The notes below the pieces were generated by a model. The model saw only the letters and a program-made list of their open reading frames with translations. It searched no databases and was not told the DNA's origin. A DNA stretch of 64,000 nucleotides from Elusimicrobiota bacterium (GTDB lineage Bacteria; Elusimicrobiota; Elusimicrobia; FEN-1173; JAKLIF01): NCBI GenBank assembly GCA_022709755.1, contig JAKLIF010000009.1:10694-74693 (forward strand). The letters run 5' to 3'. Within the stretch, counting starts at the first letter, position 1. Each line of letters begins with the position of its first letter. This document shows, in pieces, positions 1 to 64,000 of the stretch. The position numbers and the translations under genes are program-made.

Positions 1-971
1 GGATCCGCCAGATCGGCGAGCACGTATCCGTCTTTACCGTCGGTCAACAACTCGGAGGAACCGGCCATCCTGCTGACGATCGCCGGACACCCGCTGGACA
101 TGGCCTCCATCGTCGTGAGTCCCCACTCCTCGTAGTGCGCCGCCAACACGAAAACATCCGCGGCCGGATAATATTCCTCGACGTTCCTGGCATGAGGGCA
201 CATCCGGATCCGGTTCATATCCATCAGCGAACGGATCTCGGCCGAGCAGGTTCGAAAATGGTCGTCTTTCTCTGAAAAACCGCCCACCAGACACAGGTGC
301 AGAGGAGTCGAGCGAGCCAACGATGAGGCGGCCCGGATCAACAATGATACATTTCTCTTGGACACATCGCCAGAAACCACGGAAAGGACCACGAACGCCG
401 ACGACGGCCATCCCCATTCTCCCAGCCATCTCCCGCGAAGTTCCGTCCGGCGCGCCGGAGTGTATCGTTCCGAATCCACGCCGTACGTCACGATCCGCAC
501 TTTTTCCTCGGGCACACCGTAAAACCGGATGACGTCTTCCCGGACGCGCCGGGAGATGGCGATGACGGTCCGCGAACCCGATCCGGAGAACTGGCGTTCG
601 CGGACATATCGGACGCCGGACGAGGGGCGCCGTCCGTCCGGGACGTAATGGGCCGCCGCCGCATCACAGTTATTGACGGTCACCACGTCCTGCCTCGTCA
701 CATCCCCCTGTCCGTGGACCAATCCGATGCCGTCCCGTCGGGCCCTCCAGCGGAAAAACGCGTCGAAGCTGGCCGCGCGGCCCCACGATGACAGAGGGAC
801 CATCGGCACCGTCTTGACGCAAACGTCGGACGGGAGCGCCGGGGGCAACCGATGGGCATAGACGACGGGGGTGAATCCGGAGCCGGGCAATCGCCGCACG
901 GTCTCAACCACGCACCGGCTCACGCCGGACGTCAACGAAAAATTGCGGACAGGGAAGGCGACGGAGATCAT
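1..971 (-). CDS. Glycosyltransferase, GT4 (group 1) family; 3' end cut by window edge
   Basis: Absent from the ORF track because it runs off the window. I translated the reverse strand from ATG 971-969 to position 1 and found no stop (323 codons). The N-terminus is MISVAFPVRNFSLTSGVSRCVVE. The C-terminal part, YPAADVFVLAAHYEEWGLTTMEAMSSGCPAIVSRMAGSSELLTDGKDGYVL, is the E-x7-E region typical of GT4 enzymes. It starts 11 nt after the stop of the upstream lpxL-like gene. Confidence 0.75.
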   Translation of the reverse strand, partial: MISVAFPVRNFSLTSGVSRCVVETVRRLPGSGFTPVVYAHRLPPALPSDVCVKTVPMVPLSSWGRAASFDAFFRWRARRDGIGLVHGQGDVTRQDVVTVNNCDAAAAHYVPDGRRPSSGVRYVRERQFSGSGSRTVIAISRRVREDVIRFYGVPEEKVRIVTYGVDSERYTPARRTELRGRWLGEWGWPSSAFVVLSVVSGDVSKRNVSLLIRAASSLARSTPLHLCLVGGFSEKDDHFRTCSAEIRSLMDMNRIRMCPHARNVEEYYPAADVFVLAAHYEEWGLTTMEAMSSGCPAIVSRMAGSSELLTDGKDGYVLADLAD

Positions 972-984
972 CCGGGGAGTCGGT

Positions 985-1863
985 TCATTTCCATCGGTCG
1001 TGGATCCACAACCACATGCCGGGTCTCTCGCGGATCCACTCATCCACCACGCGCGTCATCCGGGCCGTGGCCTCCCGCACATCCTCTTCCTTCATCGTCA
1101 ATCCGTCCAAATCCACTTCCGGCGACACATGCACCCTCAGTTTTCCCCCCTCGCGCCAACAGTGAGCCGGCAGGACCGGCACACCCAGCCGTAACGCCAA
1201 GAAGGCCGGCAAGATCGTCGTATGGGCGGGCCGTCCCAGGAACGGCACCTTCACTCCGCCGTCGGTAATCCTCTGGTCGAACAACATCCCCAGCACATTT
1301 CCCGCTCTCAGCCAGCGGATCGACTCCTTGACGGCGTTCTTATGCCAGAAAACTTCCGCGCCGAAATGGGTCCGGATGGCGGTAATGAACGCGTCCACGT
1401 AGGGGTTCTTCATGCGCCGGGCGATAACCGCGGTGGGGTAGTCCAACAGAGGGAGGAAATGCTGGGCGTATTCCCAATTGGTGTAGTGCGCGGTGAAGAG
1501 GATGACCCCCTTGCCCTTCCGATAGGCCTTCTCAATATCCTCCAACCCGGTCACCGTCACCAGGTCGAAATAAGCGTCCTTGTCGAGGGCGGGCAAATGG
1601 GTGAATTCCGCCATGGCGATGCCGAGGTTTTCCCAACTCTGAGCGACAATGGCCCGGACCTGATCCGGCGGCGTGTCGGGGAAGGCCCGCGCAACGTTAT
1701 CGGACGCGAGGAGAGTGCGGCGCTTGACGACTCTCCCGAGGAATCGGCCCAACGCGGCTCCTCCCCGACGTCCCAAAGAGAGCGGGATCGAGGAAAACAT
1801 CCAGAAGACGAGCCGAACGAGCGCGTATTCTAGGAGAAAAGAGATCTTATTTTTTGTTTCCAA
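985..1863 (-). CDS. Lipid A biosynthesis lauroyl/myristoyl acyltransferase (LpxL/HtrB family)
   Basis: ORF-track 985..2010. Family-like segments include FTAHYTNWEYAQHF, KNPYVDAFITAIRTHFGAEV, MLFDQR and VPFLGRPAHTTILPAFLALRLGVPVLPA. I place the start at TTG 1863, preceded by GGAGGA 4-5 nt upstream, giving 292 aa. The track start at 2010 would overlap lpxK by 181 nt. Confidence 0.8.
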   Translation of the reverse strand: METKNKISFLLEYALVRLVFWMFSSIPLSLGRRGGAALGRFLGRVVKRRTLLASDNVARAFPDTPPDQVRAIVAQSWENLGIAMAEFTHLPALDKDAYFDLVTVTGLEDIEKAYRKGKGVILFTAHYTNWEYAQHFLPLLDYPTAVIARRMKNPYVDAFITAIRTHFGAEVFWHKNAVKESIRWLRAGNVLGMLFDQRITDGGVKVPFLGRPAHTTILPAFLALRLGVPVLPAHCWREGGKLRVHVSPEVDLDGLTMKEEDVREATARMTRVVDEWIRERPGMWLWIHDRWK

Positions 1864-2858
1864 GGTTCCTCCGCGCCGTCGGACGCGTTCGATTTTCTCG
1901 GAGAAAAGTTCAACACCGCCACCAGGCACGGGAACTGCGCCGGCAAGCGTTGAAAATCCTTCTCGGTCGTCACGACCAGAAGGTTCTCCCGTTGAGCCAC
2001 GGACAGACACTCGTCGAGCTCGCGCTGTCTGAACAGGTGGTGGTCCGGGAACCTCCGGGAAGAGATGATTTCAAGGCCAGCTCTCTGCAAAGACCGTTCA
2101 AACCCCGCCGGCCCGGCGATCGCGGACAACGCCATCACCCGTTGGCCTTTGGCCCAATCCGGGGATTCCACGCGGCCCGTGGCCGGATTCAGGAACAAGA
2201 TGGATTCGTCCATCAACACGACGGACAGTTCGGGCGCCGACTGATGGATCTCGGATTCAATCAACAGCAACCGTTCTTCAGCGACCAGGTTGGCCCGCGT
2301 CACAAAAGCCACCTGCGCCCGTTTCAAGCCGTCCCGCCCCTCCCGGACCAACACGCCGGCCCCCCAGGGGTTCAACGCGTTGAGGCACACGATGTCCATC
2401 GTCCGGCTCAACTGGAAGTGTTGGAACCCGTCGTCTAAAATGACGCTATCGGCCGACAAGGCGTCAATCGCCCGGGAGACGCCCCGGACGCGGTCGGCGC
2501 ACACCACCACGGGCACCTGTTTCAGCCGGCGGGCCAGCAAGAGGGGCTCATCCCCCGAATCGTAGGCCATCCCGAAGACATTTTTCCCGTCGGAAACGAT
2601 GAAGGGTTCATCCGGATCCCCGATCCGGCCATATCCGCGGCTCACGATGACCGGTCTCCGTCCCAGAGAGACCAGATGTTCGGCCAACCACAAGACGGAC
2701 GGAGTCTTTCCCGCCCCCCCGGCCGTCAGGTTCCCGACGCAGACGACGGGAACCGGGAACCGCGTGGACGCGAGGACACCGTTTTCATGCGCCCATCGGT
2801 TCCACTTTGTTCCTAATTGGTACAATGAAGAGGCAAGTTTCCAGCTCAAGGTGTTCAT
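1830..2858 (-). CDS. lpxK: Tetraacyldisaccharide 4'-kinase
   Basis: 342 aa with the P-loop context VVCVGNLTAGGAGKTP, followed by VIVSRGYGR and LDDGFQH, all typical of LpxK. It sits next to the lpxL-like gene. Confidence 0.9.
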   Translation of the reverse strand: MNTLSWKLASSLYQLGTKWNRWAHENGVLASTRFPVPVVCVGNLTAGGAGKTPSVLWLAEHLVSLGRRPVIVSRGYGRIGDPDEPFIVSDGKNVFGMAYDSGDEPLLLARRLKQVPVVVCADRVRGVSRAIDALSADSVILDDGFQHFQLSRTMDIVCLNALNPWGAGVLVREGRDGLKRAQVAFVTRANLVAEERLLLIESEIHQSAPELSVVLMDESILFLNPATGRVESPDWAKGQRVMALSAIAGPAGFERSLQRAGLEIISSRRFPDHHLFRQRELDECLSVAQRENLLVVTTEKDFQRLPAQFPCLVAVLNFSPRKSNASDGAEEPWKQKIRSLFS

Positions 2859-2939
2859 TTAATTTTCCACCATTTCATATCGACACGAGCGAATAATTGT
2901 ATAATTTCGCTGATTAGATTGGTAGGAGCAAGTCATATC

Positions 2940-3758
2940 ATGCCCTCACATCCCGATTACGTTCATGGATACCACGACAAGGAATCGGCCCGATTGGACG
3001 ACCAGTCGGCCTGCCTGGAGGGGTTGCTTCATTGGGACACCGCATTCCCCAAAGGGTCCCGGATACTCGAAGCCGGGTGCGGGATCGGCTCGCAGACCCG
3101 GATCATCGCCCGGAAGAACCCGGACTGTTCGTTCCTGTCCGTCGATCTCTCCACCGGCTCCCTCCAGAAAGCCAAGGACACGATTCGATCCCTGAACATT
3201 CCCAACGTTCAGTTCCAGATCGGGGACATCCTCAACCTGCAATTCGCCGACGAGACCTTCGACCATGTCTTCGTCTGCTTCACGCTCGAACATCTCCCCT
3301 CCCCCCTAAACGCGCTGCAATCGCTCCGGCGGGTCCTCAAGAAAGGGGGCACGCTCATGGTCATCGAAGGAGACCATGGTTCCGCCTATTTCCATCCGGA
3401 CAGTCCCCGGGCGGCGGCTGTCATCGGCTCTCTTGTGAAACTTCAATCATCGGCGGGCGGCAACGCCCTGATCGGAAGAGAACTCCATCCCCTCCTCACC
3501 CAGGCGGGATTCCAGAATTGCCGCGTCTCCCCCCGGATGGTGTATGCGGATTCAAGCAACCCCGGGCTGGTGGATTGTTTCACCCGGAAAACGTTCATCG
3601 CCATGATCGCCGGAGTCAGGGAACGGGTGATCGCGGAGGGACTGATGGAGGGAATGGAGTTCGACCAGGGGATCGACGAACTTGAACGGACCGCGCGGCC
3701 CGGCGGTGTCTTCTGTTACACGTTCTTCAAGGCCGTCGCCGTGAAACCGGAGACCTGA
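2940..3758 (+). CDS. Class I SAM-dependent methyltransferase
   Basis: Motif I is ILEAGCGIGSQT, followed by FLSVDLS and FDHVFVCFTLEHL. ATG 2940 has AGGAG 11 nt upstream; the track start is a TTG at 2919. Confidence 0.8.
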   Translation: MPSHPDYVHGYHDKESARLDDQSACLEGLLHWDTAFPKGSRILEAGCGIGSQTRIIARKNPDCSFLSVDLSTGSLQKAKDTIRSLNIPNVQFQIGDILNLQFADETFDHVFVCFTLEHLPSPLNALQSLRRVLKKGGTLMVIEGDHGSAYFHPDSPRAAAVIGSLVKLQSSAGGNALIGRELHPLLTQAGFQNCRVSPRMVYADSSNPGLVDCFTRKTFIAMIAGVRERVIAEGLMEGMEFDQGIDELERTARPGGVFCYTFFKAVAVKPET

Positions 3759-3761
3759 CCC

Positions 3762-4325
3762 ATGGACCTCCTCACCACCCTGTTGATCGCCATCGGATTG
3801 TCCATGGACGCGTTCGCGGTGGCCGTCGCCAGCGGGATCGCGCTGAACAATCTGAAGACAAAAGACGCGCTCACCATCGCAACCTCCTTCGGCCTGTTCC
3901 AGGCCGTCATGCCGGTCCTCGGCTGGTGGACGGGACTGAGCCTCCGCCAATTCATCTCCGGGATCGACCATTGGATCGCCTTCGGATTACTCTCGGCCAT
4001 CGGGGTGAAAATGATCTACGAAGCCACGCGGTTGGACGACGACGAGAAACCGATGAGTTCCCTCCGGTTCCGCGTCCTGCTCCTGTTGGCGATCGCCACC
4101 AGCATCGACGCGTTGGCCGTCGGCCTCAGCTTCGCTTTCCTCCACGTCCCCATCATCGCCCCCTCCCTGATCATCGGGGCGGTCACTTTCGTTCTGTCTT
4201 TCGCGGGCGTCTACCTGGGCCGGCGAGTCGGGCATCTATTTGAGAATAAGATCGAAATCCTGGGCGGATTGATCCTGATCGGGATCGGACTCAAGATCCT
4301 CCTCCAACACCTGGGGACTCCATGA
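3762..4325 (+). CDS. mntP: Manganese efflux pump MntP family
   Basis: 187 aa and six predicted TM segments. N-terminal LSMDAFAVAVASG and the second-half repeat ATSIDALAVGLSF match the two-repeat MntP architecture. Confidence 0.8.
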   Translation: MDLLTTLLIAIGLSMDAFAVAVASGIALNNLKTKDALTIATSFGLFQAVMPVLGWWTGLSLRQFISGIDHWIAFGLLSAIGVKMIYEATRLDDDEKPMSSLRFRVLLLLAIATSIDALAVGLSFAFLHVPIIAPSLIIGAVTFVLSFAGVYLGRRVGHLFENKIEILGGLILIGIGLKILLQHLGTP

Positions 4326-5227
4326 AGATCGGATACCCCTGTCTCAACCGGGGCATCGGATGCACGGCGAACTCCACCTTCCGGCTGGCCAACTACAGCG
4401 CATCGCGCTTCCTCACCACCGTTCAAAACAATCTCTCCTGTCTGCGGGACATCCTGCGCTATAACATCGATCACGGGCTCCTCTTCCTGAGGATCAGTTC
4501 GGACATCATCCCCTTCGCCTCCCATCCCGTCTGCACTCTCAATTGGAGGAAGACCTTCAACAAGGAGCTGGCCGGGCTCGGAAAACTCATCAGGGCCCAC
4601 CGGATGCGGATATCCATGCATCCGGATCAATTCGTGCTCCTCAACGCCCAGAGGCAGAATATCGTCGATAAAAGTGTGCGGGATTTGGACTGGCATTGCC
4701 GTTTCCTCGATTCGATGGGGATGGGCGATGACGCCAAAGTCCAGATCCATATCGGCGGTGTGTATGGCGATAAACCCTCGGCGATCGACCGCTTCACCCG
4801 GACTTACCGGCGCCTTCCCCTTTTCATCAGGCGCAGACTTGTGATCGAAAACGACGACCGCCTCTTCACCGTGCGCGATTGTCTGGACATCCACCGAACG
4901 ACGGGGATCCCGGTGCTCTTCGACAATTTCCATCACGCCTGCCACAACGACGGAGAATCGCTCCGCACGGCCCTGCGTCAAACCGCGTGCACATGGAAAA
5001 CGACCGATGGCCCTCCGATGCTGGATTACAGCTCCCAACAACCCGGAGCCCGGCGCGGCAAACACGCCGAGAGCATCGACATCGACGATTTCAAAGAATT
5101 CCTCCGTGCATCACGGGGATGGGACGGCGACATCATGTTGGAGATCAAGGACAAGGAACAGAGCGCCCTCAAAGCCGTGGAACTCATCCGGAAAGCCGCC
5201 GCGGGATCCCCTCGCATCAGACAATGA
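4322..5227 (+). CDS. uvsE: UV damage endonuclease (UvdE/UvsE family)
   Basis: N-terminus MKIGYPCLNRGIGCTANSTFRLANYS, followed by FLRISSDIIPFASHP, MHPDQFVLLN and KVQIHIGG, all typical of UVDE TIM-barrel endonucleases. ATGA overlap with the mntP stop at 4322-4325. Confidence 0.8.
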   Translation: MKIGYPCLNRGIGCTANSTFRLANYSASRFLTTVQNNLSCLRDILRYNIDHGLLFLRISSDIIPFASHPVCTLNWRKTFNKELAGLGKLIRAHRMRISMHPDQFVLLNAQRQNIVDKSVRDLDWHCRFLDSMGMGDDAKVQIHIGGVYGDKPSAIDRFTRTYRRLPLFIRRRLVIENDDRLFTVRDCLDIHRTTGIPVLFDNFHHACHNDGESLRTALRQTACTWKTTDGPPMLDYSSQQPGARRGKHAESIDIDDFKEFLRASRGWDGDIMLEIKDKEQSALKAVELIRKAAAGSPRIRQ

Positions 5228-6117
5228 CCCTCTGGCCTCCGGGACGGCAGATTTCAGAGCATGTGCACCAGTTGACCATCCCTTTTTCGATCCCCGTCGC
5301 CCCGAACCGGTCCCTGATCCGGAGCGTGCTCATCCACCTGATCGTCGACCGGAGGATCTGTCTCATCGACACAGGAGTCTCAGGCAGCGAAACGCCGATA
5401 TTCCATTACATCCGGACTCTTCGCCGGAAACCGTCCGAGATCGCGATGATCGTGCTGACTCACTCCCACCCGGACCATGCCGGCGCCACGTCCACCATCC
5501 GGAAAGCCACGGGATGCCGCGTCGCCGCCCATCGCGCCGAACTCCCGTGGCTGGAAGACCCCTCCCGGCAAAACCAAGAACGGCCCATCCCGGGATTCAA
5601 CGATCTGTTCAGCGAACCGGTCCATCCGGACATCGAGATCACGGGGGGCGGGCCCCTCGAGATCGACGACGATCTCCGGATCGACCTATTCCACACTCCG
5701 GGCCATTCGCGCGGGTCGATCTCCGCCTGGTTTGAAAGGGACAGAGTGCTCCTCACGGGGGATGCCGTTCCCGTCCCCGGCGCCCCTCCCATCTACGACG
5801 ATGCGGTGTCGACCGCCCAGTCGCTCCTGATGCTGCGGAAGATCCCGCGGATCCGGTTCATGCTCGCCGCCTGGGATCCGCCCAAAAAAGACGGCGAATG
5901 CTACAAAGCCATGGACGACGCGATGTTTTATGTTCAACGGGTGCACGAGGCCGTTCTGAGAGCGGGAGGGCCGACCGACCCCGATCCCCGATACCTGTGT
6001 CGGCAGGTGATGGAGATCCTGGGCCTCCCTCCCGGCGACATCAACCCGCTCCTGATGAGGACTTTTTCCTCCCACTGGAATACTCGCGACCGAAAGGACC
6101 TCTTCAGCTCCCGATGA
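5224..6117 (+). CDS. MBL-fold metallo-hydrolase
   Basis: Carries the HxHxDH motif (LTHSHPDHAGA) and a later HTPGHSRGS. The track ORF 4879..6117 begins in a frame overlapping uvsE. ATG 5224 forms an ATGA overlap with the uvsE stop. Confidence 0.8.
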   Translation: MTLWPPGRQISEHVHQLTIPFSIPVAPNRSLIRSVLIHLIVDRRICLIDTGVSGSETPIFHYIRTLRRKPSEIAMIVLTHSHPDHAGATSTIRKATGCRVAAHRAELPWLEDPSRQNQERPIPGFNDLFSEPVHPDIEITGGGPLEIDDDLRIDLFHTPGHSRGSISAWFERDRVLLTGDAVPVPGAPPIYDDAVSTAQSLLMLRKIPRIRFMLAAWDPPKKDGECYKAMDDAMFYVQRVHEAVLRAGGPTDPDPRYLCRQVMEILGLPPGDINPLLMRTFSSHWNTRDRKDLFSSR

Positions 6118-6611
6118 CACACCCCGACCGCCGCCCCCGAATCGCCGTGCTCACAAAGATCCGACTCCCGGAGATTGTCCCCCTCTTTTTCGAACTGATC
6201 CGCTCCATCCGGGTGACCACTCAAGACCCCTATTTCCGGTCCCTGCGGGTCAGCCGGCCCAGGGCCCGGAAGTGGTTGGCCCGTTATATCGGGAAACGGG
6301 ACAAAAAGGTCTGGGTGTCGACAGTGGAAGGTCGCGTGGTGGGATATATCGCGGGGGAGATCATCGATTGTTTCCTCCCGATCTCGCGGGTCGGACGGAT
6401 CGGCTATATCAGCGGCGCGTGCGTCGAAGGACCATTCCGCCGCAAAGGCATCATGGAATCATTGGAACGGAAGATGATCGGATTTTTCAGGAAACGCGGT
6501 GTGGATTACGCCGAACTGCACATTCTCTCGAAGAACCGGCCGGCCAGGCGCTGCTGGACGAAGCTGGGATATCGGACCTTCCGGGAACAGATGAGGAAAA
6601 GGATTCAGTAG
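6114..6611 (+). CDS. GNAT family N-acetyltransferase
   Basis: The acetyl-CoA-binding-like segment is VEGPFRRKGIMESLERKMIGFFRKRGVDYAELHI. ATG 6114 forms an ATGA overlap with the MBL hydrolase stop. The track start at 5898 lies inside the upstream gene. Confidence 0.7.
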   Translation: MTHPDRRPRIAVLTKIRLPEIVPLFFELIRSIRVTTQDPYFRSLRVSRPRARKWLARYIGKRDKKVWVSTVEGRVVGYIAGEIIDCFLPISRVGRIGYISGACVEGPFRRKGIMESLERKMIGFFRKRGVDYAELHILSKNRPARRCWTKLGYRTFREQMRKRIQ

Positions 6612-7597
6612 AAGAACGACCGGACGAGTTTCACGACCAGAAAACTGATCGCCCCGCAGACGGGAAAAGTCAGAACCCAAGCGGTCACGATCTCGCCGGT
6701 CACCCCCCATCGGACCGCCGACAAACGTTTCACCGACCCCACCCCCATGATGGCGGTGCCGATGGTATGAGTGGTGCTCAGCGGGATCCCGAACCGGGAG
6801 GCCAGTTCGATCGTGCTGGCCGCCGCCATCTCGGCGGCGAACCCCTGATGTGTCTCTAAGGTGGTCATGCGGTTCCCGATGGTATGGATGATTTTCCATC
6901 CACCCAGGATCGTGCCGAGGGCCATCACGCTGCCGCACAACAGGACGACCCAGTAGGGGATCACGAACGACGGGAGTTTATGGCCGAGCACCAGGGCCAA
7001 CGTGAAAACCCCCATGAATTTCTGGCCGTCGTTGGACCCGTGAGTAAACGCCATGAACCCGGAGGAACAGATCTGCAAGATGCGGAAGACGCCCTTGGCT
7101 TTCCCCGGCACCGCCTTCCGAAAAGCCCAATAGACGCCCACCATCAGGATGAATCCGACGAAAAAACCGAGGAACGTGGAGAAGGCGAGCCCGATCAACA
7201 CTTTTTTCCAACCGACCCACAGGAGTGCGCCGGGACCGGCGGCCGCCAGTCCTCCGCCCGCCAAACCCGCGACCAACGCGTGACTTTCGCTGGTGGGAAG
7301 CCCCCACCGGGCCGCCAACGTGCTCCAGACGACGATCCCGACCATCGCCCCGCCCACGGTCAGAAGATCCACGACTGACGGATCGACGATGCCGGTCCCG
7401 ATGGTGTGAGCGACCGCCGTCCCCGAGAAGACGCCGACCATGTTCAAGCAGGTGGCCATGAGGATGGCGACGCGCGGCGTCAGGCTGCGGGTGCAAATGA
7501 CCGTGGCGATGGCGTTGGGAGCGTCGGTCCATCCGTTGACGAATTCGGCGCCCAGCACAAGCGCCAAAACCAACCAGAGTCCGATCTGCAGTTCCAT
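6605..7597 (-). CDS. Inorganic phosphate transporter, PiT family
   Basis: 330 aa and polytopic. The N-terminal GAEFVNGWTDAPNAIAT and later FTHGSNDGQK are the duplicated PiT signature. The 3' end overlaps the convergent GNAT gene by 7 nt. Confidence 0.85.
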   Translation of the reverse strand: MELQIGLWLVLALVLGAEFVNGWTDAPNAIATVICTRSLTPRVAILMATCLNMVGVFSGTAVAHTIGTGIVDPSVVDLLTVGGAMVGIVVWSTLAARWGLPTSESHALVAGLAGGGLAAAGPGALLWVGWKKVLIGLAFSTFLGFFVGFILMVGVYWAFRKAVPGKAKGVFRILQICSSGFMAFTHGSNDGQKFMGVFTLALVLGHKLPSFVIPYWVVLLCGSVMALGTILGGWKIIHTIGNRMTTLETHQGFAAEMAAASTIELASRFGIPLSTTHTIGTAIMGVGSVKRLSAVRWGVTGEIVTAWVLTFPVCGAISFLVVKLVRSFFY

Positions 7598-7619
7598 GGG
7601 GAGAGGTCGGCGGGGACGG

Positions 7620-8249
7620 TCAGGACCCGTGTTTCACGCGGATCCCATCGAGGATATTGGCGACGTGTTCGCATTTATCGATGGCGGACTCGGTCGCCTC
7701 ATAGATCTCTTTCCATTTCATCACATCCACCGGAGGCATTTCCACCGAGAAAAGCTTGTCCAGCGCGTTTTCGAGCTGAATATCCCCCTCGTTCTCGAGG
7801 CGGTTGATCTCGATACAATACTCGCGAAGGCGGAAACTCTGCGCGGAGTCGCGGAGGAGCCCGATGGACTTCCGTACCATGATCGCCGACTGGACCAAAA
7901 CCTCCGCCAAACGGATCAATTCGGGCGTCGTGTCCTTCAACTTATAGATGTGCATGCGGTTGGTGGTGGCCTTGACCATATCCACCACATCGTCCATCTC
8001 GCTGGCCAGCCGGTGGATATCCTCCCGGTCCAAAGGGGTGACGAACGTGCGGTTCAGGAGGTCGATGATCTCGTGCGTGGTGATATCCGCCTCGTGTTCG
8101 ATGACGCGAATGCGGTCGATGTGCGGCATCCGCTCGTTCCAATGAGAAATCATCTCCAGGAAGATCCGGGTGGCCTCACACATAAAATCCGCCTGGGTCT
8201 CATACAGCGTGAAAAACTTCTTCTCTGTCGGGATCAGATTCAAAGCCAT
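7620..8249 (-). CDS. DUF47 / PhoU-like phosphate transport regulator, PiT partner
   Basis: N-terminus MALNLIPTEKKFFTLYETQ followed by IEHEADITTHEI, typical of TIGR00153/DUF47 proteins that precede pit genes. ATG 8249 has GAGGTG about 8 nt upstream; the track start is 8294. Confidence 0.75.
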   Translation of the reverse strand: MALNLIPTEKKFFTLYETQADFMCEATRIFLEMISHWNERMPHIDRIRVIEHEADITTHEIIDLLNRTFVTPLDREDIHRLASEMDDVVDMVKATTNRMHIYKLKDTTPELIRLAEVLVQSAIMVRKSIGLLRDSAQSFRLREYCIEINRLENEGDIQLENALDKLFSVEMPPVDVMKWKEIYEATESAIDKCEHVANILDGIRVKHGS

Positions 8250-8319
8250 CGAGTTCCACCTCTCTGTTTCAAGATTATCACAGCATACTAGCATTTTACG
8301 GCCCCCTTGCCGATTCCGT

Positions 8320-8348
8320 TTGCCGCTTCCGACGACAAATGTTAGAAT
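8320..8348 (+). promoter_or_regulatory. Candidate sigma70-type promoter for zupT: -35 TTGCCG, 17-nt spacer, -10 TAGAAT preceded by TGT
   Basis: Read directly from the sequence: ttgccg at 8320-8325 and tagaat at 8343-8348. It lies in the AT-richer divergent intergenic region between the DUF47 gene and zupT. Motif match only. Confidence 0.3.
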
Positions 8349-8394
8349 TCCAATCCATGATCCACCTCATTCTCATCCCCCCGGAGAAGCGCCC

Positions 8395-9207
8395 GTGACG
8401 TTTCACCCGAACGTGCTATTGGCCTTCGGCATGACCCTTCTGGCGGGCCTGTCGACCGGGATTGGGAGCGCCCTCGCCTTCTTCGCGAGGCGAACCAACG
8501 CGAAATTCCTCTGCCTGTCTCTCGGTTTCTCCGCCGGCGTGATGATCTACGTCTCGTTCGTCGAGATCTTCGTCAAGTCCAAGACCGCGCTCACGGTCTC
8601 CCTGGGATCGTTCGGCGGTTATGCCGCCTCGACCGCCTCGTTCTTCGCGGGGCTCCTCCTCATCGCCGCCATCGACCGGATCATCCCCCCATTCGAGAAC
8701 CCTCACGAACTCCGTTCCAGTGACGAGCCCCCCCCTCCCGACGCCGCCCGGCCCGGCCTCTATCGCATGGGCCTCTTCTCCGCGCTCGCCATCGGACTCC
8801 ACAACTTTCCAGAAGGATTGGCCACGTTCGTCTCGGCCCTGAAGGACCCGCTCCTGGGGATCCCGATCATGGTCGCGATCGCCATCCACAACATCCCCGA
8901 GGGGATCGCCGTCTCCATCCCCGTTTTCTATTCCACCGGAAGCAAGCGCAAAGCCTTCCTCCTGTCGTTCCTGTCCGGCCTGGCCGAACCCGTGGGAGCC
9001 GGGATCGGGTTCCTGTTCCTCATGCCGTTCCTCAGCGACGCCCTCTTCGGCGTCGTCTATGGAGTCGTGGCGGGGATCATGGTCTTCATTTCCCTCGACG
9101 AGCTGCTCCCGACCGCCGAAAAATACGGCGAACATCATCTCGCCATCTACGGCCTGACAGGAGGGATGGCCGTCATGGCGATCAGCCTCCTGGCGTTCGC
9201 CCGATGA
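8395..9207 (+). CDS. zupT: Zinc transporter ZupT (ZIP family)
   Basis: Contains LAGLSTGIGSALAFF, LGFSAGVMIYVSFVEI, HNFPEGLA and AIAIHNIPEGIAV, the ZIP signatures. GTG 8395 gives 270 aa with GGAG 9 nt upstream. The track start at 8170 overlaps the divergent gene. Confidence 0.8.
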   Translation: MTFHPNVLLAFGMTLLAGLSTGIGSALAFFARRTNAKFLCLSLGFSAGVMIYVSFVEIFVKSKTALTVSLGSFGGYAASTASFFAGLLLIAAIDRIIPPFENPHELRSSDEPPPPDAARPGLYRMGLFSALAIGLHNFPEGLATFVSALKDPLLGIPIMVAIAIHNIPEGIAVSIPVFYSTGSKRKAFLLSFLSGLAEPVGAGIGFLFLMPFLSDALFGVVYGVVAGIMVFISLDELLPTAEKYGEHHLAIYGLTGGMAVMAISLLAFAR

Positions 9208-9281
9208 GATTTGAGCTGTCCGATCGGAGAAAATACTAAAATAGAGAACAGAGAGCCGAACCCTGTCAAAAAGGAGATTCT

Positions 9282-9605
9282 ATGAGCCCGAAATTCCCGA
9301 ACAAGCCCGTGCAGATGTCCCGAATGATCGCCTACCAGAAAGATTCCATCGTGAGCCGCGTCGTCATCGGCCGGCCGACCGCCACCGTCACCCTGTTCGC
9401 TTTCGACAAGGACCAGTCCCTGAGCGAACACACCGCCCCGTTCGACGCCCTGGTGCAGGTCTTCGACGGCCAGGTTGAGATCCTCATCGACAGGAAACCT
9501 CATCTGCTCAAGGACGGCGATTCCGTCATCATGCCCGGCGGAAAACCCCATGCGTTGAAAGCCGTCAGTCGGTTCAAGATGCTTCTCACGATGATCCGAT
9601 CCTAA
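9282..9605 (+). CDS. Cupin domain protein
   Basis: 107 aa. The cupin_2-like strands are LSEHTAPFDALVQVFDGQVEILID and GDSVIMPGGKPHALKA. AAGGAG lies upstream of the ATG. Confidence 0.65.
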   Translation: MSPKFPNKPVQMSRMIAYQKDSIVSRVVIGRPTATVTLFAFDKDQSLSEHTAPFDALVQVFDGQVEILIDRKPHLLKDGDSVIMPGGKPHALKAVSRFKMLLTMIRS

Positions 9606-9615
9606 GGAGAGCCCC

Positions 9616-10209
9616 ATGAAGATATCCATCATCCTGGCCCACCCCCGCGCGGCAAGTTTCAATCACGCGATCGCCCAGACCGCCGCCGCTCAACTGAAAA
9701 AGAACGGACACGACGTCCGGATGCATGATTTGTATCAGGAGAAGTTCGACCCGCTCTTATCGCCGGCCGAACTGACCGCGCCGTCGGCGGACCCGCTGGT
9801 CCAACGACATGCCGCCGAAATCACCGAAGCCGACGGGATCGTCATCGTCCACCCCAACTGGTGGGGGCAACCCCCTGCGATGCTGAAGGGATGGGTCGAC
9901 CGCGTCCTGTGCATGGGTGTCGCTTACCGTTTCACCGAGAACGACAAGGGGGAAGGGGTCCCTGTGGGACTCTTGAAAGCGCGGACGGCGGTCCTCTTCA
10001 ACACGTCGAACACACCGGCCGACCGGGAACAGGCCGTCTTCGGCGACCCCCTGGACAACTTGTGGAAGAGATGCATCCTCGATTTCTGCGGGATCAAAAA
10101 CGTCCATCGCGCGATGTTCGGTGTGGTCATCGTCAGCACGCCGGCCCAGCGGGAAACGTGGCTCGAGGAAGTCCGGGCCACCCTGAACAAATATTTCCCT
10201 CCCGACTGA
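9616..10209 (+). CDS. Flavodoxin-like fold NAD(P)H-dependent oxidoreductase (Flavodoxin_2 / quinone reductase family)
   Basis: MKISIILAHPRAASFNHAI, then ADGIVIVHPNWWGQPPAMLKGWVDRV, typical of the MdaB/KefF/YwrO-type family. Confidence 0.7.
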   Translation: MKISIILAHPRAASFNHAIAQTAAAQLKKNGHDVRMHDLYQEKFDPLLSPAELTAPSADPLVQRHAAEITEADGIVIVHPNWWGQPPAMLKGWVDRVLCMGVAYRFTENDKGEGVPVGLLKARTAVLFNTSNTPADREQAVFGDPLDNLWKRCILDFCGIKNVHRAMFGVVIVSTPAQRETWLEEVRATLNKYFPPD

Positions 10210-10224
10210 CCCACACCGGATCCG

Positions 10225-10923
10225 ATGTCAATCCGGCTCGTCATGAACGAATTGAAACGACATGCGAATTCGGGCCGCGCGGCCGGCATGGCCCGGTTCG
10301 GGATCGATCCCCGCAACGCGTGGGGAATCCCCATTCCCGTCCTCAGGCGACTGGCCGCAAAGACGGGAAAGAACAACGCGCTCTCTCTCGCTCTCTGGGA
10401 CACGGGGATCCATGAAGCGCGGATATTGGCCTCGCTCGTCGGCGAACCGACCGAAATCACCTCCCGGCAGATGGATCGTTGGGCCCGCCAGTTCGACGCG
10501 TGGGATATCTGCGACCAGTGCTGCAGCAACCTTTTCGACAAAACTCCTCGGGCCTACTCCAAAGCATCCGCCTGGAGCCGCCAGCGGGAGGAATTCGTCA
10601 AGAGAGCCGGATTCGCCCTCATGGCCGTTTTGGCCGTGCATGATAAAACAGCCCCTGACGACCGGTTCATCCCATTTTTGGACCGGGTGGAAAAAGAATC
10701 ATCCGATCCGAGAAATTTCGTTAAAAAAGCGGTAAACTGGGCGTTGAGACAGATCGGGAAACGCAATCGACATCTCCATGAAAAAGCCAAGGGAGTGGCC
10801 CGACGCCTCATCAACAAGCCAGACGCCGGTTCCCGATGGATCGGGCGCGACGCCTGGCGCGAACTGACATCAACCCCCGTTTTAAGAAGACTACGCCTCA
10901 AAACCGGAGCCGAACGGAAATGA
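10225..10923 (+). CDS. DNA alkylation repair protein (AlkD-like HEAT-repeat family)
   Basis: Family-typical segments are FGIDPRNAWGIPIPVLRRLAK, ALWDTGIHEARILA, WDICDQCCSNLF, EEFVKRAGFALMA and FVKKAVNWALRQIGKRN. Confidence 0.75.
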   Translation: MSIRLVMNELKRHANSGRAAGMARFGIDPRNAWGIPIPVLRRLAAKTGKNNALSLALWDTGIHEARILASLVGEPTEITSRQMDRWARQFDAWDICDQCCSNLFDKTPRAYSKASAWSRQREEFVKRAGFALMAVLAVHDKTAPDDRFIPFLDRVEKESSDPRNFVKKAVNWALRQIGKRNRHLHEKAKGVARRLINKPDAGSRWIGRDAWRELTSTPVLRRLRLKTGAERK

Positions 10924-11813
10924 ACACGACGGACCATGAATCGATGACCAGCGACACGCGCGGGATCCTCATGAGGATGCAGCAGAACGAGATCACGGAA
11001 CACCACATCTACAGGATGCTCTCGGAATCCCTCCCCCCCTCGGCCAACCGGGATGTGCTCAAGAGGATCAGCGACGACGAATTATCCCACTATACCTATT
11101 GGAAGGGCCTGACACGAACGGAGTTGAAACCCCAGCGGCTGAAGGTCCTCTTTTACATCCTCGTCTCGAGACTGTTCGGGATCACCTTCGGGATCAAACT
11201 GATGGAACGGGGAGAAACGCTCGCCCAAACAGCCTACACGACCCTGTCGAGCACGTTCCCGGAAGCAGGGAAGATCGCCCGGGAAGAAGAGGCCCACGAA
11301 CAGAAACTCATCGAGCTCTTCGATGAGGAACGGCTCCAATACATCGGGTCCATGGTGCTCGGACTCAACGACGCACTCGTCGAACTGACGGGGACCCTCG
11401 CGGGACTCACCTTCGCGCTACAGAACACCCGGCTGATCGCCATGGCCGGCCTGATCACGGGAATCGCGGCCGCACTCTCCATGGCCTCCTCGGAATACCT
11501 GTCGACAAAAACCGGCGAAGAGTCCCAGAACCCGCTCAAGGCCTCCCTCTACACCGGCACCATGTACATCCTGACCGTCGCCTTCCTCATAACACCCTAC
11601 TTCCTGTTCAGCCATGTCCTCCTGTGCCTAACGGGAACGCTCGTGGTCGTCATCTGCATCATCGCGCTGTTTACGTTCTACCTATCGGTCGCCAAAGACC
11701 TCCCGTTCAAGAAGCGATTCCTGGAAATGGCGGGCATCAGCCTGGGAGTGGCCCTCTTCACGTTTTTCATCGGATATCTCATCCGTTCCGTCCTGCATGT
11801 GGACGTCGACTAG
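10920..11813 (+). CDS. VIT1/CCC1-family iron/manganese transporter with N-terminal ferritin-like domain
   Basis: The N-terminal ferritin-like helices are EITEHHIYRML and EEEAHEQKL. The C-terminal VIT1 core is VLGLNDALVELTGTLAGL followed by SMASSEYLS. ATG 10920 forms an ATGA overlap with the upstream stop. Confidence 0.75.
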   Translation: MNTTDHESMTSDTRGILMRMQQNEITEHHIYRMLSESLPPSANRDVLKRISDDELSHYTYWKGLTRTELKPQRLKVLFYILVSRLFGITFGIKLMERGETLAQTAYTTLSSTFPEAGKIAREEEAHEQKLIELFDEERLQYIGSMVLGLNDALVELTGTLAGLTFALQNTRLIAMAGLITGIAAALSMASSEYLSTKTGEESQNPLKASLYTGTMYILTVAFLITPYFLFSHVLLCLTGTLVVVICIIALFTFYLSVAKDLPFKKRFLEMAGISLGVALFTFFIGYLIRSVLHVDVD

Positions 11814-11827
11814 GAAAGGGAGGTTCC

Positions 11828-12574
11828 ATGTCCCTCACTGAACCCGAGAAGAAACGATACACCCGGCAGATGATGTTGACGGGCTGGGGAGAAGAAGCCC
11901 AACTCAAGCTAAGACGGTCTGTCGTGTTCATCGCCGGAGCGGGAGGACTCGGAAGTCCGGTCTCTTTCAATCTTGCGGTGGCGGGCGTGGGGACGCTGCG
12001 TCTCTGCGACTTCGATAAACCGGACCTCAGCAACCTCAACCGCCAATTCCTGCATGATGACTCCCGTCTGGACATGAACAAAGCCGAATCGGCCCGGTTG
12101 ACCCTGGGCAAACTCAACCCCCACATCACTCTGGAAGCGATCTCGGCGAAGATCGTGGACTCCAACGTGGACGAGTTGGTCGGCGACGCCGACATCATCG
12201 TGGATTGCATGGACAACATCCCGACGCGATTCCTCCTGAACGCCTGTGCCGTCCGCAAGCGGATCCCCTTCGTGCATGGGAGTGTCTGGGGGATGGAGGG
12301 GCGGGTCTCCTTCTTCCACCCGCCGAAAAGCCCCTGTTTCCAATGTTTCGTCAAAGATTCCCCCCCGAAAGAGGTCTTCCCGGTGGTCGGGGCCACGCCG
12401 GGGATCACCGGATCCATCCAGGCCATGGAGACCCTTAAATATCTGACCGGGATCGGAGAAACGCTGGCGGGACGGCTCCTCTGTTGCGATTTTTCGGACA
12501 TGCGGTTCACGGAATACCGGATCGACAGGGATCCGCACTGTCCGGTCTGTTCCCGGGGCCGGGGGCGGGAATAA
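11828..12574 (+). CDS. ThiF/HesA/MoeB-family E1-like adenylyltransferase
   Basis: RYTRQMMLTGWGEEAQLKL followed by the nucleotide loop VVFIAGAGGLGSP, LSNLNRQ, and two CxxC pairs (CFQC, CPVC). ATG 11828 is preceded by GGGAGG. The track start at 11624 lies inside the VIT1 gene. Confidence 0.8.
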   Translation: MSLTEPEKKRYTRQMMLTGWGEEAQLKLRRSVVFIAGAGGLGSPVSFNLAVAGVGTLRLCDFDKPDLSNLNRQFLHDDSRLDMNKAESARLTLGKLNPHITLEAISAKIVDSNVDELVGDADIIVDCMDNIPTRFLLNACAVRKRIPFVHGSVWGMEGRVSFFHPPKSPCFQCFVKDSPPKEVFPVVGATPGITGSIQAMETLKYLTGIGETLAGRLLCCDFSDMRFTEYRIDRDPHCPVCSRGRGRE

Positions 12575-12576
12575 CC

Positions 12577-13317
12577 ATGGACGCCCTTTTCCTCTCCTCC
12601 GTCGGAGTCGGCTTCGCGGCCCAGATCATCGACGGAACCCTCGGAATGGCCTACGGGGTCACTTCCACAACGTTCCTGCTGGGGATCGGTGTCCCTCCGG
12701 CGGCCGCCAGCGCCTGCGTGCACACCAGCGAGATATTCACGACAGCCCTCTCCGGCTTCTTCCACCTGCGGTTCGGGAACGTCGACCGGAAGATATTTTT
12801 GAAACTGCTGATCCCCGGGATCATCGGCGGAGTGACGGGGGCATACCTGCTGTCCAATTTCCCCGGCGACGCCGTCAAACCCTACACGGCGGCCTACATG
12901 CTCCTCATGGGATTGTTCATCCTGCGCAGGGCCTACAAGAACATCACCGAAGCTCGCCGGCAGGTCCCGCTGGTCCCGCTCGGCTTGGCGGGTGGATTCT
13001 TCGACGCGATCGGCGGCGGCGGATGGGGCCCCATTGTGACCTCCACCCTCGTGGCCCAGGGGAGCTCCCCCCGGAACGCCGTGGGGTCCGTCAACCTCGC
13101 CGAGTTCTTCGTCACGGTGTGCGAATCCATCACCTTCATCCTGTTCCTGGGGATATCCCATGTCAACATCATCGGCGGACTGCTCCTCGGTGGAGTGTTG
13201 GCCGCCCCGCTGGCCGCCTGGACCTGCAAGAAGATGCCTCACCGGCCGTTCCTCTGGATGGTGGGATTTCTGATCATCATCCTCAGTCTCAGGACGATGT
13301 TCAAGATATTTTTTTAA
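12577..13317 (+). CDS. TauE/SafE-family sulfite/anion exporter
   Basis: 246 aa and polytopic. Family-like segments are GFAAQIIDGTLGMAYGV and GGFFDAIGGGGWGPI. It starts 2 nt after the ThiF-like stop. Confidence 0.7.
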   Translation: MDALFLSSVGVGFAAQIIDGTLGMAYGVTSTTFLLGIGVPPAAASACVHTSEIFTTALSGFFHLRFGNVDRKIFLKLLIPGIIGGVTGAYLLSNFPGDAVKPYTAAYMLLMGLFILRRAYKNITEARRQVPLVPLGLAGGFFDAIGGGGWGPIVTSTLVAQGSSPRNAVGSVNLAEFFVTVCESITFILFLGISHVNIIGGLLLGGVLAAPLAAWTCKKMPHRPFLWMVGFLIIILSLRTMFKIFF

Positions 13318-13340
13318 GGCCGCCCCGCCCCCGGACCCCG

Positions 13341-15077
13341 ATGAACGTCTTCTCCAGGGAATACAAGGACACCCCCCTGTTCTGGCTGACGGGAATCTTC
13401 CTGACACTCTACATATCCGTCCATCTTGGTCTCTACGCCTACGCGGACAGGATGTTCAGCATCGAACAGGATTTCGCCCTGAATTACCGCCTATTCAACG
13501 GCGAACTGGGGCCGATCTCCCACATGCTGCGTCACTTCGACATGGGGAACGTGAAATTCATCTACATCCTCCTCCTCTTCAAACTGTTCGGGAAGTCCCT
13601 GGCCGCCATCCGCCTGATGCATCTGCCGTTCCTGCTGATCCTGGCCGCCGCCACGCACGACATCATCCACCGACTCACCCGAAAACCCGTCCTCTCCTTC
13701 GTCGGAACGCTCCTGGCATTGAACATGCCCGTGGTGATCGCGTATTCACGCTCGACCCACCTCACCTTCCTCCCCATCGCGGCGCTGGGACTGGCGGCGA
13801 TGGCCGTCTATCTCCGGGACATGGAACTGATCCATCGGCGGTCCGGCCTCCTGATCGGACTGTCGATGGCGCTCGCCGTCTCGTTCCACCCGAACGCCGT
13901 CATCCTCTACGCGTTCCTCCTCGTGTTCCATTGGGCGACGACGCGGCCTCGGTCACACGTCTTCCATGCTCTCGCCGTTCTTTTCTCAGTCATCTCCGTG
14001 GAACGGTTTTTCCGACTTTCCTCCTGGGGTCTCATGCATTCCCGCCGGATCAAATCCATCCTGGCCTTCGATCCGACCCTTTTCACGGAACGTCTCTTCC
14101 GATGCATCCCCCCCAGTCTGATCTATTCCCTGCTCGTCGGGCTCGTGCTCCTGCTGTTCCTCCAGAAACACCGGGCGCCCCTGAGGGACAAACGCCTTTT
14201 TTTCGTGTTGTCGTCCTATCTCGTATGGATCGTCGTGATGTTCCTCGGGCAGCTGAACACCGTCGACCCCATCCGGCTGGAATGTTATGTCTACCTCTGG
14301 GCCCTGACTGTCATCTCCTTCACGCTCGTGATCGATTCCCTCTGGGAGGATCGAAGCCTGCCTCCTCTTCTCCGGCGGATCATTCCCCTCCTCCTCCTCG
14401 CCGTACCTCTCCAAAAAGGCGTGTTCGGATCGGAGTCCCTCCAACTCAAACCCTATCGGACTTTCGGGCTCCACCACCGTCACTTCCTTTCCGACGACAT
14501 GCGCCCGCTGGACGGCCTTTTCCATTGTCTGGACGCGACGGACGGGACACCCGGGGACAAAACCATCTCCATCCTCCAGGGAGGACTGACCCTCTACACC
14601 AACGGTCAGGAGACCGTCGCCGCGCCGCTCTATCACACGCTCAACTGGCTGACGCCTCCCTGTCCCCCGGAGATATACCAGATGCAGGCCTTCTACAGCC
14701 CTTACAAGATCCGATGGGCCCCCCTCCTCTTCGACTTTTCCTTTGACGAAGCGTATGTGCAAAACGGATACCTTCGGGACATGGAGAATGCCCGGACGAA
14801 AGAAACAGAATCCCCCTCGTCCTACGATTATCTTTTCCTCTCCGTGGTGGTCCAGCCGCATGCCCTTCTCGAGAAAGAACGTGATTACCTCTTCCGCTTC
14901 ACCGATCCCCCTGCCGACGAATACAGGCCCCTGATCCTGCCCGAACAGACCGTCCTGGACACCATCCGGACCTCCAACCCCGGCGACTATGAGAGATATT
15001 TCAAGAACGCCCGATTCCTCAACAAACAACGGATGGGCGGTAATTTTTTCCTTTACGTCTTTCGAACGTCCAAATAA
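13341..15077 (+). CDS. Polytopic membrane protein with C-terminal soluble domain; possibly a GT-C (ArnT/PMT-like) glycosyltransferase
   Basis: 578 aa from ATG 13341. There are about 10 hydrophobic segments in the first ~370 aa, then a hydrophilic tail. The GT-C suggestion rests only on overall topology and its position beside LPS genes. The track start at 13023 lies inside the TauE gene. Confidence 0.55.
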   Translation: MNVFSREYKDTPLFWLTGIFLTLYISVHLGLYAYADRMFSIEQDFALNYRLFNGELGPISHMLRHFDMGNVKFIYILLLFKLFGKSLAAIRLMHLPFLLILAAATHDIIHRLTRKPVLSFVGTLLALNMPVVIAYSRSTHLTFLPIAALGLAAMAVYLRDMELIHRRSGLLIGLSMALAVSFHPNAVILYAFLLVFHWATTRPRSHVFHALAVLFSVISVERFFRLSSWGLMHSRRIKSILAFDPTLFTERLFRCIPPSLIYSLLVGLVLLLFLQKHRAPLRDKRLFFVLSSYLVWIVVMFLGQLNTVDPIRLECYVYLWALTVISFTLVIDSLWEDRSLPPLLRRIIPLLLLAVPLQKGVFGSESLQLKPYRTFGLHHRHFLSDDMRPLDGLFHCLDATDGTPGDKTISILQGGLTLYTNGQETVAAPLYHTLNWLTPPCPPEIYQMQAFYSPYKIRWAPLLFDFSFDEAYVQNGYLRDMENARTKETESPSSYDYLFLSVVVQPHALLEKERDYLFRFTDPPADEYRPLILPEQTVLDTIRTSNPGDYERYFKNARFLNKQRMGGNFFLYVFRTSK

Positions 15078-15226
15078 ACCAGACCCCCTGTCTCAAGATA
15101 CGACCCCCATGGGCAAGTGAACACCCGATCCGAACCGGTGTTTACCTCCCGAGGAAGGCCATCCGTCGACACATCGATTGATAGGAAACGAGATACGAGA
15201 GGAAGGAACAGCTAAAAGATATTCAT

Positions 15227-16258
15227 TCAGGCGGAGCGGCTCGCGGGTTTTCCGGACGCCAACATTTGAGAGACGACGTCGGAGACCCGTTGAGGGGACA
15301 TCCACTCCATGCATTCGTGCCCATAGGGGCACCGGTTGTGGTTGCATCCGACACAGCCCAGACTCTCCAATTGCAAGTGCCGATGAGGAGGCCGACGCGG
15401 GTTCCAGGACCCGACACAGGTCGGGCCGTAGATCCCCAGGGTGGGAGTACCCACGGACACGGCCAGATGCATGGGACCGTTGTCATTGCCGACGACGACG
15501 TCGCATCGCGATAAAACATACGCCATCTCCTTGACGGTGAGGGAAGGGATCATGAGGCGGCCCGCTTTCCCCTGGACCAGCTCCGACACATAAATTTCCT
15601 CCTGAGGACCTCCCCAGAACAGGATGAACGTCAGGGACGGCATCCCCGGAAGGGATCGCAAACGGTCCATCAACTCGTCGAAATATCTCTTGGGCCAGCG
15701 GCGGGAAGACTGCCTCGTGATCGGCACGATACCGACGACCTTCGTGGAACCGTCCACCCCGGCCGTCCGGCACCATTCCGCGGCGACCCGCACCTCCGGC
15801 TCCGTCAGGGTGATCTGGGGGAGCTGACCGGCGGGCACGGCGAGCCCCAGGAGACGCAAGAGGTCCAGTTTCGACTCGACGGCATAGGTGGGGATCGGCG
15901 GGCGGGGGATGGTGGTCGTGTAGGCCCATTTCCAGACGGGGATATCGTATCCGCCGCGCACCGGCGCGCCGCTGAAAAAAGAGATCTGCGCCGACCGCGG
16001 ATTGTTCATAAAATCCAACGTCCAATCGTATCCCTCCCGGCGGACGGCCCGCAGGAGTTCCCCATATCGTCTCTTCTCGCAGACATGGATCTTCCGAAGG
16101 AACGGATTCCCCTCCAGGACGCCGACGAAAGGCGGTTCCGTCAAGAAATCGACCACGGCCTCCGGATAATTCTGTTTCAGGGTCCGGATGACCGGCGTCG
16201 TCAAGAGGACGTCGCCGAGGCGGCGGAGCTGGATGAGGAGGATCTTCCGCGGGATCAT
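15227..16258 (-). CDS. Glycosyltransferase family 9 (LPS heptosyltransferase-like)
   Basis: N-terminus MIPRKILLIQLRRLGDVLLTTPVIRTLK, and a C-terminal VVGNDNGPMHLAVSVGTPTLGIYGP. ATG 16258 overlaps the upstream TAA by 1 nt. Confidence 0.85.
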   Translation of the reverse strand: MIPRKILLIQLRRLGDVLLTTPVIRTLKQNYPEAVVDFLTEPPFVGVLEGNPFLRKIHVCEKRRYGELLRAVRREGYDWTLDFMNNPRSAQISFFSGAPVRGGYDIPVWKWAYTTTIPRPPIPTYAVESKLDLLRLLGLAVPAGQLPQITLTEPEVRVAAEWCRTAGVDGSTKVVGIVPITRQSSRRWPKRYFDELMDRLRSLPGMPSLTFILFWGGPQEEIYVSELVQGKAGRLMIPSLTVKEMAYVLSRCDVVVGNDNGPMHLAVSVGTPTLGIYGPTCVGSWNPRRPPHRHLQLESLGCVGCNHNRCPYGHECMEWMSPQRVSDVVSQMLASGKPASRSA

Positions 16259-17067
16259 TACAAGCGGGCGCGTCCGCGGGTCATATTGAGATGGAAATCG
16301 AAGAGGGAGTCGTCTCCCCGGACGAAGATCCGATGAAGGCAGTAGGGTTCTTCCGTCGGGACCGATTTCCCTTGATGGACGGAACAGGCCCACCGATAAC
16401 CGGCGTCACGGACCAGGCGGCGGACTTTCTCGTCATCCTGGCCGTTCCCGTAGGGATAGGCGAAGGTCACCGGTTCGCGGCCCAGGAACTCCGTGATGAT
16501 CCGGCGGCTCTTACCCAATTCCTCAACGACCTGTTTGGATTCGATCCCGGTCAAACGCGGATGGGTCATGGTATGGGATCCGAACTCGACGCCGGCCGAC
16601 TGCATCTCTTCCGCGTTCTTCCAGCTCATCATCGGAAGCCGCGATTCCGTCGCGGGATCATGCCAGAAATTCTCCCACCCGACCGCCTGGACCACAAGGA
16701 AAACCACCGCCGGATACCCGTAATCCCGCAGGACCGGGAAAGCGTTCTGGTAATTGTTCAGATACCCGTCATCGAAGGAGATCACGACGGCCCGGGGAGA
16801 CAGGGGGTCGCCGCGGTCCTGCTTTTCGGCGACCTGCCTCAGCGTGACCGGTTCCCAGCGATGGGTCTTCAACCATTCCATCTGACGGCGGAACATGTCC
16901 GTCGACACCCAGAGTTTCTTCAACCGGGAATCCGGCGGAGGAGTCCCGATCTTATGATACATGAGGATCGGCAGTCCCTCGGCGCGAGGTCTCCACCAAT
17001 TCCATCGGGCCGAAGCCCCCAGGACGGCGGCCGATGCGGCGCCGGTCAGCCAGAGCGCGAGGCTCAT
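16258..17067 (-). CDS. Polysaccharide deacetylase (NodB homology, CE4)
   Basis: PILMYHKIG, AVVISFDDGYLNNY, GYPAVVFLV and GSHTMTHPRL are the CE4 motifs. It has an N-terminal TM/signal segment. ATG 17067 forms an ATGA overlap with the upstream stop. Confidence 0.8.
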   Translation of the reverse strand: MSLALWLTGAASAAVLGASARWNWWRPRAEGLPILMYHKIGTPPPDSRLKKLWVSTDMFRRQMEWLKTHRWEPVTLRQVAEKQDRGDPLSPRAVVISFDDGYLNNYQNAFPVLRDYGYPAVVFLVVQAVGWENFWHDPATESRLPMMSWKNAEEMQSAGVEFGSHTMTHPRLTGIESKQVVEELGKSRRIITEFLGREPVTFAYPYGNGQDDEKVRRLVRDAGYRWACSVHQGKSVPTEEPYCLHRIFVRGDDSLFDFHLNMTRGRARL

Positions 17068-17822
17068 GGCCGGGGATCCCTCTCGCAGTCGATCAGGCGG
17101 ACATGTTTCAGCCAGGCGTAATAGGCGCTCAGAACGGCGTAGATGAATCCCGGTTGACCGTCCAGGAATCCCCCCTTGAGGACATAGCGGATGAAGAATT
17201 CCCACGGGAGCCGGAGGTGCTGCCAGGACGCGAACGAATGCCCTTTCCGATGTTTCTCCCGGGCGATGAGTTCCGTATACAGGTTGCATTTCTGAAGGTA
17301 TTCCGAAAAATTCCTGTAACTTTCATGACGGATCCGGCCCCGCAGAGCGCCGAGAGGCGGGGTGACGCGGATCCCCTCGTGGACGGACTTGGTGCCGTAG
17401 GAAGCCTTCCCTTTGAGGAACAGACGGACATGGTGTTCTCCGAAACAGCCCCCGAACCGCAGCCGGCGGCCCAGAAAATAGATCTCATAGGGGATCTCAT
17501 AGCCGTTATGGGCGGGCGCGTCCGCGCCTTTCAGCGACAGAAGTTCGTCCCGCAGGGCCGGGGTCAGTCGTTCATCCGCATCGACGTTGAGGATCCATTC
17601 CCCCGAGGCCTGCTCCAGAGCGAATTGTTTCTGGGGGCCGAACCCATCCCACGTGCGTTGAAAAACCTTGTCGGTGAACCGGCGGGCGACGGCCACGGTC
17701 TGATCGGTCGAATAGGAATCGACGACCACGATCTCGTCCGCCACCGGACGCACGCTCTCCAGGCAGGCGGGAAGATCGTTCTCTTCGTTACGCGTGATGA
17801 TGATGACGCTGAGTTTTTTCAT
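17064..17822 (-). CDS. Glycosyltransferase family 2
   Basis: MKKLSVIIITRNEENDLPACLESV followed by VVVDSYSTDQT and NVDADERL (DxD-type). GAGG lies 5 nt upstream of the ATG. Confidence 0.85.
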   Translation of the reverse strand: MKKLSVIIITRNEENDLPACLESVRPVADEIVVVDSYSTDQTVAVARRFTDKVFQRTWDGFGPQKQFALEQASGEWILNVDADERLTPALRDELLSLKGADAPAHNGYEIPYEIYFLGRRLRFGGCFGEHHVRLFLKGKASYGTKSVHEGIRVTPPLGALRGRIRHESYRNFSEYLQKCNLYTELIAREKHRKGHSFASWQHLRLPWEFFIRYVLKGGFLDGQPGFIYAVLSAYYAWLKHVRLIDCERDPRP

Positions 17823-18915
17823 GATGCCTCACGTTCACTCGCTGATAGACATCCAGATATTGATTCGCCATCCGGGCGACGGTAAAAAAAGCCAGCCGTT
17901 CGCGTCCCCACCGGACGCGGCGCTGTTTTTCGTCGTCGCTCCCGATCACACGACCGAGGGCCGCGGCCAGAGCCGATGGATTGCGCGACGGGACCAGCAC
18001 GTCGTTGGCGGAATCCCCGAATATCTCCGGAATCCCTCCGGCTTGAGTGGCCACCGCCGGGATGCCCAGAGACATGGCATCCAGCAGGGAGGTGCCCAAC
18101 CCTTCCTCGACGGAGGACAAAACGAACACATCGGCGGCGGCGACATAGTCGAGCACGTCGTCCCGGTGTCCCAGAAGGTGCACGCACTGTTTGAGACCGA
18201 GCTGGTCGATCAACCGCGTCAGGCGGGACCGCAGGTGACCTTCCCCCAGGATCAGCAGTTGGATGGCGGGGACGTCTTTCCTGAGGAGCTCGACGGCTTT
18301 GATGAGGGTTTCCTGGTCCTTGTGAGGAACCAGCGCGGCCACATTGACCAAGAGCAGGTCTTCGTTCCGGATCCCCTTGGCCCGCCGGAGATCCTCACGG
18401 TTCCCCGGCGAAGGGTAATCTGCCGGATCGATCCCGCTGTGGATCACGGATATCTTCGGGCCATGCCAACCGTGTTCCAGCATCACATCCCGGACTTTCT
18501 CGGAAATGGCGACGATCTCATTCAACCGGCCGTATTTCCACCTTGAAAAGATGTTCCGTCTCAACGGAAAATCCACACGCCGGGTGGCGAGAAAACCACA
18601 GTCGACCGGCCAAGCGGCCACAGCCCCCAGACCGACGGCATGGGCCGTGTGCGCATGGAGGATGTCCGCCTTCTGTTCCCGAAGGAAGCGGCGCAAGGCC
18701 GACGCCGCGCGCAGGTCCCATTCCCCCTTGGGGGCGAATTCAAACACCTGCAGATCGGCCGCACGGCAGCGGTCCGCCAAGGGAGAACCGGTCCGACAGG
18801 CGACCCAATTCTGATGTCCCCTCTTTTTCAGTTCCCGGGCCAACCAGAAAAGCTGGCGTTCCCCGCCACGCCATGTCGGCTCCGTATCCAGATGGACGAT
18901 CCGGAACGGGTTCAT
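17788..18915 (-). CDS. Glycosyltransferase family 4
   Basis: IVHLDTEPTWRGGERQ, then VFVLSSVEEGLGTSLLDAMSLGIPAVATQAGGIPE (E-x7-E region). ATGA overlap with the upstream stop at 18912-18915. Confidence 0.85.
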   Translation of the reverse strand: MNPFRIVHLDTEPTWRGGERQLFWLARELKKRGHQNWVACRTGSPLADRCRAADLQVFEFAPKGEWDLRAASALRRFLREQKADILHAHTAHAVGLGAVAAWPVDCGFLATRRVDFPLRRNIFSRWKYGRLNEIVAISEKVRDVMLEHGWHGPKISVIHSGIDPADYPSPGNREDLRRAKGIRNEDLLLVNVAALVPHKDQETLIKAVELLRKDVPAIQLLILGEGHLRSRLTRLIDQLGLKQCVHLLGHRDDVLDYVAAADVFVLSSVEEGLGTSLLDAMSLGIPAVATQAGGIPEIFGDSANDVLVPSRNPSALAAALGRVIGSDDEKQRRVRWGRERLAFFTVARMANQYLDVYQRVNVRHHEKTQRHHHHA

Positions 18916-19964
18916 CGGGTCTCTCCCCGGAGGCGTATCGCCTCCTCATAGACGTTCAGAGTTTGTTGGACCATCATCGTCATGCCGTATCGCGTCGACG
19001 CCAACTCGTGGGCGCGGCGTCCCATGGATCGGCGCATGTCGCCCTTCCGTATCAACGCGAGGATACATTGTCCCATAATCCGGGGATTTTGTGGAGGAAC
19101 CAGGAAACCGTTGTCTCCGCTGGACAACAGTTCCGGCAGACAGCCGACGGCGGTCCCGACCACGGGGCGCCCGCAGGAGAACCATTCCAGACAGACCCGG
19201 GAGATGGCCTCGCTCCCGACGGAAGCGATGACCCCGATATGGCACGAGCGCATGAAGCCCCCCACATCGTCGATGCGGCCCTGGAACCGGACTTTGCGCC
19301 CCAGACTCAGTTCACCGGCCAGCCGCTCCAACGACGCGCGCCGGATGTTCTTCTCCTCGCCGACGACCTCGAAGACGGCCTCCGGGACCTCGGCGGCGAT
19401 GTCCTTGATCGCGCGGAGAAAATCGTCGTGTCCCTTGACGGGGTCCAGGCGGCCGACCAGGGCGATGCGCACGGGACCCGGCGGTTCCGGCACGAACGGA
19501 GAAACCGGTTGTCCCGGATAGATCGTATGGGTCCGCTCTTCCGGATAGTCCAACCGGGCGTGGTATTGGACCTCAATCATCTTCGACGCCGCGATGACGC
19601 GGTCGGTCCGGCCATACAACATCGCCCCCCACCATCGTTTCCTCACGGGACGGGCATCTCCCCTCGTCCGGATCAGCGCCGTCCTTGTCCCAAGCGAAAG
19701 AAGGTAACCCCACAGGTGACCGGACCCGGTATGAGCGTTGATGACATCGAACGAGCCCGCGCGGCCACGGCGGTAGAACGTGATTTTATCGTCGAGTTCC
19801 AGGAGCTCGAGTCCGCCCCGAACGGCCTCCGTCGCCGCCGGCCGGTCCCGATACGCCGCCACGGACACAGAGTGTCCCGCCGCCTTCAACGCGCCGGCCA
19901 GGGACAGCGCGTAGTGCGTCAGGCCCGAATCCCACCGTTCATCGATAATGTGCAATATCCTCAT
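18912..19964 (-). CDS. Glycosyltransferase family 4
   Basis: MRILHIIDERWDSGLTHYALSLA, then GVIASVGSEAISRVCLEWFSCGRPVVGTAVGCLPE. ATG 19964 forms an ATGA overlap. The track start at 20510 extends 182 Arg/Gly-rich codons into the upstream gene. Confidence 0.8.
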   Translation of the reverse strand: MRILHIIDERWDSGLTHYALSLAGALKAAGHSVSVAAYRDRPAATEAVRGGLELLELDDKITFYRRGRAGSFDVINAHTGSGHLWGYLLSLGTRTALIRTRGDARPVRKRWWGAMLYGRTDRVIAASKMIEVQYHARLDYPEERTHTIYPGQPVSPFVPEPPGPVRIALVGRLDPVKGHDDFLRAIKDIAAEVPEAVFEVVGEEKNIRRASLERLAGELSLGRKVRFQGRIDDVGGFMRSCHIGVIASVGSEAISRVCLEWFSCGRPVVGTAVGCLPELLSSGDNGFLVPPQNPRIMGQCILALIRKGDMRRSMGRRAHELASTRYGMTMMVQQTLNVYEEAIRLRGETR

Positions 19965-20974
19965 CGAACCCCTTCCGCTTTCAAAACCGTGTCGGCGGCG
20001 GCCAGCACTTGATCCACGTCGATCTCGGACATGCATCGGAAATGGCGTTCCGGGCACGATGGGGAACCATGGAGATGGCAGGGACGGCAATAAAGCCGGT
20101 CCGGCCCCTCCCCGTTCTGGACGACAACCGATCTTCCGGACGGGAAAAAACCGAATTCGCGCACGGTGGGGCCGAAAACGGCCACCGTCGGCACTCCCCA
20201 CGCCGAGGCGACGTGCATCGGGCCCGAATCGTTCGTCAGGAAAATCGAACACCGCCGGATCAGGATGAGGAGTTCCCGGAGCGTCGTCTTGCCCGCCAGA
20301 CTGACGCAGGGAGCCGCCAACGTCCGCATCACCTGTTCCGCCGCCGGAACATCGGACGGGGAACCGAACAGGACAACCGGACCGCCGAGACGGGCGGCCA
20401 ACCGGTCCGCCGCCTCGGCGAACCGTTCGGGGATCCAGCATTTCGTCGCATGACGCGCGCCGGGAGCGACCCCGACCACAGGTCCCTTCCCCAGACATCG
20501 GTCCATCCACGAGGGCAACCGATCCGACGGAGACGGATAGAGACGCGGCGTCGGCGGCACATCGACGGACACCCCCACCGTCTCCAGATACCGTTGGACC
20601 ACGTTTTTAGCGAGAGCCGGGGATGACCGTTTCGACCACACCAGTTTCCGGCGGGCTCCGATGTCCTTATCATAACGGGCCACATCGGCGCGGCCGCCGA
20701 AGGACGTCCAGACGAAGGACCGGAACGTCCCGTGCAGGTCGATCACCTGATGGAAGGATCGACGGCGGATCTCCCTGAACCAGCCCCACAACCCACGGTC
20801 TTCAAAAACCGCCACTTCATCGACGTCCGGATTCCCCTCGAAAACGGAGACATAGGCTTTTTTCACGAGGACCGTGACGCGGCATCCCGGCCATTTCCTC
20901 CGGACCTCCGGGAGGACGGGGGTCGTCAGCAACACATCCCCCAACGACGATAGACGGATGACCAGAACGTTCAT
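19961..20974 (-). CDS. Glycosyltransferase family 9 (heptosyltransferase-like)
   Basis: MNVLVIRLSSLGDVLLTTPVLPEVRRKWP, then FLTNDSGPMHVASAWGVPTVAVFGPT. ATGA overlap with the waaA stop. Confidence 0.85.
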   Translation of the reverse strand: MNVLVIRLSSLGDVLLTTPVLPEVRRKWPGCRVTVLVKKAYVSVFEGNPDVDEVAVFEDRGLWGWFREIRRRSFHQVIDLHGTFRSFVWTSFGGRADVARYDKDIGARRKLVWSKRSSPALAKNVVQRYLETVGVSVDVPPTPRLYPSPSDRLPSWMDRCLGKGPVVGVAPGARHATKCWIPERFAEAADRLAARLGGPVVLFGSPSDVPAAEQVMRTLAAPCVSLAGKTTLRELLILIRRCSIFLTNDSGPMHVASAWGVPTVAVFGPTVREFGFFPSGRSVVVQNGEGPDRLYCRPCHLHGSPSCPERHFRCMSEIDVDQVLAAADTVLKAEGVR

Positions 20975-22242
20975 GACGACAGGGCGCTCTCGATCATCGC
21001 CAACGTCCTCTCGACGGCGCCGGATTGAAGTCCGGCCACGCGGGCCGCGGCCGCCCCCGCGCGCAGACGCTCGGATTCGTCACCCCGGTATAGTTTCAGG
21101 CATGCCAGGAGGTCCTGGCTGTCCCGGACGACGACGGCCCCCTTCTCCTTCAAAAAAGATTCAACCATCTCCGAAAAATTCTCCATGGAAGGACCGAACA
21201 GGACCGGGACGCCGTAACGCGCCGGTTCGAGGGGATTCTGCCCCCCATGCCGGATGAGACTTCCCCCCACGAAAGCGACCTGGCCCAATTGATAGAGTTC
21301 CCCCAGTTCCCCCATCACGTCCAGCACCAAAACATCCAACTCCCCGGGATCGGAACTCAGGAGGGAACGCCGTTCCCCCCGGAAAGGACCGTGATCCTTG
21401 ACGGCGGCCAGGAGACCGCCGGCCCGGTCGATGTTCCGGGGAGCCAATATCATCTTGATGCTCTCCCCTTTCCTCCTCATCCCGATGAAGGCCTTCAGAA
21501 GGGTCTCCTCCTCCCCCTCGTGGGTGCTCCCGCAGATCCAGATGAAATCGTCGGGGGTAAAACCATATTTCCGTCGACGGGCGGCAAGGTCGGCCGCGCG
21601 TTTCGGCTGCACATCGTATTTAAGATTCCCGACGACCCGCACCCGGTCGGATGGAACTCCCAGAGTCCGGAACCGGTCCGCATTCCGCGCGCTCTGAGCG
21701 CCGACCATCGAGAGGCGCGAAAACACCCGCCTCCAGAATCCCCCCAACAACGAATAAGCGCGGAACGCCTTGTCAGACAACCTGCCGTTGACGACCAGAA
21801 CGGGGACCGCGTTCTCCGAAAACGCCACGATCCATTGGGGCCATATCTCCGTCTCCACGAGGACCACCATCTTCGGTTTCCAGCGATCGATCAAGCGCCG
21901 GACGCACCCCTTGAAATCCAAGGGAGCCAAACGGACTTCATCGGCCATGCACGCCTTTCCCGCCAGAGCCTTCCCGTTCACCGTCGTCGTCGTCAAGAAG
22001 ATCCTCAAGCGTGGATTCCGCTGACGGAACGCCGCGATCAACGGCTGAACGGCCTTCACCTCTCCGACGGAGGAGGCATGGAACCAGACGGCCGGACGGC
22101 CGTCGGCTTCGCCGGAGGAGACGAGATCCATCCCCGAGCGTTCACTCAATCCCGCCAGGGTCTTCTTCAAACCGAAACGCCAGACGAAGAGCAGGAAGAG
22201 CAGCGGCAAAGACAAGAAAGAGAGGACTGTATAGAGGGTCAT
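20971..22242 (-). CDS. waaA: 3-deoxy-D-manno-octulosonic acid (Kdo) transferase
   Basis: 423 aa with an N-terminal TM segment, then VWFHASSVGEVKAVQPLI, TTTTVNG, ETEIWP and FVGGSLIRHGGQNPLEPA, typical of WaaA/KdtA. Confidence 0.85.
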   Translation of the reverse strand: MTLYTVLSFLSLPLLFLLFVWRFGLKKTLAGLSERSGMDLVSSGEADGRPAVWFHASSVGEVKAVQPLIAAFRQRNPRLRIFLTTTTVNGKALAGKACMADEVRLAPLDFKGCVRRLIDRWKPKMVVLVETEIWPQWIVAFSENAVPVLVVNGRLSDKAFRAYSLLGGFWRRVFSRLSMVGAQSARNADRFRTLGVPSDRVRVVGNLKYDVQPKRAADLAARRRKYGFTPDDFIWICGSTHEGEEETLLKAFIGMRRKGESIKMILAPRNIDRAGGLLAAVKDHGPFRGERRSLLSSDPGELDVLVLDVMGELGELYQLGQVAFVGGSLIRHGGQNPLEPARYGVPVLFGPSMENFSEMVESFLKEKGAVVVRDSQDLLACLKLYRGDESERLRAGAAAARVAGLQSGAVERTLAMIESALSS

Positions 22243-22244
22243 GA

Positions 22245-22931
22245 TCAGCAGGGGGCCGTTTTCGACAAAGCCAGCAATTCATCCTGCGCCTTCCGGAAGG
22301 CGTCATCCAGGGCGCGCTGGACGCGTTGGGCCGCCAGATCCCGGTCCTCGTCCGCGGGGATGACGACGGGATCGCCATGACAGACCACGACGCGGCCGAA
22401 CGGTTTGGGGATCATGAAGCGATCCCAGGACGACAATTCCTTCACGCGAGAGCCGGCCCACGCCAACGGCACGATCGGGGCGCCGGTCTTCTGGGCGGCC
22501 AGGATCAGCCCCTGATGAACGGACCGGTAAGGGCCTTTGGGGCCGTCCGGAGTGAACGCCACGCAGCGGGCCTCCTGCAATTCGCGGATCAATGTGACGA
22601 GGGCACGGGCCCCCCCCCGGCTCGACGATCCCCGGGCCGTCAAAAACCCCAGGCGGTGGATGGTGCGGGCGATCAATTCCCCGTCGAAACTCTGGCTGAC
22701 CAAAACGACGATCCGACGGAAACGGTGTGAATAAACGAGGAGGAGTTGGAACCGGTGCCAGAACCCGTAGATGAACGGCTGTCTTCTCTCCATCAATTCC
22801 AGATAACCGCGGCTATTGGAGAAGGTGATGCGGGAGGTGCGGCCGAGGATTTGGAGGATGAGCCAGCCGGCCCAGGAAACGAGTGCGGCGATCATTCGTT
22901 GACGAGGCGACAGAGACGAAGAGACCGTCAT
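22245..22931 (-). CDS. DUF374-domain lysophospholipid-acyltransferase-like protein
   Basis: FWHRFQLLLVY, SQSFDGELIARTIHRLGFLTARGSSSRGGARAL, FTPDGPKGP and APIVPL. This family commonly accompanies waaA. ATG 22931 gives 228 aa; the track start is 23168. Confidence 0.7.
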   Translation of the reverse strand: MTVSSSLSPRQRMIAALVSWAGWLILQILGRTSRITFSNSRGYLELMERRQPFIYGFWHRFQLLLVYSHRFRRIVVLVSQSFDGELIARTIHRLGFLTARGSSSRGGARALVTLIRELQEARCVAFTPDGPKGPYRSVHQGLILAAQKTGAPIVPLAWAGSRVKELSSWDRFMIPKPFGRVVVCHGDPVVIPADEDRDLAAQRVQRALDDAFRKAQDELLALSKTAPC

Positions 22932-22989
22932 TCCGACTCCACCTCGTCCCGTTCCCGATTCGTCATAGGTATCGCCGCGATGAGGAGGA

Positions 22990-23589
22990 TTATTTGGAAG
23001 CGCGTCGTTTGGTCGGAGGCCACCAGAAGAGACACCCGATCCTCGAAAATCGGGGCAGGAGATGGTCCTGCCCGTCGAGTTGGATCTGGATCTTGGAGCC
23101 GTCCAGGAAGTTGAGGATGTCCCGGGCCATGGGGTCCGGAACGGAAAACATCTGGTTGGAAGTGTCACATCCCTCGCGCTTGGCTTCTTCGGTCACCAAC
23201 CGCCCGACGAAATGAGCGGACTGATCGGCCGCCTCATAGCCGACAGCGGTCAGGATCTGACTGCGCAATCCCTCTCCGCGGGACAGGCAGTTCCCCAGTT
23301 CTTCCTCCAAGCCGTTGCCGATGGTCGCCGCATAGAAGGTCAGCGAGACCGGTTGGGCGCCATTTTCATTGGTGGCTTCCAGAAGGGACCGAGCCCATTC
23401 CGGAGATTTATCCCTCGGGCAGGTCTCGTAGAGCGCCGCCGTGGAATAGAGCTCCTCCGCATTCCGGATCTCCGTCTCGATGGCCTTCTCGAGTTCGGGA
23501 GTGTCCTGCGCATCGGCCACCAACGCCTTCAGACCCCGGAACGTGTAGGATGGCCGCGGTTGGACACGGAACTTTTTTATCTTTTTCAT
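22990..23589 (-). CDS. Hypothetical protein, MetH activation-domain-like (Met_synt_B12-like) by C-terminal pattern
   Basis: 199 aa from ATG 23589 (MKKIKKFRVQPRP). The C-terminal FSVPDPMARDILNFLDGSKIQIQLDGQDHLLPRFSRIGCLFWWP resembles the GYPACPD...LTES.AM.P.aSVSG.yF.HP end of the MetH AdoMet-binding domain. This is by-eye similarity only. Confidence 0.45.
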   Translation of the reverse strand: MKKIKKFRVQPRPSYTFRGLKALVADAQDTPELEKAIETEIRNAEELYSTAALYETCPRDKSPEWARSLLEATNENGAQPVSLTFYAATIGNGLEEELGNCLSRGEGLRSQILTAVGYEAADQSAHFVGRLVTEEAKREGCDTSNQMFSVPDPMARDILNFLDGSKIQIQLDGQDHLLPRFSRIGCLFWWPPTKRRASK

Positions 23590-23597
23590 GGGGAACG

Positions 23598-24518
23598 CTA
23601 TTTTTTGACGGCGGGGCGATACCGGGCATCCCGGCGGGTCTGCCAATCATAGACCATCGGCGTCGCGATGAACAGGGTGGAATAGCTTCCCACCACGACC
23701 CCGAACGTCAGGGCCAACGAAAAGTCATGGATGACCTGTCCGCCAAAAAAGAGGAGCGAGAGAAGGACCGTGAAGACGGTGAACGAGGTGATGATGGTCC
23801 TCGACAGCGTCTCGTTCAGGGACCGGTTGATGAGGACGTCCAGAGACTCTTTCCGCCGAGCCCGAAGGTTCTCGCGGATGCGGTCGAAGATGACGATGGT
23901 GTCGTTGATGGAATAACCGGCCAGGGTGAGGAGCGCCGCGATGACCGTCAACGAAACTTCCTTGTTCGTCACGGAAAAAAAACCGACCGTTATGAAAACG
24001 TCGTGGGCCAGGGCCAGCACGCCCGAAACGCCCCAGATCCAGTTCTTGAAGCGGAAGGCCACATAGAGGACGATCCCCAACATGGACAAGATGATGGCCC
24101 AGAACGCCTGTTTGACCAGATGCTGGCCGACCGCCGGGCCGACGAACTCCACGCGTTCGATCTGGAACTTGTTGTCGACGAATCTCTTATTCAGCCCTTC
24201 CAGGATCGTGTTCGACAACTCATCCTTGGCCTTATCCCCTCTTTTGAACCGGATGATGACGGCATTGTGTTCCGGAACGCTCTGGAGATCGGCCCCTTCC
24301 AACCCTATCGAGGCGATCGTCTGTCGGATCTCGTCCATGGGAACGGGATTGGCGAAAAAGCCCTGGATCAGCGTCCCTCCCGTGAAGTCGATGCTGAAGT
24401 TCGGTCCCCGATGCATGACCAGGGAGACGATGCTGACCGCCGCCAGAACACCGGACAACGCGTAGAAATAGTGCCGGACCTTGAGAAAGTCGAAGTTGGG
24501 TGTTTTGAAGAATTCCAT
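23598..24518 (-). CDS. secF: Protein translocase subunit SecF
   Basis: 306 aa with FDFLKVRHYFYALSG, IDFTGGT, SINDTIVIFDRIREN and six TM segments. It lies directly downstream of secD. Confidence 0.9.
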   Translation of the reverse strand: MEFFKTPNFDFLKVRHYFYALSGVLAAVSIVSLVMHRGPNFSIDFTGGTLIQGFFANPVPMDEIRQTIASIGLEGADLQSVPEHNAVIIRFKRGDKAKDELSNTILEGLNKRFVDNKFQIERVEFVGPAVGQHLVKQAFWAIILSMLGIVLYVAFRFKNWIWGVSGVLALAHDVFITVGFFSVTNKEVSLTVIAALLTLAGYSINDTIVIFDRIRENLRARRKESLDVLINRSLNETLSRTIITSFTVFTVLLSLLFFGGQVIHDFSLALTFGVVVGSYSTLFIATPMVYDWQTRRDARYRPAVKK

Positions 24519-24522
24519 GGGA

Positions 24523-25956
24523 TTATACGCTCAATTTCTGGATGGGTCTGAAAGACATCCAAAGTTCATACACCGTGTGGGTGACCATGATGGCCGTAAA
24601 CATCGAGGCCATCAGGCCCAACATCAGCGATACGCCGAACCCTTTGATGGGGCCTGTCCCGAATTGGAACAAGAACACAGCCGCGATCAGAGTCGTCAAG
24701 TTACCGTCGAAGATGGCCGAAAAAGCTTTTTCATATCCGGCATCGATGCACAGTCGGACCGTCTTTCCCAGCCGGATCTCCTCCCGGATGCGTTCCAGGA
24801 TGAGCACGTTGGCATCGACGGCCATACCGATCGTCAGGATGATCCCCGCGATACCCGGCATGGTCAATGTGGCATGCAGAGCCGACATTCCGGCCAGCAG
24901 CAACAACAGGTTCAGCACCAACGCCATATTGGCCAACATCCCCGACCAGCCGTAATAGACGGCCATGAAGATGAAGATGCCGATCATGCCGATCAGGCAA
25001 GCCATCATACCGGCCTTGATGGAATCGTCTCCCAGCGTCGGGCCGACGGTCCGTTCCTCCACCGTCTCCAAGGGCGCGGGCAACGAACCGGCCTGCAGGA
25101 CGGTCTTGAGGAGTTTGGATTCTTCCGGGCCGAAATTCCCCTCGATGATGGCCCGGCCGTCCGGGATCCGGGTGCGGATCACCGGAGCCGACTGGACGAC
25201 GCCGTCGAGGACGATGGCCAACTGCCTCTCGATGTTCGCCTCCGTCACTCGGGCAAATTGTTTGGCCCCTTCCGGATTGAACTCCAGGGAAACCACCGGG
25301 AAACCGGAATATTGACCTCCCAGCTCCACCCGCGCGTTGACCAGGTTGGCCCCCGTCATTTCCGGAGTGGACCTGACCAAGTAGAAATTCTGTTCACGCC
25401 CGGGGAGAAGTGCCGTCCCGGGAGGGAGCATCTTCGTGATCTCGTCGGGCATCTGCCCCAGGCGGACCGTCTCCGTGGCGAGCCCCATCTCGCGGACCTT
25501 CGCCTCGATGGCGCCGGCCGCCTCCGGGGATTCGACCAGGCGGAACTCCAGCAGGGCCGTCTTCCCGATGAGAGAGCGGGCCTGTTCGCGGTCCGTCACA
25601 CCGGGCATCTGTACCACGATCCATCGATCCCCCTGGGCGACGATGAGGACTTCTCCCAACCCATACTGGTCGATGCGGTTCCGGATGATCTCGATGGCGC
25701 GCTCGATCGCTTCACGGCGGGTCTCGATCGAATCATCCTTGAGGGCTTCGGTCTTCAATTCCAGGACCATGTGGATACCGCCCTGCAGGTCCAGTCCGAG
25801 GTTCAATATCTTCTTCGACAAGGGATGACGGCGGAGCCGCATTTTGTCCTGCTCCACCCTCGAATTGGAATACCACTGGATGGACGGCGCGAGATAGACC
25901 GCCGAGATGACGAATACGACGAAGATGATGAGGAGACGCCAATGTGTTTTTGTCAT
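24523..25956 (-). CDS. secD: Protein translocase subunit SecD
   Basis: 477 aa with LGLDLQGG, a periplasmic domain, then GIAGIILTIGMAVDANVLILERIREE and GFGVSLMLG. Confidence 0.9.
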   Translation of the reverse strand: MTKTHWRLLIIFVVFVISAVYLAPSIQWYSNSRVEQDKMRLRRHPLSKKILNLGLDLQGGIHMVLELKTEALKDDSIETRREAIERAIEIIRNRIDQYGLGEVLIVAQGDRWIVVQMPGVTDREQARSLIGKTALLEFRLVESPEAAGAIEAKVREMGLATETVRLGQMPDEITKMLPPGTALLPGREQNFYLVRSTPEMTGANLVNARVELGGQYSGFPVVSLEFNPEGAKQFARVTEANIERQLAIVLDGVVQSAPVIRTRIPDGRAIIEGNFGPEESKLLKTVLQAGSLPAPLETVEERTVGPTLGDDSIKAGMMACLIGMIGIFIFMAVYYGWSGMLANMALVLNLLLLLAGMSALHATLTMPGIAGIILTIGMAVDANVLILERIREEIRLGKTVRLCIDAGYEKAFSAIFDGNLTTLIAAVFLFQFGTGPIKGFGVSLMLGLMASMFTAIMVTHTVYELWMSFRPIQKLSV

Positions 25957-25963
25957 GGTCCTT

Positions 25964-26365
25964 TTATTTCCCCGCTTCCTGTGGTGTGACCGCTGCCGTC
26001 TCCTGAGTCGGGTCCTTCGTCACCAACTGGGACACCGCCCCTTTGGCGATCAGGACTTTCACGTCGTCGTTGATCTTGACTTCGAGGGCCTCGCCCTTGA
26101 CGTTGATGATGGTGGCATAGATCCCTCCCTGGGTCAGGACCCTGTCCCCCCGCTTCAACGCGTTCAGCATCTCTTTGTGTTCCTTCGCCTGTTTCTGCTG
26201 GGGACGGATCAGCAGGAAATAGAATATGACGAAGATCAATATCCAAGGAAGCATCCCGACGATGCCCATCCCCCCCATGGGGGTCTGTCCCGCCGCCGCG
26301 GGGCCTTCCGCCCAGCCGGTCGATGCCATCGATAAACACGCAATGAAGCCCATTATTTTTGTCAT
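25964..26365 (-). CDS. yajC: Preprotein translocase subunit YajC
   Basis: A single TM segment followed by FYFLLIRPQQKQAKEHKEMLNALKRGDRVLTQGGIYATI. ATG 26365 forms an ATGA overlap with the upstream stop; an alternative ATG is at 26353. Confidence 0.85.
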   Translation of the reverse strand: MTKIMGFIACLSMASTGWAEGPAAAGQTPMGGMGIVGMLPWILIFVIFYFLLIRPQQKQAKEHKEMLNALKRGDRVLTQGGIYATIINVKGEALEVKINDDVKVLIAKGAVSQLVTKDPTQETAAVTPQEAGK

Positions 26366-27474
26366 TTTTTATTCCCTTTCGTCCAAATTGTAAGAGCCGC
26401 CGCCAACTGCACCCTGTCATCCGGGTCGTTCAAAGCCGGAATCGCTTCCGACCAATCCTTCTCGTTCGTGAAAGCCGCCAACGATTCGGCGGAACGGATC
26501 CGGACGTCGGCATCTTCGGAAGCCAGTCCCACCTGGACCACCACCAAACCGGAATTATCACCCAAGAGAGCCAGTGACCGTGCGACTTCGATCCGCACGA
26601 ACCCGTTCTCATCCGTCAACATGTTCTTCAGCGTGCCGGCGGCCTCTTGATTCCCGAAAGCCCCGAGAGCGACGACCGCCCGTTCCCGGACGACCGCACT
26701 GGAATCACGCAGGAGTGATGCCACCTCCCGCCACGCCTCCGCTTTCTTCGCGTTCTTCAGCCCCATCACCGCGGCCGCGCGGACCGAGCCCGACGGATCC
26801 GAAAGGCTTTCCAAGAGGATGTTGATGCTGCTTTCCTCGGGAGCTTCCGCCAACGCTTCCAACGCGGCCACCCGGATCCCCTCGTCTTCATCTTTGGCAG
26901 CCGACTGAAAAACGATGAGTTCCGTCCGGTCGCCCATCTTGGCCAATCCGACCGCGACGGCATCGCGGACCTGCCCGTTCTGGTCATGACGGGACCGTTT
27001 CAAGACCGCCTGCCACTGGGGACTCTTGAAATCCCCCAAGGCGCGGGCGGCGGCGGCCCGTTTCTTCGCGACGGCGATGGACTGAAATTGAACCAGAATC
27101 TGGTTGGCGCCCGTCGGAAGCGGCGTCTTCTCCAAAATATCCTGAAGGACGGGGCCCCCGCTCATGTCCCCTTTTTTGTAGAGGGCCACCGCCGCGGCGA
27201 TACGGACATACTCATCGCTGTCTTTCAGCAGATCGAGCAGAAGTTCCTTATCCTTGGGGAACGACAGGTCCCCCCACGTGGACGTTCCCCCCAGCGCGAT
27301 CGCCACCTTATCGCGCGTGGACGAATTGGTGCTGGAAACCGCTCCGCGGATGATTTTTTCGGCCTTTTGGACCGCCTCTTTGGACACTTTGCAGAAAGCC
27401 GGAAAAGAAAGTCCCACGGCGAGGAGACCGGATACGAAAATGGACCGTAAAATAAATCTGTTCTTTGTTTTCAT
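26362..27474 (-). CDS. Secreted/lipoprotein HEAT-repeat protein
   Basis: Signal peptide MKTKNRFILRSIFVSGLLAVGLSFPAFC. There are repeated units ending in VR..A..ALG (DEYVRIAAAVALY, NGQVRDAVAVGLA, DEGIRVAALEALA, SGSVRAAAVMGL, SAVVRERAVVALG, NGFVRIEVARSLA, DADVRIRSAESLA, DDRVQLAAALTI). Confidence 0.7.
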   Translation of the reverse strand: MKTKNRFILRSIFVSGLLAVGLSFPAFCKVSKEAVQKAEKIIRGAVSSTNSSTRDKVAIALGGTSTWGDLSFPKDKELLLDLLKDSDEYVRIAAAVALYKKGDMSGGPVLQDILEKTPLPTGANQILVQFQSIAVAKKRAAAARALGDFKSPQWQAVLKRSRHDQNGQVRDAVAVGLAKMGDRTELIVFQSAAKDEDEGIRVAALEALAEAPEESSINILLESLSDPSGSVRAAAVMGLKNAKKAEAWREVASLLRDSSAVVRERAVVALGAFGNQEAAGTLKNMLTDENGFVRIEVARSLALLGDNSGLVVVQVGLASEDADVRIRSAESLAAFTNEKDWSEAIPALNDPDDRVQLAAALTIWTKGNKK

Positions 27475-27525
27475 GGGTTCATCAATCGACCGACAGGAGG
27501 ACCGGTAGGGCAGGAAATGAGCGAC

Positions 27526-28650
27526 TTAGGCGGTATACCGCTCTAAAAACCTCTTTTTGAATGTTGTCCATTCTCCGTTTTCAATCGCTGTTCGAATTTG
27601 ACGGAGGAATTCTACCATAAAGGACAGGTTGTGTAAAGTCACAAGGCGGGGGCCCAGATATTCTCCCGAACGGAACAGATGGGAGAGGTAGGCCCGGGTG
27701 TATTTCCCGCAGGCCTCACAGCGGCAATCCGAATCGATGGGGGTGAAATCGGCCCGGCAAGACGAGTTCCTCAGGTTGAGGGGGCCGTCGAACGTCAGCG
27801 CCTGTCCATTCCGCGCGTTGCGGGTCGGAAGGACGCAATCGACCATATCCACCCCCCTGTCGACCGCTTCCAATATATCCTCGGGCTTCCCGATGCCCAT
27901 CAGGTAGCGCGGGCGGTCCACCGGCAGAAGAGGGGTGACGACCTCCAACATCTCCTGCATGATCTCTTTGGGTTCCCCCACGGATAACCCGCCGATGGCG
28001 TATCCGGGGAAATCCATCTCCACCATGCGTTCGGCACATTCCTTCCTGAGGGCGGGGTACGTCGATCCCTGAACGATGACGAACAGACGGGTCGCCGTCC
28101 CCTCCGTCTTCCGCCAAGACTCACGGCACCGTTGGGCCCACCTCAAAGTCCTCTCCATCATATCGCGCGCCACGCTCTCCGAGACGGGATAAGGCGGACA
28201 TTCATCCAAACACATGGCGATATCCACTCCCATCCGGATCTGGGTCTGCGTCACGCTCTCGGGTGTCAGCAAGTGCATTGTTCCGTCCACGTGGGATGAA
28301 AAGCGCACCCCCTCCTCCGACACGTCCCGGCGGGAGGCCAAGGAAAAGACCTGGTATCCGCCCGAATCGGTCAGGATGTTACGGGGCCACCCCATGAACC
28401 GGTGCAACCCGCCGGCTCGTTCCAGCGTCTCCAACCCCGGTCGCAACAACAGGTGATAGGTGTTGGCCAGGATGATCTCAAAACCCAGCCGTTCGACGTC
28501 CCCGGCGGAGAGAGTCTTGACGGTGGCCTGAGTTCCCACCGGCATGAACACCGGCGTCTGGACCGTGCCGTGGGAGAGTGTCACTTCCGCCCGACGCGGT
28601 CCGAGCGCCACGGGAGCGGACCGGAGCGTCAACAGAGAGGCCCCGCTCAT
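27526..28650 (-). CDS. tgt: Queuine tRNA-ribosyltransferase (tRNA-guanine transglycosylase)
   Basis: VQTPVFMPVGTQATVK, ILANTYHL, TDSGGYQV, GYAIGGLSVGE and the zinc site CxCxxC...H (CRCEACGKYTRAYLSHL). ATG 28650 forms an ATGA overlap with the upstream stop. Confidence 0.9.
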   Translation of the reverse strand: MSGASLLTLRSAPVALGPRRAEVTLSHGTVQTPVFMPVGTQATVKTLSAGDVERLGFEIILANTYHLLLRPGLETLERAGGLHRFMGWPRNILTDSGGYQVFSLASRRDVSEEGVRFSSHVDGTMHLLTPESVTQTQIRMGVDIAMCLDECPPYPVSESVARDMMERTLRWAQRCRESWRKTEGTATRLFVIVQGSTYPALRKECAERMVEMDFPGYAIGGLSVGEPKEIMQEMLEVVTPLLPVDRPRYLMGIGKPEDILEAVDRGVDMVDCVLPTRNARNGQALTFDGPLNLRNSSCRADFTPIDSDCRCEACGKYTRAYLSHLFRSGEYLGPRLVTLHNLSFMVEFLRQIRTAIENGEWTTFKKRFLERYTA

Positions 28651-31600
28651 GGCTCCTCCTCCGGAGTCAGCGACAGGTATTGATCGATCTTGGAACGGAC
28701 CCACGGGTGCCCTTCACGATCTTTCCACGAACGAAGGATCCGCGCCGCACGGCCCGACGCGGCGGTCTCTCCGGACGGTTCCGCATCGACCCGATCCCTC
28801 ACCGACCACAACAAATCCACCACCTTGACCCGCACCGTCCAATCCGGATCCGTTGAAAACCCCTCCAGGAAACCGCTCAAAGGACCGGTGCTGACCGCGC
28901 AAAGAACATCCAACGCCACACCCCGTGTCCAGGGGGATGTCGAACGGACGACTTCCTTCAACCGGTCTTCCGTGATCATCCCCGGACCTTTCAAAGCCCA
29001 GGCCGCCGCGTTCCGGACGAGTATCTTCTCATCCGACATCAACGGGACCAACCGATCGGAGAGACCGGTCGCCCCGATCTTCCCCAGGGCGATGGCGGCG
29101 GCATGCCTCACGCGGGGATCGGGGTCACCGAGAAGCCCGCCCAGCCGTTCAATGACGGGTTCCGGCACACCCGCGGCTCGCCGTGAATCCCAGTCGGCGA
29201 TCAAAAGACTCTTCGTCCGGATCAGATAATCCGTCCAATCCTGATGGAAGGCCTCCTCCTTCCGCGGTGAATCCTTCCTCAGCCGACGGAAAACGCCCCA
29301 CGGGATCGGTTGTCGGTCGAACACCAGCCGGAGCCGGTCTTCGTACGGGACACCCTTCACATAATCGGCCAGACCCTTTTTCCCGGCCGCTCCCTCCCTC
29401 AGATATTTTCCGATCTTCTCTCGGTGCTCCGACAAGGAACGATCGTAGACGGTGCCCAACGCCTGGGAAGCCAGGGCCCGGATCTTCCATGACGCGTCCG
29501 ACAACAACGGGAGCACAGCATCGACGGAACGCGCCGCGGCGGTCTGTCCTAGATAATAGACGCCCCAGGCGCGTCGCCGGGTCGTCTCGTCCCCTGATTC
29601 GCCCGGTTCGTCCTGCGCGATCCTCCGCATCAAAGTCCGAATCCCCGCCTCCCCATACCGCAGATACAGCTCTTCCTGAAAAAGATATCCCATGGTCTGT
29701 CGGCAATCCAAAGACTCCACGACCGTCGGGAACAACGCGTCCGGATTTTGGTTCAACAACCATTGACGGGCGTCGCGGGGAGTCTCCTCATCCAACCCCC
29801 AAGAACCGGCCACGTCGAGCACCTCGGCCCAACGCACGGCAGGATCCTTGATCTGTCGGCTTCGGGAAAATCTCTTCTGAAGGCGGGACCGTTCCTCTTC
29901 CTGTTGCTTGAGGGAAGGCGTGTCACCCCGGAACGGAAGATCCGTCCGAAGGGTCCATCCCGTCAGGGGCCCGCTCGACAAATCGACCCCGACGCCCCAC
30001 CGATCGTTGTTCCACAACAGCCGACGACGTCCGGCCGCCGGATATCGGTCGTCCCCATCGGCATCGACGAAGAGACCCAGACTGGAGGCGTGACGACGGT
30101 CATCCCAGCATCCGAACCCCTCGCCATGGGGAATCTGGCTGTAATAAAGGTCGGCTCCCTGGTTGTCGGTGAAAAATCCCCAACCGTTGGTGGCGCCGGC
30201 CCCCTGGGACCCCCATTCCGCGGTATAGATGTCGTCGCCCGCCTGATCCATGAGAGATCCGGCTCCATAATCCCAACCCATTCCCTGAGATCCTCCCCAG
30301 GTCCAATAAACGTCATCCCCGCGCGCCTCGAGCAGATATCCCGCCGCGCTGTGGACTCCGGCCCCTTGCGCGTAACGACGGCTGAAGTAGGAGTCACGTC
30401 CTTCCCGGTCATACAAAAGTCCCAGAGAATACCAATAGGCGGCCCCTTGTCCGAAATAATCGATCTTATAAAAGTCGTGTCCGGCGCCGTCCAAGAGTGC
30501 CCCGACGCCTCCGGCGGCGTAATCGCGCAATCCGATGGAAAAGCCCTGAGAGAGGCTCTGGAAGACACCGGGTTCCCGCGGATCCGCCCGCGTCTGGCCC
30601 GCCAAGTAGCGGTCGTTCCCTTCGTCATCCGCGAGGACTCCGATCCCCCCGACACCGGCATACCCCTGACCCATCTGGTCCAACTGATAGGAATCATCCC
30701 CCGTCCCGTCCCTCAACGCACCGAATCCCCAGACGCCGCATCCCTGGGAGAGCCGGTCCGCCGAATAAATGTCCCGCCCGGACGAATCGATCAGGAGACC
30801 CGCGCCGAAGACGCCGCATCCCTGGGAACCGATCCCGCTCCGATACACATCGTCCCCCCGGCGATCGATGAGACAACCGATCCCCCGCCGGCCCACGGCC
30901 AACGAGAACGGAGCGGTGCTGGAATATAAATCGTCACCCGCCATGTCCAACACGACGGCGCATCGGCCATTCCGTCCCGAAGCAACGCTTCCCCGATACA
31001 CATCGTCTCCCCCGATATCCAGAACCAACACCTCATCCCCGGTCAGGTCATGGACCTGGTCCGCCATCCCTCCGATCACGATCCGGCCGGCCGGAGTCTC
31101 ACAGGAAAAATCCTTCGTCACCTTCGTCTCATCCCGTTCCAACGCTTGGAGCAGGTCCCTCACACAGACGATCAGCCGCTGAGCCCCCTCCCACATCGGC
31201 TCACGGGGAATGTCCCGAAGACCCCCGATGAGCCGGATCCGTTTTCGGACGGAGGATTCCAACGGATCGGTCTCGAGGTCGACGGAAAGATCAGCCTGAT
31301 CCTCCATCAACAGCCCCTCCAGTTCAATCCACTCCCGATCGAACTTCTTCGTTTCGATCCTTCCGAACACTTCTTGAATCGCGACTGCCTCTCCCACGAG
31401 ACGTTCCAACGCCCTCCTCACCTCAACGGAGAACCCGCTGTTCTCCAAATCCCGGATCGGGACCGGTTCAGCGCGCGCCGAAGCCGTCGACAAGACGATG
31501 TCGGCCGGCGTCCCCAACAACCCCATGAATCCGAGAGAACACGGGGAACTTTCAAGAACCCCTTCCGCCCATTCCTGGAAGAAAACCGGGTCGCGCAACG

Positions 31601-31817
31601 GATCCATCAATGTCCGGCGGACCCACGAACAGGTATAGGGCTGTTGGAACGAATCCGGAGTCAATCCGACATCGGAAGGACGATATCCGACGCTCGACAG
31701 CGGTTCATCGACGGTCATTCCCGACCTTTCCGCCCCCATCCCGGCGGGAGAAAGAGATGAAACGAGCCCGACGACGAGCGCGAAGGGAACTCCGATGGAT
31801 TTCAGACAATGACTCAT
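28647..31817 (-). CDS. Secreted 1056-aa protein: about 12 beta-solenoid-like GxDxY repeats followed by C-terminal HEAT repeats
   Basis: ATG 31817 (MSHCLKSIGVPFALVVGLVSSLSPAG, signal-like) lies 8 nt after the queA stop. aa ~245-596 (nt ~30030-31085) hold repeats with a ~27-aa period: LDIGGDDVY, LDMAGDDLY, IDRRGDDVY, IDSSGRDIY, RDGTGDDSY, ADDEGNDRY, LDGAGHDFY, YDREGRDSY, EARGDDVY, MDQAGDDIY, TDNQGADLY, VDADGDDRY. The C-terminus has HEAT-type units (DPDPRVRHAAAIALGKIG, DEKILVRNAAAWAL, DPDWTVRVKVVDLL). The track start at 32231 lies inside queA. Confidence 0.75.
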   Translation of the reverse strand: MSHCLKSIGVPFALVVGLVSSLSPAGMGAERSGMTVDEPLSSVGYRPSDVGLTPDSFQQPYTCSWVRRTLMDPLRDPVFFQEWAEGVLESSPCSLGFMGLLGTPADIVLSTASARAEPVPIRDLENSGFSVEVRRALERLVGEAVAIQEVFGRIETKKFDREWIELEGLLMEDQADLSVDLETDPLESSVRKRIRLIGGLRDIPREPMWEGAQRLIVCVRDLLQALERDETKVTKDFSCETPAGRIVIGGMADQVHDLTGDEVLVLDIGGDDVYRGSVASGRNGRCAVVLDMAGDDLYSSTAPFSLAVGRRGIGCLIDRRGDDVYRSGIGSQGCGVFGAGLLIDSSGRDIYSADRLSQGCGVWGFGALRDGTGDDSYQLDQMGQGYAGVGGIGVLADDEGNDRYLAGQTRADPREPGVFQSLSQGFSIGLRDYAAGGVGALLDGAGHDFYKIDYFGQGAAYWYSLGLLYDREGRDSYFSRRYAQGAGVHSAAGYLLEARGDDVYWTWGGSQGMGWDYGAGSLMDQAGDDIYTAEWGSQGAGATNGWGFFTDNQGADLYYSQIPHGEGFGCWDDRRHASSLGLFVDADGDDRYPAAGRRRLLWNNDRWGVGVDLSSGPLTGWTLRTDLPFRGDTPSLKQQEEERSRLQKRFSRSRQIKDPAVRWAEVLDVAGSWGLDEETPRDARQWLLNQNPDALFPTVVESLDCRQTMGYLFQEELYLRYGEAGIRTLMRRIAQDEPGESGDETTRRRAWGVYYLGQTAAARSVDAVLPLLSDASWKIRALASQALGTVYDRSLSEHREKIGKYLREGAAGKKGLADYVKGVPYEDRLRLVFDRQPIPWGVFRRLRKDSPRKEEAFHQDWTDYLIRTKSLLIADWDSRRAAGVPEPVIERLGGLLGDPDPRVRHAAAIALGKIGATGLSDRLVPLMSDEKILVRNAAAWALKGPGMITEDRLKEVVRSTSPWTRGVALDVLCAVSTGPLSGFLEGFSTDPDWTVRVKVVDLLWSVRDRVDAEPSGETAASGRAARILRSWKDREGHPWVRSKIDQYLSLTPEEEP

Positions 31818-31825
31818 GGGTTTTC

Positions 31826-32839
31826 CTAAAGGATCAGCATGGCGTCGCCATACGAAAAAAACCGATAACCGGCCTCGATCGCCTCCCGATAGGCGTTCCG
31901 AAGGAAATCCTCTCCCGCGAAAGCGGCCGTCATCAGGAGCGGGGTGTGTCCCGGCAGATGGAAATTCGTGAGCATGACGTCCACGCTGCGGAAACGGTAT
32001 CCCGGATAAACATAGAGTTCGGTCGGACCGTTCATCTCCCGGATCTCGCCGGTCTGGCCCGACGCGCTTTCTAGCGCCCGGACCGTGGTGGTTCCCGCCG
32101 CCCAGACACGCCCCCCGGTCTCCCGGCAACGACGGATCTGATCGACGGCCGCCCGCCCCACCGACACGTCTTCCGGCAGCATCCGATGGTCCCGATAATC
32201 CTCCCCTTTGACGGGGCGGAACGTTCCCCACCCCACGGTCAAGGTGATGGAGACGACCTCGACACCCCGCTGCCGGACGCGGTCCAACAAGGCCTCCGTG
32301 AAATGAAGACCGGCCGTCGGGGCCGCCACGGCGCCGGACTGTCTGGCATAGACCGTCTGATAGGACTCCCGGTCCGCCGCCTCATCCGTTCCGTCGGCAC
32401 GTTCGATGTAGGGCGGCAACGGCATCCGTCCGTGTTTCCCCATGTAATCCGACACATCGCAGGAAAATTCGATCTCATATTCCCCGTCGGTCCCCCGTCC
32501 GTCGACCACCGCCGAACACCCCTCTTCGAGCAACAACCGCGTACCGAGTTTCAAGGAAGGCGTGAGGAGGGACCGCCACCGGCGGGGGCGGACCTCCTTC
32601 AACAGCAACAACCGCACCTTCCCCCCCGTCTCCTTCCGGGCCGACAGACGCGCCGGCATCACCCGTGTGTCGTTCAGGACCAAGACATCCCCGGGACGGA
32701 AATAACCTTCCAACTGATAAAAATGCGCATGCTTGACCGTCCGAGCGCCCCTGTCCAAAACCATCAGTCTCGCCCGATCACGGACCGGGTCGGGCCGTTG
32801 AGCGATCAGACCGTCCGGGATCTCGGGAAATCCCATCAT
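31826..32839 (-). CDS. queA: S-adenosylmethionine:tRNA ribosyltransferase-isomerase
   Basis: IAQRPDPVRDRARLMVL, VLNDTRVMPARL, LPPYI, YQTVYA, GAVAAPTAGLHFT, GTTTVRALES and SYGDAMLI. ATGA overlap with the upstream stop. Confidence 0.9.
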   Translation of the reverse strand: MMGFPEIPDGLIAQRPDPVRDRARLMVLDRGARTVKHAHFYQLEGYFRPGDVLVLNDTRVMPARLSARKETGGKVRLLLLKEVRPRRWRSLLTPSLKLGTRLLLEEGCSAVVDGRGTDGEYEIEFSCDVSDYMGKHGRMPLPPYIERADGTDEAADRESYQTVYARQSGAVAAPTAGLHFTEALLDRVRQRGVEVVSITLTVGWGTFRPVKGEDYRDHRMLPEDVSVGRAAVDQIRRCRETGGRVWAAGTTTVRALESASGQTGEIREMNGPTELYVYPGYRFRSVDVMLTNFHLPGHTPLLMTAAFAGEDFLRNAYREAIEAGYRFFSYGDAMLIL

Positions 32840-34056
32840 GGGGACACGCGGAGCCGGGCCTCCGGATAATATCGGTCCAAGATCTCCTTATAAGAGTCGC
32901 CGCGATCGGCCAACCCCTTGGCGCCCCACTGACAGAGCCCGACGCCGTGCCCCCATCCCTGTCCGTAAAAGCGGAGGACCAATTTTTTGACTTTCCGGCC
33001 CGTCTGAGGATCCTTCACCGTCTGCATCTTCTGCGAGACCCCGGTCCACATCGTGCTCTTGAGCAAGCGCGAGCCGGCCATCAACCGAAAAACGGAGGCC
33101 TTCATCGACACACGGCCTCTGTCACCCATCAGTTCCACCTCGTAGGCCCGTCCGGATTTGGAACGGGACAGGACTCTGAATTTCTTGATCATCCCGATAT
33201 CGTTCCCGTCCCTCTTCAGCGCCTGGGACAACGCGTCGGCGCCCACGGAGGCCTCCCATCGGTGATGGGGGCTTTCGCGGCACCATTTGCACCGCACCGA
33301 ACGCAGACCCGGCGTGCGCGATCCTTCCCAAACGTTCTGGGGTTCTTCCGTGCGCCCCCCGCAACACGAATGAAAAACAGCGGTGAGGGGTTTCCCCTCG
33401 GCCACGAGTATTTCCTGGTAAGTATCCTCCACCGCCCGGTTCGTCAGAGGGCGCTCCGCTCCCTGTCCGCCATAGACCTGACAATGGATATCCGCGCACA
33501 CATCGAACCCGTCCTGCCCGTGACGCCCGCGATTCGACAAGACATAACTACGGCTGATGACCGCCTGGGCCCGTAATGCCTCCAGGGGCCAGGCGGGCGA
33601 CATCTCGTGGGTCAGGATTCCCTTGATGTAATCCTCGATCGCGACGACGTTGATGACGGAAAAAGAGCCGGGGCCGTCATACCAGAACTCGATTCGGCCG
33701 CGATACTTCTTGCCGCCCACCACGATCACCGCGCGCCCATCCCCCGGCTCCAACAGCAGCCGTTTTCCGAAAGTTTTATCACCCACGGAGAGGCCCTTGG
33801 CACCGGCCGCGACTGGCACCGACCGGTCCCAGGAATAACGCCGCCCTTTTGCGGTCGGCGGATCCTTGACCACGTAGGTGCCGGAACCCAACTCGGTCTT
33901 CTTGGTGTGAGGGAACACGCCGATCCTCAAATCCGCCGACGATTCCCCCCCATATCCCCAAGGACAGAACAGACACAGCATCCCCGCCAGATAGAGGACA
34001 CGAAACCGGCGACAGGATTTCGCCAGGAGCCGAAAAACATCGTTGGGAACCATCAT
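32836..34056 (-). CDS. SpoIID/LytB-domain protein (amidase-enhancer family)
   Basis: N-terminal signal/TM segment, then IEDYIKGILTHEMSPAWPLEALRAQAVISRSY, DVCADIHCQVYGG, VFHSCCGGRTE and GHGVGLCQWGA. Confidence 0.8.
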   Translation of the reverse strand: MMVPNDVFRLLAKSCRRFRVLYLAGMLCLFCPWGYGGESSADLRIGVFPHTKKTELGSGTYVVKDPPTAKGRRYSWDRSVPVAAGAKGLSVGDKTFGKRLLLEPGDGRAVIVVGGKKYRGRIEFWYDGPGSFSVINVVAIEDYIKGILTHEMSPAWPLEALRAQAVISRSYVLSNRGRHGQDGFDVCADIHCQVYGGQGAERPLTNRAVEDTYQEILVAEGKPLTAVFHSCCGGRTEEPQNVWEGSRTPGLRSVRCKWCRESPHHRWEASVGADALSQALKRDGNDIGMIKKFRVLSRSKSGRAYEVELMGDRGRVSMKASVFRLMAGSRLLKSTMWTGVSQKMQTVKDPQTGRKVKKLVLRFYGQGWGHGVGLCQWGAKGLADRGDSYKEILDRYYPEARLRVSP

Positions 34057-34189
34057 TTTCCTCTCATCATCCCGGGATTCGGGACGGAATCGATTGACGC
34101 ATCCAATGACGCCGAAGACAACCCACCGTGAGGTTTCAGGGGATATGACCGGATCACCCGGAACGGCTCTCGCCGTCCTGGCGACAGAT

Positions 34190-35176
34190 TCATTTCAAAA
34201 CAGTCTCGGGCAGCATGGAGAAACTAAAAGCTCCGTCGACGGGCAGGTTCATCGGGAGATGGTACTGCGCGCAGAGTTCGGTGAGGAGGGCCCAGACGTT
34301 CCGCCTCCACTCCATATATTCCACTTCGTTTTCAACGCCAGCCAAACGTTCGTAATAGGGCACGAGTTCCGGTCGATTCTGCGACAGGACGGCCTCGAAC
34401 CCCTTCCAAAAGAGGGCCTCATCGGATCCGTGAGCCGGAGTGGCGTCCTGCCCCGACTCGGGCGAGGTCTCCGGCTTGACCGACCGGGCGGCCGTCAACC
34501 ACAAGCTGGAAGGCAGCGCATAGGCGGCTTCATGTTTGGCCAAGGTCCGTATCAGCAACCGAAGGTCGACCGGATGATCCGTCAGCCGGGGAAAGACGGG
34601 GGCGATCACGGCCCCGGACAAGACCCCCCGGCGGCTCAGTTTTTTGATGAGCGCCAAGCGGTCTATCGGCGGCGGGGCCAACGGTTCCAGCCAATCCGAG
34701 AGGCTCCGCTTCATCGTCGACACGGAGATGTTCACCAACGCCAAACCCTTTTCCGACGCCGGGGCCAACAGGTCGACGTCGCGCAGGACCAGGGCGGATT
34801 TGGTGTTGAGGACGATGGGGCAGTGGGCGTCGATGAGCAGTTCCAGACAACGGCGGGTGAGACAGAATTGTTCTTCAGCCGGCTGATACGGGTCGCTGAC
34901 TCCGCCGAGGACCACGGGAACCGGAGAGGAGAGCGTCTTCAGATGTTGGGCCAGGAGGAACGGCGCGTTCGTCTTGACGCCGACGCGGGAATCGGAAAGT
35001 TCCTCCGCCTCCACCGGCATGAACCGGTTGAAACCGTAGCAATACACGCAACCGAAGGCGCAGTTCACATACGGGTCGACGAAAGCCTGGGACATATAGA
35101 GAGGATGCATTTGGGGCATCGCTTTCCAGACGGACCGGGCTTGGAAGAATTCACATCGGTGATGGGCGTTGGGCAT
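34190..35176 (-). CDS. Radical SAM protein, SplB/COG1533-like (DNA repair photolyase family)
   Basis: The CxxxCxxC triad sits in VDPYVNCAFGCVYCYG, followed by GGVSDPYQPAE, typical of the COG1533 layout. 328 aa. Confidence 0.65.
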   Translation of the reverse strand: MPNAHHRCEFFQARSVWKAMPQMHPLYMSQAFVDPYVNCAFGCVYCYGFNRFMPVEAEELSDSRVGVKTNAPFLLAQHLKTLSSPVPVVLGGVSDPYQPAEEQFCLTRRCLELLIDAHCPIVLNTKSALVLRDVDLLAPASEKGLALVNISVSTMKRSLSDWLEPLAPPPIDRLALIKKLSRRGVLSGAVIAPVFPRLTDHPVDLRLLIRTLAKHEAAYALPSSLWLTAARSVKPETSPESGQDATPAHGSDEALFWKGFEAVLSQNRPELVPYYERLAGVENEVEYMEWRRNVWALLTELCAQYHLPMNLPVDGAFSFSMLPETVLK

Positions 35177-35215
35177 GGGACAGAAGATCGGTTCGGGATC
35201 CGGTGATCGGACGGG

Positions 35216-36301
35216 TCAGAACAATTCGCTGGTCTTCGATCCGGCGGGCGGTTTCTTCCCCACCTGAACGTACGCCGCCGGAGTCACGACGCGGCCCCTC
35301 GGCGTGCGGGCGAGAAAACCCGCCTTGATGAGATAGGGTTCATACACATCCTCCACGGTCTCCGGCTCTTCGCTGACGGAGACCGCGATCGTCTCGATGC
35401 CGACGGGACCGCCGCTGAATTTCTCGATGATCGCGGTCAATATCTTGCGGTCGATCGAGTCCAACCCCTTTTCGTCCACTTCCAGGGCCGACAGGGCAGT
35501 CCGCGTGATATCCGCGGTGACGCGTCCGGTCCCCTGGACCTCGGCGAAATCCCTCACGCGTCTCAACAGACGGTTGGCGATCCGGGGCGTTCCCCGTGAC
35601 CGGCGGGCGATCTCGATGGCCGCATCCGGTTCCACCGGCACGTTCAGCAGACGGCTGGACCTCTCGATGATCTGGGCCAGTTCCTGCGCCTCATAATAAT
35701 CCAGATGGGAGACGATCCCGAAACGATCCCGGAGCGGCCCCGTCAGCAGCCCGGCCCGGGTGGTGGCCCCCACCAAGGTGAACCTCTTCAACGGCAGACA
35801 GATGGTCTTGGCGGAGGGGCCCTGCCCGATGATGATGTCCAAGGAACAGTTCTCCAACGCCGGGTAGAGAGCCTCCTCCACGGAATGGTTCAACCGATGG
35901 ATCTCGTCGATGAAGAAGATGTCGTTCTCCGAGAGATTCGTGAGGATGGCGGCCAGATCGCCGACCCGTTCCAGGATGGGACCGGATGTCTGTTTCAGGT
36001 TCACCCCCATCTCACGGGCGATGATGTTGGCCAGCGTGGTCTTGCCGAGTCCCGGCGGGGCGCAAAAAAGGCAATGGTCCAACGGTTCTTTCCGCGCCTT
36101 GGCCGCCTGCATGAAGACGTGGAGGTTCTTTTTCAGTTTCTCCTGGCCGACGAACTCGTCCAACGTCGCCGGACGGAGCGCCATGTCGAACCGGTCCTCC
36201 TCGGGGAGAGAGTGCCCGCCCAGCGGCCCCCGATCCACCGGGGACGGCGGATCCTCCCGGACGGGTTCACGACGGCGATGTTTGGTATCGAAAGGTTCCA
36301 T
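35216..36301 (-). CDS. ruvB: Holliday junction branch migration helicase RuvB
   Basis: [13 protein letters not shown], Walker [37 protein letters not shown] and [16 protein letters not shown]. Confidence 0.95.
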
Positions 36302-36302
36302 A

Positions 36303-36917
36303 TCACGATCTCCCCGACAGATGTCTCAACGCTTCCCGGATGATATTCTCCGAGGAAGAGGAGGGGCCCAACAAGGCCCGGGCCGACTGGGCGGCTTCCC
36401 GCGCCAGCGTCTCCCGATAGCCCAGCGCCACCAAACCCTGGATGCTCTCCTCGAAAGCCGACGTCATCGGGCCGACGGATTCGGATCCCATCGACGGCAT
36501 CTCCCCCAACACGTCCTGCAGTCCCGCCACGATCTTTTCCGCCGTCTTCTTGGTGAAACCGAACAGGGAGACAAGCGTCCGGATGTCTTTTTCTTGGACG
36601 GCCCGCCTGAAATCGGGAAGCGATTTCCCAGCCTTGTCGAGGAGGTCCAACGCCTTGCGTGCGCCGATGCCGGCCACATTGTTGCGGATGACGTTGTAGA
36701 TGATTTTCTCGTCCGAAGTCAGAAAACCGTAATAGGTCACCCCTCCGCCGTACATCCCGATGGATTCCGACACGTGGAGGAAGACCTCTTTTCCCTCCGA
36801 CGGCAAACGCTCCATCGTGGATGGGGCCACGGAGACCTCATAGCCGATCCCGCCCACTTCCAGAACGGCCAGGTCCTTGGTCTTCCCGATGAGGATCCCC
36901 TTCAGGCTGGCGATCAC
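36303..36917 (-). CDS. ruvA: Holliday junction DNA-binding protein RuvA
   Basis: Starting at GTG 36917 gives (M)[11 protein letters not shown], the canonical RuvA N-terminus, and a GTGA overlap with the ruvC stop. The helix-hairpin-helix segment is [10 protein letters not shown]. The track start is 36977. Confidence 0.85.
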
Positions 36918-37429
36918 GGGCGACCTCCCGCCGAACGGGCGGTGGACCGGGCCAGGGGCGCCGTGTGGATGTGACACAAAGCCACCGCGAGCGCGTCGGC
37001 CACGTCATCGGGTTTTGGAAGAGTGGGGAGGTTCAGGAGCGTCTGGGTCATCCGTTGCATCTGGGACTTATCGGCGGAGCCGTATCCCGTGAGGGCGATC
37101 TTGATCCGACGGGGATTGTATTCATAAACCTGGAGCGACGATTTAGACAATGTGAGGAGGATCACCCCGCGGGCGTGTCCGACGCTGGCCGCCGTGCGGC
37201 TGGCCTTGGAGAAATACAGTTCCTCGATGGCGACCTCATCGGGCCGGACCCGCCGGAGCAGACCATCCAACTCCTCCGACAGTTGATTCAAGCGTTCCGT
37301 GAGGCCCGTCTCGGCCTCGGTCACCAGACATCCCGACTCGGAGACGCGCAGTCGCCCGTTCCGTTCGTCCTTATCGATGACCCCCCATCCCGTTCTGGCC
37401 AGACCGGGATCAATCCCCAGGACCCTCAT
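36914..37429 (-). CDS. ruvC: Crossover junction endodeoxyribonuclease RuvC
   Basis: MRVLGIDPGLARTGWGVI, VAIEELYF, and a C-terminal PKPDDVADALAVALCH. Confidence 0.9.
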   Translation of the reverse strand: MRVLGIDPGLARTGWGVIDKDERNGRLRVSESGCLVTEAETGLTERLNQLSEELDGLLRRVRPDEVAIEELYFSKASRTAASVGHARGVILLTLSKSSLQVYEYNPRRIKIALTGYGSADKSQMQRMTQTLLNLPTLPKPDDVADALAVALCHIHTAPLARSTARSAGGRP

Positions 37430-37442
37430 GCGCGAGGTTCGG

Positions 37443-38195
37443 TCAATCGCCGGCCTTCTCGAGGACTTCCTTCGGGAAATCGGCGTTGGAATAGACTTCC
37501 TGGACGTCGTCGTGCTGTTCGAGGGCGTCGATGAGAGCGATGGTCTTTTCGGCCTCTTCTTTTCCCAGCGTGATGCTGGACTTCGGGAGGAACGTCAATT
37601 CGGCCGACTCCAGCGGGACCTTGGCTTCGCCCAGCGCCTTTTTGACCTTTTCGTAATCCGCGGGCGCGGTGGTGATCTCGTAATAGTCGTCGTCCGTCTG
37701 AAAATCGTCGGCGCCCGCCTCAATGGCGAGGGACATCAGCTTCTCCTCGTCCGGCCAGGCCTTCCGGTCGACGGAAAGGAACCCCTTTTTCTCGAACATC
37801 CAGCCCACGCATCCGGATTCGCCGAGGTTCCCCCCGCTGGACGTGAAGATCTTCCGGATCTCCGAGCTCGTCCTGTTCTTATTATCGGTTGTTCCGCTCA
37901 AAAAGATGGCGACGCCGGCAGGGCCGTAGCCCTCGTAGGTCGTCTCCTCATACATGACGCCGGGGATCTCCCCCGTTCCGCGCGCGATGGCCTTCTTCAC
38001 GTTGTCCATCGGCATATTGGCCTCACGGGCCGTATCCACGGCGGTCCTCAACCGGGGATTGTTCTCGATCACCCCACCGCCCTCCCGGGCGGCCACCGTC
38101 AATTCCCGGATGATCTTCGTGAAGACCTTCCCTCTCTTAGCGTCGATCAGCGCCTTCTTGTGTTTAATCCCTGCCCATCGTGAATGTCCTGACAC
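37443..38195 (-). CDS. yebC: YebC/PmpR-family transcriptional regulator
   Basis: Starting at GTG 38195 gives (M)SGHSRWAGIKHKK with GGAGGG 6 nt upstream. Later segments are NPRLRTAVDTAREANMP and TDNKNRT. The track start at 38207 is a TTG. Confidence 0.9.
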   Translation of the reverse strand: MSGHSRWAGIKHKKALIDAKRGKVFTKIIRELTVAAREGGGVIENNPRLRTAVDTAREANMPMDNVKKAIARGTGEIPGVMYEETTYEGYGPAGVAIFLSGTTDNKNRTSSEIRKIFTSSGGNLGESGCVGWMFEKKGFLSVDRKAWPDEEKLMSLAIEAGADDFQTDDDYYEITTAPADYEKVKKALGEAKVPLESAELTFLPKSSITLGKEEAEKTIALIDALEQHDDVQEVYSNADFPKEVLEKAGD

Positions 38196-38283
38196 AATTC
38201 CCTCCAAATATGGATTTTTCAGATAAAATTCTACATGTTCGCCTTCTCAAAGTAAAGACGCCTCCCCGTCGGATGGGAGGAGT

Positions 38284-40680
38284 TCAGGGCGCGGACGTGC
38301 GATTCAGATCCGACAGGAGTCCCGTCACCTCGGGGTCCATCGGTCGTTCCGAGAGCATGGCCTTGAAATGTTCCACGGCGGCGGGCGTTTGTCCCGAGAC
38401 GGCATAGACTTTCCCCAAGTTCAGCCGCACCGTCCAATCCGGCTGGATCTCGAGGGACTTCCGATAACATCGAACCGCCTCCACCCATGCCCGCCGGGAA
38501 TAGGCCACGTTCCCCGCCTGGGCCCAGACCTGCCAATTCGCCGGGATGACCGCCGTCAGTTGTTCCAGGAATCGTCGGGCTTCCTCGAACCGTTTCTGTG
38601 ACGCCAGCTGAACCGATTGATCCCAGAGCGACGGGACGGAGAGATAGGGATGGTCCTTCCGCCCCAAGGATTGCAGGGAGACCCCGATGTTCTTCCAAGC
38701 GACGGAAAACGTCACATCCAACTCAAAAGCCCTACTATACGCTTCCAAAGCCTTGTCGTGTTTCGACAAGCGCGTGTAGATATATCCCAAATTATTCCAG
38801 AGGTCCTTATCCCGAGGGAAGAAGAAGAGGGCCTGTTCAAAGAGCCGCTCGGCGGCGCCGTGATGCTCGGGCTCCATCAGGTAGATATTCCCGAGCGCCT
38901 TGTAAGCCTCCAGGGACAGCGGGTTGATGAGGAGACTGACCCTGTAGTTCAGGATGGCCTCGGGGACCCGTCGGGCCTGTGTCATGACCGTCGCCCGGTT
39001 GAAATAGATCTCGTCGTATCCGGCATTGGACTCCAGGGCCACGCGATAAGCTTCCAACGCCTTGTCGGTCCATATCTTCGACTCCTGGCTCAATCCCAAT
39101 TCAGAAGCGGACCGGGCCTGACGCGCGTAGGCGTTGGCCAGTTCGTAGGCGTTGTTCACCTCATGGCGATGATACGACATGGCGCGTTCCAATTCGGGGA
39201 TGGCACCTTTCACGTCCCCCTTCTTGGAAAGTTTGAACCCCTTGAAATAATGAACCTCCGCCAGCCAATACCGCACATTCCGCCAGACACCGGAACCCAG
39301 CAACACCAAGACGGCGAGGAGCGCCACCCGCCGCGCTTTCGTCCCGAGTTCGACGGAAACGGGGACCTCCGGGCCGACCATGCTCATCAACAATCCGAGA
39401 AGCCACCAGAACAAGAACGCCGGAACCGCGAAGAAAAGAGAGACGTTCCCGAAGAAATTATCGACGAGCATCCCCAGGCCGCCCAGGAGCAACGCCCACG
39501 ACCGAAGCTGCACCGACTCCTCCTGTTCCTTGAGGCGGTTCTTCACGATGAACCACGCCAGAAGGCACATCCACACGAACAGGCCCAGGCCGAGGGTCCC
39601 CATCTGGGACCAGAATTCCAAGACCAGGTTGTGCGCGTTGTTCGCGTGCGTGCGGAATACGCGCAACACGTCCATATAGATGTAGCGTCCTTGATAGAAC
39701 GGATAAAACAACTCGAAACAGCCCCACCCTTTCCCCCACAGCGGCCGTTCATGGACCATGTCCCAGGAGGACGACCAGATCATCAACCGTTGGTGCCAAG
39801 GAGCATAGACGCTCCCCCCTTTGATGGCGTCGTAGGCCTCCTGGATTCGATCGAACGGACGGGTCTTCTGGACGGACAACGGACTGGCCGGCCAGAGGGC
39901 GGCCGCTACCAGGAGCGCCAGGACGAACCATCTCAGAGACGCGATGCGCTCTACGACGCGGCGGCGAACCACCCACAGAAACCCGGCGCACGCCACGAAG
40001 GCGCCAACCCAGGATGACCGCGTCAACGTGCACAGGATGGCCGCCAGATAGAGCGCGAACAGCAGGAACTTCCCGATCTTCATCCTGAGCGTCCGCCCGC
40101 CCAGCAGATCCGCCAGGAGGAGCGGGAGAAGGATGACCAAGAAGGAGGACAGGAAGTTGGGGTTTCCGAACGTGGAGACCGGCCGGCCGTTATAGGGATT
40201 CAATGCCTTGGACCAGAACATCTCGATCCCGAAATACTGAAGGATCCCGTATCCGGCCGCAATGCCGCCGACCATCAGGATGATGGACAGATATCGTTCG
40301 CGCCACACCCCGTCACGCATCTGGACGGAGAGTCCATAGGCCAGATAACAGTTCACGGCCAGAAACAGCCAGACGCGGAGCCCTTCGTTCCAAATCGACG
40401 CACGCAACGTCGGATGCTGCACCCAGGACAAAAGCCATGAAAACGTGGCGGCCGCCAGGAACACGGCCAAGGCCCCGTCCAACGGCGTCCGCCAGATCTC
40501 CCACCGGCCTCGACGCAACGCATTGATGATGACCAACCCCGCCCCGACCAGCAGGGACGCGTTCAAGACGACGATCTGAGTGTAGTAGGGATTCCGGGTC
40601 AGGTCCGTGAAAAAGATCAACGGACAGACGATCTGGACAACCGCGATGAAGAGATAGAGGAAACGTTCGGTCTTGGTCAT
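38284..40680 (-). CDS. O-antigen ligase (Wzy_C)-family membrane protein fused to C-terminal TPR repeats
   Basis: 798 aa with about 12 TM segments, including the Wzy_C-like LCTLTRSSWVGAFVA and HAHNLVLEFWSQMG. The last ~330 aa are TPR-like (AYELANAYARQ, EAYKALGNIYL, DLWNNLGYIY, AWKNIGVSL, VWAQAGNVAY). Confidence 0.75.
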   Translation of the reverse strand: MTKTERFLYLFIAVVQIVCPLIFFTDLTRNPYYTQIVVLNASLLVGAGLVIINALRRGRWEIWRTPLDGALAVFLAAATFSWLLSWVQHPTLRASIWNEGLRVWLFLAVNCYLAYGLSVQMRDGVWRERYLSIILMVGGIAAGYGILQYFGIEMFWSKALNPYNGRPVSTFGNPNFLSSFLVILLPLLLADLLGGRTLRMKIGKFLLFALYLAAILCTLTRSSWVGAFVACAGFLWVVRRRVVERIASLRWFVLALLVAAALWPASPLSVQKTRPFDRIQEAYDAIKGGSVYAPWHQRLMIWSSSWDMVHERPLWGKGWGCFELFYPFYQGRYIYMDVLRVFRTHANNAHNLVLEFWSQMGTLGLGLFVWMCLLAWFIVKNRLKEQEESVQLRSWALLLGGLGMLVDNFFGNVSLFFAVPAFLFWWLLGLLMSMVGPEVPVSVELGTKARRVALLAVLVLLGSGVWRNVRYWLAEVHYFKGFKLSKKGDVKGAIPELERAMSYHRHEVNNAYELANAYARQARSASELGLSQESKIWTDKALEAYRVALESNAGYDEIYFNRATVMTQARRVPEAILNYRVSLLINPLSLEAYKALGNIYLMEPEHHGAAERLFEQALFFFPRDKDLWNNLGYIYTRLSKHDKALEAYSRAFELDVTFSVAWKNIGVSLQSLGRKDHPYLSVPSLWDQSVQLASQKRFEEARRFLEQLTAVIPANWQVWAQAGNVAYSRRAWVEAVRCYRKSLEIQPDWTVRLNLGKVYAVSGQTPAAVEHFKAMLSERPMDPEVTGLLSDLNRTSAP

Positions 40681-40723
40681 GAGCGGAATGAGGTCCGGCC
40701 GGAGGTCCCGCGGGGACCGGCGA

Positions 40724-43492
40724 TCAGGATCCCGGAACCCGGAAAACGTTCTGGACGTCGGGGTCGTTGGGGCGCATCATCCTCAGTTGCTGCCAATACC
40801 CGATGGCCTGCTCGCGCAGGTTCACCCGGGTGTAAAGGATGGCCACCCCCTTCATGGCCTCGAAGACCGCGTTCTCCTTGTTCACATACAATGTCTTCGC
40901 CTGTTCCAAACCTTTCAGATAGGCCTCTTCCGCCTTCTTGAAGGGCTCCATCGTCCGAGGATCCGTTCGAGGGGATTGTGGGAGGGCCTCCTGCAACCAG
41001 ACGAAATAAAGCCGGCCGAGGTTCATATACGTCTCGACGTTGCGGTCCGGATACTTCGCGTTGAACCGCAAGGCGCCCTGATACGCCTGAGCGGCCTTCT
41101 CGTATTCGTGCCTCATGTAGTGGATATAGGCGATGCGATAGTAGTTGGGCGGAAAAACGGGATCGAGGTTCCGGTAGAGCCCGAAATTTTTCAGCGCCAG
41201 ATTCCAATACTTTTCTGTCTGTTTTCTGTCTCCCCAATAATTGGCCTGGTCCCCCATTTTCAGATAGATCAATCCCACCTGGTGGTGCGTCTGCACGTAG
41301 TTCGGCGCCAGCTGTTTCGTCCATTCATACGTCTCGAGTCCCTTGAACCACAGTTCCTGGGACCGTTTCTTGAGTTGGATGGCCTGGTCCCGATTCCCCT
41401 TCTGGAGCGCCTCGACGCTCTGGTTATGGATCGTCGATCCCCAATCGTTGTACACGTTCCCGATGAAATAACGCGCCATCGGAAAGAACGGGTTCAGGCG
41501 GCAGACCGTCTTGTAATGCTCCAAGGCGCCCCCCACTTGTTGGTATTCCGCCTGCATGTCCGCCGGAAGATTTCCGACGGACGCTTCGTATTCCGCCGAC
41601 CGAGTCCAGATGCCCTGTTTGGAAAAAAAGATCGCCAAATTGTGGTTCACATCGGCCATGAAGAAGTTCCGGAAGACGCCGGTCCCCCAGAGGAACAATC
41701 CCAACAGGACGACCAGCGCGCCGCCCTGCACCAACGAAATGCCTTTGAACGATTTCTCCAGGATATCGGAAGCCAACCCGGCCGGGACCGGCGTCGGGTC
41801 TTCGGGGACGAGATGCCATTCGAGGCATTCCCCCAGCAGCCAGAAAGAGGCCACCGTCAAGACCACGGGACCCAGGGACATATTGAGGCTCATGAAAATG
41901 ATCAACCAAAAAGACCAGACCCCGACACGGACCCATCGGTCCAACGGGGACCGCTCGTCCTGCCTCGCCGGTAAAGGATCGTTGCGGATGAAGCTGGCCA
42001 CCGCGCCCGGCAACAGGCCGGAATAGATACCGGAGGAGACGAAACGGATGGAGACGTCGACGAACCAGTGGATGAGGCCCCCGCAATAAGCTCCCAGATA
42101 TCCCAACAGGTAATAAGCCCTCGGTTCGAGTTCCTCGCCCTCCGACGGAGGGGCCCGGGAGGAGACGGTCAGCCGATAGAGGGCGCGCGCGCCGCCGATG
42201 ATGATGGTCGCCAGGAGCCAGAGGAAGATTCCGAACCCGATCAAACCCTCGTCATACCAGACCTCCAGATACTCGTCTTCCGCATGGTCCGTTTCGGTGT
42301 TCGACTTCCCCTCGATGAGGATGATCTCCGGCCGGCGGTACGCCGGATACGAGACCTTGAACGTCCCGATGCCGGTGCCCAACAGCGGCTGGGTGCGGAT
42401 CATCTCCCAGGTGGCGATCCACGTGAACGTCCGGAAGTTGACGGAGTTCATCCGCCGGCGGGCATAATGAGTCACGATGGCGAGAGTGAACACGAACAAC
42501 AGGATGATGAAAACGAGCAATCGGCGGCTGAAGAGACGCCGGTGGTTACCGGTGAAGAACAACCCCACGAAGATGGAACTCACGATCAGGGCTCCCGAAA
42601 AACCGATCCAGGCGCCCTTGGTCTCGGTGGCGTAAAGGTTAAGAAAGAGACCCGCCCAGAACAGCAACATGGCCGCGGCGGAAGCCGTCGGATTCTTCCA
42701 CCAGATGACGATCTGCAGAGCGACCAGGAAAAAGAGCACGCCCGCCTGGACCCATCCCCGTGAAGAGACATCCACTCCACCGAACATTCCCAGCAAGAGT
42801 TTATCCGCCCCCCACATCAGCGCCACCATGAGAGCCGTCACCAGATAGGGACGGAACACCTGTCCCCGGCTCTTCAGATGGATCGCCAGGAGGAGCGGTG
42901 TCATGATCACCAGGAAGTTTCCGAAGAAATTGGGGTTTCCGAACGTCGAGAAGACGCGCGGGCCGAACGCAAAACGCCAGACGAACGGATCCAGCCCGCC
43001 GGACTGGCCTGGCGGGAACAACCGCGTGTCGAAATATTGGATCACGCCGTAGACCACCACAATCGCCAGAGCCGCCAGCAACCAACGCAGAAGGCGGCGA
43101 TGACGCTCATAACTGCGGAACTCCAGAAGGACGATCAACCCCATGCCGATGTAGAACATCCGTCGCAGGAACTCGTCCACGCTCATCGGGAGGAACGACG
43201 AATGAACGAACGAGATGATCCCCGAGACCATCATGGCCACCAGCGGGGCGGCCAACAGCCAATCACGCCCCCGGATCGGCCAACGCCGCTCCAGGACGAG
43301 CTGCCCGACCCACAAGAGGAAAATCGCGGTGCAACCGATCTGAGTGAGCGTGATCTTGATCTGGGCGGAATCATACGTGCGGAGGTAGAATGCGATGGTG
43401 ACCAGGAAATAAACGATGGGCAACGCGTGAGCGATCACGCGAGAGAAAAGGTCCGCCAGCACGCTGCGAGGTGTCCCGGTGTCCGTCATCAT
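40724..43492 (-). CDS. O-antigen ligase (Wzy_C)-family membrane protein fused to C-terminal TPR repeats (larger paralogue)
   Basis: 922 aa from ATG 43492 (ATGA overlap with the upstream stop). The multi-TM N-terminal half carries YATETKGAWIGFSGALI and HAEDEYLEVWYDEGLIG. The C-terminal TPR units include ARYFIGNVYNDWG, HHQVGLIYLKMG, YYRIAYIHYMRHEY and YMNLGRLYF. The track start is 43795. Confidence 0.75.
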   Translation of the reverse strand: MMTDTGTPRSVLADLFSRVIAHALPIVYFLVTIAFYLRTYDSAQIKITLTQIGCTAIFLLWVGQLVLERRWPIRGRDWLLAAPLVAMMVSGIISFVHSSFLPMSVDEFLRRMFYIGMGLIVLLEFRSYERHRRLLRWLLAALAIVVVYGVIQYFDTRLFPPGQSGGLDPFVWRFAFGPRVFSTFGNPNFFGNFLVIMTPLLLAIHLKSRGQVFRPYLVTALMVALMWGADKLLLGMFGGVDVSSRGWVQAGVLFFLVALQIVIWWKNPTASAAAMLLFWAGLFLNLYATETKGAWIGFSGALIVSSIFVGLFFTGNHRRLFSRRLLVFIILLFVFTLAIVTHYARRRMNSVNFRTFTWIATWEMIRTQPLLGTGIGTFKVSYPAYRRPEIILIEGKSNTETDHAEDEYLEVWYDEGLIGFGIFLWLLATIIIGGARALYRLTVSSRAPPSEGEELEPRAYYLLGYLGAYCGGLIHWFVDVSIRFVSSGIYSGLLPGAVASFIRNDPLPARQDERSPLDRWVRVGVWSFWLIIFMSLNMSLGPVVLTVASFWLLGECLEWHLVPEDPTPVPAGLASDILEKSFKGISLVQGGALVVLLGLFLWGTGVFRNFFMADVNHNLAIFFSKQGIWTRSAEYEASVGNLPADMQAEYQQVGGALEHYKTVCRLNPFFPMARYFIGNVYNDWGSTIHNQSVEALQKGNRDQAIQLKKRSQELWFKGLETYEWTKQLAPNYVQTHHQVGLIYLKMGDQANYWGDRKQTEKYWNLALKNFGLYRNLDPVFPPNYYRIAYIHYMRHEYEKAAQAYQGALRFNAKYPDRNVETYMNLGRLYFVWLQEALPQSPRTDPRTMEPFKKAEEAYLKGLEQAKTLYVNKENAVFEAMKGVAILYTRVNLREQAIGYWQQLRMMRPNDPDVQNVFRVPGS

Positions 43493-44478
43493 ATCGTCGG
43501 CCGCCGCGCGGCGGAGGAGGACGGCGTTTCCCCGCCGAACCGCCACCCCATCGAGATCCGATGGGATATTCCCAGATCCCCCAACGGGATGAACGCGTAG
43601 TCCATCCCCAACAGACCCAGGCGGAAACCGACACCGGCAGTCACACCCGTCGCGGCTCCCAAATCCGGATCTTCGGAGCGGTAAACATAACCCGCCCGGA
43701 GGAACGCGTTCTTCCTCCAAGACATCTCCACCCCGAAAGACCCGCCGGGATCGGAAGAAGGGCGCAGATAACCGTCCAATTCCCATTGGAACCAATTCCG
43801 CGATTTACAATAGACCGCCGCCCGAACTTCCGTCGGGGACGGGGACGATTCCGAAATGAATTTCACCGGTGTGCCCACGTTCCGGATGAGCCCGCCCACG
43901 CGCCATTGATGGTCCACGCGGTATACGACCCCCGCATCCCCCAGGACGCAGACGGCGCTCTCATCGTCCAGGACCTCCTGAGCCACCTTGACGGAGGCGC
44001 CCCAGGCCATGTTATAGGTCAACCGCTGGCCCCAACTGAGCGAGAGCATCTGATCCCCCGCGTCCACTTCGCCGGATTCGACATAGCGGGTACTGCCCGT
44101 TCCCGTCGCGGACGGATCGAATTCCGTATGGGCGATCCCTCCGATGGACATATAACTGACGGCCGCTCCCCACCCGCCTTTCGGCGTCGGCGATGTGTAG
44201 GACAGCGACTGGGCGGTCATGTCATCGAGATGGGTTGTGTGCAAAACGGACACCTCTCGAGAGACCGTATGGGCCAGTCCCGCCGGGTTCGAGAACACGG
44301 ATTGGGATTCCCCCACGCGCGCCACAGTGGCTTCGGCCATGGCCGCCGATATCGGAGAGGGATTCATGGACAGGAATGAAAGGCTTTCCCCTCCCGCCGA
44401 GAAAGAGGGCCGAGGGAAAAGGAGGGTGAAGACGCTGAGAAACAGGATTTTCTTGATGATGTTGTTGTCGAACCGCAT
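43489..44478 (-). CDS. PorV/PorQ-like (UPF0164-type) outer-membrane beta-barrel protein
   Basis: Signal peptide MRFDNNIIKKILFLSVFTLLFPRPSFSA. It is followed by FLSMNPSPISAAMAEATVARVGESQSVFSNPAGLA, which matches the PorV-family N-terminal pattern ending in NPAGL. The rest shows alternating beta-strand character and ends in an aromatic-rich strand. The track start at 44523 lies inside tRNA-Thr. Confidence 0.6.
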   Translation of the reverse strand: MRFDNNIIKKILFLSVFTLLFPRPSFSAGGESLSFLSMNPSPISAAMAEATVARVGESQSVFSNPAGLAHTVSREVSVLHTTHLDDMTAQSLSYTSPTPKGGWGAAVSYMSIGGIAHTEFDPSATGTGSTRYVESGEVDAGDQMLSLSWGQRLTYNMAWGASVKVAQEVLDDESAVCVLGDAGVVYRVDHQWRVGGLIRNVGTPVKFISESSPSPTEVRAAVYCKSRNWFQWELDGYLRPSSDPGGSFGVEMSWRKNAFLRAGYVYRSEDPDLGAATGVTAGVGFRLGLLGMDYAFIPLGDLGISHRISMGWRFGGETPSSSAARRPTI

Positions 44479-44496
44479 GGGAGTCAAATTCCAGAG

Positions 44497-44569
44497 AGCC
44501 GAGGATGGGACTTGAACCCACAACCTATCGCTTACGAAGCGATTGCTCTACCAATTGAGCTACCTCGGC
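44497..44569 (-). tRNA. tRNA-Thr (anticodon CGU)
   Basis: Folded by hand from the reverse complement: GCCGAGG TA GCTC AATTGGTA GAGC A ATCGC TTCGTAA GCGAT AGGTT GTGGG TTCAAGT CCCAT CCTCGGC T. All four stems pair. 73 nt; CCA is not encoded. Confidence 0.9.
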
Positions 44570-44580
44570 GCGTAAATACC

Positions 44581-44618
44581 ACTTGTCACAACGCCTGTCC
44601 CATCGTTTTACATGGGAC
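44581..44618 (-). repeat. tRNA-leader repeat, copy 1, with hairpin GTCCCAT-N8-ATGGGAC
   Basis: Plus-strand text is acttgtcacaacgcctgtcccatcgttttacatgggac. It is flanked on both sides by ggcgcgtaaatac (44567-44579 and 44618-30), and the first flank includes the first nucleotides of tRNA-Thr. Confidence 0.8.
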
Positions 44619-44688
44619 GGCGCGTAAATACGAGGGGGTCTTCGCGTCTCTGACGCGCCCTCTGTCCCACAAGCTCCGCGTTGGGACC

Positions 44689-44726
44689 ACTTATCACAAC
44701 GCCTGTCCCATCGTTTTCCATGGGAT
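44689..44726 (-). repeat. tRNA-leader repeat, copy 2
   Basis: Text is acttatcacaacgcctgtcccatcgttttccatgggat, matching copy 1 at 35 of 38 positions. It lies between tRNA-Phe and tRNA-Thr. Confidence 0.8.
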
Positions 44727-44752
44727 GGCTCGGTGCTTCGAAAAAAATAATG

Positions 44753-44825
44753 TGCCGAGGGACGGAATCGAACCGCCGACACACGGTTTTTCAGACCGCT
44801 GCTCTACCGACTGAGCTACCTCGGC
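44753..44825 (-). tRNA. tRNA-Phe (anticodon GAA)
   Basis: Reverse complement: GCCGAGG TA GCTC AGTCGGTA GAGC A GCGGT CTGAAAA ACCGT GTGTC GGCGG TTCGATT CCGTC CCTCGGC A. 73 nt; CCA is not encoded. The acceptor stem is identical to that of tRNA-Thr. Confidence 0.9.
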
Positions 44826-44835
44826 ACATAAAATC

Positions 44836-44873
44836 CGTTTGTCACAATGCCAGTCCCATCGTTTTCCATGGGG
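44836..44873 (-). repeat. tRNA-leader repeat, copy 3
   Basis: Text is cgtttgtcacaatgccagtcccatcgttttccatgggg. It is preceded by ggcacataaaatccg (44823-44837), which recurs at 44874-44888. Confidence 0.8.
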
Positions 44874-44887
44874 CGGCACATAAAATC

Positions 44888-44911
44888 CGCTTATCACAAT
44901 GCCTGTCCCAT
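44888..44911 (-). repeat. tRNA-leader repeat, copy 4 (truncated, second hairpin arm missing)
   Basis: Text is cgcttatcacaatgcctgtcccat, after which the similarity ends (aagccctgcg). Confidence 0.7.
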
Positions 44912-45000
44912 AAGCCCTGCGCAGGAGCCGATGATCGCATCGATCACCCAGGGAACGGCGAGTTCTACAAAATCATTTTTTCAAAAACCAGCGAGGCCCT

Positions 45001-45009
45001 ATTATAACA
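45001..45009 (-). promoter_or_regulatory. Candidate extended -10 promoter (TGTTATAAT on the minus strand) upstream of the tRNA-Phe/tRNA-Thr/porV-like gene string
   Basis: Plus-strand attataaca at 45001-45009 reads TGTTATAAT on the reverse strand. It lies in the most AT-rich stretch of the window, just downstream of the 45040 gene stop. There is no convincing -35: CTGACA lies 20 nt away. Confidence 0.35.
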
Positions 45010-45039
45010 AAAAAATCATTCCTTGCTGTCAGTTTATTG

Positions 45040-45633
45040 TTAATCCTGCGGGAGTTTCAACGAGCGTCCTTGCGCCAATTCCCAATCGGGCTTCCCCTCC
45101 TGGATCAGTCGCACTTTCCCTTCACTGACAAAGATGATCGAGGGTCCCGCCAGAGACCCATGGACGCGGATTCCCGATAAAGGAGGCATGACGATGGTGT
45201 ATTTTCCGACTTCCGCCCGGATCGGCGCCGAAGTCTTGTCGAGGACGACCCCGATCTTCAATACGCCTTCGTCCTCCTTCGAAAAATATTTAAAATAGGC
45301 GCCTTGTTCCGCCGACAAGGAGAGCGTCTGTCCCATGAGAATGAGTTCCCCCTCCTCCACGCGGAGGCGCGCACTCGGAGGAATAGGCTGTGTCTTCTGG
45401 GCCGGAGTCAGGATCGCTCGTTTCCCCTGGGATTCGATCTCGACACGCCCGGTCAGACGGACAATCGCCATATCCAGGAGGAAACCCGACCTACTCTCAG
45501 GAAATCCGGCGGGGACTGAGAAGAGCCACAGACACAGACAAAGCCCGATCCGAAACATCCAGGGGTGATCCGTGGGGATGATTGATTTTTGAGACGGGGA
45601 GGAGGATTTACCTAAAATCGCGGAACGGGACAC
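45040..45633 (-). CDS. Hypothetical exported protein
   Basis: 197 aa from GTG 45633, or 172 aa from ATG 45558. The latter begins with a signal-like MFRIGLCLCLWLFSVPAG. I recognise no motif, and neither start has a clear SD. Confidence 0.5.
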   Translation of the reverse strand: MSRSAILGKSSSPSQKSIIPTDHPWMFRIGLCLCLWLFSVPAGFPESRSGFLLDMAIVRLTGRVEIESQGKRAILTPAQKTQPIPPSARLRVEEGELILMGQTLSLSAEQGAYFKYFSKEDEGVLKIGVVLDKTSAPIRAEVGKYTIVMPPLSGIRVHGSLAGPSIIFVSEGKVRLIQEGKPDWELAQGRSLKLPQD

Positions 45634-45665
45634 CGGTCAGAACCGTCGGTTAGACCGATCCGCCG

Positions 45666-46064
45666 TCACGGCGTGTTGACGCGGCGACGCGCGTCGGCTT
45701 GACGGAACGCCTTATCGATCTTCTCCTGCAATGTCTTCACGTCGACGGGTTTGACCAGGTAATCCGTGGCGCCGAACAGCAACGCATCGTTCAAAGTCTG
45801 AGAATCCGACAGGGCGCTGATGATGATGACGGGGATGTCTTTCGTCGCCGGATTGGACCGGATCGCCCGACAAAGGGAAACCCCGTCCATCCCCGGCATC
45901 ATGATGTCCAGCAAAACCATATCGGGAGTCTGCCGTTTGAACACCTCCTGGGCCTCAAAGGCATTGGCGGACTCGACCACCGAATACCCCAGACGGGTCA
46001 ACGCCTCATTGACAAGGAGGCGAAACGTGTCATCATCATCGATCACATGTATCTTCTTGGTCAT
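45666..46064 (-). CDS. Single-domain response regulator (CheY-like receiver)
   Basis: MTKKIHVIDDDD, then PDMVLLDIMMPGMDG (phospho-acceptor Asp context), IIISALSD and DYLVKP. ATG 46064 has AGAGGAG upstream; the track start is 46133. Confidence 0.85.
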   Translation of the reverse strand: MTKKIHVIDDDDTFRLLVNEALTRLGYSVVESANAFEAQEVFKRQTPDMVLLDIMMPGMDGVSLCRAIRSNPATKDIPVIIISALSDSQTLNDALLFGATDYLVKPVDVKTLQEKIDKAFRQADARRRVNTP

Positions 46065-46123
46065 ATGAACTTGAACGCTCCTCTTTCCATCAATCCCCGG
46101 AAGAAATCGTGTCTGTCCTCGAA

Positions 46124-46152
46124 AGTATAGCAAGTGCCTCCACGGGAGGCAA
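46124..46152 (-). promoter_or_regulatory. Candidate sigma70-type promoter for the response-regulator gene: -35 TTGCCT, 17 nt, -10 TATACT (minus strand)
   Basis: aggcaa at 46147-46152 and agtata at 46124-46129 on the plus strand. The spacer contains the hairpin GCCTCC-acg-GGAGGC (46136-46150), which could also close the upstream M48 transcript. Motif match only. Confidence 0.3.
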
Positions 46153-46179
46153 TACTGGAAACCGAAGATGCCGCGCCCG

Positions 46180-47472
46180 TCAATCGATTCGGAACGAACG
46201 CAATATCTGTTCGAAAGGGATCAGATACTTGGCGATGGATTCCGGAGTGACGGCGCACAGGACGACGTATCCGGTCTCCTCCCGGACGACGAACAAAGCC
46301 TTGTATTGCTGAGTCCCGCCCAGCCAGCCGGGGCCCTGATATTGACCGAGATACCCGTATCCGGCGGGATAATAGACGTCGCGGCCGTTCAACAACATCC
46401 AATGTTCCTGGCGGGCGACCTTCTCGGCATAATCCCGCGCACGGACGCCGGTCCCGACGACCTGCCGCCGGAGTTCGCCCCATCCGCCCCCATCCCGCTG
46501 TTCCCGGAACAGGATCAGCGCCCTCCGCCTCGGAGGCGTCCATATCCACTGATCGGGGAGAGACAACCGAATCCCCCATTTGGCGTTGATGTAGGAGGCA
46601 CCCTCCGTCTTTCCCCTGTCATCCCCCGCAAGGTGCGGCAGGCGGAGTTTCATGTCCTGATACGCATCGAACCCCTCCACCAACTCCCGTTTCCCCACGG
46701 ACATGTTCTCGATGTAACGGCGGCACTCCAGGATCCGCGCGTCCGTCGGGGGATGGGTCCGGAAGAAGGTGTCCCATTTTTCCAGTCCCTCCTGCTTTTC
46801 CAACCGGAGCAACCTCTCGAAAAAAGCCAATGCCGCCTCCGGATTGTACCCGGCCGAAATCGCGTAACGGGTCCCCACGCGGTCCGCTTCCAGTTCGTAC
46901 TCCCGGCTGTATCCCAACAGGTACAGGTCCGTAAAAAGTCCGGCGGTCTGGGCGATCATGATCATCGCTTCCGGTCCCGCCGTCACTCCTCCGGCGATCG
47001 CCCCCAACGTTCCCAAGACCCCGTAGCCCATCTGTTTTTCGATCATGTTCACGGAATGCCAGGCACAGACATGCCCGACCTCATGACCCAATACGATCGC
47101 CAACTCCGCCTCGCTGGTCAACTCCTCCAAGAGGCCTCGCGTCACGAACACGTATCCCCCGGGCACGGCGAAGGCGTTGATGATGTCGGAATCCAATATG
47201 GTGAAGACGAACGGCAGGCGGGGGCGGTCGCTATAGGTGACGAGCTTATTGCCGATCCCTTCGACGTAGGATTGAAGGACGGGATCGTGGAACTCCCCGT
47301 ATTCCTCGACGAGCTGGGCTTTGGTCTCAAGACCGATCTGGCGTTCGGCGTTCTCCGAGATCAACTGGGCTTCACGCCGGTTGGTCACCGGATTTCGGAC
47401 GCACGCCGCCCCCGCGAGGACGACGGCGACACAGGTCCCCACTGTCCCCCGAACAACGCGATTCATGGGCAT
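46180..47472 (-). CDS. M48-family zinc metalloprotease, probable lipoprotein
   Basis: The lipobox-like signal is VAVVLAGAAC. HEVGHV (HExxH) is followed by a downstream EADRVG glutamate. There is an extra ~170-aa C-terminal domain of unknown type. Confidence 0.8.
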   Translation of the reverse strand: MPMNRVVRGTVGTCVAVVLAGAACVRNPVTNRREAQLISENAERQIGLETKAQLVEEYGEFHDPVLQSYVEGIGNKLVTYSDRPRLPFVFTILDSDIINAFAVPGGYVFVTRGLLEELTSEAELAIVLGHEVGHVCAWHSVNMIEKQMGYGVLGTLGAIAGGVTAGPEAMIMIAQTAGLFTDLYLLGYSREYELEADRVGTRYAISAGYNPEAALAFFERLLRLEKQEGLEKWDTFFRTHPPTDARILECRRYIENMSVGKRELVEGFDAYQDMKLRLPHLAGDDRGKTEGASYINAKWGIRLSLPDQWIWTPPRRRALILFREQRDGGGWGELRRQVVGTGVRARDYAEKVARQEHWMLLNGRDVYYPAGYGYLGQYQGPGWLGGTQQYKALFVVREETGYVVLCAVTPESIAKYLIPFEQILRSFRID

Positions 47473-47497
47473 CGTGCTTCCGCCGCTCCCAAGGAGA

Positions 47498-47929
47498 TTA
47501 TTTCAGTTTATAGATATAGTCCCCTCGGCGCATCTTGTCCGTGACCTTGATCCCGACTGCCGACGCTGTCTCCGCGGAGCGGACGGCCACATGCTCGATC
47601 TGCATGGAACTCACGGTCATCGTCACGTCGGTCGTGTGCCCTCGAACGCGAAGCCGGTCACCAACCCGGATCGGCGCCTTCAACACCGTGGTGATCACTC
47701 CGATATGCCCGTAATAATCCTCCACCGTCCCGATCCATGCTTCACCGGGATCAGCGACCCGCCAAGGGAGGATCGGGTTCTGATTCTTCGATTTCTTCGT
47801 TTTGGCTCTTCCGGCTTTCGCTTTCACCTTCGAGCCCGCCGCCTTTTTGGCGATCCGCTTCGTCGTCCGAACGGCTTTCCGAACCGTCTTTTTCTTCGTC
47901 ACTTTTTTCTTGGTCGTCTTTTTCTTCAT
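47498..47929 (-). CDS. Lys/Ala-rich (histone-H1-like) tail fused to an EF-Tu-domain-2-like beta-barrel
   Basis: ATG 47929 has GAGGAGG 8-9 nt upstream. The first ~55 aa are KKKTTKKKVTKKKTVRKAVRTTKRIAKKAAGSKVKAKAGRAKTKKSK. The C-terminal ~85 aa, IGTVEDYYGHIGVITTVLKAPIRVGDRLRVRGHTTDVTMTVSSMQIEHVAV...AVGIKV...GDYIY, resembles the translation-factor domain II barrel. Confidence 0.6.
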   Translation of the reverse strand: MKKKTTKKKVTKKKTVRKAVRTTKRIAKKAAGSKVKAKAGRAKTKKSKNQNPILPWRVADPGEAWIGTVEDYYGHIGVITTVLKAPIRVGDRLRVRGHTTDVTMTVSSMQIEHVAVRSAETASAVGIKVTDKMRRGDYIYKLK

Positions 47930-47970
47930 GCTCACGTTCCTCCTCGATTCGCAACAACCAACCGATTTCA

Positions 47971-48690
47971 TTATACCGCATATTTCTGTCGAAATCGCTC
48001 GCGATTCCTCTCAAAAAGCTCTTTCGTGTAATGACGGTTCTTCCCCGTGGTCCCGCGCCCGTGATGAAGGACATGAATCCCCGGATGCGCCCACAAATGA
48101 TATCCGGCCCGATGCGCCCGGACGGAAAGGTCCACGTCCTCCCAATAGGCGAAGAACGACTCGTCGAAACCGTTCAGCCCTTCGAAGAGATTCCGGGTGA
48201 CGTAATAGCAAGAACCGGGGATATATTCGGGGAAAGCCAAGCGCCGCGGTTTTTCCGGCATGTTTCGATAATGGGACAACGTATTGGACGGGGGATCCCA
48301 GGATCCCCCGCAAGAATCCAACCGGGTGCGATCCCGGACGAAATGGACCGCCGGAGCCAGCATGTCCACCCGTCGATCGCGCAGAAACCGATGAAGCGCC
48401 GGACGCGGATCCTCGGAAAGGACACAATCGTTGGAGAGGAAAAGAGCGTCGGGAGACGATCGGAACGCCGCCCTCAACCCCTGATTCGCCCCATATCCAT
48501 ATCCCCCGTTCTTTTCCAAGCGGAGCATCGGCAAAGAGGGATAACTCTCACGGATTCGGATCCAATGTCTCTCCTCGGACCCATTGTCGACCCAGAGGAT
48601 GTCCTTCGCTCCGATCCCGCATTCCAGACATGACTCCAAACAGGCCGTCGTCAATCGCGTCTTATTGAACGACAGGACGACAAAAATCAT
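47971..48690 (-). CDS. Glycosyltransferase family 2
   Basis: MIFVVLSFNKTRLTTACLESCL, ILWVDNGSEE and FLSNDCV (DxD-type position), plus a later YWEDVDLSVRA. Confidence 0.8.
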   Translation of the reverse strand: MIFVVLSFNKTRLTTACLESCLECGIGAKDILWVDNGSEERHWIRIRESYPSLPMLRLEKNGGYGYGANQGLRAAFRSSPDALFLSNDCVLSEDPRPALHRFLRDRRVDMLAPAVHFVRDRTRLDSCGGSWDPPSNTLSHYRNMPEKPRRLAFPEYIPGSCYYVTRNLFEGLNGFDESFFAYWEDVDLSVRAHRAGYHLWAHPGIHVLHHGRGTTGKNRHYTKELFERNRERFRQKYAV

Positions 48691-48720
48691 CCCCGCCTCC
48701 CCGCCGCGTGGTTTCCACCG

Positions 48721-51285
48721 ATGATTTTATGTAAAATGAATCCCGATACGATTCCGACCATGAGATCACTCTTACGGCTCCGATTCCTCCGTCTCGCCGG
48801 CCCCCTCCTCTTCCTCTTGTCCTGGGCCGGCCCCGACACAAGCCGGGCCGCCGACATCCCGGCGGCCTCGCCCGTGAGTCTGGCCCCCGAGTTTCAGCCG
48901 CGCCCGATACGACTCCCGCCTCTGTTCTGGCACGAGAAGGACATCCGGGAGAGACAACGCCTCCTCATGGTGCTCATGCTCTACTGGGATTATCAGGAAG
49001 AGGCCAGTTCGCACAAACTCCTCCTCCCCGTCTTCTATCGATGGAAGGAGGAGGACAGAAGCCTGATCGTGTCCCTTCCCCTCTATTTATCATACAAAAG
49101 TCCGGATGATTATTGGACCCTGGCCGGACCGTTCTACCGTCACGACGACCCCCAACGGAAGCGAACGGCCCTCTTCCCCCTTTATTGGAGCACGAAGAAG
49201 AGCAACGGGGGACGCATGACGGTGGCTCTCCCTTTCGTCTTTTACGATTACTCCAATCCCCTTGAAAACCGCCGGGACTTCGTGTCCCCCTTCGGCTGGT
49301 TCCGGCAGCGCCCCTCCACCTCGACGGGTTTCCTGCTCAACTACTGGTGGAAGACGGAGAGTTCCTCCCGATTCAGGACGCTGTTCCCCGTCTATTGGCA
49401 TCTGTGGAGTCCCGGAGACAGACTGGACGTCTGGGGTTTATTCTATCGGCGGGAAACGGACGACAAGAAATGGGCGGGACTGTTCCCCCTGGCGGGGGCC
49501 GGATGGGGCCGGGGATTGGCGTCCCACTATCTCTTTCCGGTCTATTATTATTCACACGACGAGGACGAGACGGCCTTTGCCACGCTCCTGGCGAGCCGGA
49601 TCCGCTCGCCCGACTCGACGAAAGGGCACCTGGGACTCTACTATTACTCCGTCAATCCCGACGAACGGATCCACGGTCTCTTCCCGATCTGGCATCACAG
49701 CCGCTCCTCGGACGATTACAGCCGGCGCACGTGGTTCCTGCTCTATTACAGCCGGAAAGAAAACGATTCCCGTTTCCATACCCTGTTCCCGTTCTACGGT
49801 TACTGGGAATCCCCGGAGAAGAAACGGTTCCTCTCCTGGTTGTATCTCCGGACGGAACAGGAGGACACCGTCTCCGGCTGGGCCGGACTGTATCGATGGA
49901 AAAAAGAGGGGGCCGACGAGACCAACGTCTTCTTCCCCCTCTACTGGCATTTCTGGCGAGATCCGGACTGGGGATTGGACGTCTTTTTCCCGCTCTATCT
50001 GAGGTGGAGGGACGCCGATTCGTCTCTGACGGCGATCCCGCCGTTCCTCTGGCGGAAGAAGGGATCGCGCACGACCTGGAGCCTGTTCTTCCTGCTCTGG
50101 CGCGACCGGGACGCCGACCGGGGATTCACTACGATGTTCCCGCTCTTCCATTCCATGTACGACCCTCAACGCTCCCAGTTTTTCTCGCCCATCGCCTGGA
50201 GACGGAAGAGCCGCCTCTCGAGGGAAGGGATTGTGCCGCCCGTCTATTGGTATCGGAGCGCCGAGATCAAACGACTATTCGTGATCCCGGTCTATTGGAG
50301 CGTCCAACATCCGGAGAAAAGACTGCTCATCGTGCCGCCCTATTATTCCTGGAAGGATTTCGACAGCCGGATTTACGGCCTGTTCCCCCTCTGGGGACAC
50401 CATCGGGAGCAGGACCGGCATGGCGGCTACCTCTTCCCCTTCTATTGGTATTCCAAAAAGACGACGGGAGACGGTGTCTGGATCATCCCGCCTCTGTTGA
50501 CCTACATCCAGAAAGACCGGTCCGGCACGCCGGACTCGGCGCTCCACGTCCAATACCTGATCTTGGGCGATTATTCCAGGAAGAGAGAGGATCTCGAGCA
50601 CGGTTTTTTCCCCCTCTATAAATACGTCTCCTCTCCGGAACGAACGAACTTCTGGGCCCCGCGCATCCTGGCCCTGACCGCCTGGGACCGTCGCGGCGAA
50701 TCGCGCCAGGGATATTTTTTTCCCTACGCCTGGAAACGGGCCCCCGACCGCCGATGGGATTTTCTCTTCCCCCTCTGGTACCGCCACGACGAGACCCGTC
50801 TCGAAGACAACACCACGAGCCGGCTCCGCATCTTCTTCCCTCTCTATTGGAGTGGAACCAACACCCGGCGCGAATGGCGATATTTCGTTCCTCTCTACGC
50901 CCGTTTTTCCTCCGCACATGGAAACCGGTTCCGAGCCGTCACGCCCCTCTACATGAGCTATCAGAACGACCGGGGGAACAGGTTCCGGATGATCTTCCCC
51001 CTCTACTGGCGTTTTGCATCCGCGAAAAGGGATATCTCCATTTACGGGCCTTGGTACCGGACGACCGGCCTGAAGAACGGGAGGACGACGCGAACGGTCG
51101 GGTTGGCTCCCTTCTTCTCCAAGTCTTCGGCCGGGCCGGATGACAATTATTTCGAGCTTCTCGGAGGTCTGTTCGCGAGGGACGTGCAGGAAGGACAGCG
51201 TCGGTTCCGGTTCCTGTATTTCTTCTATACGAAACCGAAGCCGTTGGGCGATCCCGCCCGGAGCGCCCCTCCGTCCGCCGATTAA
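48721..51285 (+). CDS. Secreted aromatic-rich repeat protein (about 40 FPLYW-type units), unknown family
   Basis: 854 aa. Alternative starts are ATG 48736 or ATG 48760; the last gives a clean signal peptide MRSLLRLRFLRLAGPLLFLLSWAGPDTSRA. From aa ~60 to ~800, an ~18-22-aa unit recurs with the core hydrophobic-Pro-[LVFI]-aromatic: LFPLYWST, LFPVYWHLW, LFPVYYYS, LFPIWHHS, LFPFYGYW, FFPLYWHFW, FFPLYLRW, MFPLFHSMY, VIPVYWSV, LFPLWGHH, LFPFYWYS, FFPLYKYV, FFPYAWKR, LFPLWYRH, FFPLYWSG, FVPLYARF, VTPLYMSY, IFPLYWRF. Confidence 0.75.
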   Translation: MILCKMNPDTIPTMRSLLRLRFLRLAGPLLFLLSWAGPDTSRAADIPAASPVSLAPEFQPRPIRLPPLFWHEKDIRERQRLLMVLMLYWDYQEEASSHKLLLPVFYRWKEEDRSLIVSLPLYLSYKSPDDYWTLAGPFYRHDDPQRKRTALFPLYWSTKKSNGGRMTVALPFVFYDYSNPLENRRDFVSPFGWFRQRPSTSTGFLLNYWWKTESSSRFRTLFPVYWHLWSPGDRLDVWGLFYRRETDDKKWAGLFPLAGAGWGRGLASHYLFPVYYYSHDEDETAFATLLASRIRSPDSTKGHLGLYYYSVNPDERIHGLFPIWHHSRSSDDYSRRTWFLLYYSRKENDSRFHTLFPFYGYWESPEKKRFLSWLYLRTEQEDTVSGWAGLYRWKKEGADETNVFFPLYWHFWRDPDWGLDVFFPLYLRWRDADSSLTAIPPFLWRKKGSRTTWSLFFLLWRDRDADRGFTTMFPLFHSMYDPQRSQFFSPIAWRRKSRLSREGIVPPVYWYRSAEIKRLFVIPVYWSVQHPEKRLLIVPPYYSWKDFDSRIYGLFPLWGHHREQDRHGGYLFPFYWYSKKTTGDGVWIIPPLLTYIQKDRSGTPDSALHVQYLILGDYSRKREDLEHGFFPLYKYVSSPERTNFWAPRILALTAWDRRGESRQGYFFPYAWKRAPDRRWDFLFPLWYRHDETRLEDNTTSRLRIFFPLYWSGTNTRREWRYFVPLYARFSSAHGNRFRAVTPLYMSYQNDRGNRFRMIFPLYWRFASAKRDISIYGPWYRTTGLKNGRTTRTVGLAPFFSKSSAGPDDNYFELLGGLFARDVQEGQRRFRFLYFFYTKPKPLGDPARSAPPSAD

Positions 51286-52724
51286 GCGGGGGAGTCGGAT
51301 CTTTTTAAAACGAGGAAGTTCAGAAGAGCTTTCAACCCATCCGCCAACCGGAACAATTCGCGCCAAGACCGGATGCGACAGAGACGTCCGAGCATGTATC
51401 GAGGCCGCAGATAGAACGCCCGATACATCGCGCGGTACATCTCGAGGATCTCGTCGACGGACATCCCGTCGATCCGCATCACGGGTTTGGCCAGGTTGTA
51501 ATCATCCCAGTCATCGGTGAGCAGCCGTCCCTCGCGGCGCGCCTGTTCATACATCTCCGTGCCCGGGAACGGCGTGGTGATATTCACGACCAGGAGCTCC
51601 GGATCGAGTTCTCGGATGAAACGCATGTTCTCCAGGATCACCGCGCGGGTGTCCCCGGGGTTCCCTACCATGAACGCCAAGCGGCAATCGATCCCGGCCT
51701 GTTTGGTCCACGCCACGGCCCGGCGGATCTGATCAAGGCTGATCTCCTTCTTGACGTTCTTCAGGACTGTCTCGCTCGCATTCTCGACCCCGAACATGAT
51801 CTGATGGCATCCCGCCCGGCGCATGAGCCGGAGTTGATCCGGATCCACATGGTTGACCCGGGCGAAGCAGGTCCAAGTGGGCCGATGTGTCCCTTCCATC
51901 AGCAAGCGGCACAATTCCAGGATATTGTTCTTATTCAAAGTCAGCGTGTCATCATAGAACAGGATCTCCCGCACCCCATGGTTATCCATGAGATATCGTA
52001 TCTCCCGGTGGATCGTCGCGGCGCTCTTATAAACAACCTGGGGACCCAGCGTCTTATTGCAGAAGGTGCAATGCCCCGGACATCCGCGCGAGGTGACCAG
52101 GCTCATGGCCGGCAGGTTCTTGAACGTGCCTTTGGCTGGATAATAGCGTGAGATCGGCAACAGGTCATAGGCCGGCATGGGCAAGCCGTCCAGCCGGCCG
52201 ATCCTCGGACGTTCGGGATTCATGACGACCTCGTTTCCCCGCCGATAGGCCAGACCGGCGATCGTCTCGGGGGATCCCCCCGAGAGGAGTTCCGCCAGAG
52301 TGTATTCCCCTTCTCCGCGGACCACGTAGTCGACGAAACCGTTCGACAGGACTTCGGCCGTCTGAAACGTGGCGTGCACTCCGCCGAAGACGATCCGGGC
52401 GTCCGGATAGAACCGTTTCACGATCCGGGCGATATAATAGGCCTTCTTGACCGTCGGCGTCATGGCCGTCAACCCGACGTACCGGATCTCCGAATAGACC
52501 CGCTGATAGGAGCGGACGAAATACTCCTCGAACCCCTCCACCGACGGGCTCATCACGTTGCAATCCACCACGTCCACGGAGAACCCCGTCGACCGTACAT
52601 ATCCCGCCAATTCAGCCAGTCCCAACGGAGGGAAATTCGAACTGATCTGTTCCCAGATGGCTTCCGTGTTCTTGTAAAAGATCGGAGGCGATATCAACAG
52701 ACAATCCAAGGTTTTCGATGTCAT
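51282..52724 (-). CDS. B12-binding-domain (class B) radical SAM protein, 480 aa
   Basis: The N-terminal Rossmann-like region is CLLISPP...PPLGLAELAGYV...VGLTAMT...IVFGGVHAT. The CxxxCxxC triad is SRGCPGHCTFCNK (nt 52059-52082), followed by FYDDT, MFGVENAS and FMVGNPGDT. ATG 52724 forms an ATGA overlap with the upstream stop. Confidence 0.85.
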   Translation of the reverse strand: MTSKTLDCLLISPPIFYKNTEAIWEQISSNFPPLGLAELAGYVRSTGFSVDVVDCNVMSPSVEGFEEYFVRSYQRVYSEIRYVGLTAMTPTVKKAYYIARIVKRFYPDARIVFGGVHATFQTAEVLSNGFVDYVVRGEGEYTLAELLSGGSPETIAGLAYRRGNEVVMNPERPRIGRLDGLPMPAYDLLPISRYYPAKGTFKNLPAMSLVTSRGCPGHCTFCNKTLGPQVVYKSAATIHREIRYLMDNHGVREILFYDDTLTLNKNNILELCRLLMEGTHRPTWTCFARVNHVDPDQLRLMRRAGCHQIMFGVENASETVLKNVKKEISLDQIRRAVAWTKQAGIDCRLAFMVGNPGDTRAVILENMRFIRELDPELLVVNITTPFPGTEMYEQARREGRLLTDDWDDYNLAKPVMRIDGMSVDEILEMYRAMYRAFYLRPRYMLGRLCRIRSWRELFRLADGLKALLNFLVLKRSDSPA

Positions 52725-54961
52725 GGTCTTTTCCCCGGCTCCACCAATCCTCCCATCCAACGGAATTCGCACGGATACCGGCCCCGGTCATCGCGAAACC
52801 AAAACTGATCCGGATCCGGCAACATCTCGACGACCCGCGCCTCCGACGCCTTCAACAGCATGCGGGCGGCGGCCTCGATCAGAAAAAAATTCTTGAAATC
52901 CAACATCATGGGTTTGCGTTCCCCATAGGACTGAATGAACACGTGCCTCGGGAAGCCATAATCCCGCTGGAATCTCAGGAACTCCCGGAACAGGCGCAAC
53001 CCGTTCCCTCCGAAATCATATCGCCCCAAATCCTTCCGGTCAAGCAGCCACCGTTCCCGTTCCAACACGGCCTTCTCGATCTCGATCCGCGGACAATGTT
53101 TGGGAGAGAGTCCGGACAGATAGGCGTGGGGGTAACCGGCATGGGCGATCGATTTGCGCGCATGATATCCCGAAGCGATATCCATCGAATCATAGCGTTT
53201 CCCCCCCGGGGTCAGTTCAATGCCGATGCGGTCATCCTCAAAAATGACACGCGCCCGGCCCGACGGAACACCGCTCGGGCAGGACATCGGGACGGAACAC
53301 CGGTTGGCCGTCCCCACCAGATCGATGAAGTCCAAGAACGAGACATATCTGCAGAAACTCTGTCCGTCATAAAAATACCTATTATCCATGACATGCCCGT
53401 CGACCTCGCCGTAAAAGCGCCGGGCCTTCTCCTCCAGATCCCCCAACGCCTCTTTTCCCCACGCATAGATCAGGCGAAAATAGACCGGGATCGCCTGGGA
53501 ATCATAATCATACTCTCCCAAAACCCAGCGGTATTCCCCCTTGGCGATATCCTCCGCGTCGCCCGCCGCGACGAACAGGTCCCAAAAACTCGCGACGGAA
53601 ACCTTCCCGATCCCCTCCCGTTCGAGCAGTCCGTCCAAAAAATCAAAATCGGACAGACGGCATCGGACCCGATGGGCGTCCATCTTCCCGCTGAACAATT
53701 TTTCCATGTGCTTGCTGATATCGATGTGGATCCGTTCCCCCGAGGGGGATGGTCCGGGATATTTCTTCCGGAACGATTCCAGAACCTCCACGATCTCATT
53801 CCACCAGACGGCCCGGCGGCCCGGCGGATATTGATCCTTCAAAAAGGCGGCCACGTCCCGGGCCCGGGCGACCGTATGCAACAGATACATCTTCCAATGG
53901 ACGGACATCCACTTTTCCACATCCCGTCCGAGTTCGCCCCCGATCCTCATGTCGACGTTCCTCTCCGCGAGATCGAAGAAGAGTCGGCGTCCCATCAATA
54001 TCCGTCCGCTCCCCTCCCGCTCCCCTTCTTCTCCGGTGACGGATTTAAAATATCCCATCAACTCCTCTTCCAGCCGGATTTTCTCGCCGAGCGGCTTCTC
54101 GGACCACAAATCCCCATATCGCCGGAAGCGCCCCAGCACTTGTTCCCAATGGTCTTTCCTCGGGCAATCCGCCGGGAGTCCCCGGACCCAGTCGGACAGG
54201 TCCTCCAACGCATTTCGGCGGCCATGACAGATATAAAGGCCCGAGGAGAGTATCCCGTTGGTGAACAGTCCATCCCACGCGACTCCCGGATCTTCCCCTG
54301 TCCGCCTCAACGCGCGCCGGGTCGTCCCTCTCTCGGAAAGTGCCACCCACTTCAGCTCGTCTCCGGTCAAACCGGGGGAGAGATCGATGTCATTCCTGAA
54401 AAGACGTCCATGATCCATCCGCAATTCCGGATTCAACCGTATCGGCAGATCTTCCTTCAATCCCTCGTCCCGATTCATGGCCTCGGCCAACGCCGCAACG
54501 GCCCACGTTTCCATGAAGGCGACGCGGGGTCGGATCCATCTCCCCGGCTTTTGGACGATCCGGAGGTTGGCCTGCTGTCCTTGGTCATTTCGCCCCCAGA
54601 ACACCGGGCCGAAGTAGGAGTGATTCTCGTTCTTCGCGCAGAAACGCTGCAGATACGAAATGAGAGTGATCTCGCGCTGTCTCATCCGGCTGTTGCGATT
54701 CGGGATCTCTCCTGCGACGATGTTCCGCCCATAGAAACCCCTGTTCTGCAGATAGAGTGCTTCTCGGACATCGGGCCGGAGAAACGTCTCGTAGAGCAGT
54801 CGCCGTTTCTCCTCCAACTCCTCGTGAAAGGGCCTCTCGTCCTCTGTCCCGGCCTGCAACAGGGCATACGTCCGATCGAAGGAGAGCCGGCCGAGCAGCT
54901 CATATTCGATTCCCGTCGACCTGACGATGAACTCAGGCAAGAACTCCCATTTCCCCGTCAT
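52721..54961 (-). CDS. LanB-N-terminal-like (lantibiotic dehydratase glutamylation-domain / PEARL-like) protein, no elimination domain
   Basis: 746 aa from ATG 54961 (ATGA overlap). The N-terminal FLPEFIVRSTGIEYELL matches the LanB f.vR.P.lp pattern. ISYLQRFCAKNENHSYFGPVFWG (nt 54593-54655) matches LanB kYl.R...R.TPFGlF.G. The C-terminal GFPRHVFIQSYGERKPMMLDFKNFFLIE...VVEMLPD matches LanB glPryv.l..gDneL.ldL.n......l...l.E. The protein ends there. By-eye similarity; no HMM was run. Confidence 0.55.
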   Translation of the reverse strand: MTGKWEFLPEFIVRSTGIEYELLGRLSFDRTYALLQAGTEDERPFHEELEEKRRLLYETFLRPDVREALYLQNRGFYGRNIVAGEIPNRNSRMRQREITLISYLQRFCAKNENHSYFGPVFWGRNDQGQQANLRIVQKPGRWIRPRVAFMETWAVAALAEAMNRDEGLKEDLPIRLNPELRMDHGRLFRNDIDLSPGLTGDELKWVALSERGTTRRALRRTGEDPGVAWDGLFTNGILSSGLYICHGRRNALEDLSDWVRGLPADCPRKDHWEQVLGRFRRYGDLWSEKPLGEKIRLEEELMGYFKSVTGEEGEREGSGRILMGRRLFFDLAERNVDMRIGGELGRDVEKWMSVHWKMYLLHTVARARDVAAFLKDQYPPGRRAVWWNEIVEVLESFRKKYPGPSPSGERIHIDISKHMEKLFSGKMDAHRVRCRLSDFDFLDGLLEREGIGKVSVASFWDLFVAAGDAEDIAKGEYRWVLGEYDYDSQAIPVYFRLIYAWGKEALGDLEEKARRFYGEVDGHVMDNRYFYDGQSFCRYVSFLDFIDLVGTANRCSVPMSCPSGVPSGRARVIFEDDRIGIELTPGGKRYDSMDIASGYHARKSIAHAGYPHAYLSGLSPKHCPRIEIEKAVLERERWLLDRKDLGRYDFGGNGLRLFREFLRFQRDYGFPRHVFIQSYGERKPMMLDFKNFFLIEAAARMLLKASEARVVEMLPDPDQFWFRDDRGRYPCEFRWMGGLVEPGKRP

Positions 54962-57228
54962 CGCTCCAATCCCCCCATCCACCGGAACTCCGCCGTATAG
55001 CGGCCTCGTTCATCCTGAAACCACAAGTGTTCGGGATCGGGAAACATCTCCACGATCCGAACCCGTTCACACTTTTTGATCATCTTCGCGAGGACTTCGA
55101 TCAGGAAATAATTCTGGAAATCCAGCAACACCGGTTTCCGCTCCCCGTGGACGCGCACAAACACGTGCCGGGGAAATCCATGATCCCTCCGGAACCGGCT
55201 GAACTCGCGCAGAAGGTCCAGCCCCCGCCGTCCGAAGTCATAGGCCCCGAGGTCGTCCCGGTTCAGTAGCCACTGTTCCCGTTGCAAGACGGCCTTTTCG
55301 ATCTCGATGCGCGGGCAATGTTTCGGCGATACTCCGGCCAGATACGCATGGGGATAGACCAGGTCTCCCAGAGCTCCCTGCCCCATCGAATCCCATTTTA
55401 GGTCCACCGATTCACAGAGGGATCCGTCCGTCGCGTTCCGTATCAGGATCCGCCCGCCACGGACGACGGCTTGGAGCTCCCCGGCGGGGGTCCTGTTCGC
55501 GCAACGCACGGGCAGACTGCATCGTGTGGTCTCATCGACGATATCGGCCCCCTCGATCGCCACATACCGAAAAGGCTGTTTCCCGTCATAGTAGCACCGG
55601 AACGCATACCGCTCCCCGCCCCCCGTGTATCGACGGAGATACCGGGTCAAATCCCGCGGCGAGCCCCGCATCCAGGCGAAGGCGATGTAGTGATTCGAAA
55701 ACAGAACATCCGTCTTATAATGATGCTCACCGAGAACCCACTGATAATTCCCTCTTTCAATCTCTCGCCGATTTTCGGCGGACAAAAGGATGTCCCAGGA
55801 AACCGCGAACCGTTCCGACAAGACACCTTCCGAGGCGATCATGTCATCCAGAAAATCAAAGTCAGCCAGGCGGCAGGAGATGACATGCCCGTCCATCCGC
55901 GTCCCGAACAACCGTTCCATCCTCTTCGTGATCTCCAGATGAATCCTCTGTCCGGACGGGGTATGGGCCGGATGAGAGCGCTGATATTCCTCCCACTTCC
56001 CGATCAATTCCCCCCACCACACGTTCCCCCTTCGCCCGTCGATATAGTCTTTCAGATAACCCCGGGCGTCCCTCACACGCGCCATCGTCTGCAACAGGCA
56101 CAGCTTCCAGTGGACCGACAGCCACTTTTCCACGTCGCGGCCCAATTCCCCGCCGAGGGTCAACGCCGCATTCCGGTGGGCTTCCTCGAAATACAACCGA
56201 CGGCCCACATAGATCTTGCCGCTCGTCTCCCGGACCGCCCGTTCACCCGTCAGTTGGGCGAAATCGTCCATCATCTTCTGTTCCAGGGCGATTTTATCTT
56301 CCAACGATCGAGCGGCGATTTCTTTTTCAGCCTTCCGGAACCGCCCCAGCACGCCGAGCCAATGGCGCCGTCGAGGATGTATCCTTGGGAGATCCTTAAC
56401 CCATTGGATCAGTTCACCCAATGAATCCGCCCTTCCGCGGCAAACATAGAGCCCCTGGGTGAGCAAACCCTTGGCAATCACGCCGGCGAGAGCCGCCCGG
56501 ACTCCTTCTTCTCCCGACGAGGGAGCCAAAGCCCGTTGAACACCGCCGACCGTGCCCCCCCCGGCGGCCAATGACAAGCAGGCGCATTCGATCCGGCTCA
56601 ACCGCCCCGTGAGATCCTCCTCCGCCCGATAGACATGCCCCCGTGAGATCCTCAGATCGTGAGCGAGCCGGATCGGCAGGAATTCCCGAAGGGCCTCATC
56701 GGAACCGATCGCGCGGGCCAACGCCTCGACGGCCCACGTCTCCATAAAAGCCCGACGTTTCTTCAACCACCCGCCGACACCCCTCGTCAACCGCAAGGAT
56801 GCCGTCGCCTTCCCGCTTCGTTTCCCCCAAAAAATCGGACCGAAATAGGCATGTGTCTCATTCTTGCCGCAGAAGCGCTGGAGATACAGGATCAACTTAT
56901 TGTCCGTCACCCGATCATGCTTATTCCTCGTCCTCTTCCCATCGTTTTCAAAATCCTTCATCATCCGCCGATAGACGCCGCTGTTCTGCAAATAGACGGC
57001 CTCCCCCAGATCGGCTCGCAGGAAAATCCCGTGGAGCGCCTTCTGTTTGTCCGACAATTCATCGCGGAATATACGGGCGATCTTCTCCTCGTCGACACAA
57101 GAAGCCGCCCCCCGTATCCCCTCCCACGCGCGATAGGTTTTATCGAATGAAAACCGCTCCATCAACTCATACTCCATCCCGGTCGTGCGCACCACGAATT
57201 CGGGCATGAAGCTCCACCGGGATTTCAT
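54958..57228 (-). CDS. LanB-N-terminal-like protein, paralogue of 52721..54961
   Basis: 756 aa from ATG 57228 (ATGA overlap). It is collinear with its neighbour along the whole length: FMPEFVVRTTGMEYELM, ILYLQRFCGKNETHAYFGPIFWG, GGELGRDVEKWLSVHWKL, HAYLAGVSPKHCPRIEIEKAVL, GFPRHVFVRVHGERKPVLLDFQNYFLIE and RYTAEFRWMGG. Confidence 0.55.
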   Translation of the reverse strand: MKSRWSFMPEFVVRTTGMEYELMERFSFDKTYRAWEGIRGAASCVDEEKIARIFRDELSDKQKALHGIFLRADLGEAVYLQNSGVYRRMMKDFENDGKRTRNKHDRVTDNKLILYLQRFCGKNETHAYFGPIFWGKRSGKATASLRLTRGVGGWLKKRRAFMETWAVEALARAIGSDEALREFLPIRLAHDLRISRGHVYRAEEDLTGRLSRIECACLSLAAGGGTVGGVQRALAPSSGEEGVRAALAGVIAKGLLTQGLYVCRGRADSLGELIQWVKDLPRIHPRRRHWLGVLGRFRKAEKEIAARSLEDKIALEQKMMDDFAQLTGERAVRETSGKIYVGRRLYFEEAHRNAALTLGGELGRDVEKWLSVHWKLCLLQTMARVRDARGYLKDYIDGRRGNVWWGELIGKWEEYQRSHPAHTPSGQRIHLEITKRMERLFGTRMDGHVISCRLADFDFLDDMIASEGVLSERFAVSWDILLSAENRREIERGNYQWVLGEHHYKTDVLFSNHYIAFAWMRGSPRDLTRYLRRYTGGGERYAFRCYYDGKQPFRYVAIEGADIVDETTRCSLPVRCANRTPAGELQAVVRGGRILIRNATDGSLCESVDLKWDSMGQGALGDLVYPHAYLAGVSPKHCPRIEIEKAVLQREQWLLNRDDLGAYDFGRRGLDLLREFSRFRRDHGFPRHVFVRVHGERKPVLLDFQNYFLIEVLAKMIKKCERVRIVEMFPDPEHLWFQDERGRYTAEFRWMGGLER

Positions 57229-59375
57229 GGGCGGCCCCAGACACGAACCGAAACCATCGAATCGCCATCGTAACAACTACCGACTTCAGGACTCATCATG
57301 GAGCGGACATCGACATCGATCGTTTCAATCCTTCGCGCTCCCCGTTGTTTCATCCCCGTATCGACGGCCTCCCAGTCCCCTCCCCGGAGACCGCCGGCCC
57401 AATCCATCCACACGACGACACCGTCCGCCGGCAGGACGTCCATACCCCAATCCAACACGTTATCGAAGACGCCTCCCCCCGATAACCGATCCAAGAGGCC
57501 AGCCGCCACGATCGCGCCGTACTTTTTCCCGAGAGGCTGGCGAATCAACTCATCCAATGGAGTGATCCTCACATTCCCCCAAACCGAGCTGAGCATCAAC
57601 AAATAGGCTTCGTCGAAATAGTTGTCCGTCAAACTGACGCCATCGACTCCATATCCGCCCAGCCTCAACTCTCCGACGGCCGACACGACATTTTCCCCCA
57701 GCAACAGGTATTCCACTCCGACTTCCGGCACCGAGGGATAGACCTTCTTCAGGAGGACCGCCATGAAATCCCGCATCACATACTTCCTCATCTCCGCACG
57801 GATCTGGCGCAGTCCAGGTTCCACCACCCGACTGCCGGGAGGAGTCGTCTCCTTAAGGAATCCAGCCAGCGTCCGAAACAGGGACAATCTCTTTCGCAGG
57901 GGAATCGAATACTCATTGCCATAATCCGCCAATTCGTTGTAATCCGTCAAGAAACCGTCGGAACCGTCCCATTCCTTCTCTTTCCGGAGCCGCCCGATGA
58001 ACTCCTCACAGACGCTCCAGGATCGTTGCGGACCCGCCGCCGTTCCCATGTCCTTCAATATCTTGAGAGCCCCCGGCGTCATTTGAACGAACTTAAAATA
58101 TCGCTGCATGTCGACCGTCTGCTCCACTTCCCGAGAAGAATAGGTGGATGAAGACGAAAAAGAATTGGCGCCATCCTCAGTGTATCGATAACTGTAATGA
58201 TCTCGCCGGTTCCAAAGAAGGGTCCCGGGATATAAGCCGGTCTGATGAACGATCATTTTTCCGACAGGATGAGAGAGGGCCCAATCCATCATGTTCGCAT
58301 GTTTCCCCGGACTATCTCCCGGCAGTCCGAACATGAAATGGGTCTGTATCCTGAGCGACGGGGCCTCACGGCCCAGCCGCCCCAAAGTATCCTCCACGCG
58401 GCGAAGATGGAAGGAGCGGCCGACGGCCCGATGGATCTCCGGGTCGACGGCCTGTATCCCCAACGACAACTCCATATTCCGCACATTCAAATGCGGCAAA
58501 AGTTCGGATGAGATATTCTCGGGGTTTCCGATCATCCGGATCAAGACATCCCGACCACTGGACAATTTTTTAAATTCCCCGAGGAATTCGATCAGATATT
58601 CCGGACTCATATAGGGGTCTGCCGCCGAAAGATAAAAATATCCCTTTCCCTTCTTCGCAAGGATATACTCTATCTCGGACAAGATGCGGTGTGTCGAAAA
58701 ATACCGGGGTTTTTGCCGGCTCCAACTGCAATAGGCGCATCCGATGGGACACCCACGTGCCATTTCGACGATATAGGTCAAGCGGTCGTATTCCGACAAA
58801 TCGATGCCGCCCGTGAGATAGACCGAAGGAATATCATCCAGGGACCCCGACAAGAGGCGCTGTTCCGTCTTCCGATAACGATTCCCGTCCCAAAACACGA
58901 CCCCCCGGATCTTCTCACAACAGAGTGCCCCTTGGAGATGCGCCCCCACTATTTCCGAGAACGCTGCTTCCCCCTCGCCTTGCACCGCCACATCGAACCA
59001 TTTTTCAGTCTCGGTCTCCTCGACTCCCCAGGCACAGGGGCCTCCGATGACGAGCGGGACGCTCCTATTCCGAACCCTCAATGCTTTCGCCACCTTTTTC
59101 ATCGCAGAGAAATTCCACACATAACATGAAAGACCGACCAAATCCGGATCCAGGGAGACGATCTTTTCGACATACTGATCGATTGAGAGCGGGGCGCTGA
59201 AATCATCCTCCACGATCCGGACGTCGCAATCCCCTCCTCCGGGCGCCCGATCCCTCACATAAGCGGCCATGGTTCTCAATCCCATCAAGGGGATCCCGCG
59301 ACGCGCCCTCGTTCCCGCCAACACCGCCCTGTATTTATTCATCGACCCGATGACTCTCAATCGATTTTCCGCCAT
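57225..59375 (-). CDS. Class B radical SAM protein with C-terminal degenerate methyltransferase-like domain (paralogue 1, most divergent)
   Basis: 716 aa. B12-domain-like segments are DLVGLSCYVWN and LVIGGPCAWG. The triad is ARGCPIGCAYCSW (nt 58728-58751), followed by FMFGLPGDS. The tail is EYLLLGENVVSAVGELRLGGYGVDGVSLTD ... LPADGVVVWMD. Confidence 0.8.
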   Translation of the reverse strand: MAENRLRVIGSMNKYRAVLAGTRARRGIPLMGLRTMAAYVRDRAPGGGDCDVRIVEDDFSAPLSIDQYVEKIVSLDPDLVGLSCYVWNFSAMKKVAKALRVRNRSVPLVIGGPCAWGVEETETEKWFDVAVQGEGEAAFSEIVGAHLQGALCCEKIRGVVFWDGNRYRKTEQRLLSGSLDDIPSVYLTGGIDLSEYDRLTYIVEMARGCPIGCAYCSWSRQKPRYFSTHRILSEIEYILAKKGKGYFYLSAADPYMSPEYLIEFLGEFKKLSSGRDVLIRMIGNPENISSELLPHLNVRNMELSLGIQAVDPEIHRAVGRSFHLRRVEDTLGRLGREAPSLRIQTHFMFGLPGDSPGKHANMMDWALSHPVGKMIVHQTGLYPGTLLWNRRDHYSYRYTEDGANSFSSSSTYSSREVEQTVDMQRYFKFVQMTPGALKILKDMGTAAGPQRSWSVCEEFIGRLRKEKEWDGSDGFLTDYNELADYGNEYSIPLRKRLSLFRTLAGFLKETTPPGSRVVEPGLRQIRAEMRKYVMRDFMAVLLKKVYPSVPEVGVEYLLLGENVVSAVGELRLGGYGVDGVSLTDNYFDEAYLLMLSSVWGNVRITPLDELIRQPLGKKYGAIVAAGLLDRLSGGGVFDNVLDWGMDVLPADGVVVWMDWAGGLRGGDWEAVDTGMKQRGARRIETIDVDVRSMMSPEVGSCYDGDSMVSVRVWGRP

Positions 59376-59392
59376 CGCACGACCGCCGAACG

Positions 59393-59424
59393 GGACAAAT
59401 GAACCGTCGACGGTTCATTTGTCC
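59393..59424. repeat. Perfect 32-bp palindrome (16+16, centred on GTCGAC) at the junction between two radical SAM genes
   Basis: ggacaaatgaaccgtc|gacggttcatttgtcc, verified base by base. It covers the TGA stop (59415-59417) of the upstream gene and ends 18 nt before the ATG (59375) of the downstream gene. No U-tract follows it on the coding (minus) strand. Confidence 0.95.
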
Positions 59425-61532
59425 TTCTCCCACAAGAATGAAGACACCCCCGACGCGACCGGTCGGGAAGCGATATATCTGTACCCCAGGGTTTTCAAAA
59501 TCTCCGGGAAACGCTGTCCCCCGTCCGCGTAAACCGCGTCCCGCTCCAGAAAAATCATCGAACCTCCGACCGCCAGTCCGTTCACTTTATCGACCGATCG
59601 GGGATCCCGGGACAATCTCTCCCACATCTCCTCAAAAATGACGGTCCGCCGGTTCTCTTCGGGAAGCGCGGCTCCGAGGGCCGCATAATCCAGGACACGG
59701 ACCGCATCCCATTGACGGCTATACGCCAATTGCAGTATCGACTGATGGGCCTTTTCCGTCAGATCCAATCCCCGCAACGTCCACCCCTCGCCGTTCAAAA
59801 TCTCCACTGTCCTCACCAGGTCACTCCCCACCAACAGGGCCGCAGGAACCCCCGTCTCCCCTTCCGCAATCTTCTTAAGATACCCCGGCAATTCCATCAA
59901 CCACTCGTAACGACGCCGCTGTCGATCGATGATCGCCCGCCAATGGCCCGGCGGCAAACCGAACTCCCCTTCAAGAGACTCGCCATACCCCTTCAGTCCC
60001 TTGAGAACTTCCACCCGCTCCTCCAGGGTGAACGTATTCTCTCCCCCATAATAAAGGCCCCTCCGGCTCCAGTCCATCTCCCGTCGCCGGTCGAGGCTTT
60101 CGCTCATATTTCCCCGCTCTCCGGTCAGATATTCTTTTAATTTTTGATACAGGACCACGTTGGCGTTCCGAATTCGTCCCGACAGGGCTCGTCCCCATCC
60201 CGCCAGCAACGACCTTACGACGGGAATCGTCCTAAACAGATCGATGTATAACCCAAGTTCCTGGGCTCGATCCAGATCCCCTCTGGAGAAGGTGGGGGTC
60301 TCCATGACCTGGTTGAACAAACGCGGTTCATATTTCAATCCATATTCGTCGCGCTTTTCCCACAGTTCCGTTCCGGGCAGCAACCATGTCCGATACACGA
60401 TGATCTGGTTCACATCGAACGACAGACACCAATCCAGCATGTCGATGAACGCCTCGTAAGTGTCTTTCGGCAACCCGAGCATGATCTGAAGCGAGATATC
60501 GGCCCGGGTCAGCTTCGGCAACAGCCGTGACAGTTTCGTCTCTGCTTGCGCCTTGTCGAAACGGCGGGAGATGACCCGCAGCACTTCTGGATTGATGTTT
60601 TGAATGCCGAACGCGAGACGGATCCGAGGGGAATCCATCCAAGCGGTCATCTCCTCCTTCAAATGGAAGAGGTTCCCGGTCAGAGCCAGGACGACGTTCT
60701 TATCAGGGGCCAGCGTCGCAAAGCGGTCGAGGATGGACTTAAAATACTCCCCGTTCATGAACGGATCCGAATCGATGACGGTGATAAATCCCTTCCCCCG
60801 TTCGCGCAGGACATGTTCCATCTCCGCCATCACTCTGTCACCCGAAAAATATCTGGGGCGCTGACCATTGCCGGGACGCTGACAGAACGCGCATGAAAAG
60901 GGGCATCCCCTGGACGTCTGGATGAAGTTGGAGACGGACCGGGCTTTTTTCAGGTCGATCCCCCCGTCGAGATAGGGAGATGGGATGTCATCCAGAGTCC
61001 CGATCGGAGGGCGCGCAGGCGACTCGATGATCCGGTTGCCTTTCCGATACGCCAATCCGGCGACCGACGACTCGTCCTCGTCGTCCCCCCACCGCCGGAG
61101 CAGTTCCGCGAAGGTCACCTCTCCCTCTCCGCGCACGACCACATCGGCCCAGGGCGTCTCCCTCAAAACGGCGGCGGCGTCATAGTCGACATTCGGCCCC
61201 CCCAATACGATCTTGGCCGTCGCGTTTCGATCGCGCACGAGTCGACCGACGGCGTCCACTCCCGGCATGTTCCCGATATAGCATGAAAACCCGATGATAT
61301 CGCCGCCCTTCAACACATCCGCCACCCGCTCCACCTCTCCATCGCGGCGGCAGGAGAATTCCTCGACGACGATTTCATAACGGGCCCTGATGCGTTCGTC
61401 GGACATCGCGTAGGCGCGCAGATAGGCCAAGCTGAGGAATGGAGGCCAATGATCCCCCGAATACATGCCGACCAAAAACACCTTTTTACGCCGGGGCGGC
61501 CCCTGTCGGCGCGCTCCTTCCCGTTTCGTCAT
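59415..61532 (-). CDS. Class B radical SAM protein with C-terminal degenerate methyltransferase-like domain (paralogue 2)
   Basis: 705 aa with KKVFLVGMYSG...FLSLAYLRAYA, DIIGFSCYIGN and IVLGGPNVDY. The triad is SRGCPFSCAFCQR (nt 60882-60905), followed by IMLGLPKDT. The tail is ALLVGSDLVRTVEILNGEGWTLRGLDLTE ... LAVGGSMIFLERD. Confidence 0.8.
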   Translation of the reverse strand: MTKREGARRQGPPRRKKVFLVGMYSGDHWPPFLSLAYLRAYAMSDERIRARYEIVVEEFSCRRDGEVERVADVLKGGDIIGFSCYIGNMPGVDAVGRLVRDRNATAKIVLGGPNVDYDAAAVLRETPWADVVVRGEGEVTFAELLRRWGDDEDESSVAGLAYRKGNRIIESPARPPIGTLDDIPSPYLDGGIDLKKARSVSNFIQTSRGCPFSCAFCQRPGNGQRPRYFSGDRVMAEMEHVLRERGKGFITVIDSDPFMNGEYFKSILDRFATLAPDKNVVLALTGNLFHLKEEMTAWMDSPRIRLAFGIQNINPEVLRVISRRFDKAQAETKLSRLLPKLTRADISLQIMLGLPKDTYEAFIDMLDWCLSFDVNQIIVYRTWLLPGTELWEKRDEYGLKYEPRLFNQVMETPTFSRGDLDRAQELGLYIDLFRTIPVVRSLLAGWGRALSGRIRNANVVLYQKLKEYLTGERGNMSESLDRRREMDWSRRGLYYGGENTFTLEERVEVLKGLKGYGESLEGEFGLPPGHWRAIIDRQRRRYEWLMELPGYLKKIAEGETGVPAALLVGSDLVRTVEILNGEGWTLRGLDLTEKAHQSILQLAYSRQWDAVRVLDYAALGAALPEENRRTVIFEEMWERLSRDPRSVDKVNGLAVGGSMIFLERDAVYADGGQRFPEILKTLGYRYIASRPVASGVSSFLWEKDK

Positions 61533-61592
61533 GCCGGATATCTCATCCTTTCACTTTTCGCAACAGCCTATCAGCCATAACTGTTCCCGCCA

Positions 61593-63734
61593 TCAACTCT
61601 TCTGGAGGATACGCATCACCGGAGCAGGACCGTCTCCCGCTGAATCCCCCCGAAAGCGGTCATTCTTGACATCGATATATCCGCTCTCCGACAGGCGATC
61701 CTCGATCCCCGATCTCTGTCCCGTCACGTTACTGTCCCGAATAAAAACAACAGTCCCTTGCGCTACCAGATTGGCATCGATATAGGCCTTTATCCCGTCC
61801 ATCCACGCTTTCTCGCCATAATCCCGTCCCGTCAGATCCACCAGGATCAAGTCCCGAAGGCCCTCCGACCGTAGAGTCGGCAGATCCGCGGCACAGACCA
61901 CGCGGACTTTATCCCAATGGCGGCTCAGGATCAGAGCTCTGGTGGCATAATAGGGACGGTCAGTCGTATCGATCCCCTCGATACCGAGACCTTCATCCCC
62001 CAATTGATCTATGACCGGGTAGATGTCCGCGCCCAGGAATACGGGTCGTGAAACGGAGGAGCCCTCCTCGGGCCCCTTCCAGCCGGAGAGAATACTCCGC
62101 ACCCAGTCGGGCCGACGATGGTTCCACTCATACCGTTTTCTCTCGATCTTGATCGATTCTTCTATCGAAGGCCAGTGGGCCTCCGACTGATGCCGGATCA
62201 GCAGGAGACGGGCGTATTCAGACAGTTCCTTCAGCAGCGCTATCCGCAAATCATGCTCCAGTGTCGCTTCGTTTCCCCAATAAACTCCCCGCCGGCTCCA
62301 ATCCATCGCATGATCCAGAGACAACCGCTCCGCCACCGGTGACCCGGGACGCATCGTGTATTCCAAAAATTGTTCGTACACGGCCAGATAGGAGTGTTCC
62401 ATCCGTCCTTCCAATATCCCGCCCAATTCCCCCAGGATCCGTTTAACCATGGGCAGGGTGCGGAAAAGATTGATATAGGTGCCGACACGGAACGCCTGAT
62501 CCATCTCCTTTCGAGGGAAAGTGGCGGTCTCATATATCTCATTCAGTGATTTCGGTTCGTGTTGGAGCCCGTAATCCCCACGAATATCCCACATCCCGCT
62601 CCCGGGCAGGAGATTCGTCCTAAACACGGACACCTCCGGCATTCTCCATGACAAACCCCAATTGAGGCTCTGGCGAAAACCTTCGGGAGTATCCCCCGGC
62701 AACCCGAGCATGAAATGAAGTATCTTCAGGCTCTTGGGAGATTGCTCGTCGATTTTCCGCAACACTGCCTCGGTTTTTCCCTTGTCGAAACCGCGCGTCA
62801 CGATCTTCAGACATTCCTTATTGGTGCTTTGGATGCCCAACGCGAGGATGATCTGAGGGGAATCCGTGGCAGGCAACAAACCGTCCTTGATATGGATGGG
62901 GTTCCCGTTCGCCAACAGGAGCGCGTTCCTCCCTTTCGCCATCGACAAAAATCCGCTCAATATCTTTCGATAGTGGCTCTCGTTCATGAACGGATCCGCT
63001 TCGATCAACACGAAAACCCCCTTCCCTCTCTTCCGGAGGATATATCTCATCTCCTCCGTTACCCTGTCGATCGGAAAATAGCGGGGTTTATGACGTTGAC
63101 CGGGGCGCTGACAATATTTACATGAGAACGGACAGCCCCTGGAAACCTCGATAAAGTTGAAGACCGTTCCCACGTGATCCAAATCGATCACCCCGGTCAG
63201 ATAGGGGGACGGAAAACGGGACATATCGTCAGGGATCGGACGGTCCTCCGTCGACCGGACATCCTCTCCATCACGAAAAGTCAGTCCCTTGATCGCGCTC
63301 AGTCCCCCGGATCCCATCCTCGCTTTGATCAGTTCCAAAAACGTCTCTTCTCCATCCCCCCTCACCACCATATCCGCCCACGGCGAATTCCCCAGCACCC
63401 CGGCGGGATCCGCATAGGCACTGGGGCCGCCTAGCACGATCTCGGGAGAATCGGGACTCGCTCCCAACAGCCGCCCCACGGTTTGGACCTCGTCCATATT
63501 CCAGATATAGCACGTGAACCCGATCAGATCCGGCTTCTCCGCCATCACCCCGGACACGATTGATGCGGGACCGGTATCCTTATCATAAAAATATTCCTTG
63601 ATGACGATCTCGCATCCGTCCCGCACCGCCGCATCGGCCATGGCGTACGCCTTCAAACTGGGCAAACTCAGGAAGAGATGCCCGCGTTGGGTCTGGATCC
63701 CGACCAACACGATCTTCATCTTCCGCAAGTTCAT
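61593..63734 (-). CDS. Class B radical SAM protein with C-terminal degenerate methyltransferase-like domain (paralogue 3)
   Basis: 713 aa from ATG 63734 (ATGA overlap with the upstream stop; the track start is 63755). It has MKIVLVGIQT...FLSLPSLKAYA, DLIGFTCYIWN and IVLGGPSAYA. The triad is SRGCPFSCKYCQR (nt 63111-63134), followed by FMLGLPGDT. The tail is VFLGADIYPVIDQLGDEGLGIEGIDTTD ... VAQGTVVFIRD. Confidence 0.8.
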   Translation of the reverse strand: MNLRKMKIVLVGIQTQRGHLFLSLPSLKAYAMADAAVRDGCEIVIKEYFYDKDTGPASIVSGVMAEKPDLIGFTCYIWNMDEVQTVGRLLGASPDSPEIVLGGPSAYADPAGVLGNSPWADMVVRGDGEETFLELIKARMGSGGLSAIKGLTFRDGEDVRSTEDRPIPDDMSRFPSPYLTGVIDLDHVGTVFNFIEVSRGCPFSCKYCQRPGQRHKPRYFPIDRVTEEMRYILRKRGKGVFVLIEADPFMNESHYRKILSGFLSMAKGRNALLLANGNPIHIKDGLLPATDSPQIILALGIQSTNKECLKIVTRGFDKGKTEAVLRKIDEQSPKSLKILHFMLGLPGDTPEGFRQSLNWGLSWRMPEVSVFRTNLLPGSGMWDIRGDYGLQHEPKSLNEIYETATFPRKEMDQAFRVGTYINLFRTLPMVKRILGELGGILEGRMEHSYLAVYEQFLEYTMRPGSPVAERLSLDHAMDWSRRGVYWGNEATLEHDLRIALLKELSEYARLLLIRHQSEAHWPSIEESIKIERKRYEWNHRRPDWVRSILSGWKGPEEGSSVSRPVFLGADIYPVIDQLGDEGLGIEGIDTTDRPYYATRALILSRHWDKVRVVCAADLPTLRSEGLRDLILVDLTGRDYGEKAWMDGIKAYIDANLVAQGTVVFIRDSNVTGQRSGIEDRLSESGYIDVKNDRFRGDSAGDGPAPVMRILQKS

Positions 63735-64000
63735 GCGGCCCCCCCCCGACTCCACACGTCGGCCGACACCTGTTTCCCGGCGGATTCGCCGATCACGGCT
63801 CTCTCCACCCGATGAAATCCCAGGCGACCGACTATTTCCTCAGACTCGTTCTCTGGCGCCGGATCATCCGGGCCGATGAAAGCCAAGCATCCCCCGGAGG
63901 ACAAGACATCCCCCACGGACGCCAAAGTTTCCCGAAGGGACCTATCCCGTTTGAGTCGCTCCGCCATCCCCTCGACGATGACCGCTGGATACCGTTCGGA
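63731..64000 (-). CDS. 3' end of a gene continuing beyond the window; its C-terminus resembles the methyltransferase-like tails of the downstream radical SAM paralogues
   Basis: The reverse frame is open from 64000 down to the TGA at 63731 (...PERYPAVIVEGMAERLKRDRSLRETLASVGDVLSSGGCLAFIGPDD...). LSSGGCLAFIGPD aligns with LAVGGSMIFLERD and VAQGTVVFIRD. The track lists only the internal Met at 63967. Confidence 0.6.
   Translation of the reverse strand, partial: SERYPAVIVEGMAERLKRDRSLRETLASVGDVLSSGGCLAFIGPDDPAPENESEEIVGRLGFHRVERAVIGESAGKQVSADVWSRGGAA

Follow-up and report, generated by a model that had tools for sequence, protein, structure and literature searches.

What does a bacterium make with an operon that interleaves an array of class B radical SAM genes with genes for LanB-like proteins devoid of an elimination domain? 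We approached this question in a 64,000-nucleotide stretch of Elusimicrobiota DNA (the window) together with ~9 kb past its end, ~73 kb of contiguous sequence in all. The reading that we favor, with a probability of roughly 60%, is a pearlin-type biosynthetic cluster in which PEARL-type and class B radical SAM enzymes act on one carrier, the product probably being a heavily alkylated amino acid or peptide. PEARLs are a recently recognized route to amide bonds from aminoacyl-tRNA, and cobalamin radical SAM enzymes carry out C-H alkylations that are among the most difficult in biology. Pathways that join the two are already known (tmo and sinefungin), but the scale and the radical SAM architecture found here are unusual.

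All cluster genes in the window lie on the minus strand. The first (63731 to 64000) is partial and covers the last 89 codons for a 710-aa radical SAM protein with a B12-binding domain, paralogue 3 of six proteins of ~700 aa; the rest of the frame lies beyond the window end, and the full-length gene, with PF02310 and PF04055, is found on an identical contig (L004:7872-10004). It is followed by radical SAM paralogues 4 (713 aa; 61593 to 63734), 5 (705 aa; 59415 to 61532), and 6 (716 aa; 57225 to 59375), by two LanB-like proteins of the PEARL type, protein 1 (756 aa; 54958 to 57228), which has a glutamylation-like domain only, and protein 2 (746 aa; 52721 to 54961), and by the last operon gene, which encodes a 480-aa class B radical SAM protein of the HpnJ/BchE-like subfamily (radical SAM 7; 51282 to 52724). 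The six complete genes sit exactly where the original prediction had placed them, each with an ATG start, a stop codon, and no internal stops. Paralogue 3 and the gene after it share an ATGA overlap, and ATGA overlaps also couple radical SAM 6 to PEARL 1, PEARL 1 to PEARL 2, and PEARL 2 to radical SAM 7. These four overlaps and a gap of 39 nt had been foreseen, but the remaining gap measures 60 nt rather than 58 nt.

The window truncates the cluster, which spans ~27 kb in total and of which only the downstream two-thirds are seen there. Upstream sequence, reached via the radical SAM paralogues P0007 and P0008 and ending inside a gene for a 974-aa beta-helix protein, comes from identical contigs and adds three further ~700-aa B12 radical SAM genes (one being the partial gene at the window end), bringing the radical SAM total to seven, i.e., six ~700-aa paralogues and the 480-aa HpnJ/BchE-like enzyme. 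Also encoded upstream are an antisense Amidase_6 protein, a PBP4B-like hydrolase, a GT4-like protein, a third LanB-like paralogue, a glutamine-synthetase-like ligase, and a DgcN-like protein, and the beta-helix gene heads this upstream operon. The four radical SAM and two LanB-like enzymes counted originally are thus present, but as totals the numbers were too low and become seven and three. The operon comprises nine co-directional genes, every junction being an ATGA overlap or a gap of ≤60 nt. Three PEARL-type and seven radical SAM genes would make this the most radical-SAM-rich PEARL cluster that we found described.

Seven loci retrieved on five contigs are 100% identical over all stretches shared with the window, up to 12.4 kb, and the cluster has been seen in a single clonal population; therefore, neither dN/dS nor a co-conservation test of the cluster is possible. 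A homologue search with a 262-aa fragment of the third LanB-like protein gave no matches, and contig searches of genomes and metagenomes returned only actinomycete NRPS-LanB_N fusions of ~30% identity.

All four complete radical SAM proteins of the window contain the N-terminal B12-binding Rossmann domain PF02310 (48 to 77 bits against a cut-off of 32.1) and the radical SAM core PF04055 (50 to 77 bits), with Pfam E values of 1e-13 to 1e-21, all above the gathering score, just as had been expected; the three upstream paralogues are annotated likewise. The individual values are 5e-15 for PF04055 and 9e-13 for PF02310 in paralogue 4, 4.5e-13 and 9e-16 in paralogue 6, and 2e-21 and 1e-21 in the 480-aa enzyme. 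The CxxxCxxC triads lie at the predicted positions: CPFSCKYC in paralogue 4 (63111 to 63134), CPFSCAFC in paralogue 5 (60882 to 60905), CPIGCAYC in paralogue 6 (58728 to 58751), and CPGHCTFC in the 480-aa enzyme (52059 to 52082), at residues 201, 210, 209, and 215, respectively. The motif is invariant across the alignment of the six paralogues, among which paralogue 6 has diverged furthest (28% identical to paralogue 1).

None of the named class B families in NCBIfam (KedN5, the RiPP C-methyltransferase family rSAM_ocin_1, HpnJ, BchE, PhpK, and ApyD) reaches its curated cut-off, and the window proteins fall outside all of them. KedN5, the best match of paralogue 4, scores 88 to 162 bits against a cut-off of 700 and rSAM_ocin_1 scores 47 to 115 bits against 282, while the 480-aa enzyme reaches 224 bits with HpnJ (cut-off, 578) and 209 bits with BchE (cut-off, 481). 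Because the scores are far below all named cut-offs, methyltransfer is put forward as the most likely chemistry rather than as a firm assignment.

TokK and CysS are iterative cobalamin-dependent C-methylases that act on pantetheinylated small molecules in the carbapenem and cystobactamid pathways. An AlphaFold2 model of paralogue 5 (pLDDT, 88.6), the one paralogue on which the fold agreement with solved class B enzymes is based, matched TokK (PDB 7KDX; E, 6e-28) and CysS (PDB 9N1B; 3e-27) best in Foldseek, followed by TsrM (1e-16) and OxsB (3e-15). The model shares with TokK and CysS the order of B12 Rossmann, radical SAM barrel, and helical domains over ~600 aligned columns at 19 to 22% sequence identity, but it carries a further Rossmann-like domain of ~145 residues at its C terminus. 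Paralogue 4 likewise consists of a B12-binding domain, a radical SAM core, and a C-terminal extension of ~290 aa. In the radical SAM enzymes, this C-terminal stretch (~290 aa) gave no Pfam match at an E value of ≤10, and phmmer recovered same-genome paralogues only. Weak Foldseek matches (E, ~3e-5) and a visual comparison of motifs hint that the extra domain may have a methyltransferase fold. The combination of a class B radical SAM enzyme with a C-terminal Rossmann-like domain recurs in uncharacterized multi-radical-SAM clusters of other phyla. With six TokK/CysS-like paralogues that have diverged naturally in one genome, the cluster offers material for studies of site selectivity.

Do the radical SAM and LanB-like genes belong to one pathway at all? 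They might merely be adjacent, with the radical SAM array tailoring a lipid or a cofactor. The original prediction had proposed comparing the gene neighborhoods of homologues; this comparison covered the radical SAM proteins, and no relative of the whole cluster turned up. The closest radical SAM relatives in other organisms reside in multi-radical-SAM clusters with P450, fatty-acid desaturase, CMAS, HxsD, and aminotransferase genes and no LanB-like genes, consistent with such a separation, as is the resemblance of the 480-aa enzyme to HpnJ and BchE. However, the ATGA overlaps tie PEARL 1 and PEARL 2 to each other and to a radical SAM gene on either side, and the third LanB-like paralogue lies on the far side of the array, such that LanB-like genes both bracket and interleave with radical SAM genes. 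Two unrelated pathways are therefore a very improbable explanation.

Both ~750-aa LanB-like proteins, which are 48% identical, match PF04738 (Lant_dehydr_N) with 48.4 and 47.6 bits (cut-off, 28) and show no match to the elimination domain PF14028 at an E value of ≤0.01, the combination that had been predicted; the PF04738 match of the third paralogue is marked weak in look-up tables. A PDB profile search with protein 1 found the split LanB TbtB (PDB 6EC7; E, 2e-12). Among 1.84 billion representatives, a profile search recovered 1,754 relatives at an E value of <1e-30, and nearly all of the best 150 match over their full length and are stand-alone proteins of 708 to 901 aa. In the resulting 152-member alignment (protein 1 numbering), D479, R650, E747, R749, and R118 are invariant, as are R14 and R343, while Y115 is found in 150 members and F690 in 146. 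D479 and E747-x-R749 occur in all three paralogues of the cluster. Protein 2 keeps all invariant residues, with only the near-invariant His503 changed (to Asp); in protein 3 this residue is Asn.

The residues taken to correspond to these in characterized PEARLs are Y205/R208, R429, R715, F755, E813, and R815 of BhaB7 and D542, E564, E801, and R803 of TglB; the Tyr-x-x-Arg pair (BhaB7 Y205 and R208) binds the 3'-CCA end of the tRNA, and the ATP-site Asp and Arg (TglB D542 and R803) are reported to be PEARL specific, with Tyr and Leu in their place in split LanBs (PMC11117183, PMC11962472). The signature residues were mapped indirectly, via TbtB and residue spacing rather than by direct alignment to a characterized PEARL. 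R650 and F690 of protein 1 align to R743 and F783 of TbtB, and this alignment ends 14 residues before E747; a phmmer search using the last 120 aa also stopped short of the E-x-R motif. The spacings (F to E, 57; E to R, 2; D to E, 22) are taken to match the BhaB7 and TglB numbering, the spacing of Y115 and R118 equals that of Y205 and R208 in BhaB7, and R118 lies 225 residues from R343 compared to 221 between R208 and R429 of BhaB7. A structure model of protein 1 from a five-sequence alignment was too poor to use (pLDDT, 50.6). Specifically because they carry Asp479 and Glu747-x-Arg749, the residues reported to separate PEARLs from split LanBs, the three proteins appear PEARL-like rather than dehydratase-like and are predicted to ligate amino acids from aminoacyl-tRNA. 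The similarity to LanB/PEARL proteins on which the original prediction was built is borne out by the PF04738 and TbtB matches and these residues.

The same protein family would also accommodate a lantibiotic-type route, in which the three LanB-like proteins are Glu-tRNA-dependent glutamylases of Ser/Thr and a separate elimination protein yields dehydroamino acids in a ribosomal peptide that the radical SAM enzymes then methylate, giving a proteusin- or thiopeptide-like RiPP. PF04738 is, after all, the lantibiotic dehydratase N-terminal family, and among solved structures, sequence searches matched only split LanBs, namely TbtB and the goadsporin enzyme; TbtB (PDB 6EC7/6EC8) shares the fold family and the adenine-binding Arg and Phe. 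That several class B radical SAM enzymes can methylate RiPPs at multiple carbons is well established, with polytheonamide and bottromycin as examples. However, the Tyr/Leu positions of split LanBs are invariant Asp/Arg here, as in PEARLs (PMC11117183), and the closest 150 family members are stand-alone proteins. No elimination partner is in view either: PF14028 is absent from the ~27-kb cluster and from the ~50 window ORFs scanned with Pfam (all except two small predicted ORFs). With no precursor gene found as well, such a dehydratase pathway is unlikely.

What, then, is the carrier of the pearlin-type pathway? Searches of the window and of the 9.3 kb that lie upstream of the first radical SAM gene revealed no gene for a scaffold or precursor. 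None of the small ORFs inspected across the window resembles a scaffold peptide, and intergenic gaps in the cluster do not exceed 60 nt. The original prediction had noted the lack of a precursor, an elimination domain, a cyclase, and an exporter, which also holds for the visible extension past 64000; it had seen no protease either, but candidate releasing hydrolases, the Amidase_6 and PBP4B-like proteins, are encoded just outside the window. A ribosomal scaffold peptide whose gene lies past the visible sequence, most likely upstream of the beta-helix gene, or at another place in the genome has close to an even chance. A small-molecule or short nonribosomal acid, by analogy with the sinefungin and sna pathways, is a serious candidate at somewhat worse than even odds; a PEARL acting on an NRPS product (PMC11212132) and the sinefungin work (bioRxiv 10.64898/2026.05.21.726688) make a substrate other than a ribosomal peptide plausible. 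Since no substrate gene was found, peptide tailoring by this pathway is something that we infer.

The original prediction had matched this enzyme combination to no characterized cluster, but two systems that have it are known. The tmo cluster of Tistrella mobilis encodes the scaffold TmoA, the PEARL TmoB, and TmoD, a B12 radical SAM enzyme responsible for a C-isopropylation (PMC9303977). Both clusters pair a PEARL-type enzyme lacking an elimination domain with a cobalamin radical SAM enzyme, and alkylation of unactivated carbons and a product-releasing hydrolase, features of tmo, are predicted here. However, tmo has one PEARL and one B12 radical SAM gene against three and seven, it has an adjacent scaffold gene as well as TglHI-like and S-methyltransferase genes whereas no scaffold gene is visible here and there is no MNIO/TglHI homologue, and the extra C-terminal domain sets the present radical SAM enzymes apart. 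In sinefungin biosynthesis (sin) of Streptomyces incarnatus, a B12-dependent radical SAM enzyme accompanies the PEARLs SinB1 and SinB2, which modify a small molecule directly, with no need for the RiPP-like peptide (bioRxiv 10.64898/2026.05.21.726688), a precedent for a missing scaffold gene. The nine-gene sin cassette, in contrast, includes a single B12 radical SAM gene (for adenosyl transfer) and arginase, kinase, and phosphatase genes, none of which accessory types is seen here, and its host is an actinomycete rather than an uncultured LPS-bearing bacterium. Several PEARL paralogues per cluster are also known from the amm and bha pyrroloiminoquinone clusters, with four to seven each (PMC11117183, PMC12715798), where they act sequentially on one carrier, as is predicted here; those clusters differ in having an adjacent precursor (AmmA or BhaA) and flavoprotein, oxidase, and halogenase tailoring without a class B radical SAM array.

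What the data show directly is the domain content, the operon layout, the PEARL-type signature residues, and the structural kinship of the radical SAM enzymes; for the chemical steps, their order, and the product, we infer the following course of the pearlin-type pathway. [quoted passage not shown] The six TokK/CysS-like paralogues, each presumably specialized for a different site or step, would alkylate unactivated carbons of the added residues with methyl or larger groups, and the HpnJ/BchE-like seventh enzyme would be in charge of another kind of radical step. Further decoration may come from the glutamine-synthetase-like amide ligase, the DgcN-like protein, and the GT4-like protein encoded upstream, and the PBP4B-like hydrolase, the Amidase_6 protein, or both would release the product. 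Counting against this reading are the missing scaffold gene, the indirect residue mapping, the low-confidence LanB-like model, the replacement of His503 in proteins 2 and 3, the radical SAM scores below cut-offs, the relatives' clusters without LanB-like genes, and the occurrence in one clonal population. A bolder version, which we hold only tentatively, dispenses with ribosome, NRPS, and scaffold: a small-molecule acid, which the neighboring glutamine-synthetase-like and DgcN-like enzymes perhaps supply, would receive a short peptide tail from the three PEARLs, and the six paralogues, whose TokK-like core with a degenerate methyltransferase-fold domain would be a previously undescribed architecture, would each alkylate a different unactivated carbon, giving a poly-C-alkylated peptide unlike those of characterized pearlins. 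The cluster offers a test of scaffold-free PEARL action in non-actinomycete anaerobes; its value is that of a genome-mining target, and current understanding is not overturned.

The genes around the cluster raise one more alternative, that the enzymes do not make a diffusible product but extend and alkylate the C terminus of a full-length protein (such as the secreted repeat protein or the beta-helix protein next to the cluster) or an envelope component. The cluster is flanked by the 974-aa beta-helix protein and by an 854-aa signal-peptide repeat protein (48721 to 51285), genes for GT2, GT4-like, Wzy_C, and LPS proteins are close by, and BhaB7 can extend tagged proteins (PMC11962472). However, the repeat protein gene is convergent with the operon and therefore not co-transcribed, housekeeping genes set the LPS and Wzy genes apart so that these look like ordinary chromosomal context, and there is no relative of the cluster in which the association could be tested. 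We regard modification of a protein or the envelope as quite improbable. The lipid A and LPS genes of this neighborhood indicate a diderm host; weak matches to UPF0164 and LA_1737 point faintly toward Spirochaetota, a hint to which we give no weight. An Rfam scan returned two tRNAs only and no riboswitch.

The seven minus-strand reading frames at the end of the window are real and lie exactly where the original prediction placed them, each complete gene having an ATG start, a stop codon at its end, and no internal stops. Its four ATGA overlaps and 39-nt gap stand, while the second gap, given as 58 nt, measures 60 nt. The operon had been expected to run off the window, and it does: exact-protein look-up found it on seven contigs (four places returned as loci), and the retrieved DNA is 100% identical to the window wherever the two overlap, up to 12.4 kb, indicating one clonal population assembled repeatedly. 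The full cluster spans ~27 kb and continues beyond the window end; the four radical SAM and two LanB-like genes first counted are the complete ones in the window, and the totals are seven and three. From its upstream end, read from the retrieved loci including L028, the cluster encodes a 974-aa right-handed beta-helix protein (PF13229; L028:2-1720, the visible C-terminal 572 aa) that is first in an upstream operon, a DUF1611/DgcN-like protein, a glutamine-synthetase-family ligase (Gln-synt_C, E 2e-81), LanB-like 3 (756 aa, L028:4161-6431), a GT4-like protein, a cytoplasmic PBP4B/beta-lactamase-fold protein, and, on the opposite strand, a 250-aa Amidase_6 protein (L028:8480-9232). Six ~700-aa B12 radical SAM paralogues follow, then LanB-like 1 (54958-57228) and LanB-like 2 (52721-54961) and a 480-aa radical SAM gene (51282-52724), where the operon ends at 51282 in a 4-nt overlap with the stop codon of a convergent gene for an 854-aa protein. 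The feature is therefore a real, coherent cluster of peptide aminoacyl-tRNA ligase (PEARL) genes, unusually rich in radical SAM genes. That two unrelated pathways are merely adjacent here is very unlikely, given the ATGA coupling of the genes and the PEARL genes that bracket the radical SAM array.

Two details of the upstream part deserve mention. The Amidase_6 gene runs antisense to the two co-directional operons that flank it; it shares 4 nt with the end of the PBP-like gene, and just ~55 nt separate it from the first radical SAM gene, so that the radical SAM promoter lies inside the Amidase_6 gene or transcription reads through. In the tail of the beta-helix protein, a GG-R-DIDL motif looks like that of a Pol-beta-type nucleotidyltransferase.

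LanB-like 1 and 2 both match PF04738 (Lant_dehydr_N; 48.4 and 47.6 bits, cut-off 28), and Pfam gave no Lant_dehydr_C/SpaB_C match in either; LanB-like 3 shares 37-38% identity with them over its C-terminal third. A word-indexed search returned five homologues, and a profile search run exhaustively against 1.84 billion representatives returned 1754 at E < 1e-30. Among the best 150 of these, nearly all are stand-alone proteins of 708-901 aa matched over the full length, and a few are fused to NRPS modules, indicative of a large family without elimination domains. In a 152-sequence alignment, R14, R118, N123, R343, D479, R650, K698, D703, E747, and R749 (numbered as in LanB-like 1) are invariant, and Y115, H503, and F690 nearly so. 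Among solved structures, the sequence search matched two split LanBs, TbtB (E 2e-12) and the goadsporin enzyme, and no others. The residues of TbtB that bind adenine, R743 and F783 (chain index minus 3), align with R650 and F690, an indirect mapping to PEARLs that relies on this alignment, which stops before the E-x-R motif, and on residue spacings. Published work assigns Y205/R208 of BhaB7 to the CCA end and D558, R715, F755, E813, and R815 to ATP, and finds TglB Asp542 and Arg803 conserved in PEARLs only, with Tyr and Leu in split LanBs (PMC11117183, PMC11962472). The spacings of the LanB-like proteins agree with this numbering (Y to R, 3; R650 to F690, 40; E to R, 2; D479 to E501, 22, as from D542 to E564 in TglB), with F690 to E747 at 57 versus 58 in BhaB7. 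All three paralogues have the PEARL signature residues, and we assign them to the PEARL type from sequence; the AlphaFold model of the LanB-like protein was of poor quality. Dehydration by these proteins acting as split LanBs is unlikely, since the discriminating residues speak against it and no elimination partner appeared among the cluster genes or the ~50 window ORFs scanned. H503, reportedly a strongly conserved residue of PEARLs, is kept in 97% of the family; LanB-like 2 has Asp in its place and LanB-like 3 has Asn, the other invariant residues being intact, and the replacement may reflect a paralogue difference in nucleotide or substrate handling.

All four complete radical SAM proteins of the window contain PF02310 (B12-binding) and PF04055 (Radical_SAM), with CxxxCxxC triads at residues 201-215; both these domains and the LanB domains had been forecast exactly, and the triads correctly located. 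The six ~700-aa paralogues are 28-44% identical to paralogue 1 and retain all cluster and glycine motifs. Their top HMM match, the KedN5 C-methyltransferase subfamily, is far under its cut-off, and they reached no named NCBIfam family threshold. An AlphaFold2 model of paralogue 5 (705 aa, 59415-61532; pLDDT 88.6, pTM 0.86) matches TokK (E 6e-28) and CysS (E 3e-27) best in the PDB, both iterative cobalamin-dependent C-methylases, followed by TsrM, OxsB, and MgmA. It has an extra beta-alpha-beta domain at residues ~560-705, the probable source of weak class I SAM methyltransferase matches (E about 3e-5). Since the paralogues have G-[SRAE]-[DN]-[IVL]-[VY] in place of the usual GxGxG loop and this region has no Pfam match, the domain is probably a degenerate, noncatalytic methyltransferase-fold module. 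The 480-aa enzyme belongs to a separate subfamily, nearest HpnJ and BchE and below both cut-offs. By eye, ~700-760-aa B12 radical SAM relatives in other phyla, one annotated Elusimicrobiota, have a similar C-terminal tail. Their loci (L029, L030, L031, and the P0010 contig) are clusters of many radical SAM genes accompanied by HxsD, aminotransferase, or P450/desaturase/CMAS genes, often alternating the ~700-aa B12 type with a ~320-aa radical SAM type; none of these four contains a LanB-like gene, and they look like uncharacterized pathways in their own right.

PEARLs and cobalamin radical SAM enzymes also occur together in the tmo cluster, whose TmoD C-isopropylates the TmoA scaffold (PMC9303977), and in sinefungin biosynthesis, which can dispense with the RiPP-like peptide because its two PEARLs take a small molecule as their direct substrate (bioRxiv 10.64898/2026.05.21.726688). 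A PEARL can extend an NRPS-PKS product (PMC11212132), and the amm and bha clusters normally contain several PEARLs each (PMC11117183). This kind of system is thus already known. The peptide-tailoring, pearlin-like pathway originally proposed is supported in part, but its enzyme combination, thought to be without a characterized counterpart, has precedents in tmo and sinefungin, and with sna these make the cluster less surprising than was judged. In L005, a Saccharothrix/Actinosynnema locus with a LanB relative, an NRPS module of ~1950 aa (Condensation, AMP-binding, PP-binding) continues into a complete Lant_dehydr_N domain (L005:4955-10813), with more NRPS modules and a flavin monooxygenase encoded alongside; it resembles the NRPS-associated PEARLs of the sna cluster but is a covalent fusion. 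The domain scan covered L005, and 16 further loci (Saccharothrix/Actinosynnema L006-L020, metagenome L021) share the same C-terminal tblastn match. New here are the scale, with three PEARL-like genes and seven for class B radical SAM enzymes, the architecture of those enzymes, the accessory genes (GS-like, DgcN-like, GT4-like, PBP-like, and Amidase_6), and the uncultured diderm host. Literature searches for this combination found no report, and the cluster is a good genome-mining target.

Our best reading, at a probability of roughly 0.6, is a five-step pathway. A carboxylate would be extended by up to three residues in PEARL-type, ATP- and aminoacyl-tRNA-dependent reactions; the six TokK/CysS-like paralogues would carry out site-specific C-alkylation; the HpnJ/BchE-like enzyme would add a separate radical step; the upstream enzymes would decorate further; and the PBP-like or Amidase_6 protein would release the product by hydrolysis. 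Modification of a protein or of the envelope is slightly more doubtful than split-LanB dehydration. For the carrier, a scaffold peptide encoded outside the visible sequence is quite possible, at just under even odds, and a small-molecule or nonribosomal acid somewhat below that. Intergenic gaps inside the cluster are ≤60 nt, and neither the window nor the 9.3 kb that lie upstream of the first radical SAM gene yielded a small ORF with coding potential. The elimination domain, cyclase, and exporter had, like the precursor, been listed as absent from the window; among the cluster genes and ~50 Pfam-scanned window ORFs, none encodes an elimination domain, a LanC cyclase, or an ABC exporter. The tRNA-Thr(CGU) and tRNA-Phe(GAA) genes ~6.5 kb downstream (44496-44569 and 44752-44825, minus strand) could be linked to the tRNA-dependent enzymes, but we treat their position as coincidence.

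Elsewhere the window is unremarkable chromosomal sequence from an LPS-bearing bacterium. Within 985-23168 and 38284-43795 lie genes for a lipid A acyltransferase, LpxK, a Kdo transferase, two GT9 heptosyltransferases, GT4, GT2, and two tandem O-antigen-ligase-like Wzy_C-TPR proteins (798 and 1023 aa) whose TPR tails are long, indicating that the host is diderm; housekeeping genes encode SecDF, Tgt, RuvAB, YebC, and a BepA-like M48 protease. The 854-aa protein convergent with the operon (48721-51285, plus strand) carries a signal peptide and some 25 degenerate repeats of the FPLYW/FPVYW type, with only a weak NCBIfam match below cut-off (LA_1737_Cterm, E 2e-10). Between the GT2 and M48 genes, a 157-aa protein (47498-47971, minus strand) without a Pfam match is very rich in lysine over its N-terminal half, and its C-terminal half is small and beta-rich. 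Two plus-strand shadow ORFs lie exactly antisense to LanB-like 2 (52718-55000, 760 aa) and to the M48 protease gene (46168-47544, 458 aa, no Pfam match), and the sense genes opposite both have strong matches. Such long shadow ORFs are typical in ~60% GC DNA and mislead gene calling by ORF length.

Follow-up and report, generated by a model that had tools for sequence, protein, structure and literature searches.

A gene in the window (the whole stretch of DNA analysed here, 64,000 nucleotides of Elusimicrobiota bacterium contig JAKLIF010000009.1) encodes a repeat protein that, as judged from its sequence, is a member of a large unnamed family of polarised-hairpin proteins in diderm phyla. Beta-hairpin repeat proteins are known as a kind; the large family described here has no Pfam model, solved relative, name or literature. 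What is unusual about it is the confident prediction of a single 88-strand meander, together with a greasy tip, an aromatic collar, an Arg belt and an acidic turn that recur family-wide. Taken together, the meander and the polarity provide a concrete, testable idea of a protein that engages one leaflet of a membrane over a length of tens of nanometres.

The open reading frame described in an earlier sequence-only reading of this DNA was recovered with an ATG start (Table 1). Its third-position GC is 0.76, compared to 0.65–0.77 in other real genes here, and shadow ORFs overlapping the gene lack such third-position GC. Candidate starts are the longest ATG (48721), the start of the database copy at Met6 (48736) and Met14 (48760), of which Met14 is probably the true start as the best fit to the signal peptide. 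The signal peptide itself was judged by eye and contains no lipobox Cys, and orthologue N-termini display comparable hydrophobic segments or signal peptides, bearing out the export that had been proposed. The mature protein is very basic (pI 9.7, net charge +33, ~98 kDa). A promoter and terminator scan revealed nothing exceeding shuffle expectation, and no paralogues were found within the window.

Table 1 Features of the repeat-protein gene and its 3' junction, in window coordinates
Feature	Position	Strand	Basis or remark
Repeat-protein ORF	48721..51285	+	ATG start, 854 codons + TAA
Predicted Sec signal peptide, aa 14-43, MRSLLRLRFLRLAGPLLFLLSWAGPDTSRA, cleavage before ADIP	48760..48849	+	Read from sequence
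Short Pro/Ala-rich linker, aa 44-64	48850..48912	+	Low model confidence, pLDDT <50 for residues 1-67
Repeat array, aa 65-832, predicted 44 beta-hairpins (88 strands), unit ~17 aa	48913..51216	+	Sequence patterns, HMM, structure model
C-terminal tail, aa 833-854, YFFYTKPKPLGDPARSAPPSAD	51217..51282	+	After conserved last hairpin; non-aromatic end
TTAA in which the TAA stops of the repeat-protein gene and of the convergent B12-radical SAM gene (minus strand, 51282-52772) overlap	51282..51285	.	Adjacency

The protein is strikingly aromatic, as had been remarked (F 7.7%, Y 6.8% and W 5.0%; 19.6% aromatic), with 10.5% R and 7.8% P, and Asn and Gln are scarce (1.9% each). The strict core [FILV]P[LVFIP][YWF] occurs 20 times, compared to 1.06 ± 1.0 (maximum 5) in 2,000 shuffles, with 26 core matches recovered by a looser pattern and 29 units by a unit HMM. 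The ~28 clear units counted by the sequence-only reading are close to the HMM count. The structure model yields 44 hairpins over aa 65–832; hairpins outside the clear units have degenerate GL, LL or PP turns. Autocorrelation maxima for Pro, aromatic and charged residues lie at 17/16/33 and the cores are spaced by 16–19 aa or multiples thereof, which corrects the earlier unit length of 18–22 aa to 17 aa. In each unit, strand B (x-R-x-R/x-V/T-L) passes through the greasy F-P-L turn into strand A (Y-W-x-x-R/W-x), which is followed by a polar turn (G/D/E/P). No tandem repeats are present at the DNA level inside the gene, suggesting that the units of the array are old and diverged. The last hairpin is conserved (LGGLFARDVQEGxRRFRFLYFFYT); the orthologues stop a few residues past LYFFYT and the repeat protein ends in ...TKPKPLGDPARSAPPSAD, with no C-terminal domain beyond the repeats in either the sequence or the AlphaFold2 model.

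The array is predicted to form one uninterrupted antiparallel meander of 88 strands. The full-length AlphaFold2 model contains 88 strands of 5–6 residues and no helix (pLDDT 75), and a model of the fragment aa 113–472 contains 43 strands at pLDDT 91.3; the pTM values of the two models are 0.35 and 0.52. These models uphold the earlier idea of a beta-hairpin repeat. They lend no such support to the barrel or solenoid suggested with it: the closest structural matches, all with low TM-scores, are the teneurin YD strip and single-layer sheets that are open, and the strands are without the alternating hydrophobic pattern of a transmembrane barrel.

The overall ribbon shape is taken only from Foldseek matches with low TM-scores, the best of which were to CPAP TCP10/G-box, engineered OspA, the teneurin YD strip and the ApoB100 belt. 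For the high-confidence fragment, 4bxp (CPAP TCP10/G-box) was matched with probability 1.0 at a target TM of 0.53 (rmsd 6.4 Å over 167 columns) and OspA variants with probability 0.9–1.0. Like the repeat protein, CPAP/SAS-4 TCP10 (G-box) and engineered OspA consist of consecutive short-strand hairpins in one continuous open sheet, but they have ~20 strands rather than 88, no sequence relationship to it and none of its greasy-tip, Arg-base polarity. CPAP TCP10 is furthermore eukaryotic and cytoplasmic and OspA a spirochaete lipoprotein; the absence of a PF07202 (TCP10/G-box) match indicates that the resemblance is structural only. MORN repeats are hairpins in elongated single-layer sheets, some of which have been proposed to be membrane-seated. 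This likeness extends to Foldseek, in which MORN proteins were among the viral-library matches, which were merely generic (meander, tail-fibre and MORN; TM ≤0.16). However, MORN arrays are much shorter and built on a Gly-rich 23-aa consensus, and PF02493 has no match in the repeat protein. A sequence-profile search of the PDB returned nothing (best E 0.79).

The hairpins are polarised from tip to base. Across 24 orthologues, the greasy turn is occupied by P (31%), L (29%) and F (17%), rung 0 is 0% charged and 49% aromatic, rung 1 is 3% charged and 38% aromatic, rung 4 is 56% charged (Arg ~40%), rung 5 is 48% charged and the polar turn at the other hairpin end is G/D/E/P; along the hairpin, the interfacial score of Wimley-White declines steadily from +0.63 to −0.63. 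The tip, formed by the Phe-Pro-Leu turn and two adjoining rungs (Tyr/Phe/Leu and Trp/Tyr/Val), is uncharged (0–3%) on both faces. The same polarity is repeated around 6,248 cores in 285 distant members of the family. Because all hairpins are polarised along their own axis, the ribbon would have one polar long edge and, opposite it, an unbroken keel of greasy aromatic residues. Length variation follows this division: among 22 closer orthologues, indels of at least 6 residues occur mainly after aa 247, 698 and 768, with a few after 378, 396 and 563, and all lie in polar-edge turns (0 in FPL turns). The orthologues range from 844 to 915 aa with hairpin number conserved, and P0026, the most distant homologue (31% identity), has insertions at four additional positions. 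A transmembrane barrel was considered as a candidate and rejected on the strand length and on hydrophobicity confined to the FPL turn and rungs 0–1 on both faces; the strands of an integral barrel have about 9 or more residues with alternating lipid-facing hydrophobics over their whole length.

At a threshold of E ≤1e-3, the family comprises 1,351 clusters at 50% identity. Its proteins are 800–2,000 aa long (1068–1078 aa in many Bacteroidota members), and named members were found in Elusimicrobia, Polyangia/Myxococcota, Bacteroidota and Spirochaetia, which amounts to at least four phyla of diderms. The repeat protein displays the defining features, namely a signal peptide followed by hairpins of ~17 aa (17–21 aa in distant members) and the uncharged tip [FL]-P-[LFIV]-[YFW]-[WY] with Arg/Lys-rich flanks. 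No Pfam model matched it even at E ≤10, including those for MORN, choline-binding and other named hairpin repeats, in line with the sequence-only reading, which recognised no named family in the repeat. Likewise, in two sets of distant or long members (7 and 29 proteins) nothing attained the gathering score of a Pfam domain family, so the scanned members have no accessory domains hinting at function; two proteins of the set of 7 gave sub-threshold EB/DUF7107 matches, and the set of 29 gave a single stray Transposase_31 match. The only curated model recognising the repeat is NCBIfam NF047486 (LA_1737_Cterm), which matched three stretches (40.6 bits, E 2.4e-10), below its cut-off of 60 bits. Orthologue P0022 scored 35 bits and one Polyangia member passed the cut-off at 63.3 bits, with most distant members also matched. 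By these scores the LA_1737_Cterm repeat is related, but the repeat protein falls outside the LA_1737 family by the curated rule; the C-terminal domain of LA_1737 (Leptospira) has 158 aa as opposed to an 800-aa array, and the matches cover 50–90 residues only. If the name of this model counts as evidence, Leptospira also carries the family. Literature searches for LA_1737 found only unrelated tomato and mosquito papers, and searches for work on single-layer sheets or beta-hairpin repeats yielded no paper about the family.

Based on the predicted meander and its polarity, we tentatively favor, at somewhat short of an even chance, a cell-envelope ribbon with its greasy edge in one membrane leaflet. 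Such a ribbon would be exported to the periplasm as a structural cell-envelope protein. The keel would be buried in a single leaflet, most likely at the inner face of the outer membrane, with Phe, Leu and Pro among the acyl chains, Tyr and Trp at interfacial depth, Arg facing the phosphates and the acidic turns exposed to water. On the membrane, the protein would then form a long belt, arc or scaffold, a role distinct from that of a pore, enzyme or peptide precursor. Several considerations count against the leaflet-seated keel: self-association or coiling of the ribbon could bury a greasy edge just as well, the aromatic and Arg composition also fits glycan binding, and a twisted beta-ribbon can hold its edge in a flat membrane only if it is curved into an arc or ring, neither of which appears in the AlphaFold2 model.

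A broader proposal, which we regard as a distinctly long shot, is that the family represents a new class of diderm envelope protein, in which a single chain of 60–200 beta-strands forms a ribbon of tens of nanometres with a continuous lipid-seeking edge and could serve as a giant half-embedded outer-membrane ring, a membrane-shaping belt or a rail for lipids between membranes. Such a ribbon would work on another principle than the AsmA/TamB groove proteins.

Among alternatives to the leaflet-seated ribbon, the one that survives best, though we consider it unlikely, is that the protein buries its own greasy edge, either with ribbons packed keel to keel or coiled into a helicoid, solenoid or RHS/YD-like shell, giving a fibre or cage that is soluble, in the periplasm or after secretion. 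Teneurin YD shells were the top Foldseek matches of the full-length model (E 1.6e-9, probability 1.0, TM 0.12); RHS/YD shells (teneurins, Tc toxin TcB-TcC and bacterial Rhs) are likewise long strips of aromatic beta-hairpin repeats of roughly 20 residues, a hairpin number fixed within clades fits a defined closed object, and AlphaFold2 monomer models of such strips are often unclosed, as is the one obtained here. However, the TM-scores to YD shells are just 0.12–0.16, the strands are shorter than those of the shells, there is no YD motif, plug or C-terminal cargo domain, and neither PF05593 (Pfam, E ≤10) nor TIGR01643 (NCBIfam) matched the protein. In addition, a shell packs as a spiral, edge to edge, for which a greasy and a polar edge do not complement each other.

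Further down, and improbable in our view, stands a giant outer-membrane beta-barrel or half-embedded crown, in which the 88 strands would close into a single-chain ring ~13–15 nm across. A meander would most naturally hold one edge in a planar membrane by forming a ring, and the repeat protein shares with outer-membrane beta-barrels (for example, LptD with 26 strands and SprA with 36) a predicted export, an all-beta meander and a diderm host, besides its fixed hairpin number. Some Myxococcota members also end in an aromatic C-terminus (...AGW), and Foldseek returned weak matches to LptD and BamA complexes, while no closed barrel matched well. Against this, the 5–6-residue strands have 2–3-residue turns at both ends, and hydrophobicity is limited to the tip and about two rungs without the in/out alternation across 9–10 residues of transmembrane strands. 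The end ...PPSAD is no C-terminal aromatic beta-signal, no outer-membrane protein family matched, the models are unclosed and the best analogues are open sheets.

We give equally little credence to a glycan-binding ribbon, in which a ladder of Tyr/Trp and Arg with a repeat of ~9.6 Å (one hairpin) would run along peptidoglycan, capsular polysaccharide or exopolysaccharide as an envelope ruler or tether. The disaccharide repeat of peptidoglycan or cellulose is roughly 10 Å, near the hairpin pitch, the aromatic and Arg composition is suitable, and hints of wall or glycan functions come from neighbouring genes (a divergent GT2 glycosyltransferase gene within the window, and M23 peptidase and LpoB/LPP20 lipoprotein genes near orthologues). 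However, those neighbours are unconserved across phyla, both faces of the tip are hydrophobic, with abundant Leu, Phe and Pro in place of the polar, hydrogen-bonding residues typical of sugar sites, Asn and Gln are scarce, and no CBM, LysM, SPOR or choline-binding model matched in Pfam or NCBIfam.

Lastly, the suggestion that the protein is a giant RiPP-like precursor, a repetitive substrate of the adjacent B12-radical SAM and LanB-like enzymes, is effectively refuted: despite the adjacency, the repetitive sequence and the stop codons that overlap in TTAA (as had been noted), radical SAM or LanB homologues occur in 0 of 15 Elusimicrobiota orthologue loci (flanks of up to 10 kb), the family across phyla adjoins unrelated housekeeping genes, the orthologues are one-to-one counterparts that maintain a folded protein of 88 strands, and, in place of a co-oriented, co-conserved, cytoplasmic leader–core precursor, the convergent gene encodes 854 aa with a predicted Sec signal while the tailoring enzymes carry no export signal in a domain scan. 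The functional link to the cluster that had been raised fails on the same count. The repeat-protein gene is autonomous and shows no conserved association with the radical SAM/LanB cluster, and for annotation it should not be counted in that biosynthetic cluster. It is the only gene that the window has in common with the orthologue loci, and no partner is conserved across phyla. Bacteroidota and Spirochaetia members stand alone, orthologues have two conserved upstream partners, a 75–78-aa coiled-coil protein and a Dabb protein, and Myxococcota members have a partner protein of ~180 aa instead; none of these partners is encoded in the window.

The ORF listing holds an ATG-initiated gene for an 854-aa protein (the repeat protein) where the sequence-only reading had placed an aromatic-repeat gene, and its translation fits that description, with 7.7% Phe, 6.8% Tyr, 5.0% Trp, 10.5% Arg and 7.8% Pro. 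Third-position GC is 0.76, within the range of real genes of the window (0.65–0.77), and other-frame ORFs overlapping the gene do not carry this signature. Which start codon is used is uncertain. Only 30 nt separate the gene from the divergent glycosyltransferase gene, the database copy starts at Met6, and initiation at Met14 (48760) yields a textbook Sec signal peptide, MRSLLRLRFLRLAGPLLFLLSWAGPDTSRA|AD, with no lipobox Cys. Most orthologues have N-termini comparable to this signal region.

The strict core [FILV]-P-[LVFIP]-[YWF] occurs 20 times, compared with 1.06 ± 1.0 (maximum 5) in shuffled sequences (n = 2,000); a looser pattern gives 26 matches and a unit HMM 29 units. Because cores are spaced by 16–19 residues or multiples thereof, and the autocorrelation of Pro, aromatic and charged positions has its maxima at lags of 17, 16 and 33, the period is 17 residues, not the 18–22 aa first proposed. 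Where a unit has no clear core, it is a hairpin in which the FPL turn, the greasy tip, has decayed to GL, LL or PP. The gene contains no DNA-level tandem repeat, and the array is therefore ancient.

Using a 24-sequence orthologue alignment, AlphaFold2 modeled the full-length protein as 88 strands of 5–6 residues between aa 69 and 832, with no helices (mean pLDDT 75, pTM 0.35); a further model, of the fragment aa 113–472, has 43 strands (mean pLDDT 91.3, pTM 0.52). Cutting the sequence at the model strands yielded 44 hairpins, each composed of strand B (x-R-x-R-V/T-L), a greasy turn of 2–3 residues (F-P-L), strand A (Y-W-x-x-R/W-x) and a polar turn of 2–3 residues (P/G/S/D then D/E/G), linked so closely that they must make up a single continuous antiparallel meander. 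In the PDB, Foldseek gave no match that was good at the global level: the most significant matches to the full model were teneurin YD shells (at E 1.6e-9, with a TM of only 0.12), the ApoB100 beta-belt, LptD and engineered OspA, while the confident fragment reached a meaningful TM-score only with the CPAP TCP10/G-box single-layer sheet (4bxp; target TM 0.53, rmsd 6.4 Å, 167 columns) and OspA variants. These matches suggest an open, narrow ribbon, which at about 4.8 Å for each of 88 strands would be roughly 40 nm long if extended.

Its key feature, in our view, is a tip-to-base polarity, seen when residues are tabulated by distance from the FPL turn using the model strand register and the 24-orthologue alignment.

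Residue profile of the hairpins from greasy tip to polar base (rungs are residue pairs counted from the FPL turn)
Position	Residues	Charged	Aromatic
Greasy turn	P 31%, L 29%, F 17%		
Rung 0	Y/F/W opposite L/F/V	0%	49%
Rung 1	W/Y opposite V/L	3%	38%
Rungs 2–3	mixed, with Arg	25–29%	21–25%
Rung 4	Arg about 40% on both strands	56%	4%
Rung 5	R/S/D/E	48%	4%
Polar turn	G/D/E/P		

The Wimley–White interfacial score is +0.63 at rung 0 and declines steadily toward the polar turn, where it reaches −0.63. From the charge and aromatic profile it follows that amphipathicity runs across the ribbon's width rather than between its faces; one long edge is an uninterrupted aromatic keel, uncharged and about 10 Å deep, and the other is charged. 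Two independent observations fit this picture. First, in 22 closer orthologues (37–56% identity), all insertions of at least 6 residues lie in polar-edge turns (mainly after aa 247, 698 and 768, with a few after 378, 396 and 563) and none in FPL turns; the most distant homologue (31% identity) also has insertions at four more positions. The polar edge tolerates insertions. Hairpin number is fixed within clades and is kept one-to-one among orthologues of 844–915 aa. Second, the same profile recurs in 285 distant family members, around 6,248 cores, with 0–3% charged residues from −3 to +3 about the core Pro and 35–51% at ±6.

A word-indexed search returned 250 proteins at E ≤ 0.001, about 25 of them orthologues (800–915 aa, 36–52% identity; those named all from Elusimicrobia metagenome-assembled genomes) and the remainder proteins of 1,000–1,450 aa with 20–27% identity from Polyangia/Myxococcota and Bacteroidota. 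An exhaustive profile search gave 1,351 clusters at 50% identity (E ≤ 1e-3), of up to about 2,000 aa, including 874 at E ≤ 1e-10 and 316 at E ≤ 1e-30; a profile of distant members added Bacteroidia, Tenuifilaceae (including an isolate genome) and Spirochaetia. All these relatives are annotated 'hypothetical protein'. In line with the first reading, which did not recognise the repeat as any named family, Pfam had no match to the repeat protein and no domain family at gathering score in 36 distant members, and the PDB held no sequence relative. Among curated models only NCBIfam NF047486 ('LA_1737 family protein, C-terminal domain') leaves a trace: that uncharacterised family has the repeat in common, but the repeat protein scores 40.6 bits against the model, under its cut-off of 60; most distant members are also below it, with one at 63.3 bits, and a literature search found no paper mentioning the LA_1737 family. 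We rate this as a beta-hairpin repeat protein of an undescribed, widespread family with distinctive polarity.

The protein is an exported, basic, 44-hairpin meander with a continuous greasy/aromatic edge, and named family members come from diderm phyla. Residues have preferred depths in a membrane leaflet, as captured by the Wimley–White scale and the aromatic belts of membrane proteins, and the tip-to-base order (Leu/Phe/Pro, Tyr/Trp, Arg, Asp/Glu/Gly) would match these preferences in one leaflet. Our leading, still tentative, interpretation is that the protein serves in the envelope as a belt or scaffold, peripheral and inserted by its edge, with the periplasmic face of the outer membrane as the most likely site; with a real repeat and a confident prediction, membrane binding would be a testable hypothesis. 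Burial of the keel, either through self-association or through coiling into a solenoid or YD-like shell, is rather unlikely. The protein resembles YD/RHS hairpin strips and single-layer meander sheets (G-box, OspA) in structure but lies outside all of them; no sequence-model test succeeded, and globally the fold matches only weakly. Closure of the 88 strands into a giant ring or barrel is improbable, and equally so is binding of a glycan chain such as peptidoglycan by the aromatic/Arg ladder. Short strands, a missing alternating pattern and the lack of a terminal beta-signal speak against a genuine transmembrane barrel. The original guess of a beta-hairpin repeat stands.

The repeat gene is a solitary plus-strand gene between, on its 5′ side, a run of minus-strand genes that takes in the GT2, Lys-rich, M48 and response-regulator genes and the two tRNA genes, and a convergent minus-strand cluster on its 3′ side, the two convergent stop codons sharing TTAA at 51282–51285, as had been noticed.

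Features of the window and of related loci
Feature	Coordinates	Strand	Remark
Repeat gene	48721..51285	plus	854 aa
GT2 glycosyltransferase	47971-48690	minus	5′ side
Lys-rich 157-aa protein	47498-47971	minus	N-terminal half strongly Lys-rich; no Pfam match
M48 peptidase	46180-47472	minus	5′ side
Response regulator		minus	5′ side
tRNA-Phe(GAA)	44752-44825	minus	
tRNA-Thr(CGT)	44496-44569	minus	
Radical SAM/LanB-like cluster	51282-63755	minus	six large genes, to window end
About-180-aa partner	L007 7450-8004; L008 7397-7924; L009 7439-7981		immediately upstream of family member

The cluster looks like a RiPP-type tailoring cluster, with four B12-binding radical SAM proteins (496, 716, 705 and 720 aa) and two proteins (753 and 772 aa) matching just the N-terminal lantibiotic-dehydratase domain, with no match to the C-terminal elimination domain. 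The more exciting suggestion of the sequence-only reading, a functional link between this cluster and the repeat protein, fails: homologues of the six genes occur at 0 of 15 Elusimicrobiota orthologue loci (up to 10 kb flank), which effectively refutes the idea of a RiPP substrate and leaves it scarcely credible. Most orthologue loci (L001–L006, L011–L014 and L016) instead have, immediately upstream, genes for a 75–78-aa coiled-coil protein ending in PRRW and a 97–98-aa Dabb-domain protein (PF07876), whose occasional overlap with the repeat gene's start suggests an operon. Five carry a divergent LpoB / 460–480-aa / LPP20 / LPP20 lipoprotein cluster further upstream, and an M23 peptidase often lies downstream; the window has none of these genes. 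In Myxococcota-type members (about 1,260–1,290 aa) the partner is another conserved secreted protein, of about 180 aa (38–71% mutual identity, no Pfam match), preceded by glyA at two of three loci, and those of Bacteroidota and Spirochaetia stand alone among housekeeping genes. The repeat protein is therefore autonomous, and only a local accident in this genome places it next to the radical SAM cluster.

Plus-strand ORFs at 46168-47544 and 52718-55000, mirroring minus-strand 46180-47472 and 52721-54982, were rejected on codon-position GC and Pfam, and ORFs listed across the two tRNA genes are artefacts. The 157-aa protein gene shares one base with the upstream GT2 gene, and 26 bp separate it from the M48 peptidase gene downstream. 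A 344-aa protein (43489-44523, minus strand) has a probable signal peptide and a weak match (E 1.6e-6) to UPF0164, a family of uncharacterised proteins.

Follow-up and report, generated by a model that had tools for sequence, protein, structure and literature searches.

Tandem paralogues of the small-LanB/PEARL family encoded in a B12 radical SAM operon of an Elusimicrobiota bacterium

Genes A and B and the surrounding operon

The window, which is the whole 64,000-nucleotide stretch of DNA analysed from an uncultured Elusimicrobiota bacterium, contains two genes on the minus strand for paralogous candidate PEARL-type ligases, A and B. The gene for A (52721..54961) encodes 746 residues from an ATG at 54961; an alternative GTG start at 54982 gives an ORF at 52721..54982 of 753 residues, and this longer form is used for the residue numbers of A throughout. 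The gene for B (54958..57228) encodes 756 residues from its ATG, and the mechanical ORF extends to a TTG at 57276. This agrees with the original prediction of two tandem ORFs of ~750 residues at 52721-57228: the limits coincide exactly with A's stop codon and B's ATG, and the genes are arranged head to tail. Both have coding-like GC content by codon position (GC3 of 0.71-0.72; GC2 of 0.42-0.44) in a genome of 58-60% GC. A 760-residue ORF on the plus strand (52718..55000) failed the codon-position GC filter and is read as an antisense shadow ORF.

The two proteins had been described as collinear and about half identical. BLASTP aligns them over their full length (674 bits; E = 0; 46% identity and 65% positives in 758 columns), a similarity far beyond chance. 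The shared motifs listed with that description are also present. Near the N-terminus, these are FLPEFIVRSTG in A (residues 14-24) and FMPEFVVRTTG in B; in the core, YLQRFCAKNENHSYFGP in A (residues 110-126; 54605..54655, minus strand) and YLQRFCGKNETHAYFGP in B (residues 115-131; 56836-56886, minus strand); and towards the C-terminus, GFPRHVF, GERKP[MV][ML]LDF and VEM[LF]PDP in both.

ATGA start/stop overlaps join the genes for rSAM6, B, A and rSAM7, placing A and B between B12-binding radical SAM enzymes. The last gene of the operon, rSAM7 (51282..52724, minus strand; 480 residues), contains PF02310 and PF04055; in NCBIfam it comes closest to HpnJ and BchE, scoring far under both cutoffs. On the other side of B, and also on the minus strand, are rSAM6 (57225..59375; 716 residues), rSAM5 (59415..61532; 705 residues), rSAM4 (61593..63734; 713 residues), and the last 89 codons of rSAM3 (63731..64000), the translation of which ends ...DVWSRGGAA* and matches L008:19352-21484. 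Pfam, NCBIfam and paralogue alignment identify rSAM4 and rSAM6 as B12-binding paralogues of rSAM5. In longer contigs that run past the window, the operon goes on with rSAM2 and rSAM1, for a total of three more TokK-like radical SAM genes including rSAM3, and a third paralogue of the same family as A and B, termed C, lies about 17 kb past the window end. The rSAM1-6 proteins are paralogues of ~700 residues that are 26-28% identical, and rSAM7 is HpnJ/BchE-like. Six tandem copies of a B12 radical SAM enzyme in one operon are unusual, as is the wider setting of PEARL-type genes with seven such enzymes.

Among the radical SAM enzymes of the operon, rSAM5 was the one searched against solved structures. 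Here, phmmer matched TokK (7KDX; E = 6.6e-36) and CysS (9N1B; E = 8e-23) across the B12 and radical SAM core. TokK, ThnK and CysS are cobalamin-dependent radical SAM enzymes that perform sequential C-methylation; rSAM5 is closest to TokK and CysS, which are small-molecule methylases. The C-terminal ~270 residues of rSAM5 gave no match, and the AlphaFold model of this region (pLDDT 53) is too poor for use.

Relationship to LanB glutamylation domains

A and B are homologous to the glutamylation domain of LanBs and have no elimination partner. Against a PF04738 cutoff of 28 bits, A scores 47.5 bits and B scores 48.3 bits. A search of the PDB with the family profile matched TbtB (E = 7.6e-32) and GodF (E = 1e-10), and phmmer with B also identified TbtB (6EC7; E = 5e-5), making these split LanBs the closest by sequence among solved structures. 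The AlphaFold model of A, which has a moderate mean pLDDT of 71 and leaves residues 492-575 unmodelled, was matched by Foldseek to MadB, TbtB, GodF, MibB and NisB with E values of 1e-14 to 3e-19 and a probability of 1.00. All significant matches of this model were to LanB or split-LanB glutamylation domains. Below the threshold, there were weak fold matches to tubulin tyrosine ligase and to D-Ala-D-Ala ligases. Each of these is an ATP-grasp enzyme, which fits the proposed ATP-grasp ancestry of PEARLs. The outcomes named beforehand as contradicting a LanB relationship, a confident match to another fold or a LanB match at background level, appeared in neither the profile nor the structure searches.

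The proteins had also been proposed to end where the elimination domain would begin. Consistent with this, A and B stop 12-14 residues past the last conserved motif (Glu-x-Arg), and neither is fused to such a domain, while the full-length LanBs P0009-P0012 run on for >300 residues, with PF14028, beyond this point. A full-length LanB with both domains (~1000 residues) was considered and rejected, as A has 746/753 residues, B has 756, and neither contains PF14028. No PF14028 gene turned up in 86 kb: the genes called on the extended contigs and the scanned window genes include none, and an elimination-domain HMM run against six frames of the window and L008 gave no match better than E = 1.2.

One element of the original prediction does not hold. 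The replacement of TPFG by [SA]YFGP had been taken as the mark of a divergent branch; K-N-[DE]-T-x-x-F-F-G-P is instead the consensus of the whole small-LanB/PEARL family, with F in 146/149, G in 149/149 and P in 148/149 members, and this family comprises >1,800 representative clusters. Over this stretch, A and B have KNE[NT]H[SA]YFGP and a TglB orthologue has KNDTSSFFGP, as compared to KTSPYSTF in TbtB (by profile alignment) and R.TPFGLF in full-length LanBs. A rough neighbour-joining tree places A, B and C inside the small-LanB/PEARL clade, with a long branch separating the full-length LanBs. Within this family, A and B form a lineage-specific clade that is only about 20-25% identical to the rest. 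They add to an enzyme family that is already known, and the cluster that encodes them is unusual.

A also contains an RRE-like (PqqD-like) winged-helix region at residues 182-246 (54245..54439, minus strand). The family profile matches the PqqD structures 5SXY and 3G2B with E values of 0.0025 and 0.0078 at profile positions 252-326, which map to this region, and the AlphaFold model of A here has three strands followed by three helices. The family profile, rather than A or B by itself, yields this match, which an 8-sequence profile did not find. An RRE is predicted in TglB as well.

Residues of the predicted ATP and tRNA sites

PEARLs are a recently described family that attach amino acids from charged tRNA to a carboxyl group without ribosomal involvement. 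They are not found together with PF14028 (PMC11212132). Conservation of their characteristic residues was counted in a family alignment (A2; 149 members). The residues of A, B and C align with R10, D541, E563, E800 and R802 of a Pseudomonas haemolytica TglB orthologue. The gene for this orthologue adjoins those for TglH (PF05114) and an M50 protease in a tgl-type cluster, and its residue numbers are at most one position off the published TglB numbers.

The predicted ATP site includes three stretches, all encoded on the minus strand. In A, FWDLFV (53570..53587) contains Asp468, which corresponds to the PEARL-only ATP/Mg-site TglB Asp542 (149/149); WVLGEYD (53507..53527) contains Glu490, which corresponds to TglB Glu564 (148/149); and CEFRW (52757..52771) contains Glu739-x-Arg741, which corresponds to the phosphorylation-site pair TglB Glu801/Arg803 (Glu in 148/149, Arg in 149/149). 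The counterparts in B are SWDILL (55783-55800), WVLGEHH (55720-55740) and AEFRW (54979-54993). The Asp, Glu and Arg of the ATP and phosphorylation site are D468/E739/R741 in A, D479/E747/R749 in B, and D480/E744/R746 in C. The four full-length LanBs have no equivalent of the Asp, the Glu or the neighbouring His, and T or V replaces the Arg.

TglB Asp542 and Arg803 are conserved in PEARLs only, with Tyr and Leu taking their places in split LanBs (PMC11117183); the Tyr/Leu state is taken from that paper, as the profile alignment to TbtB ends at residue 839. Because the PEARL-only Asp and the Glu-x-Arg are present in A and B, align with the TglB orthologue, and are missing in the four full-length LanBs, the evidence favours a PEARL assignment over that of a split LanB. 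A and B share only about 21% identity with the TglB orthologue, although known PEARLs share just 20-40% among themselves.

A His two residues past the Mg-binding Glu is highly conserved in PEARLs (PMC11117183) and is found in 146/149 family members. This residue is His in B, Asp in A (Asp492) and Asn in C. Given these substitutions, A and C could behave differently.

In BhaB7, Tyr205 and Arg208 contact the tRNA 3'-CCA (PMC11962472). Matching spacings (+3, about +220, +40 and +57) and family conservation, rather than a direct alignment, suggest that Tyr110, Arg113 and Arg332 of A are equivalent to BhaB7 Tyr205, Arg208 and Arg429, and that R642 and F682 would form the adenine clamp of Arg715/Phe755. 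Tyr110 and Arg113 are located in the core motif, where the Tyr is found in 146/149 members and the Arg, Asn and Gly each in 149/149. For a further 3'-CCA contact, TglB Arg10, R21 of A aligns with R10 of the TglB orthologue. A, B and C all have equivalents of Y110, R113, R332, R21, R642 and F682, and each is conserved in at least 146/149 family members.

A proposed pathway and its alternatives

From these conserved residues and the gene context, A and B, together with C, are probably PEARL-type ligases that act alongside the B12 radical SAM enzymes of the operon. A and B had been predicted to be tRNA-dependent peptide-modifying enzymes. The profiles and residues bear out placement in the PEARL family but not the peptide part of this proposal; the searches found no carrier or precursor gene, and some characterised PEARLs use small molecules.

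The analysis establishes homology, fold, conserved residues and operon structure. In the pathway we infer for A and B, which encompasses their ATP and tRNA dependence, their amino acid and their substrate, the ATP-grasp-like site of A (Asp468, Glu490, Glu739, Arg741, Arg642 and Phe682) would use ATP and Mg2+ to phosphorylate a substrate carboxylate. The resulting acyl phosphate would be attacked by the amino group of a specific aminoacyl-tRNA, the 3'-CCA end of which may be gripped by Tyr110, Arg113, Arg332 and Arg21. The radical SAM enzymes would then C-methylate repeatedly, giving a natural product derived from an amino acid or short peptide. Since there are six tandem radical SAM paralogues, with rSAM5 TokK/CysS-like and the seventh enzyme HpnJ/BchE-like, the molecule that these enzymes methylate is most probably also the one on which the PEARLs load or extend amino acids. 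As there is no local gene for a carrier peptide, A and B would act either on a small non-ribosomal molecule, like SnaE and SinB1/B2, or on a carrier peptide whose gene lies elsewhere in the genome.

Characterised systems offer parallels for each part of this proposal. TglB and TmoB, the PEARLs that add Cys in the 3-thiaglutamate and 3-thiahomoleucine pathways, have a glutamylation-like domain without an elimination domain, as do A and B. Further features in common with A and B are the N-terminal Arg, KN[DE]T..FFGP, the Asp, the Glu and the Glu-x-Arg, along with an RRE-like region and the Arg/Phe pair that clamps adenine. The tmo cluster also pairs its PEARL with a sequentially methylating B12 radical SAM enzyme (TmoB/TmoD). 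However, the PEARL gene in the tgl and tmo clusters is accompanied by genes for a carrier peptide, a DUF692 enzyme and a metalloprotease, none of which is found in the Elusimicrobiota operon, and the Elusimicrobiota cluster differs in having three PEARLs and seven radical SAM enzymes. The pyrroloiminoquinone clusters amm and bha (AmmB1-4; BhaB1/4/5/7), compared here by description, similarly contain several PEARLs, each presumably adding a different amino acid, but have the carrier peptides AmmA and BhaA and flavin/quinone enzymes, and no B12 radical SAM enzymes. SnaE (threopeptin) and SinB1/SinB2 (sinefungin) work on small non-ribosomal substrates with no usable carrier peptide and among other biosynthetic machinery, and the sin cluster includes a B12 radical SAM enzyme (SinC). 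In contrast to these, the Elusimicrobiota cluster contains no NRPS, PKS or nucleoside enzymes, and the likeness to SnaE, which was not recovered among relatives in the searches, is one of gene context only.

If A, B and C instead followed the classical pearlin pathway, they would extend the C-terminus of a ribosomal carrier encoded elsewhere, the radical SAM enzymes would modify a residue on that carrier, and a protease would free the product. This arrangement is conceivable but somewhat unlikely. It would give a role to the RRE-like region of A, with its three-strand, three-helix model, and it fits both the predicted RRE of TglB and the use of a carrier peptide by most characterised PEARLs. 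Hydrolases are also encoded nearby: the upstream operon has a PBP4B-like serine hydrolase and an Amidase_6 protein, and an M48 peptidase is found at 46180-47472. However, no gene for a carrier, scaffold or precursor peptide was found in the cluster, where the intergenic gaps in either operon are at most about 80 nt, and the only small ORFs of the F[ND]LD type are antisense to coding genes. The dependence of the RRE match on the family profile weakens this case as well, and PEARLs of the SnaE and SinB types work without a carrier peptide.

That A and B are split LanBs (LanBB), esterifying Glu from Glu-tRNA to Ser/Thr of a precursor for a separate elimination protein as in thiopeptide and goadsporin biosynthesis, is very improbable, even with TbtB and GodF as the closest solved structures by sequence. 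These share the fold and a C-terminal block (PRxxxxxxV..R..W ... F ... KP..D ... E.LPDP) with A and B, and 750 residues is similar in size and within the glutamylation-only range, though below TbtB (861 residues) and GodF (867 residues). TbtB and GodF nevertheless depend on Glu-tRNA and on a separate elimination protein and work without ATP; the 86 kb hold no PF14028 and the cluster no precursor peptide. A and B also have the PEARL-only Asp and Arg, not Tyr and Leu, and, in place of a K/R-T-x-P-[FY] core motif, KN[ED]..[FY]FGP where TbtB has KTSPYSTF. A YcaO gene ~9 kb upstream of C would fit a split LanB, but it is on the opposite strand and separated by Endonuclease V and three tRNA genes. 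It is also unlikely, if less so, that only some paralogues are catalytic, with A and C as regulatory or substrate-presenting partners of a canonical B, such as in an A/B heterodimer that translational coupling would allow. The ATGA overlap of B and A favours equimolar synthesis, and B alone of the three retains the conserved His (146/149). Yet A, B and C retain all other catalytic and tRNA-contact residues, Asp and Asn could plausibly bind a metal (Asn occupies the corresponding position of glutathione synthetase; PMC11117183), and in characterised multi-PEARL clusters each PEARL does a separate step.

It is very unlikely that A and B extend the C-termini of proteins. BhaB7 is able to extend tagged proteins, and the weak fold matches to tubulin tyrosine ligase and the gene setting in Omnitrophota would fit such a role. 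The A and B genes are, however, embedded in an operon of seven B12 radical SAM enzymes, of which rSAM5 is closest to small-molecule methylases, and there is no protein that can be named as a target. The relative P0006 from Amycolatopsis nivea is located inside an NRPS-PKS cluster, as is SnaE. Relatives in Omnitrophota lie among housekeeping genes (BirA, pantothenate kinase), beyond which there is only a TPR protein.

Two overlapping genes encoding LanB-type proteins

Genes A and B, the tandem paralogues on the minus strand, lie head to tail in the ORF analysis. A (52721-54982) encodes 753 aa from a GTG start, the form used here for residue numbers, or 746 aa from an alternative ATG at 54961; B (54958-57228) encodes 756 aa from an ATG start. 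The ATG start of A and the B stop codon overlap in the sequence ATGA, and ATGA overlaps recur at the junctions with the neighbouring B12-binding radical SAM genes, rSAM6/B and A/rSAM7. These overlaps indicate that the four genes rSAM6, B, A and rSAM7 are translationally coupled. GC3 (0.71-0.72) and GC2 (0.42-0.44) of A and B are normal coding values in a genome of 58-60% GC. A 760-aa ORF on the plus strand antisense to A (52718-55000) failed the codon-position GC filter and was read as a shadow ORF, of a kind that is typical in GC-rich DNA and by which gene callers could be misled.

The original prediction described A and B as collinear paralogues sharing a set of LanB-like motifs. Every quoted motif is located where claimed, and the proteins are 46% identical over their full length (674 bits, E = 0). 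Both also exceed the Pfam gathering cutoff of 28 bits for PF04738 (Lant_dehydr_N), at 47.5 bits for A and 48.3 bits for B; an NCBIfam scan of the two returned zero matches. TbtB (PDB 6EC7), the glutamylation enzyme of thiomuracin and a split LanB, is matched by B alone (E = 5e-5). A profile of eight sequences matches TbtB at 1e-24 and GodF at 6e-11, and one of 149 sequences matches them at 7.6e-32 and 1e-10, respectively. The larger profile also matches PqqD (E = 0.0025 and 0.0078). This PqqD-like stretch maps onto residues 182-246 of A, modelled as three strands followed by three helices, and the predicted topology is that of a RiPP recognition element (RRE).

The AlphaFold2 model of A has a mean pLDDT of 71 and a pTM of 0.71, with residues 492-575 unmodelled. 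Its significant structural matches are exclusively LanB-type: MadB, TbtB, GodF, MibB and NisB (E 3e-19 to 1e-13, probability 1.00). The next matches, which are not significant, are the ATP-grasp ligases D-Ala-D-Ala ligase and tubulin tyrosine ligase.

When 1.84 billion cluster representatives were searched exhaustively with a profile, 7,025 proteins matched at E <= 1e-3, of which 1,884 reached E <= 1e-30. This exposed as a sensitivity artefact the impression of a tiny family, with 8-12 relatives, given by word-indexed searches with A and the eight-sequence profile. Nearly all of the best 150 matches are single-domain proteins of 700-900 aa that align end to end. The family shares the core motif Y-[LA]-Q-R-[YF]-C-x-K-N-[DE]-T-I-G-F-F-G-P and a C-terminal motif, E-M-L-P...W-L...Y-T-S-E-[LF]-R. 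Replacement of the LanB TPFG core by [SA]YFGP had been taken as the mark of a divergent branch; the exhaustive search identifies it instead as the family's own signature.

PEARL-type ligases versus split LanBs

The small-LanB or PEARL-like reading was essentially right, and can be refined: A and B are of the type of peptide aminoacyl-tRNA ligases (PEARLs), not split LanB dehydratase halves. Residues equivalent to TbtB Arg743, Phe783 and Glu851 are common to all of these enzymes. TglB Asp542 and Arg803 are required for ATP-dependent phosphorylation and are conserved in PEARLs only, Tyr and Leu occupying these positions in split LanBs (PMC11117183). The reference enzyme here, a TglB orthologue, is an 813-aa Pseudomonas haemolytica protein recovered by a scan of species-representative genomes. 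Its gene directly follows one of PF05114 (MbnB/TglH) and another of 262 aa, the size of TglI; an M50 protease gene is upstream, and the neighbourhood is a tgl-type cluster. Its R10, D541, E563, H565, E800 and R802 are identical to, or offset by one residue from, TglB Arg10, Asp542, Glu564, Glu801 and Arg803. Residues R21, D468, E490, D492, E739 and R741 of A align with these six column for column. Four full-length LanBs carrying the elimination domain PF14028 served as the negative control. At the core motif they read R-[ST]-T-P-F-G-L-F; their ATP-site columns contain neither Asp nor Glu nor His, and H-E-L-T or N-E-I-V replaces E-x-R.

A third paralogue, C, is encoded outside the window. In the 149-member alignment the invariant or near-invariant positions, all kept in A, B and C, are (A numbering) R21, Y110, Q112, R113, K117, N118, F124, G125, P126, R332, D468, E490, R632, R642, W645, F682, K690, P691, D695, E719, P722, W728, E739 and R741. 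The spacings in A (Y110-R113, +3; R113-R332, +219; R642-F682, +40; F682-E739, +57; E739-R741, +2) reproduce those of BhaB7 Tyr205, Arg208, Arg429, Arg715, Phe755, Glu813 and Arg815, suggesting by spacing that the residues are equivalent. For these BhaB7 residues, roles in binding CCA and ATP come from modelling, with mutagenesis tests of some (PMC11962472).

According to PMC11212132, PEARLs and the PF14028 elimination domain do not occur together. This domain is absent from the called genes of the longer contigs and from the scanned genes of the window. An HMM built from four LanB elimination domains, which scores its own positive controls at >500 bits, had no hit stronger than E = 1.2 when run on six-frame translations of the window and of the ~22-kb upstream locus beyond it (L008). 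Thus, both the PEARL-only residues and the lack of PF14028 nearby indicate PEARLs. Judged by homology, conserved residues and gene context, A and B would function as ATP- and aminoacyl-tRNA-dependent ligases of the PEARL type.

One position near the metal site varies among the paralogues. The His two residues past the Mg-binding Glu is kept in 146 of 149 family members and in B (55720-55740); A has Asp (53507-53527) and C has Asn. This His is highly conserved among PEARLs, and Asn occupies its position in glutathione synthetase, the enzyme type proposed as ancestor (PMC11117183). By analogy with glutathione synthetase, A and C may still bind metal despite the substitutions. The three proteins are natural material for testing His-to-Asp and His-to-Asn replacement at this site.

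C (L008:10001-12271) lies ~17 kb past the window end on the same strand as A and B, and its 756-aa product is 34% identical to A. It is deposited as HOW27780.1 under the NCBI name 'lantibiotic dehydratase', which is almost certainly wrong and offers a lesson in annotation. Rough neighbour-joining analysis groups A, B and C in a single clade, within which C is the sister of A plus B. The clade falls inside the small-LanB/PEARL group, nearest to Omnitrophota and Acidobacteriota sequences, and a long branch divides this group from full-length LanBs. No protein more than 30% identical to A, B or C was found in 185,579 species-representative genomes. The family is a known one, to which the three add new members specific to their lineage, and the literature search found no paper connecting Elusimicrobiota with PEARL-type enzymes.

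A conserved module of PEARL and radical SAM genes shared with Omnitrophota is not supported; the 480-aa B12 radical SAM gene near one Omnitrophota relative (L035) is only 25% identical to rSAM7. Elsewhere, a PEARL-like gene is directly followed by one for a TPR-containing protein of 630-640 aa (L016:151-4558, L015:1646-8553 and L044:10016-14188) on unrelated metagenomic or Omnitrophota contigs, the L044 pair amid housekeeping genes. This pairing looks like a conserved two-gene module.

The A/B operon and its possible substrates

The region beyond the window was read from contigs encoding identical proteins, including GCA_035390445.1, a MAG labelled Elusimicrobiota. The A/B operon comprises nine genes on a single strand, in the order rSAM1-6, B, A, rSAM7. 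Six tandem B12-binding radical SAM proteins of ~700 aa are encoded by rSAM1-6 (57225-64000 of the window and L008:15148-21484), of which rSAM4-6 and the end of rSAM3 are within the window. Their mutual identity is 26-28%. The sole one searched, rSAM5, matches TokK (E = 6.6e-36) and CysS (E = 8e-23), both of which are sequential C-methyltransferases. The C-terminal ~270 aa of rSAM1-6 have no known match, and the AlphaFold model of this region, with a pLDDT of 53, is not good enough to be informative. The remaining gene, rSAM7, encodes a 480-aa B12 radical SAM protein closest to HpnJ and BchE, far under their cutoffs. The operon is preceded by an Amidase_6 gene of opposite orientation, beyond which is a second operon encoding a beta-helix protein, a DgcN-like DUF1611 protein, a glutamine-synthetase-like ligase, C, a GT4 glycosyltransferase and a PBP4B-like serine hydrolase.

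The combination has precedents. In TmoB/TmoD, a PEARL accompanies a B12 radical SAM enzyme that methylates sequentially, the sinefungin pathway uses PEARLs and a B12 radical SAM enzyme on a small molecule, and the amm and bha clusters contain multiple PEARLs. The operon, which combines three PEARLs with seven B12 radical SAM enzymes and has no carrier peptide nearby, is unusual in scale, not in kind.

A search of small ORFs in L008 and the window, with a scan for the motif F[ND]L[DEN], gave no credible carrier-peptide candidate. Intergenic gaps in both operons stay within ~80 nt, and every small ORF in which an F[ND]LD-type LanB recognition motif occurs is antisense to a coding gene. The RRE-like region suggests that a peptide could be bound, but it is present across the family, one member of which, from Amycolatopsis nivea, is encoded within an NRPS-PKS cluster. 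SnaE and SinB1/B2 are characterised PEARLs that act on small substrates; in a homologue search seeded with the A. nivea protein, SnaE was absent from the best 120 of 289 matches. The substrate may therefore be either a small molecule of non-ribosomal origin or a carrier peptide whose gene lies elsewhere.

One possibility, which we consider unlikely, would be that the cluster is a carrier-peptide-free, tRNA-fed assembly line whose product is a short, heavily methylated peptide that requires neither ribosome nor NRPS nor scaffold peptide. Here, the three PEARL paralogues would add amino acids in turn to a small-molecule primer, possibly a product of the upstream operon's glutamine-synthetase-like and DgcN-like enzymes. 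Many C-methyls, for example as isopropyl or tert-butyl side chains, would then come from the six TokK-like radical SAM enzymes and rSAM7, and the producer would be a candidate-phylum anaerobe.

PEARLs have been known for only a few years. Characterised examples number fewer than ~20 and come almost entirely from Actinomycetota, Pseudomonadota and Bacillota. To our knowledge, their amino-acid specificity and substrate range are not yet predictable. This locus adds three intact PEARL paralogues from an uncultured Elusimicrobiota, possibly accepting small substrates, with A and B coupled translationally to B12 radical SAM methylases. As a genome-mining target, it could yield a new amino-acid or peptide natural product, probably a poly-methylated one.

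Surroundings of the cluster

The cluster is flanked by tRNA-Thr and tRNA-Phe in the window and, outside it, by tRNA-Val and tRNA-Asp. Elsewhere the window is ordinary chromosome, including SecDF, Tgt, QueA and RuvABC. Just past tRNA-Asp is a partly N-masked array of ~97-99-nt direct repeats (L008:4154-4570), each unit ending in the last ~18 nt of tRNA-Asp and then a T-run. Lying at the cluster's far end, this array might be an integration site of the cluster as a genomic island; no matching copy of the repeat was found in the window. A defence or phage origin was rejected, A, B and C having no PADLOC or PHROGs matches. Matches of rSAM5 and rSAM6 to the PADLOC candidate family PDC-M51A (E down to 6e-43) most likely reflect generic B12 radical SAM homology. 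A YcaO-domain gene ~9 kb upstream of C (L008:1-654, minus strand; 587-aa product cut by the locus end) is on the strand opposite to C, with Endonuclease V and three tRNA genes intervening, and is probably unrelated to the cluster.

Downstream, rSAM7 converges on the gene for an 854-aa protein (48721-51285, plus strand), and their 4-nt 3' overlap leaves no room for a terminator. The protein has many FPLYW-type repeats and a hydrophobic N-terminus resembling a signal peptide; its sole match, a weak one, is to the NCBIfam LA_1737 family. Between a GT2 glycosyltransferase gene and an M48 peptidase gene, 47498-47971 (minus strand) encodes a small protein without family membership. Its N-terminal half is very Lys-rich (KKKTTKKKVTKKK...) and its C-terminal half faintly matches EF-Tu domain 2. 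Adjoining genes at 38284-43795 (minus strand) encode proteins of 798 aa and 1023 aa, each with an O-antigen-ligase (Wzy_C) domain and many TPR repeats.
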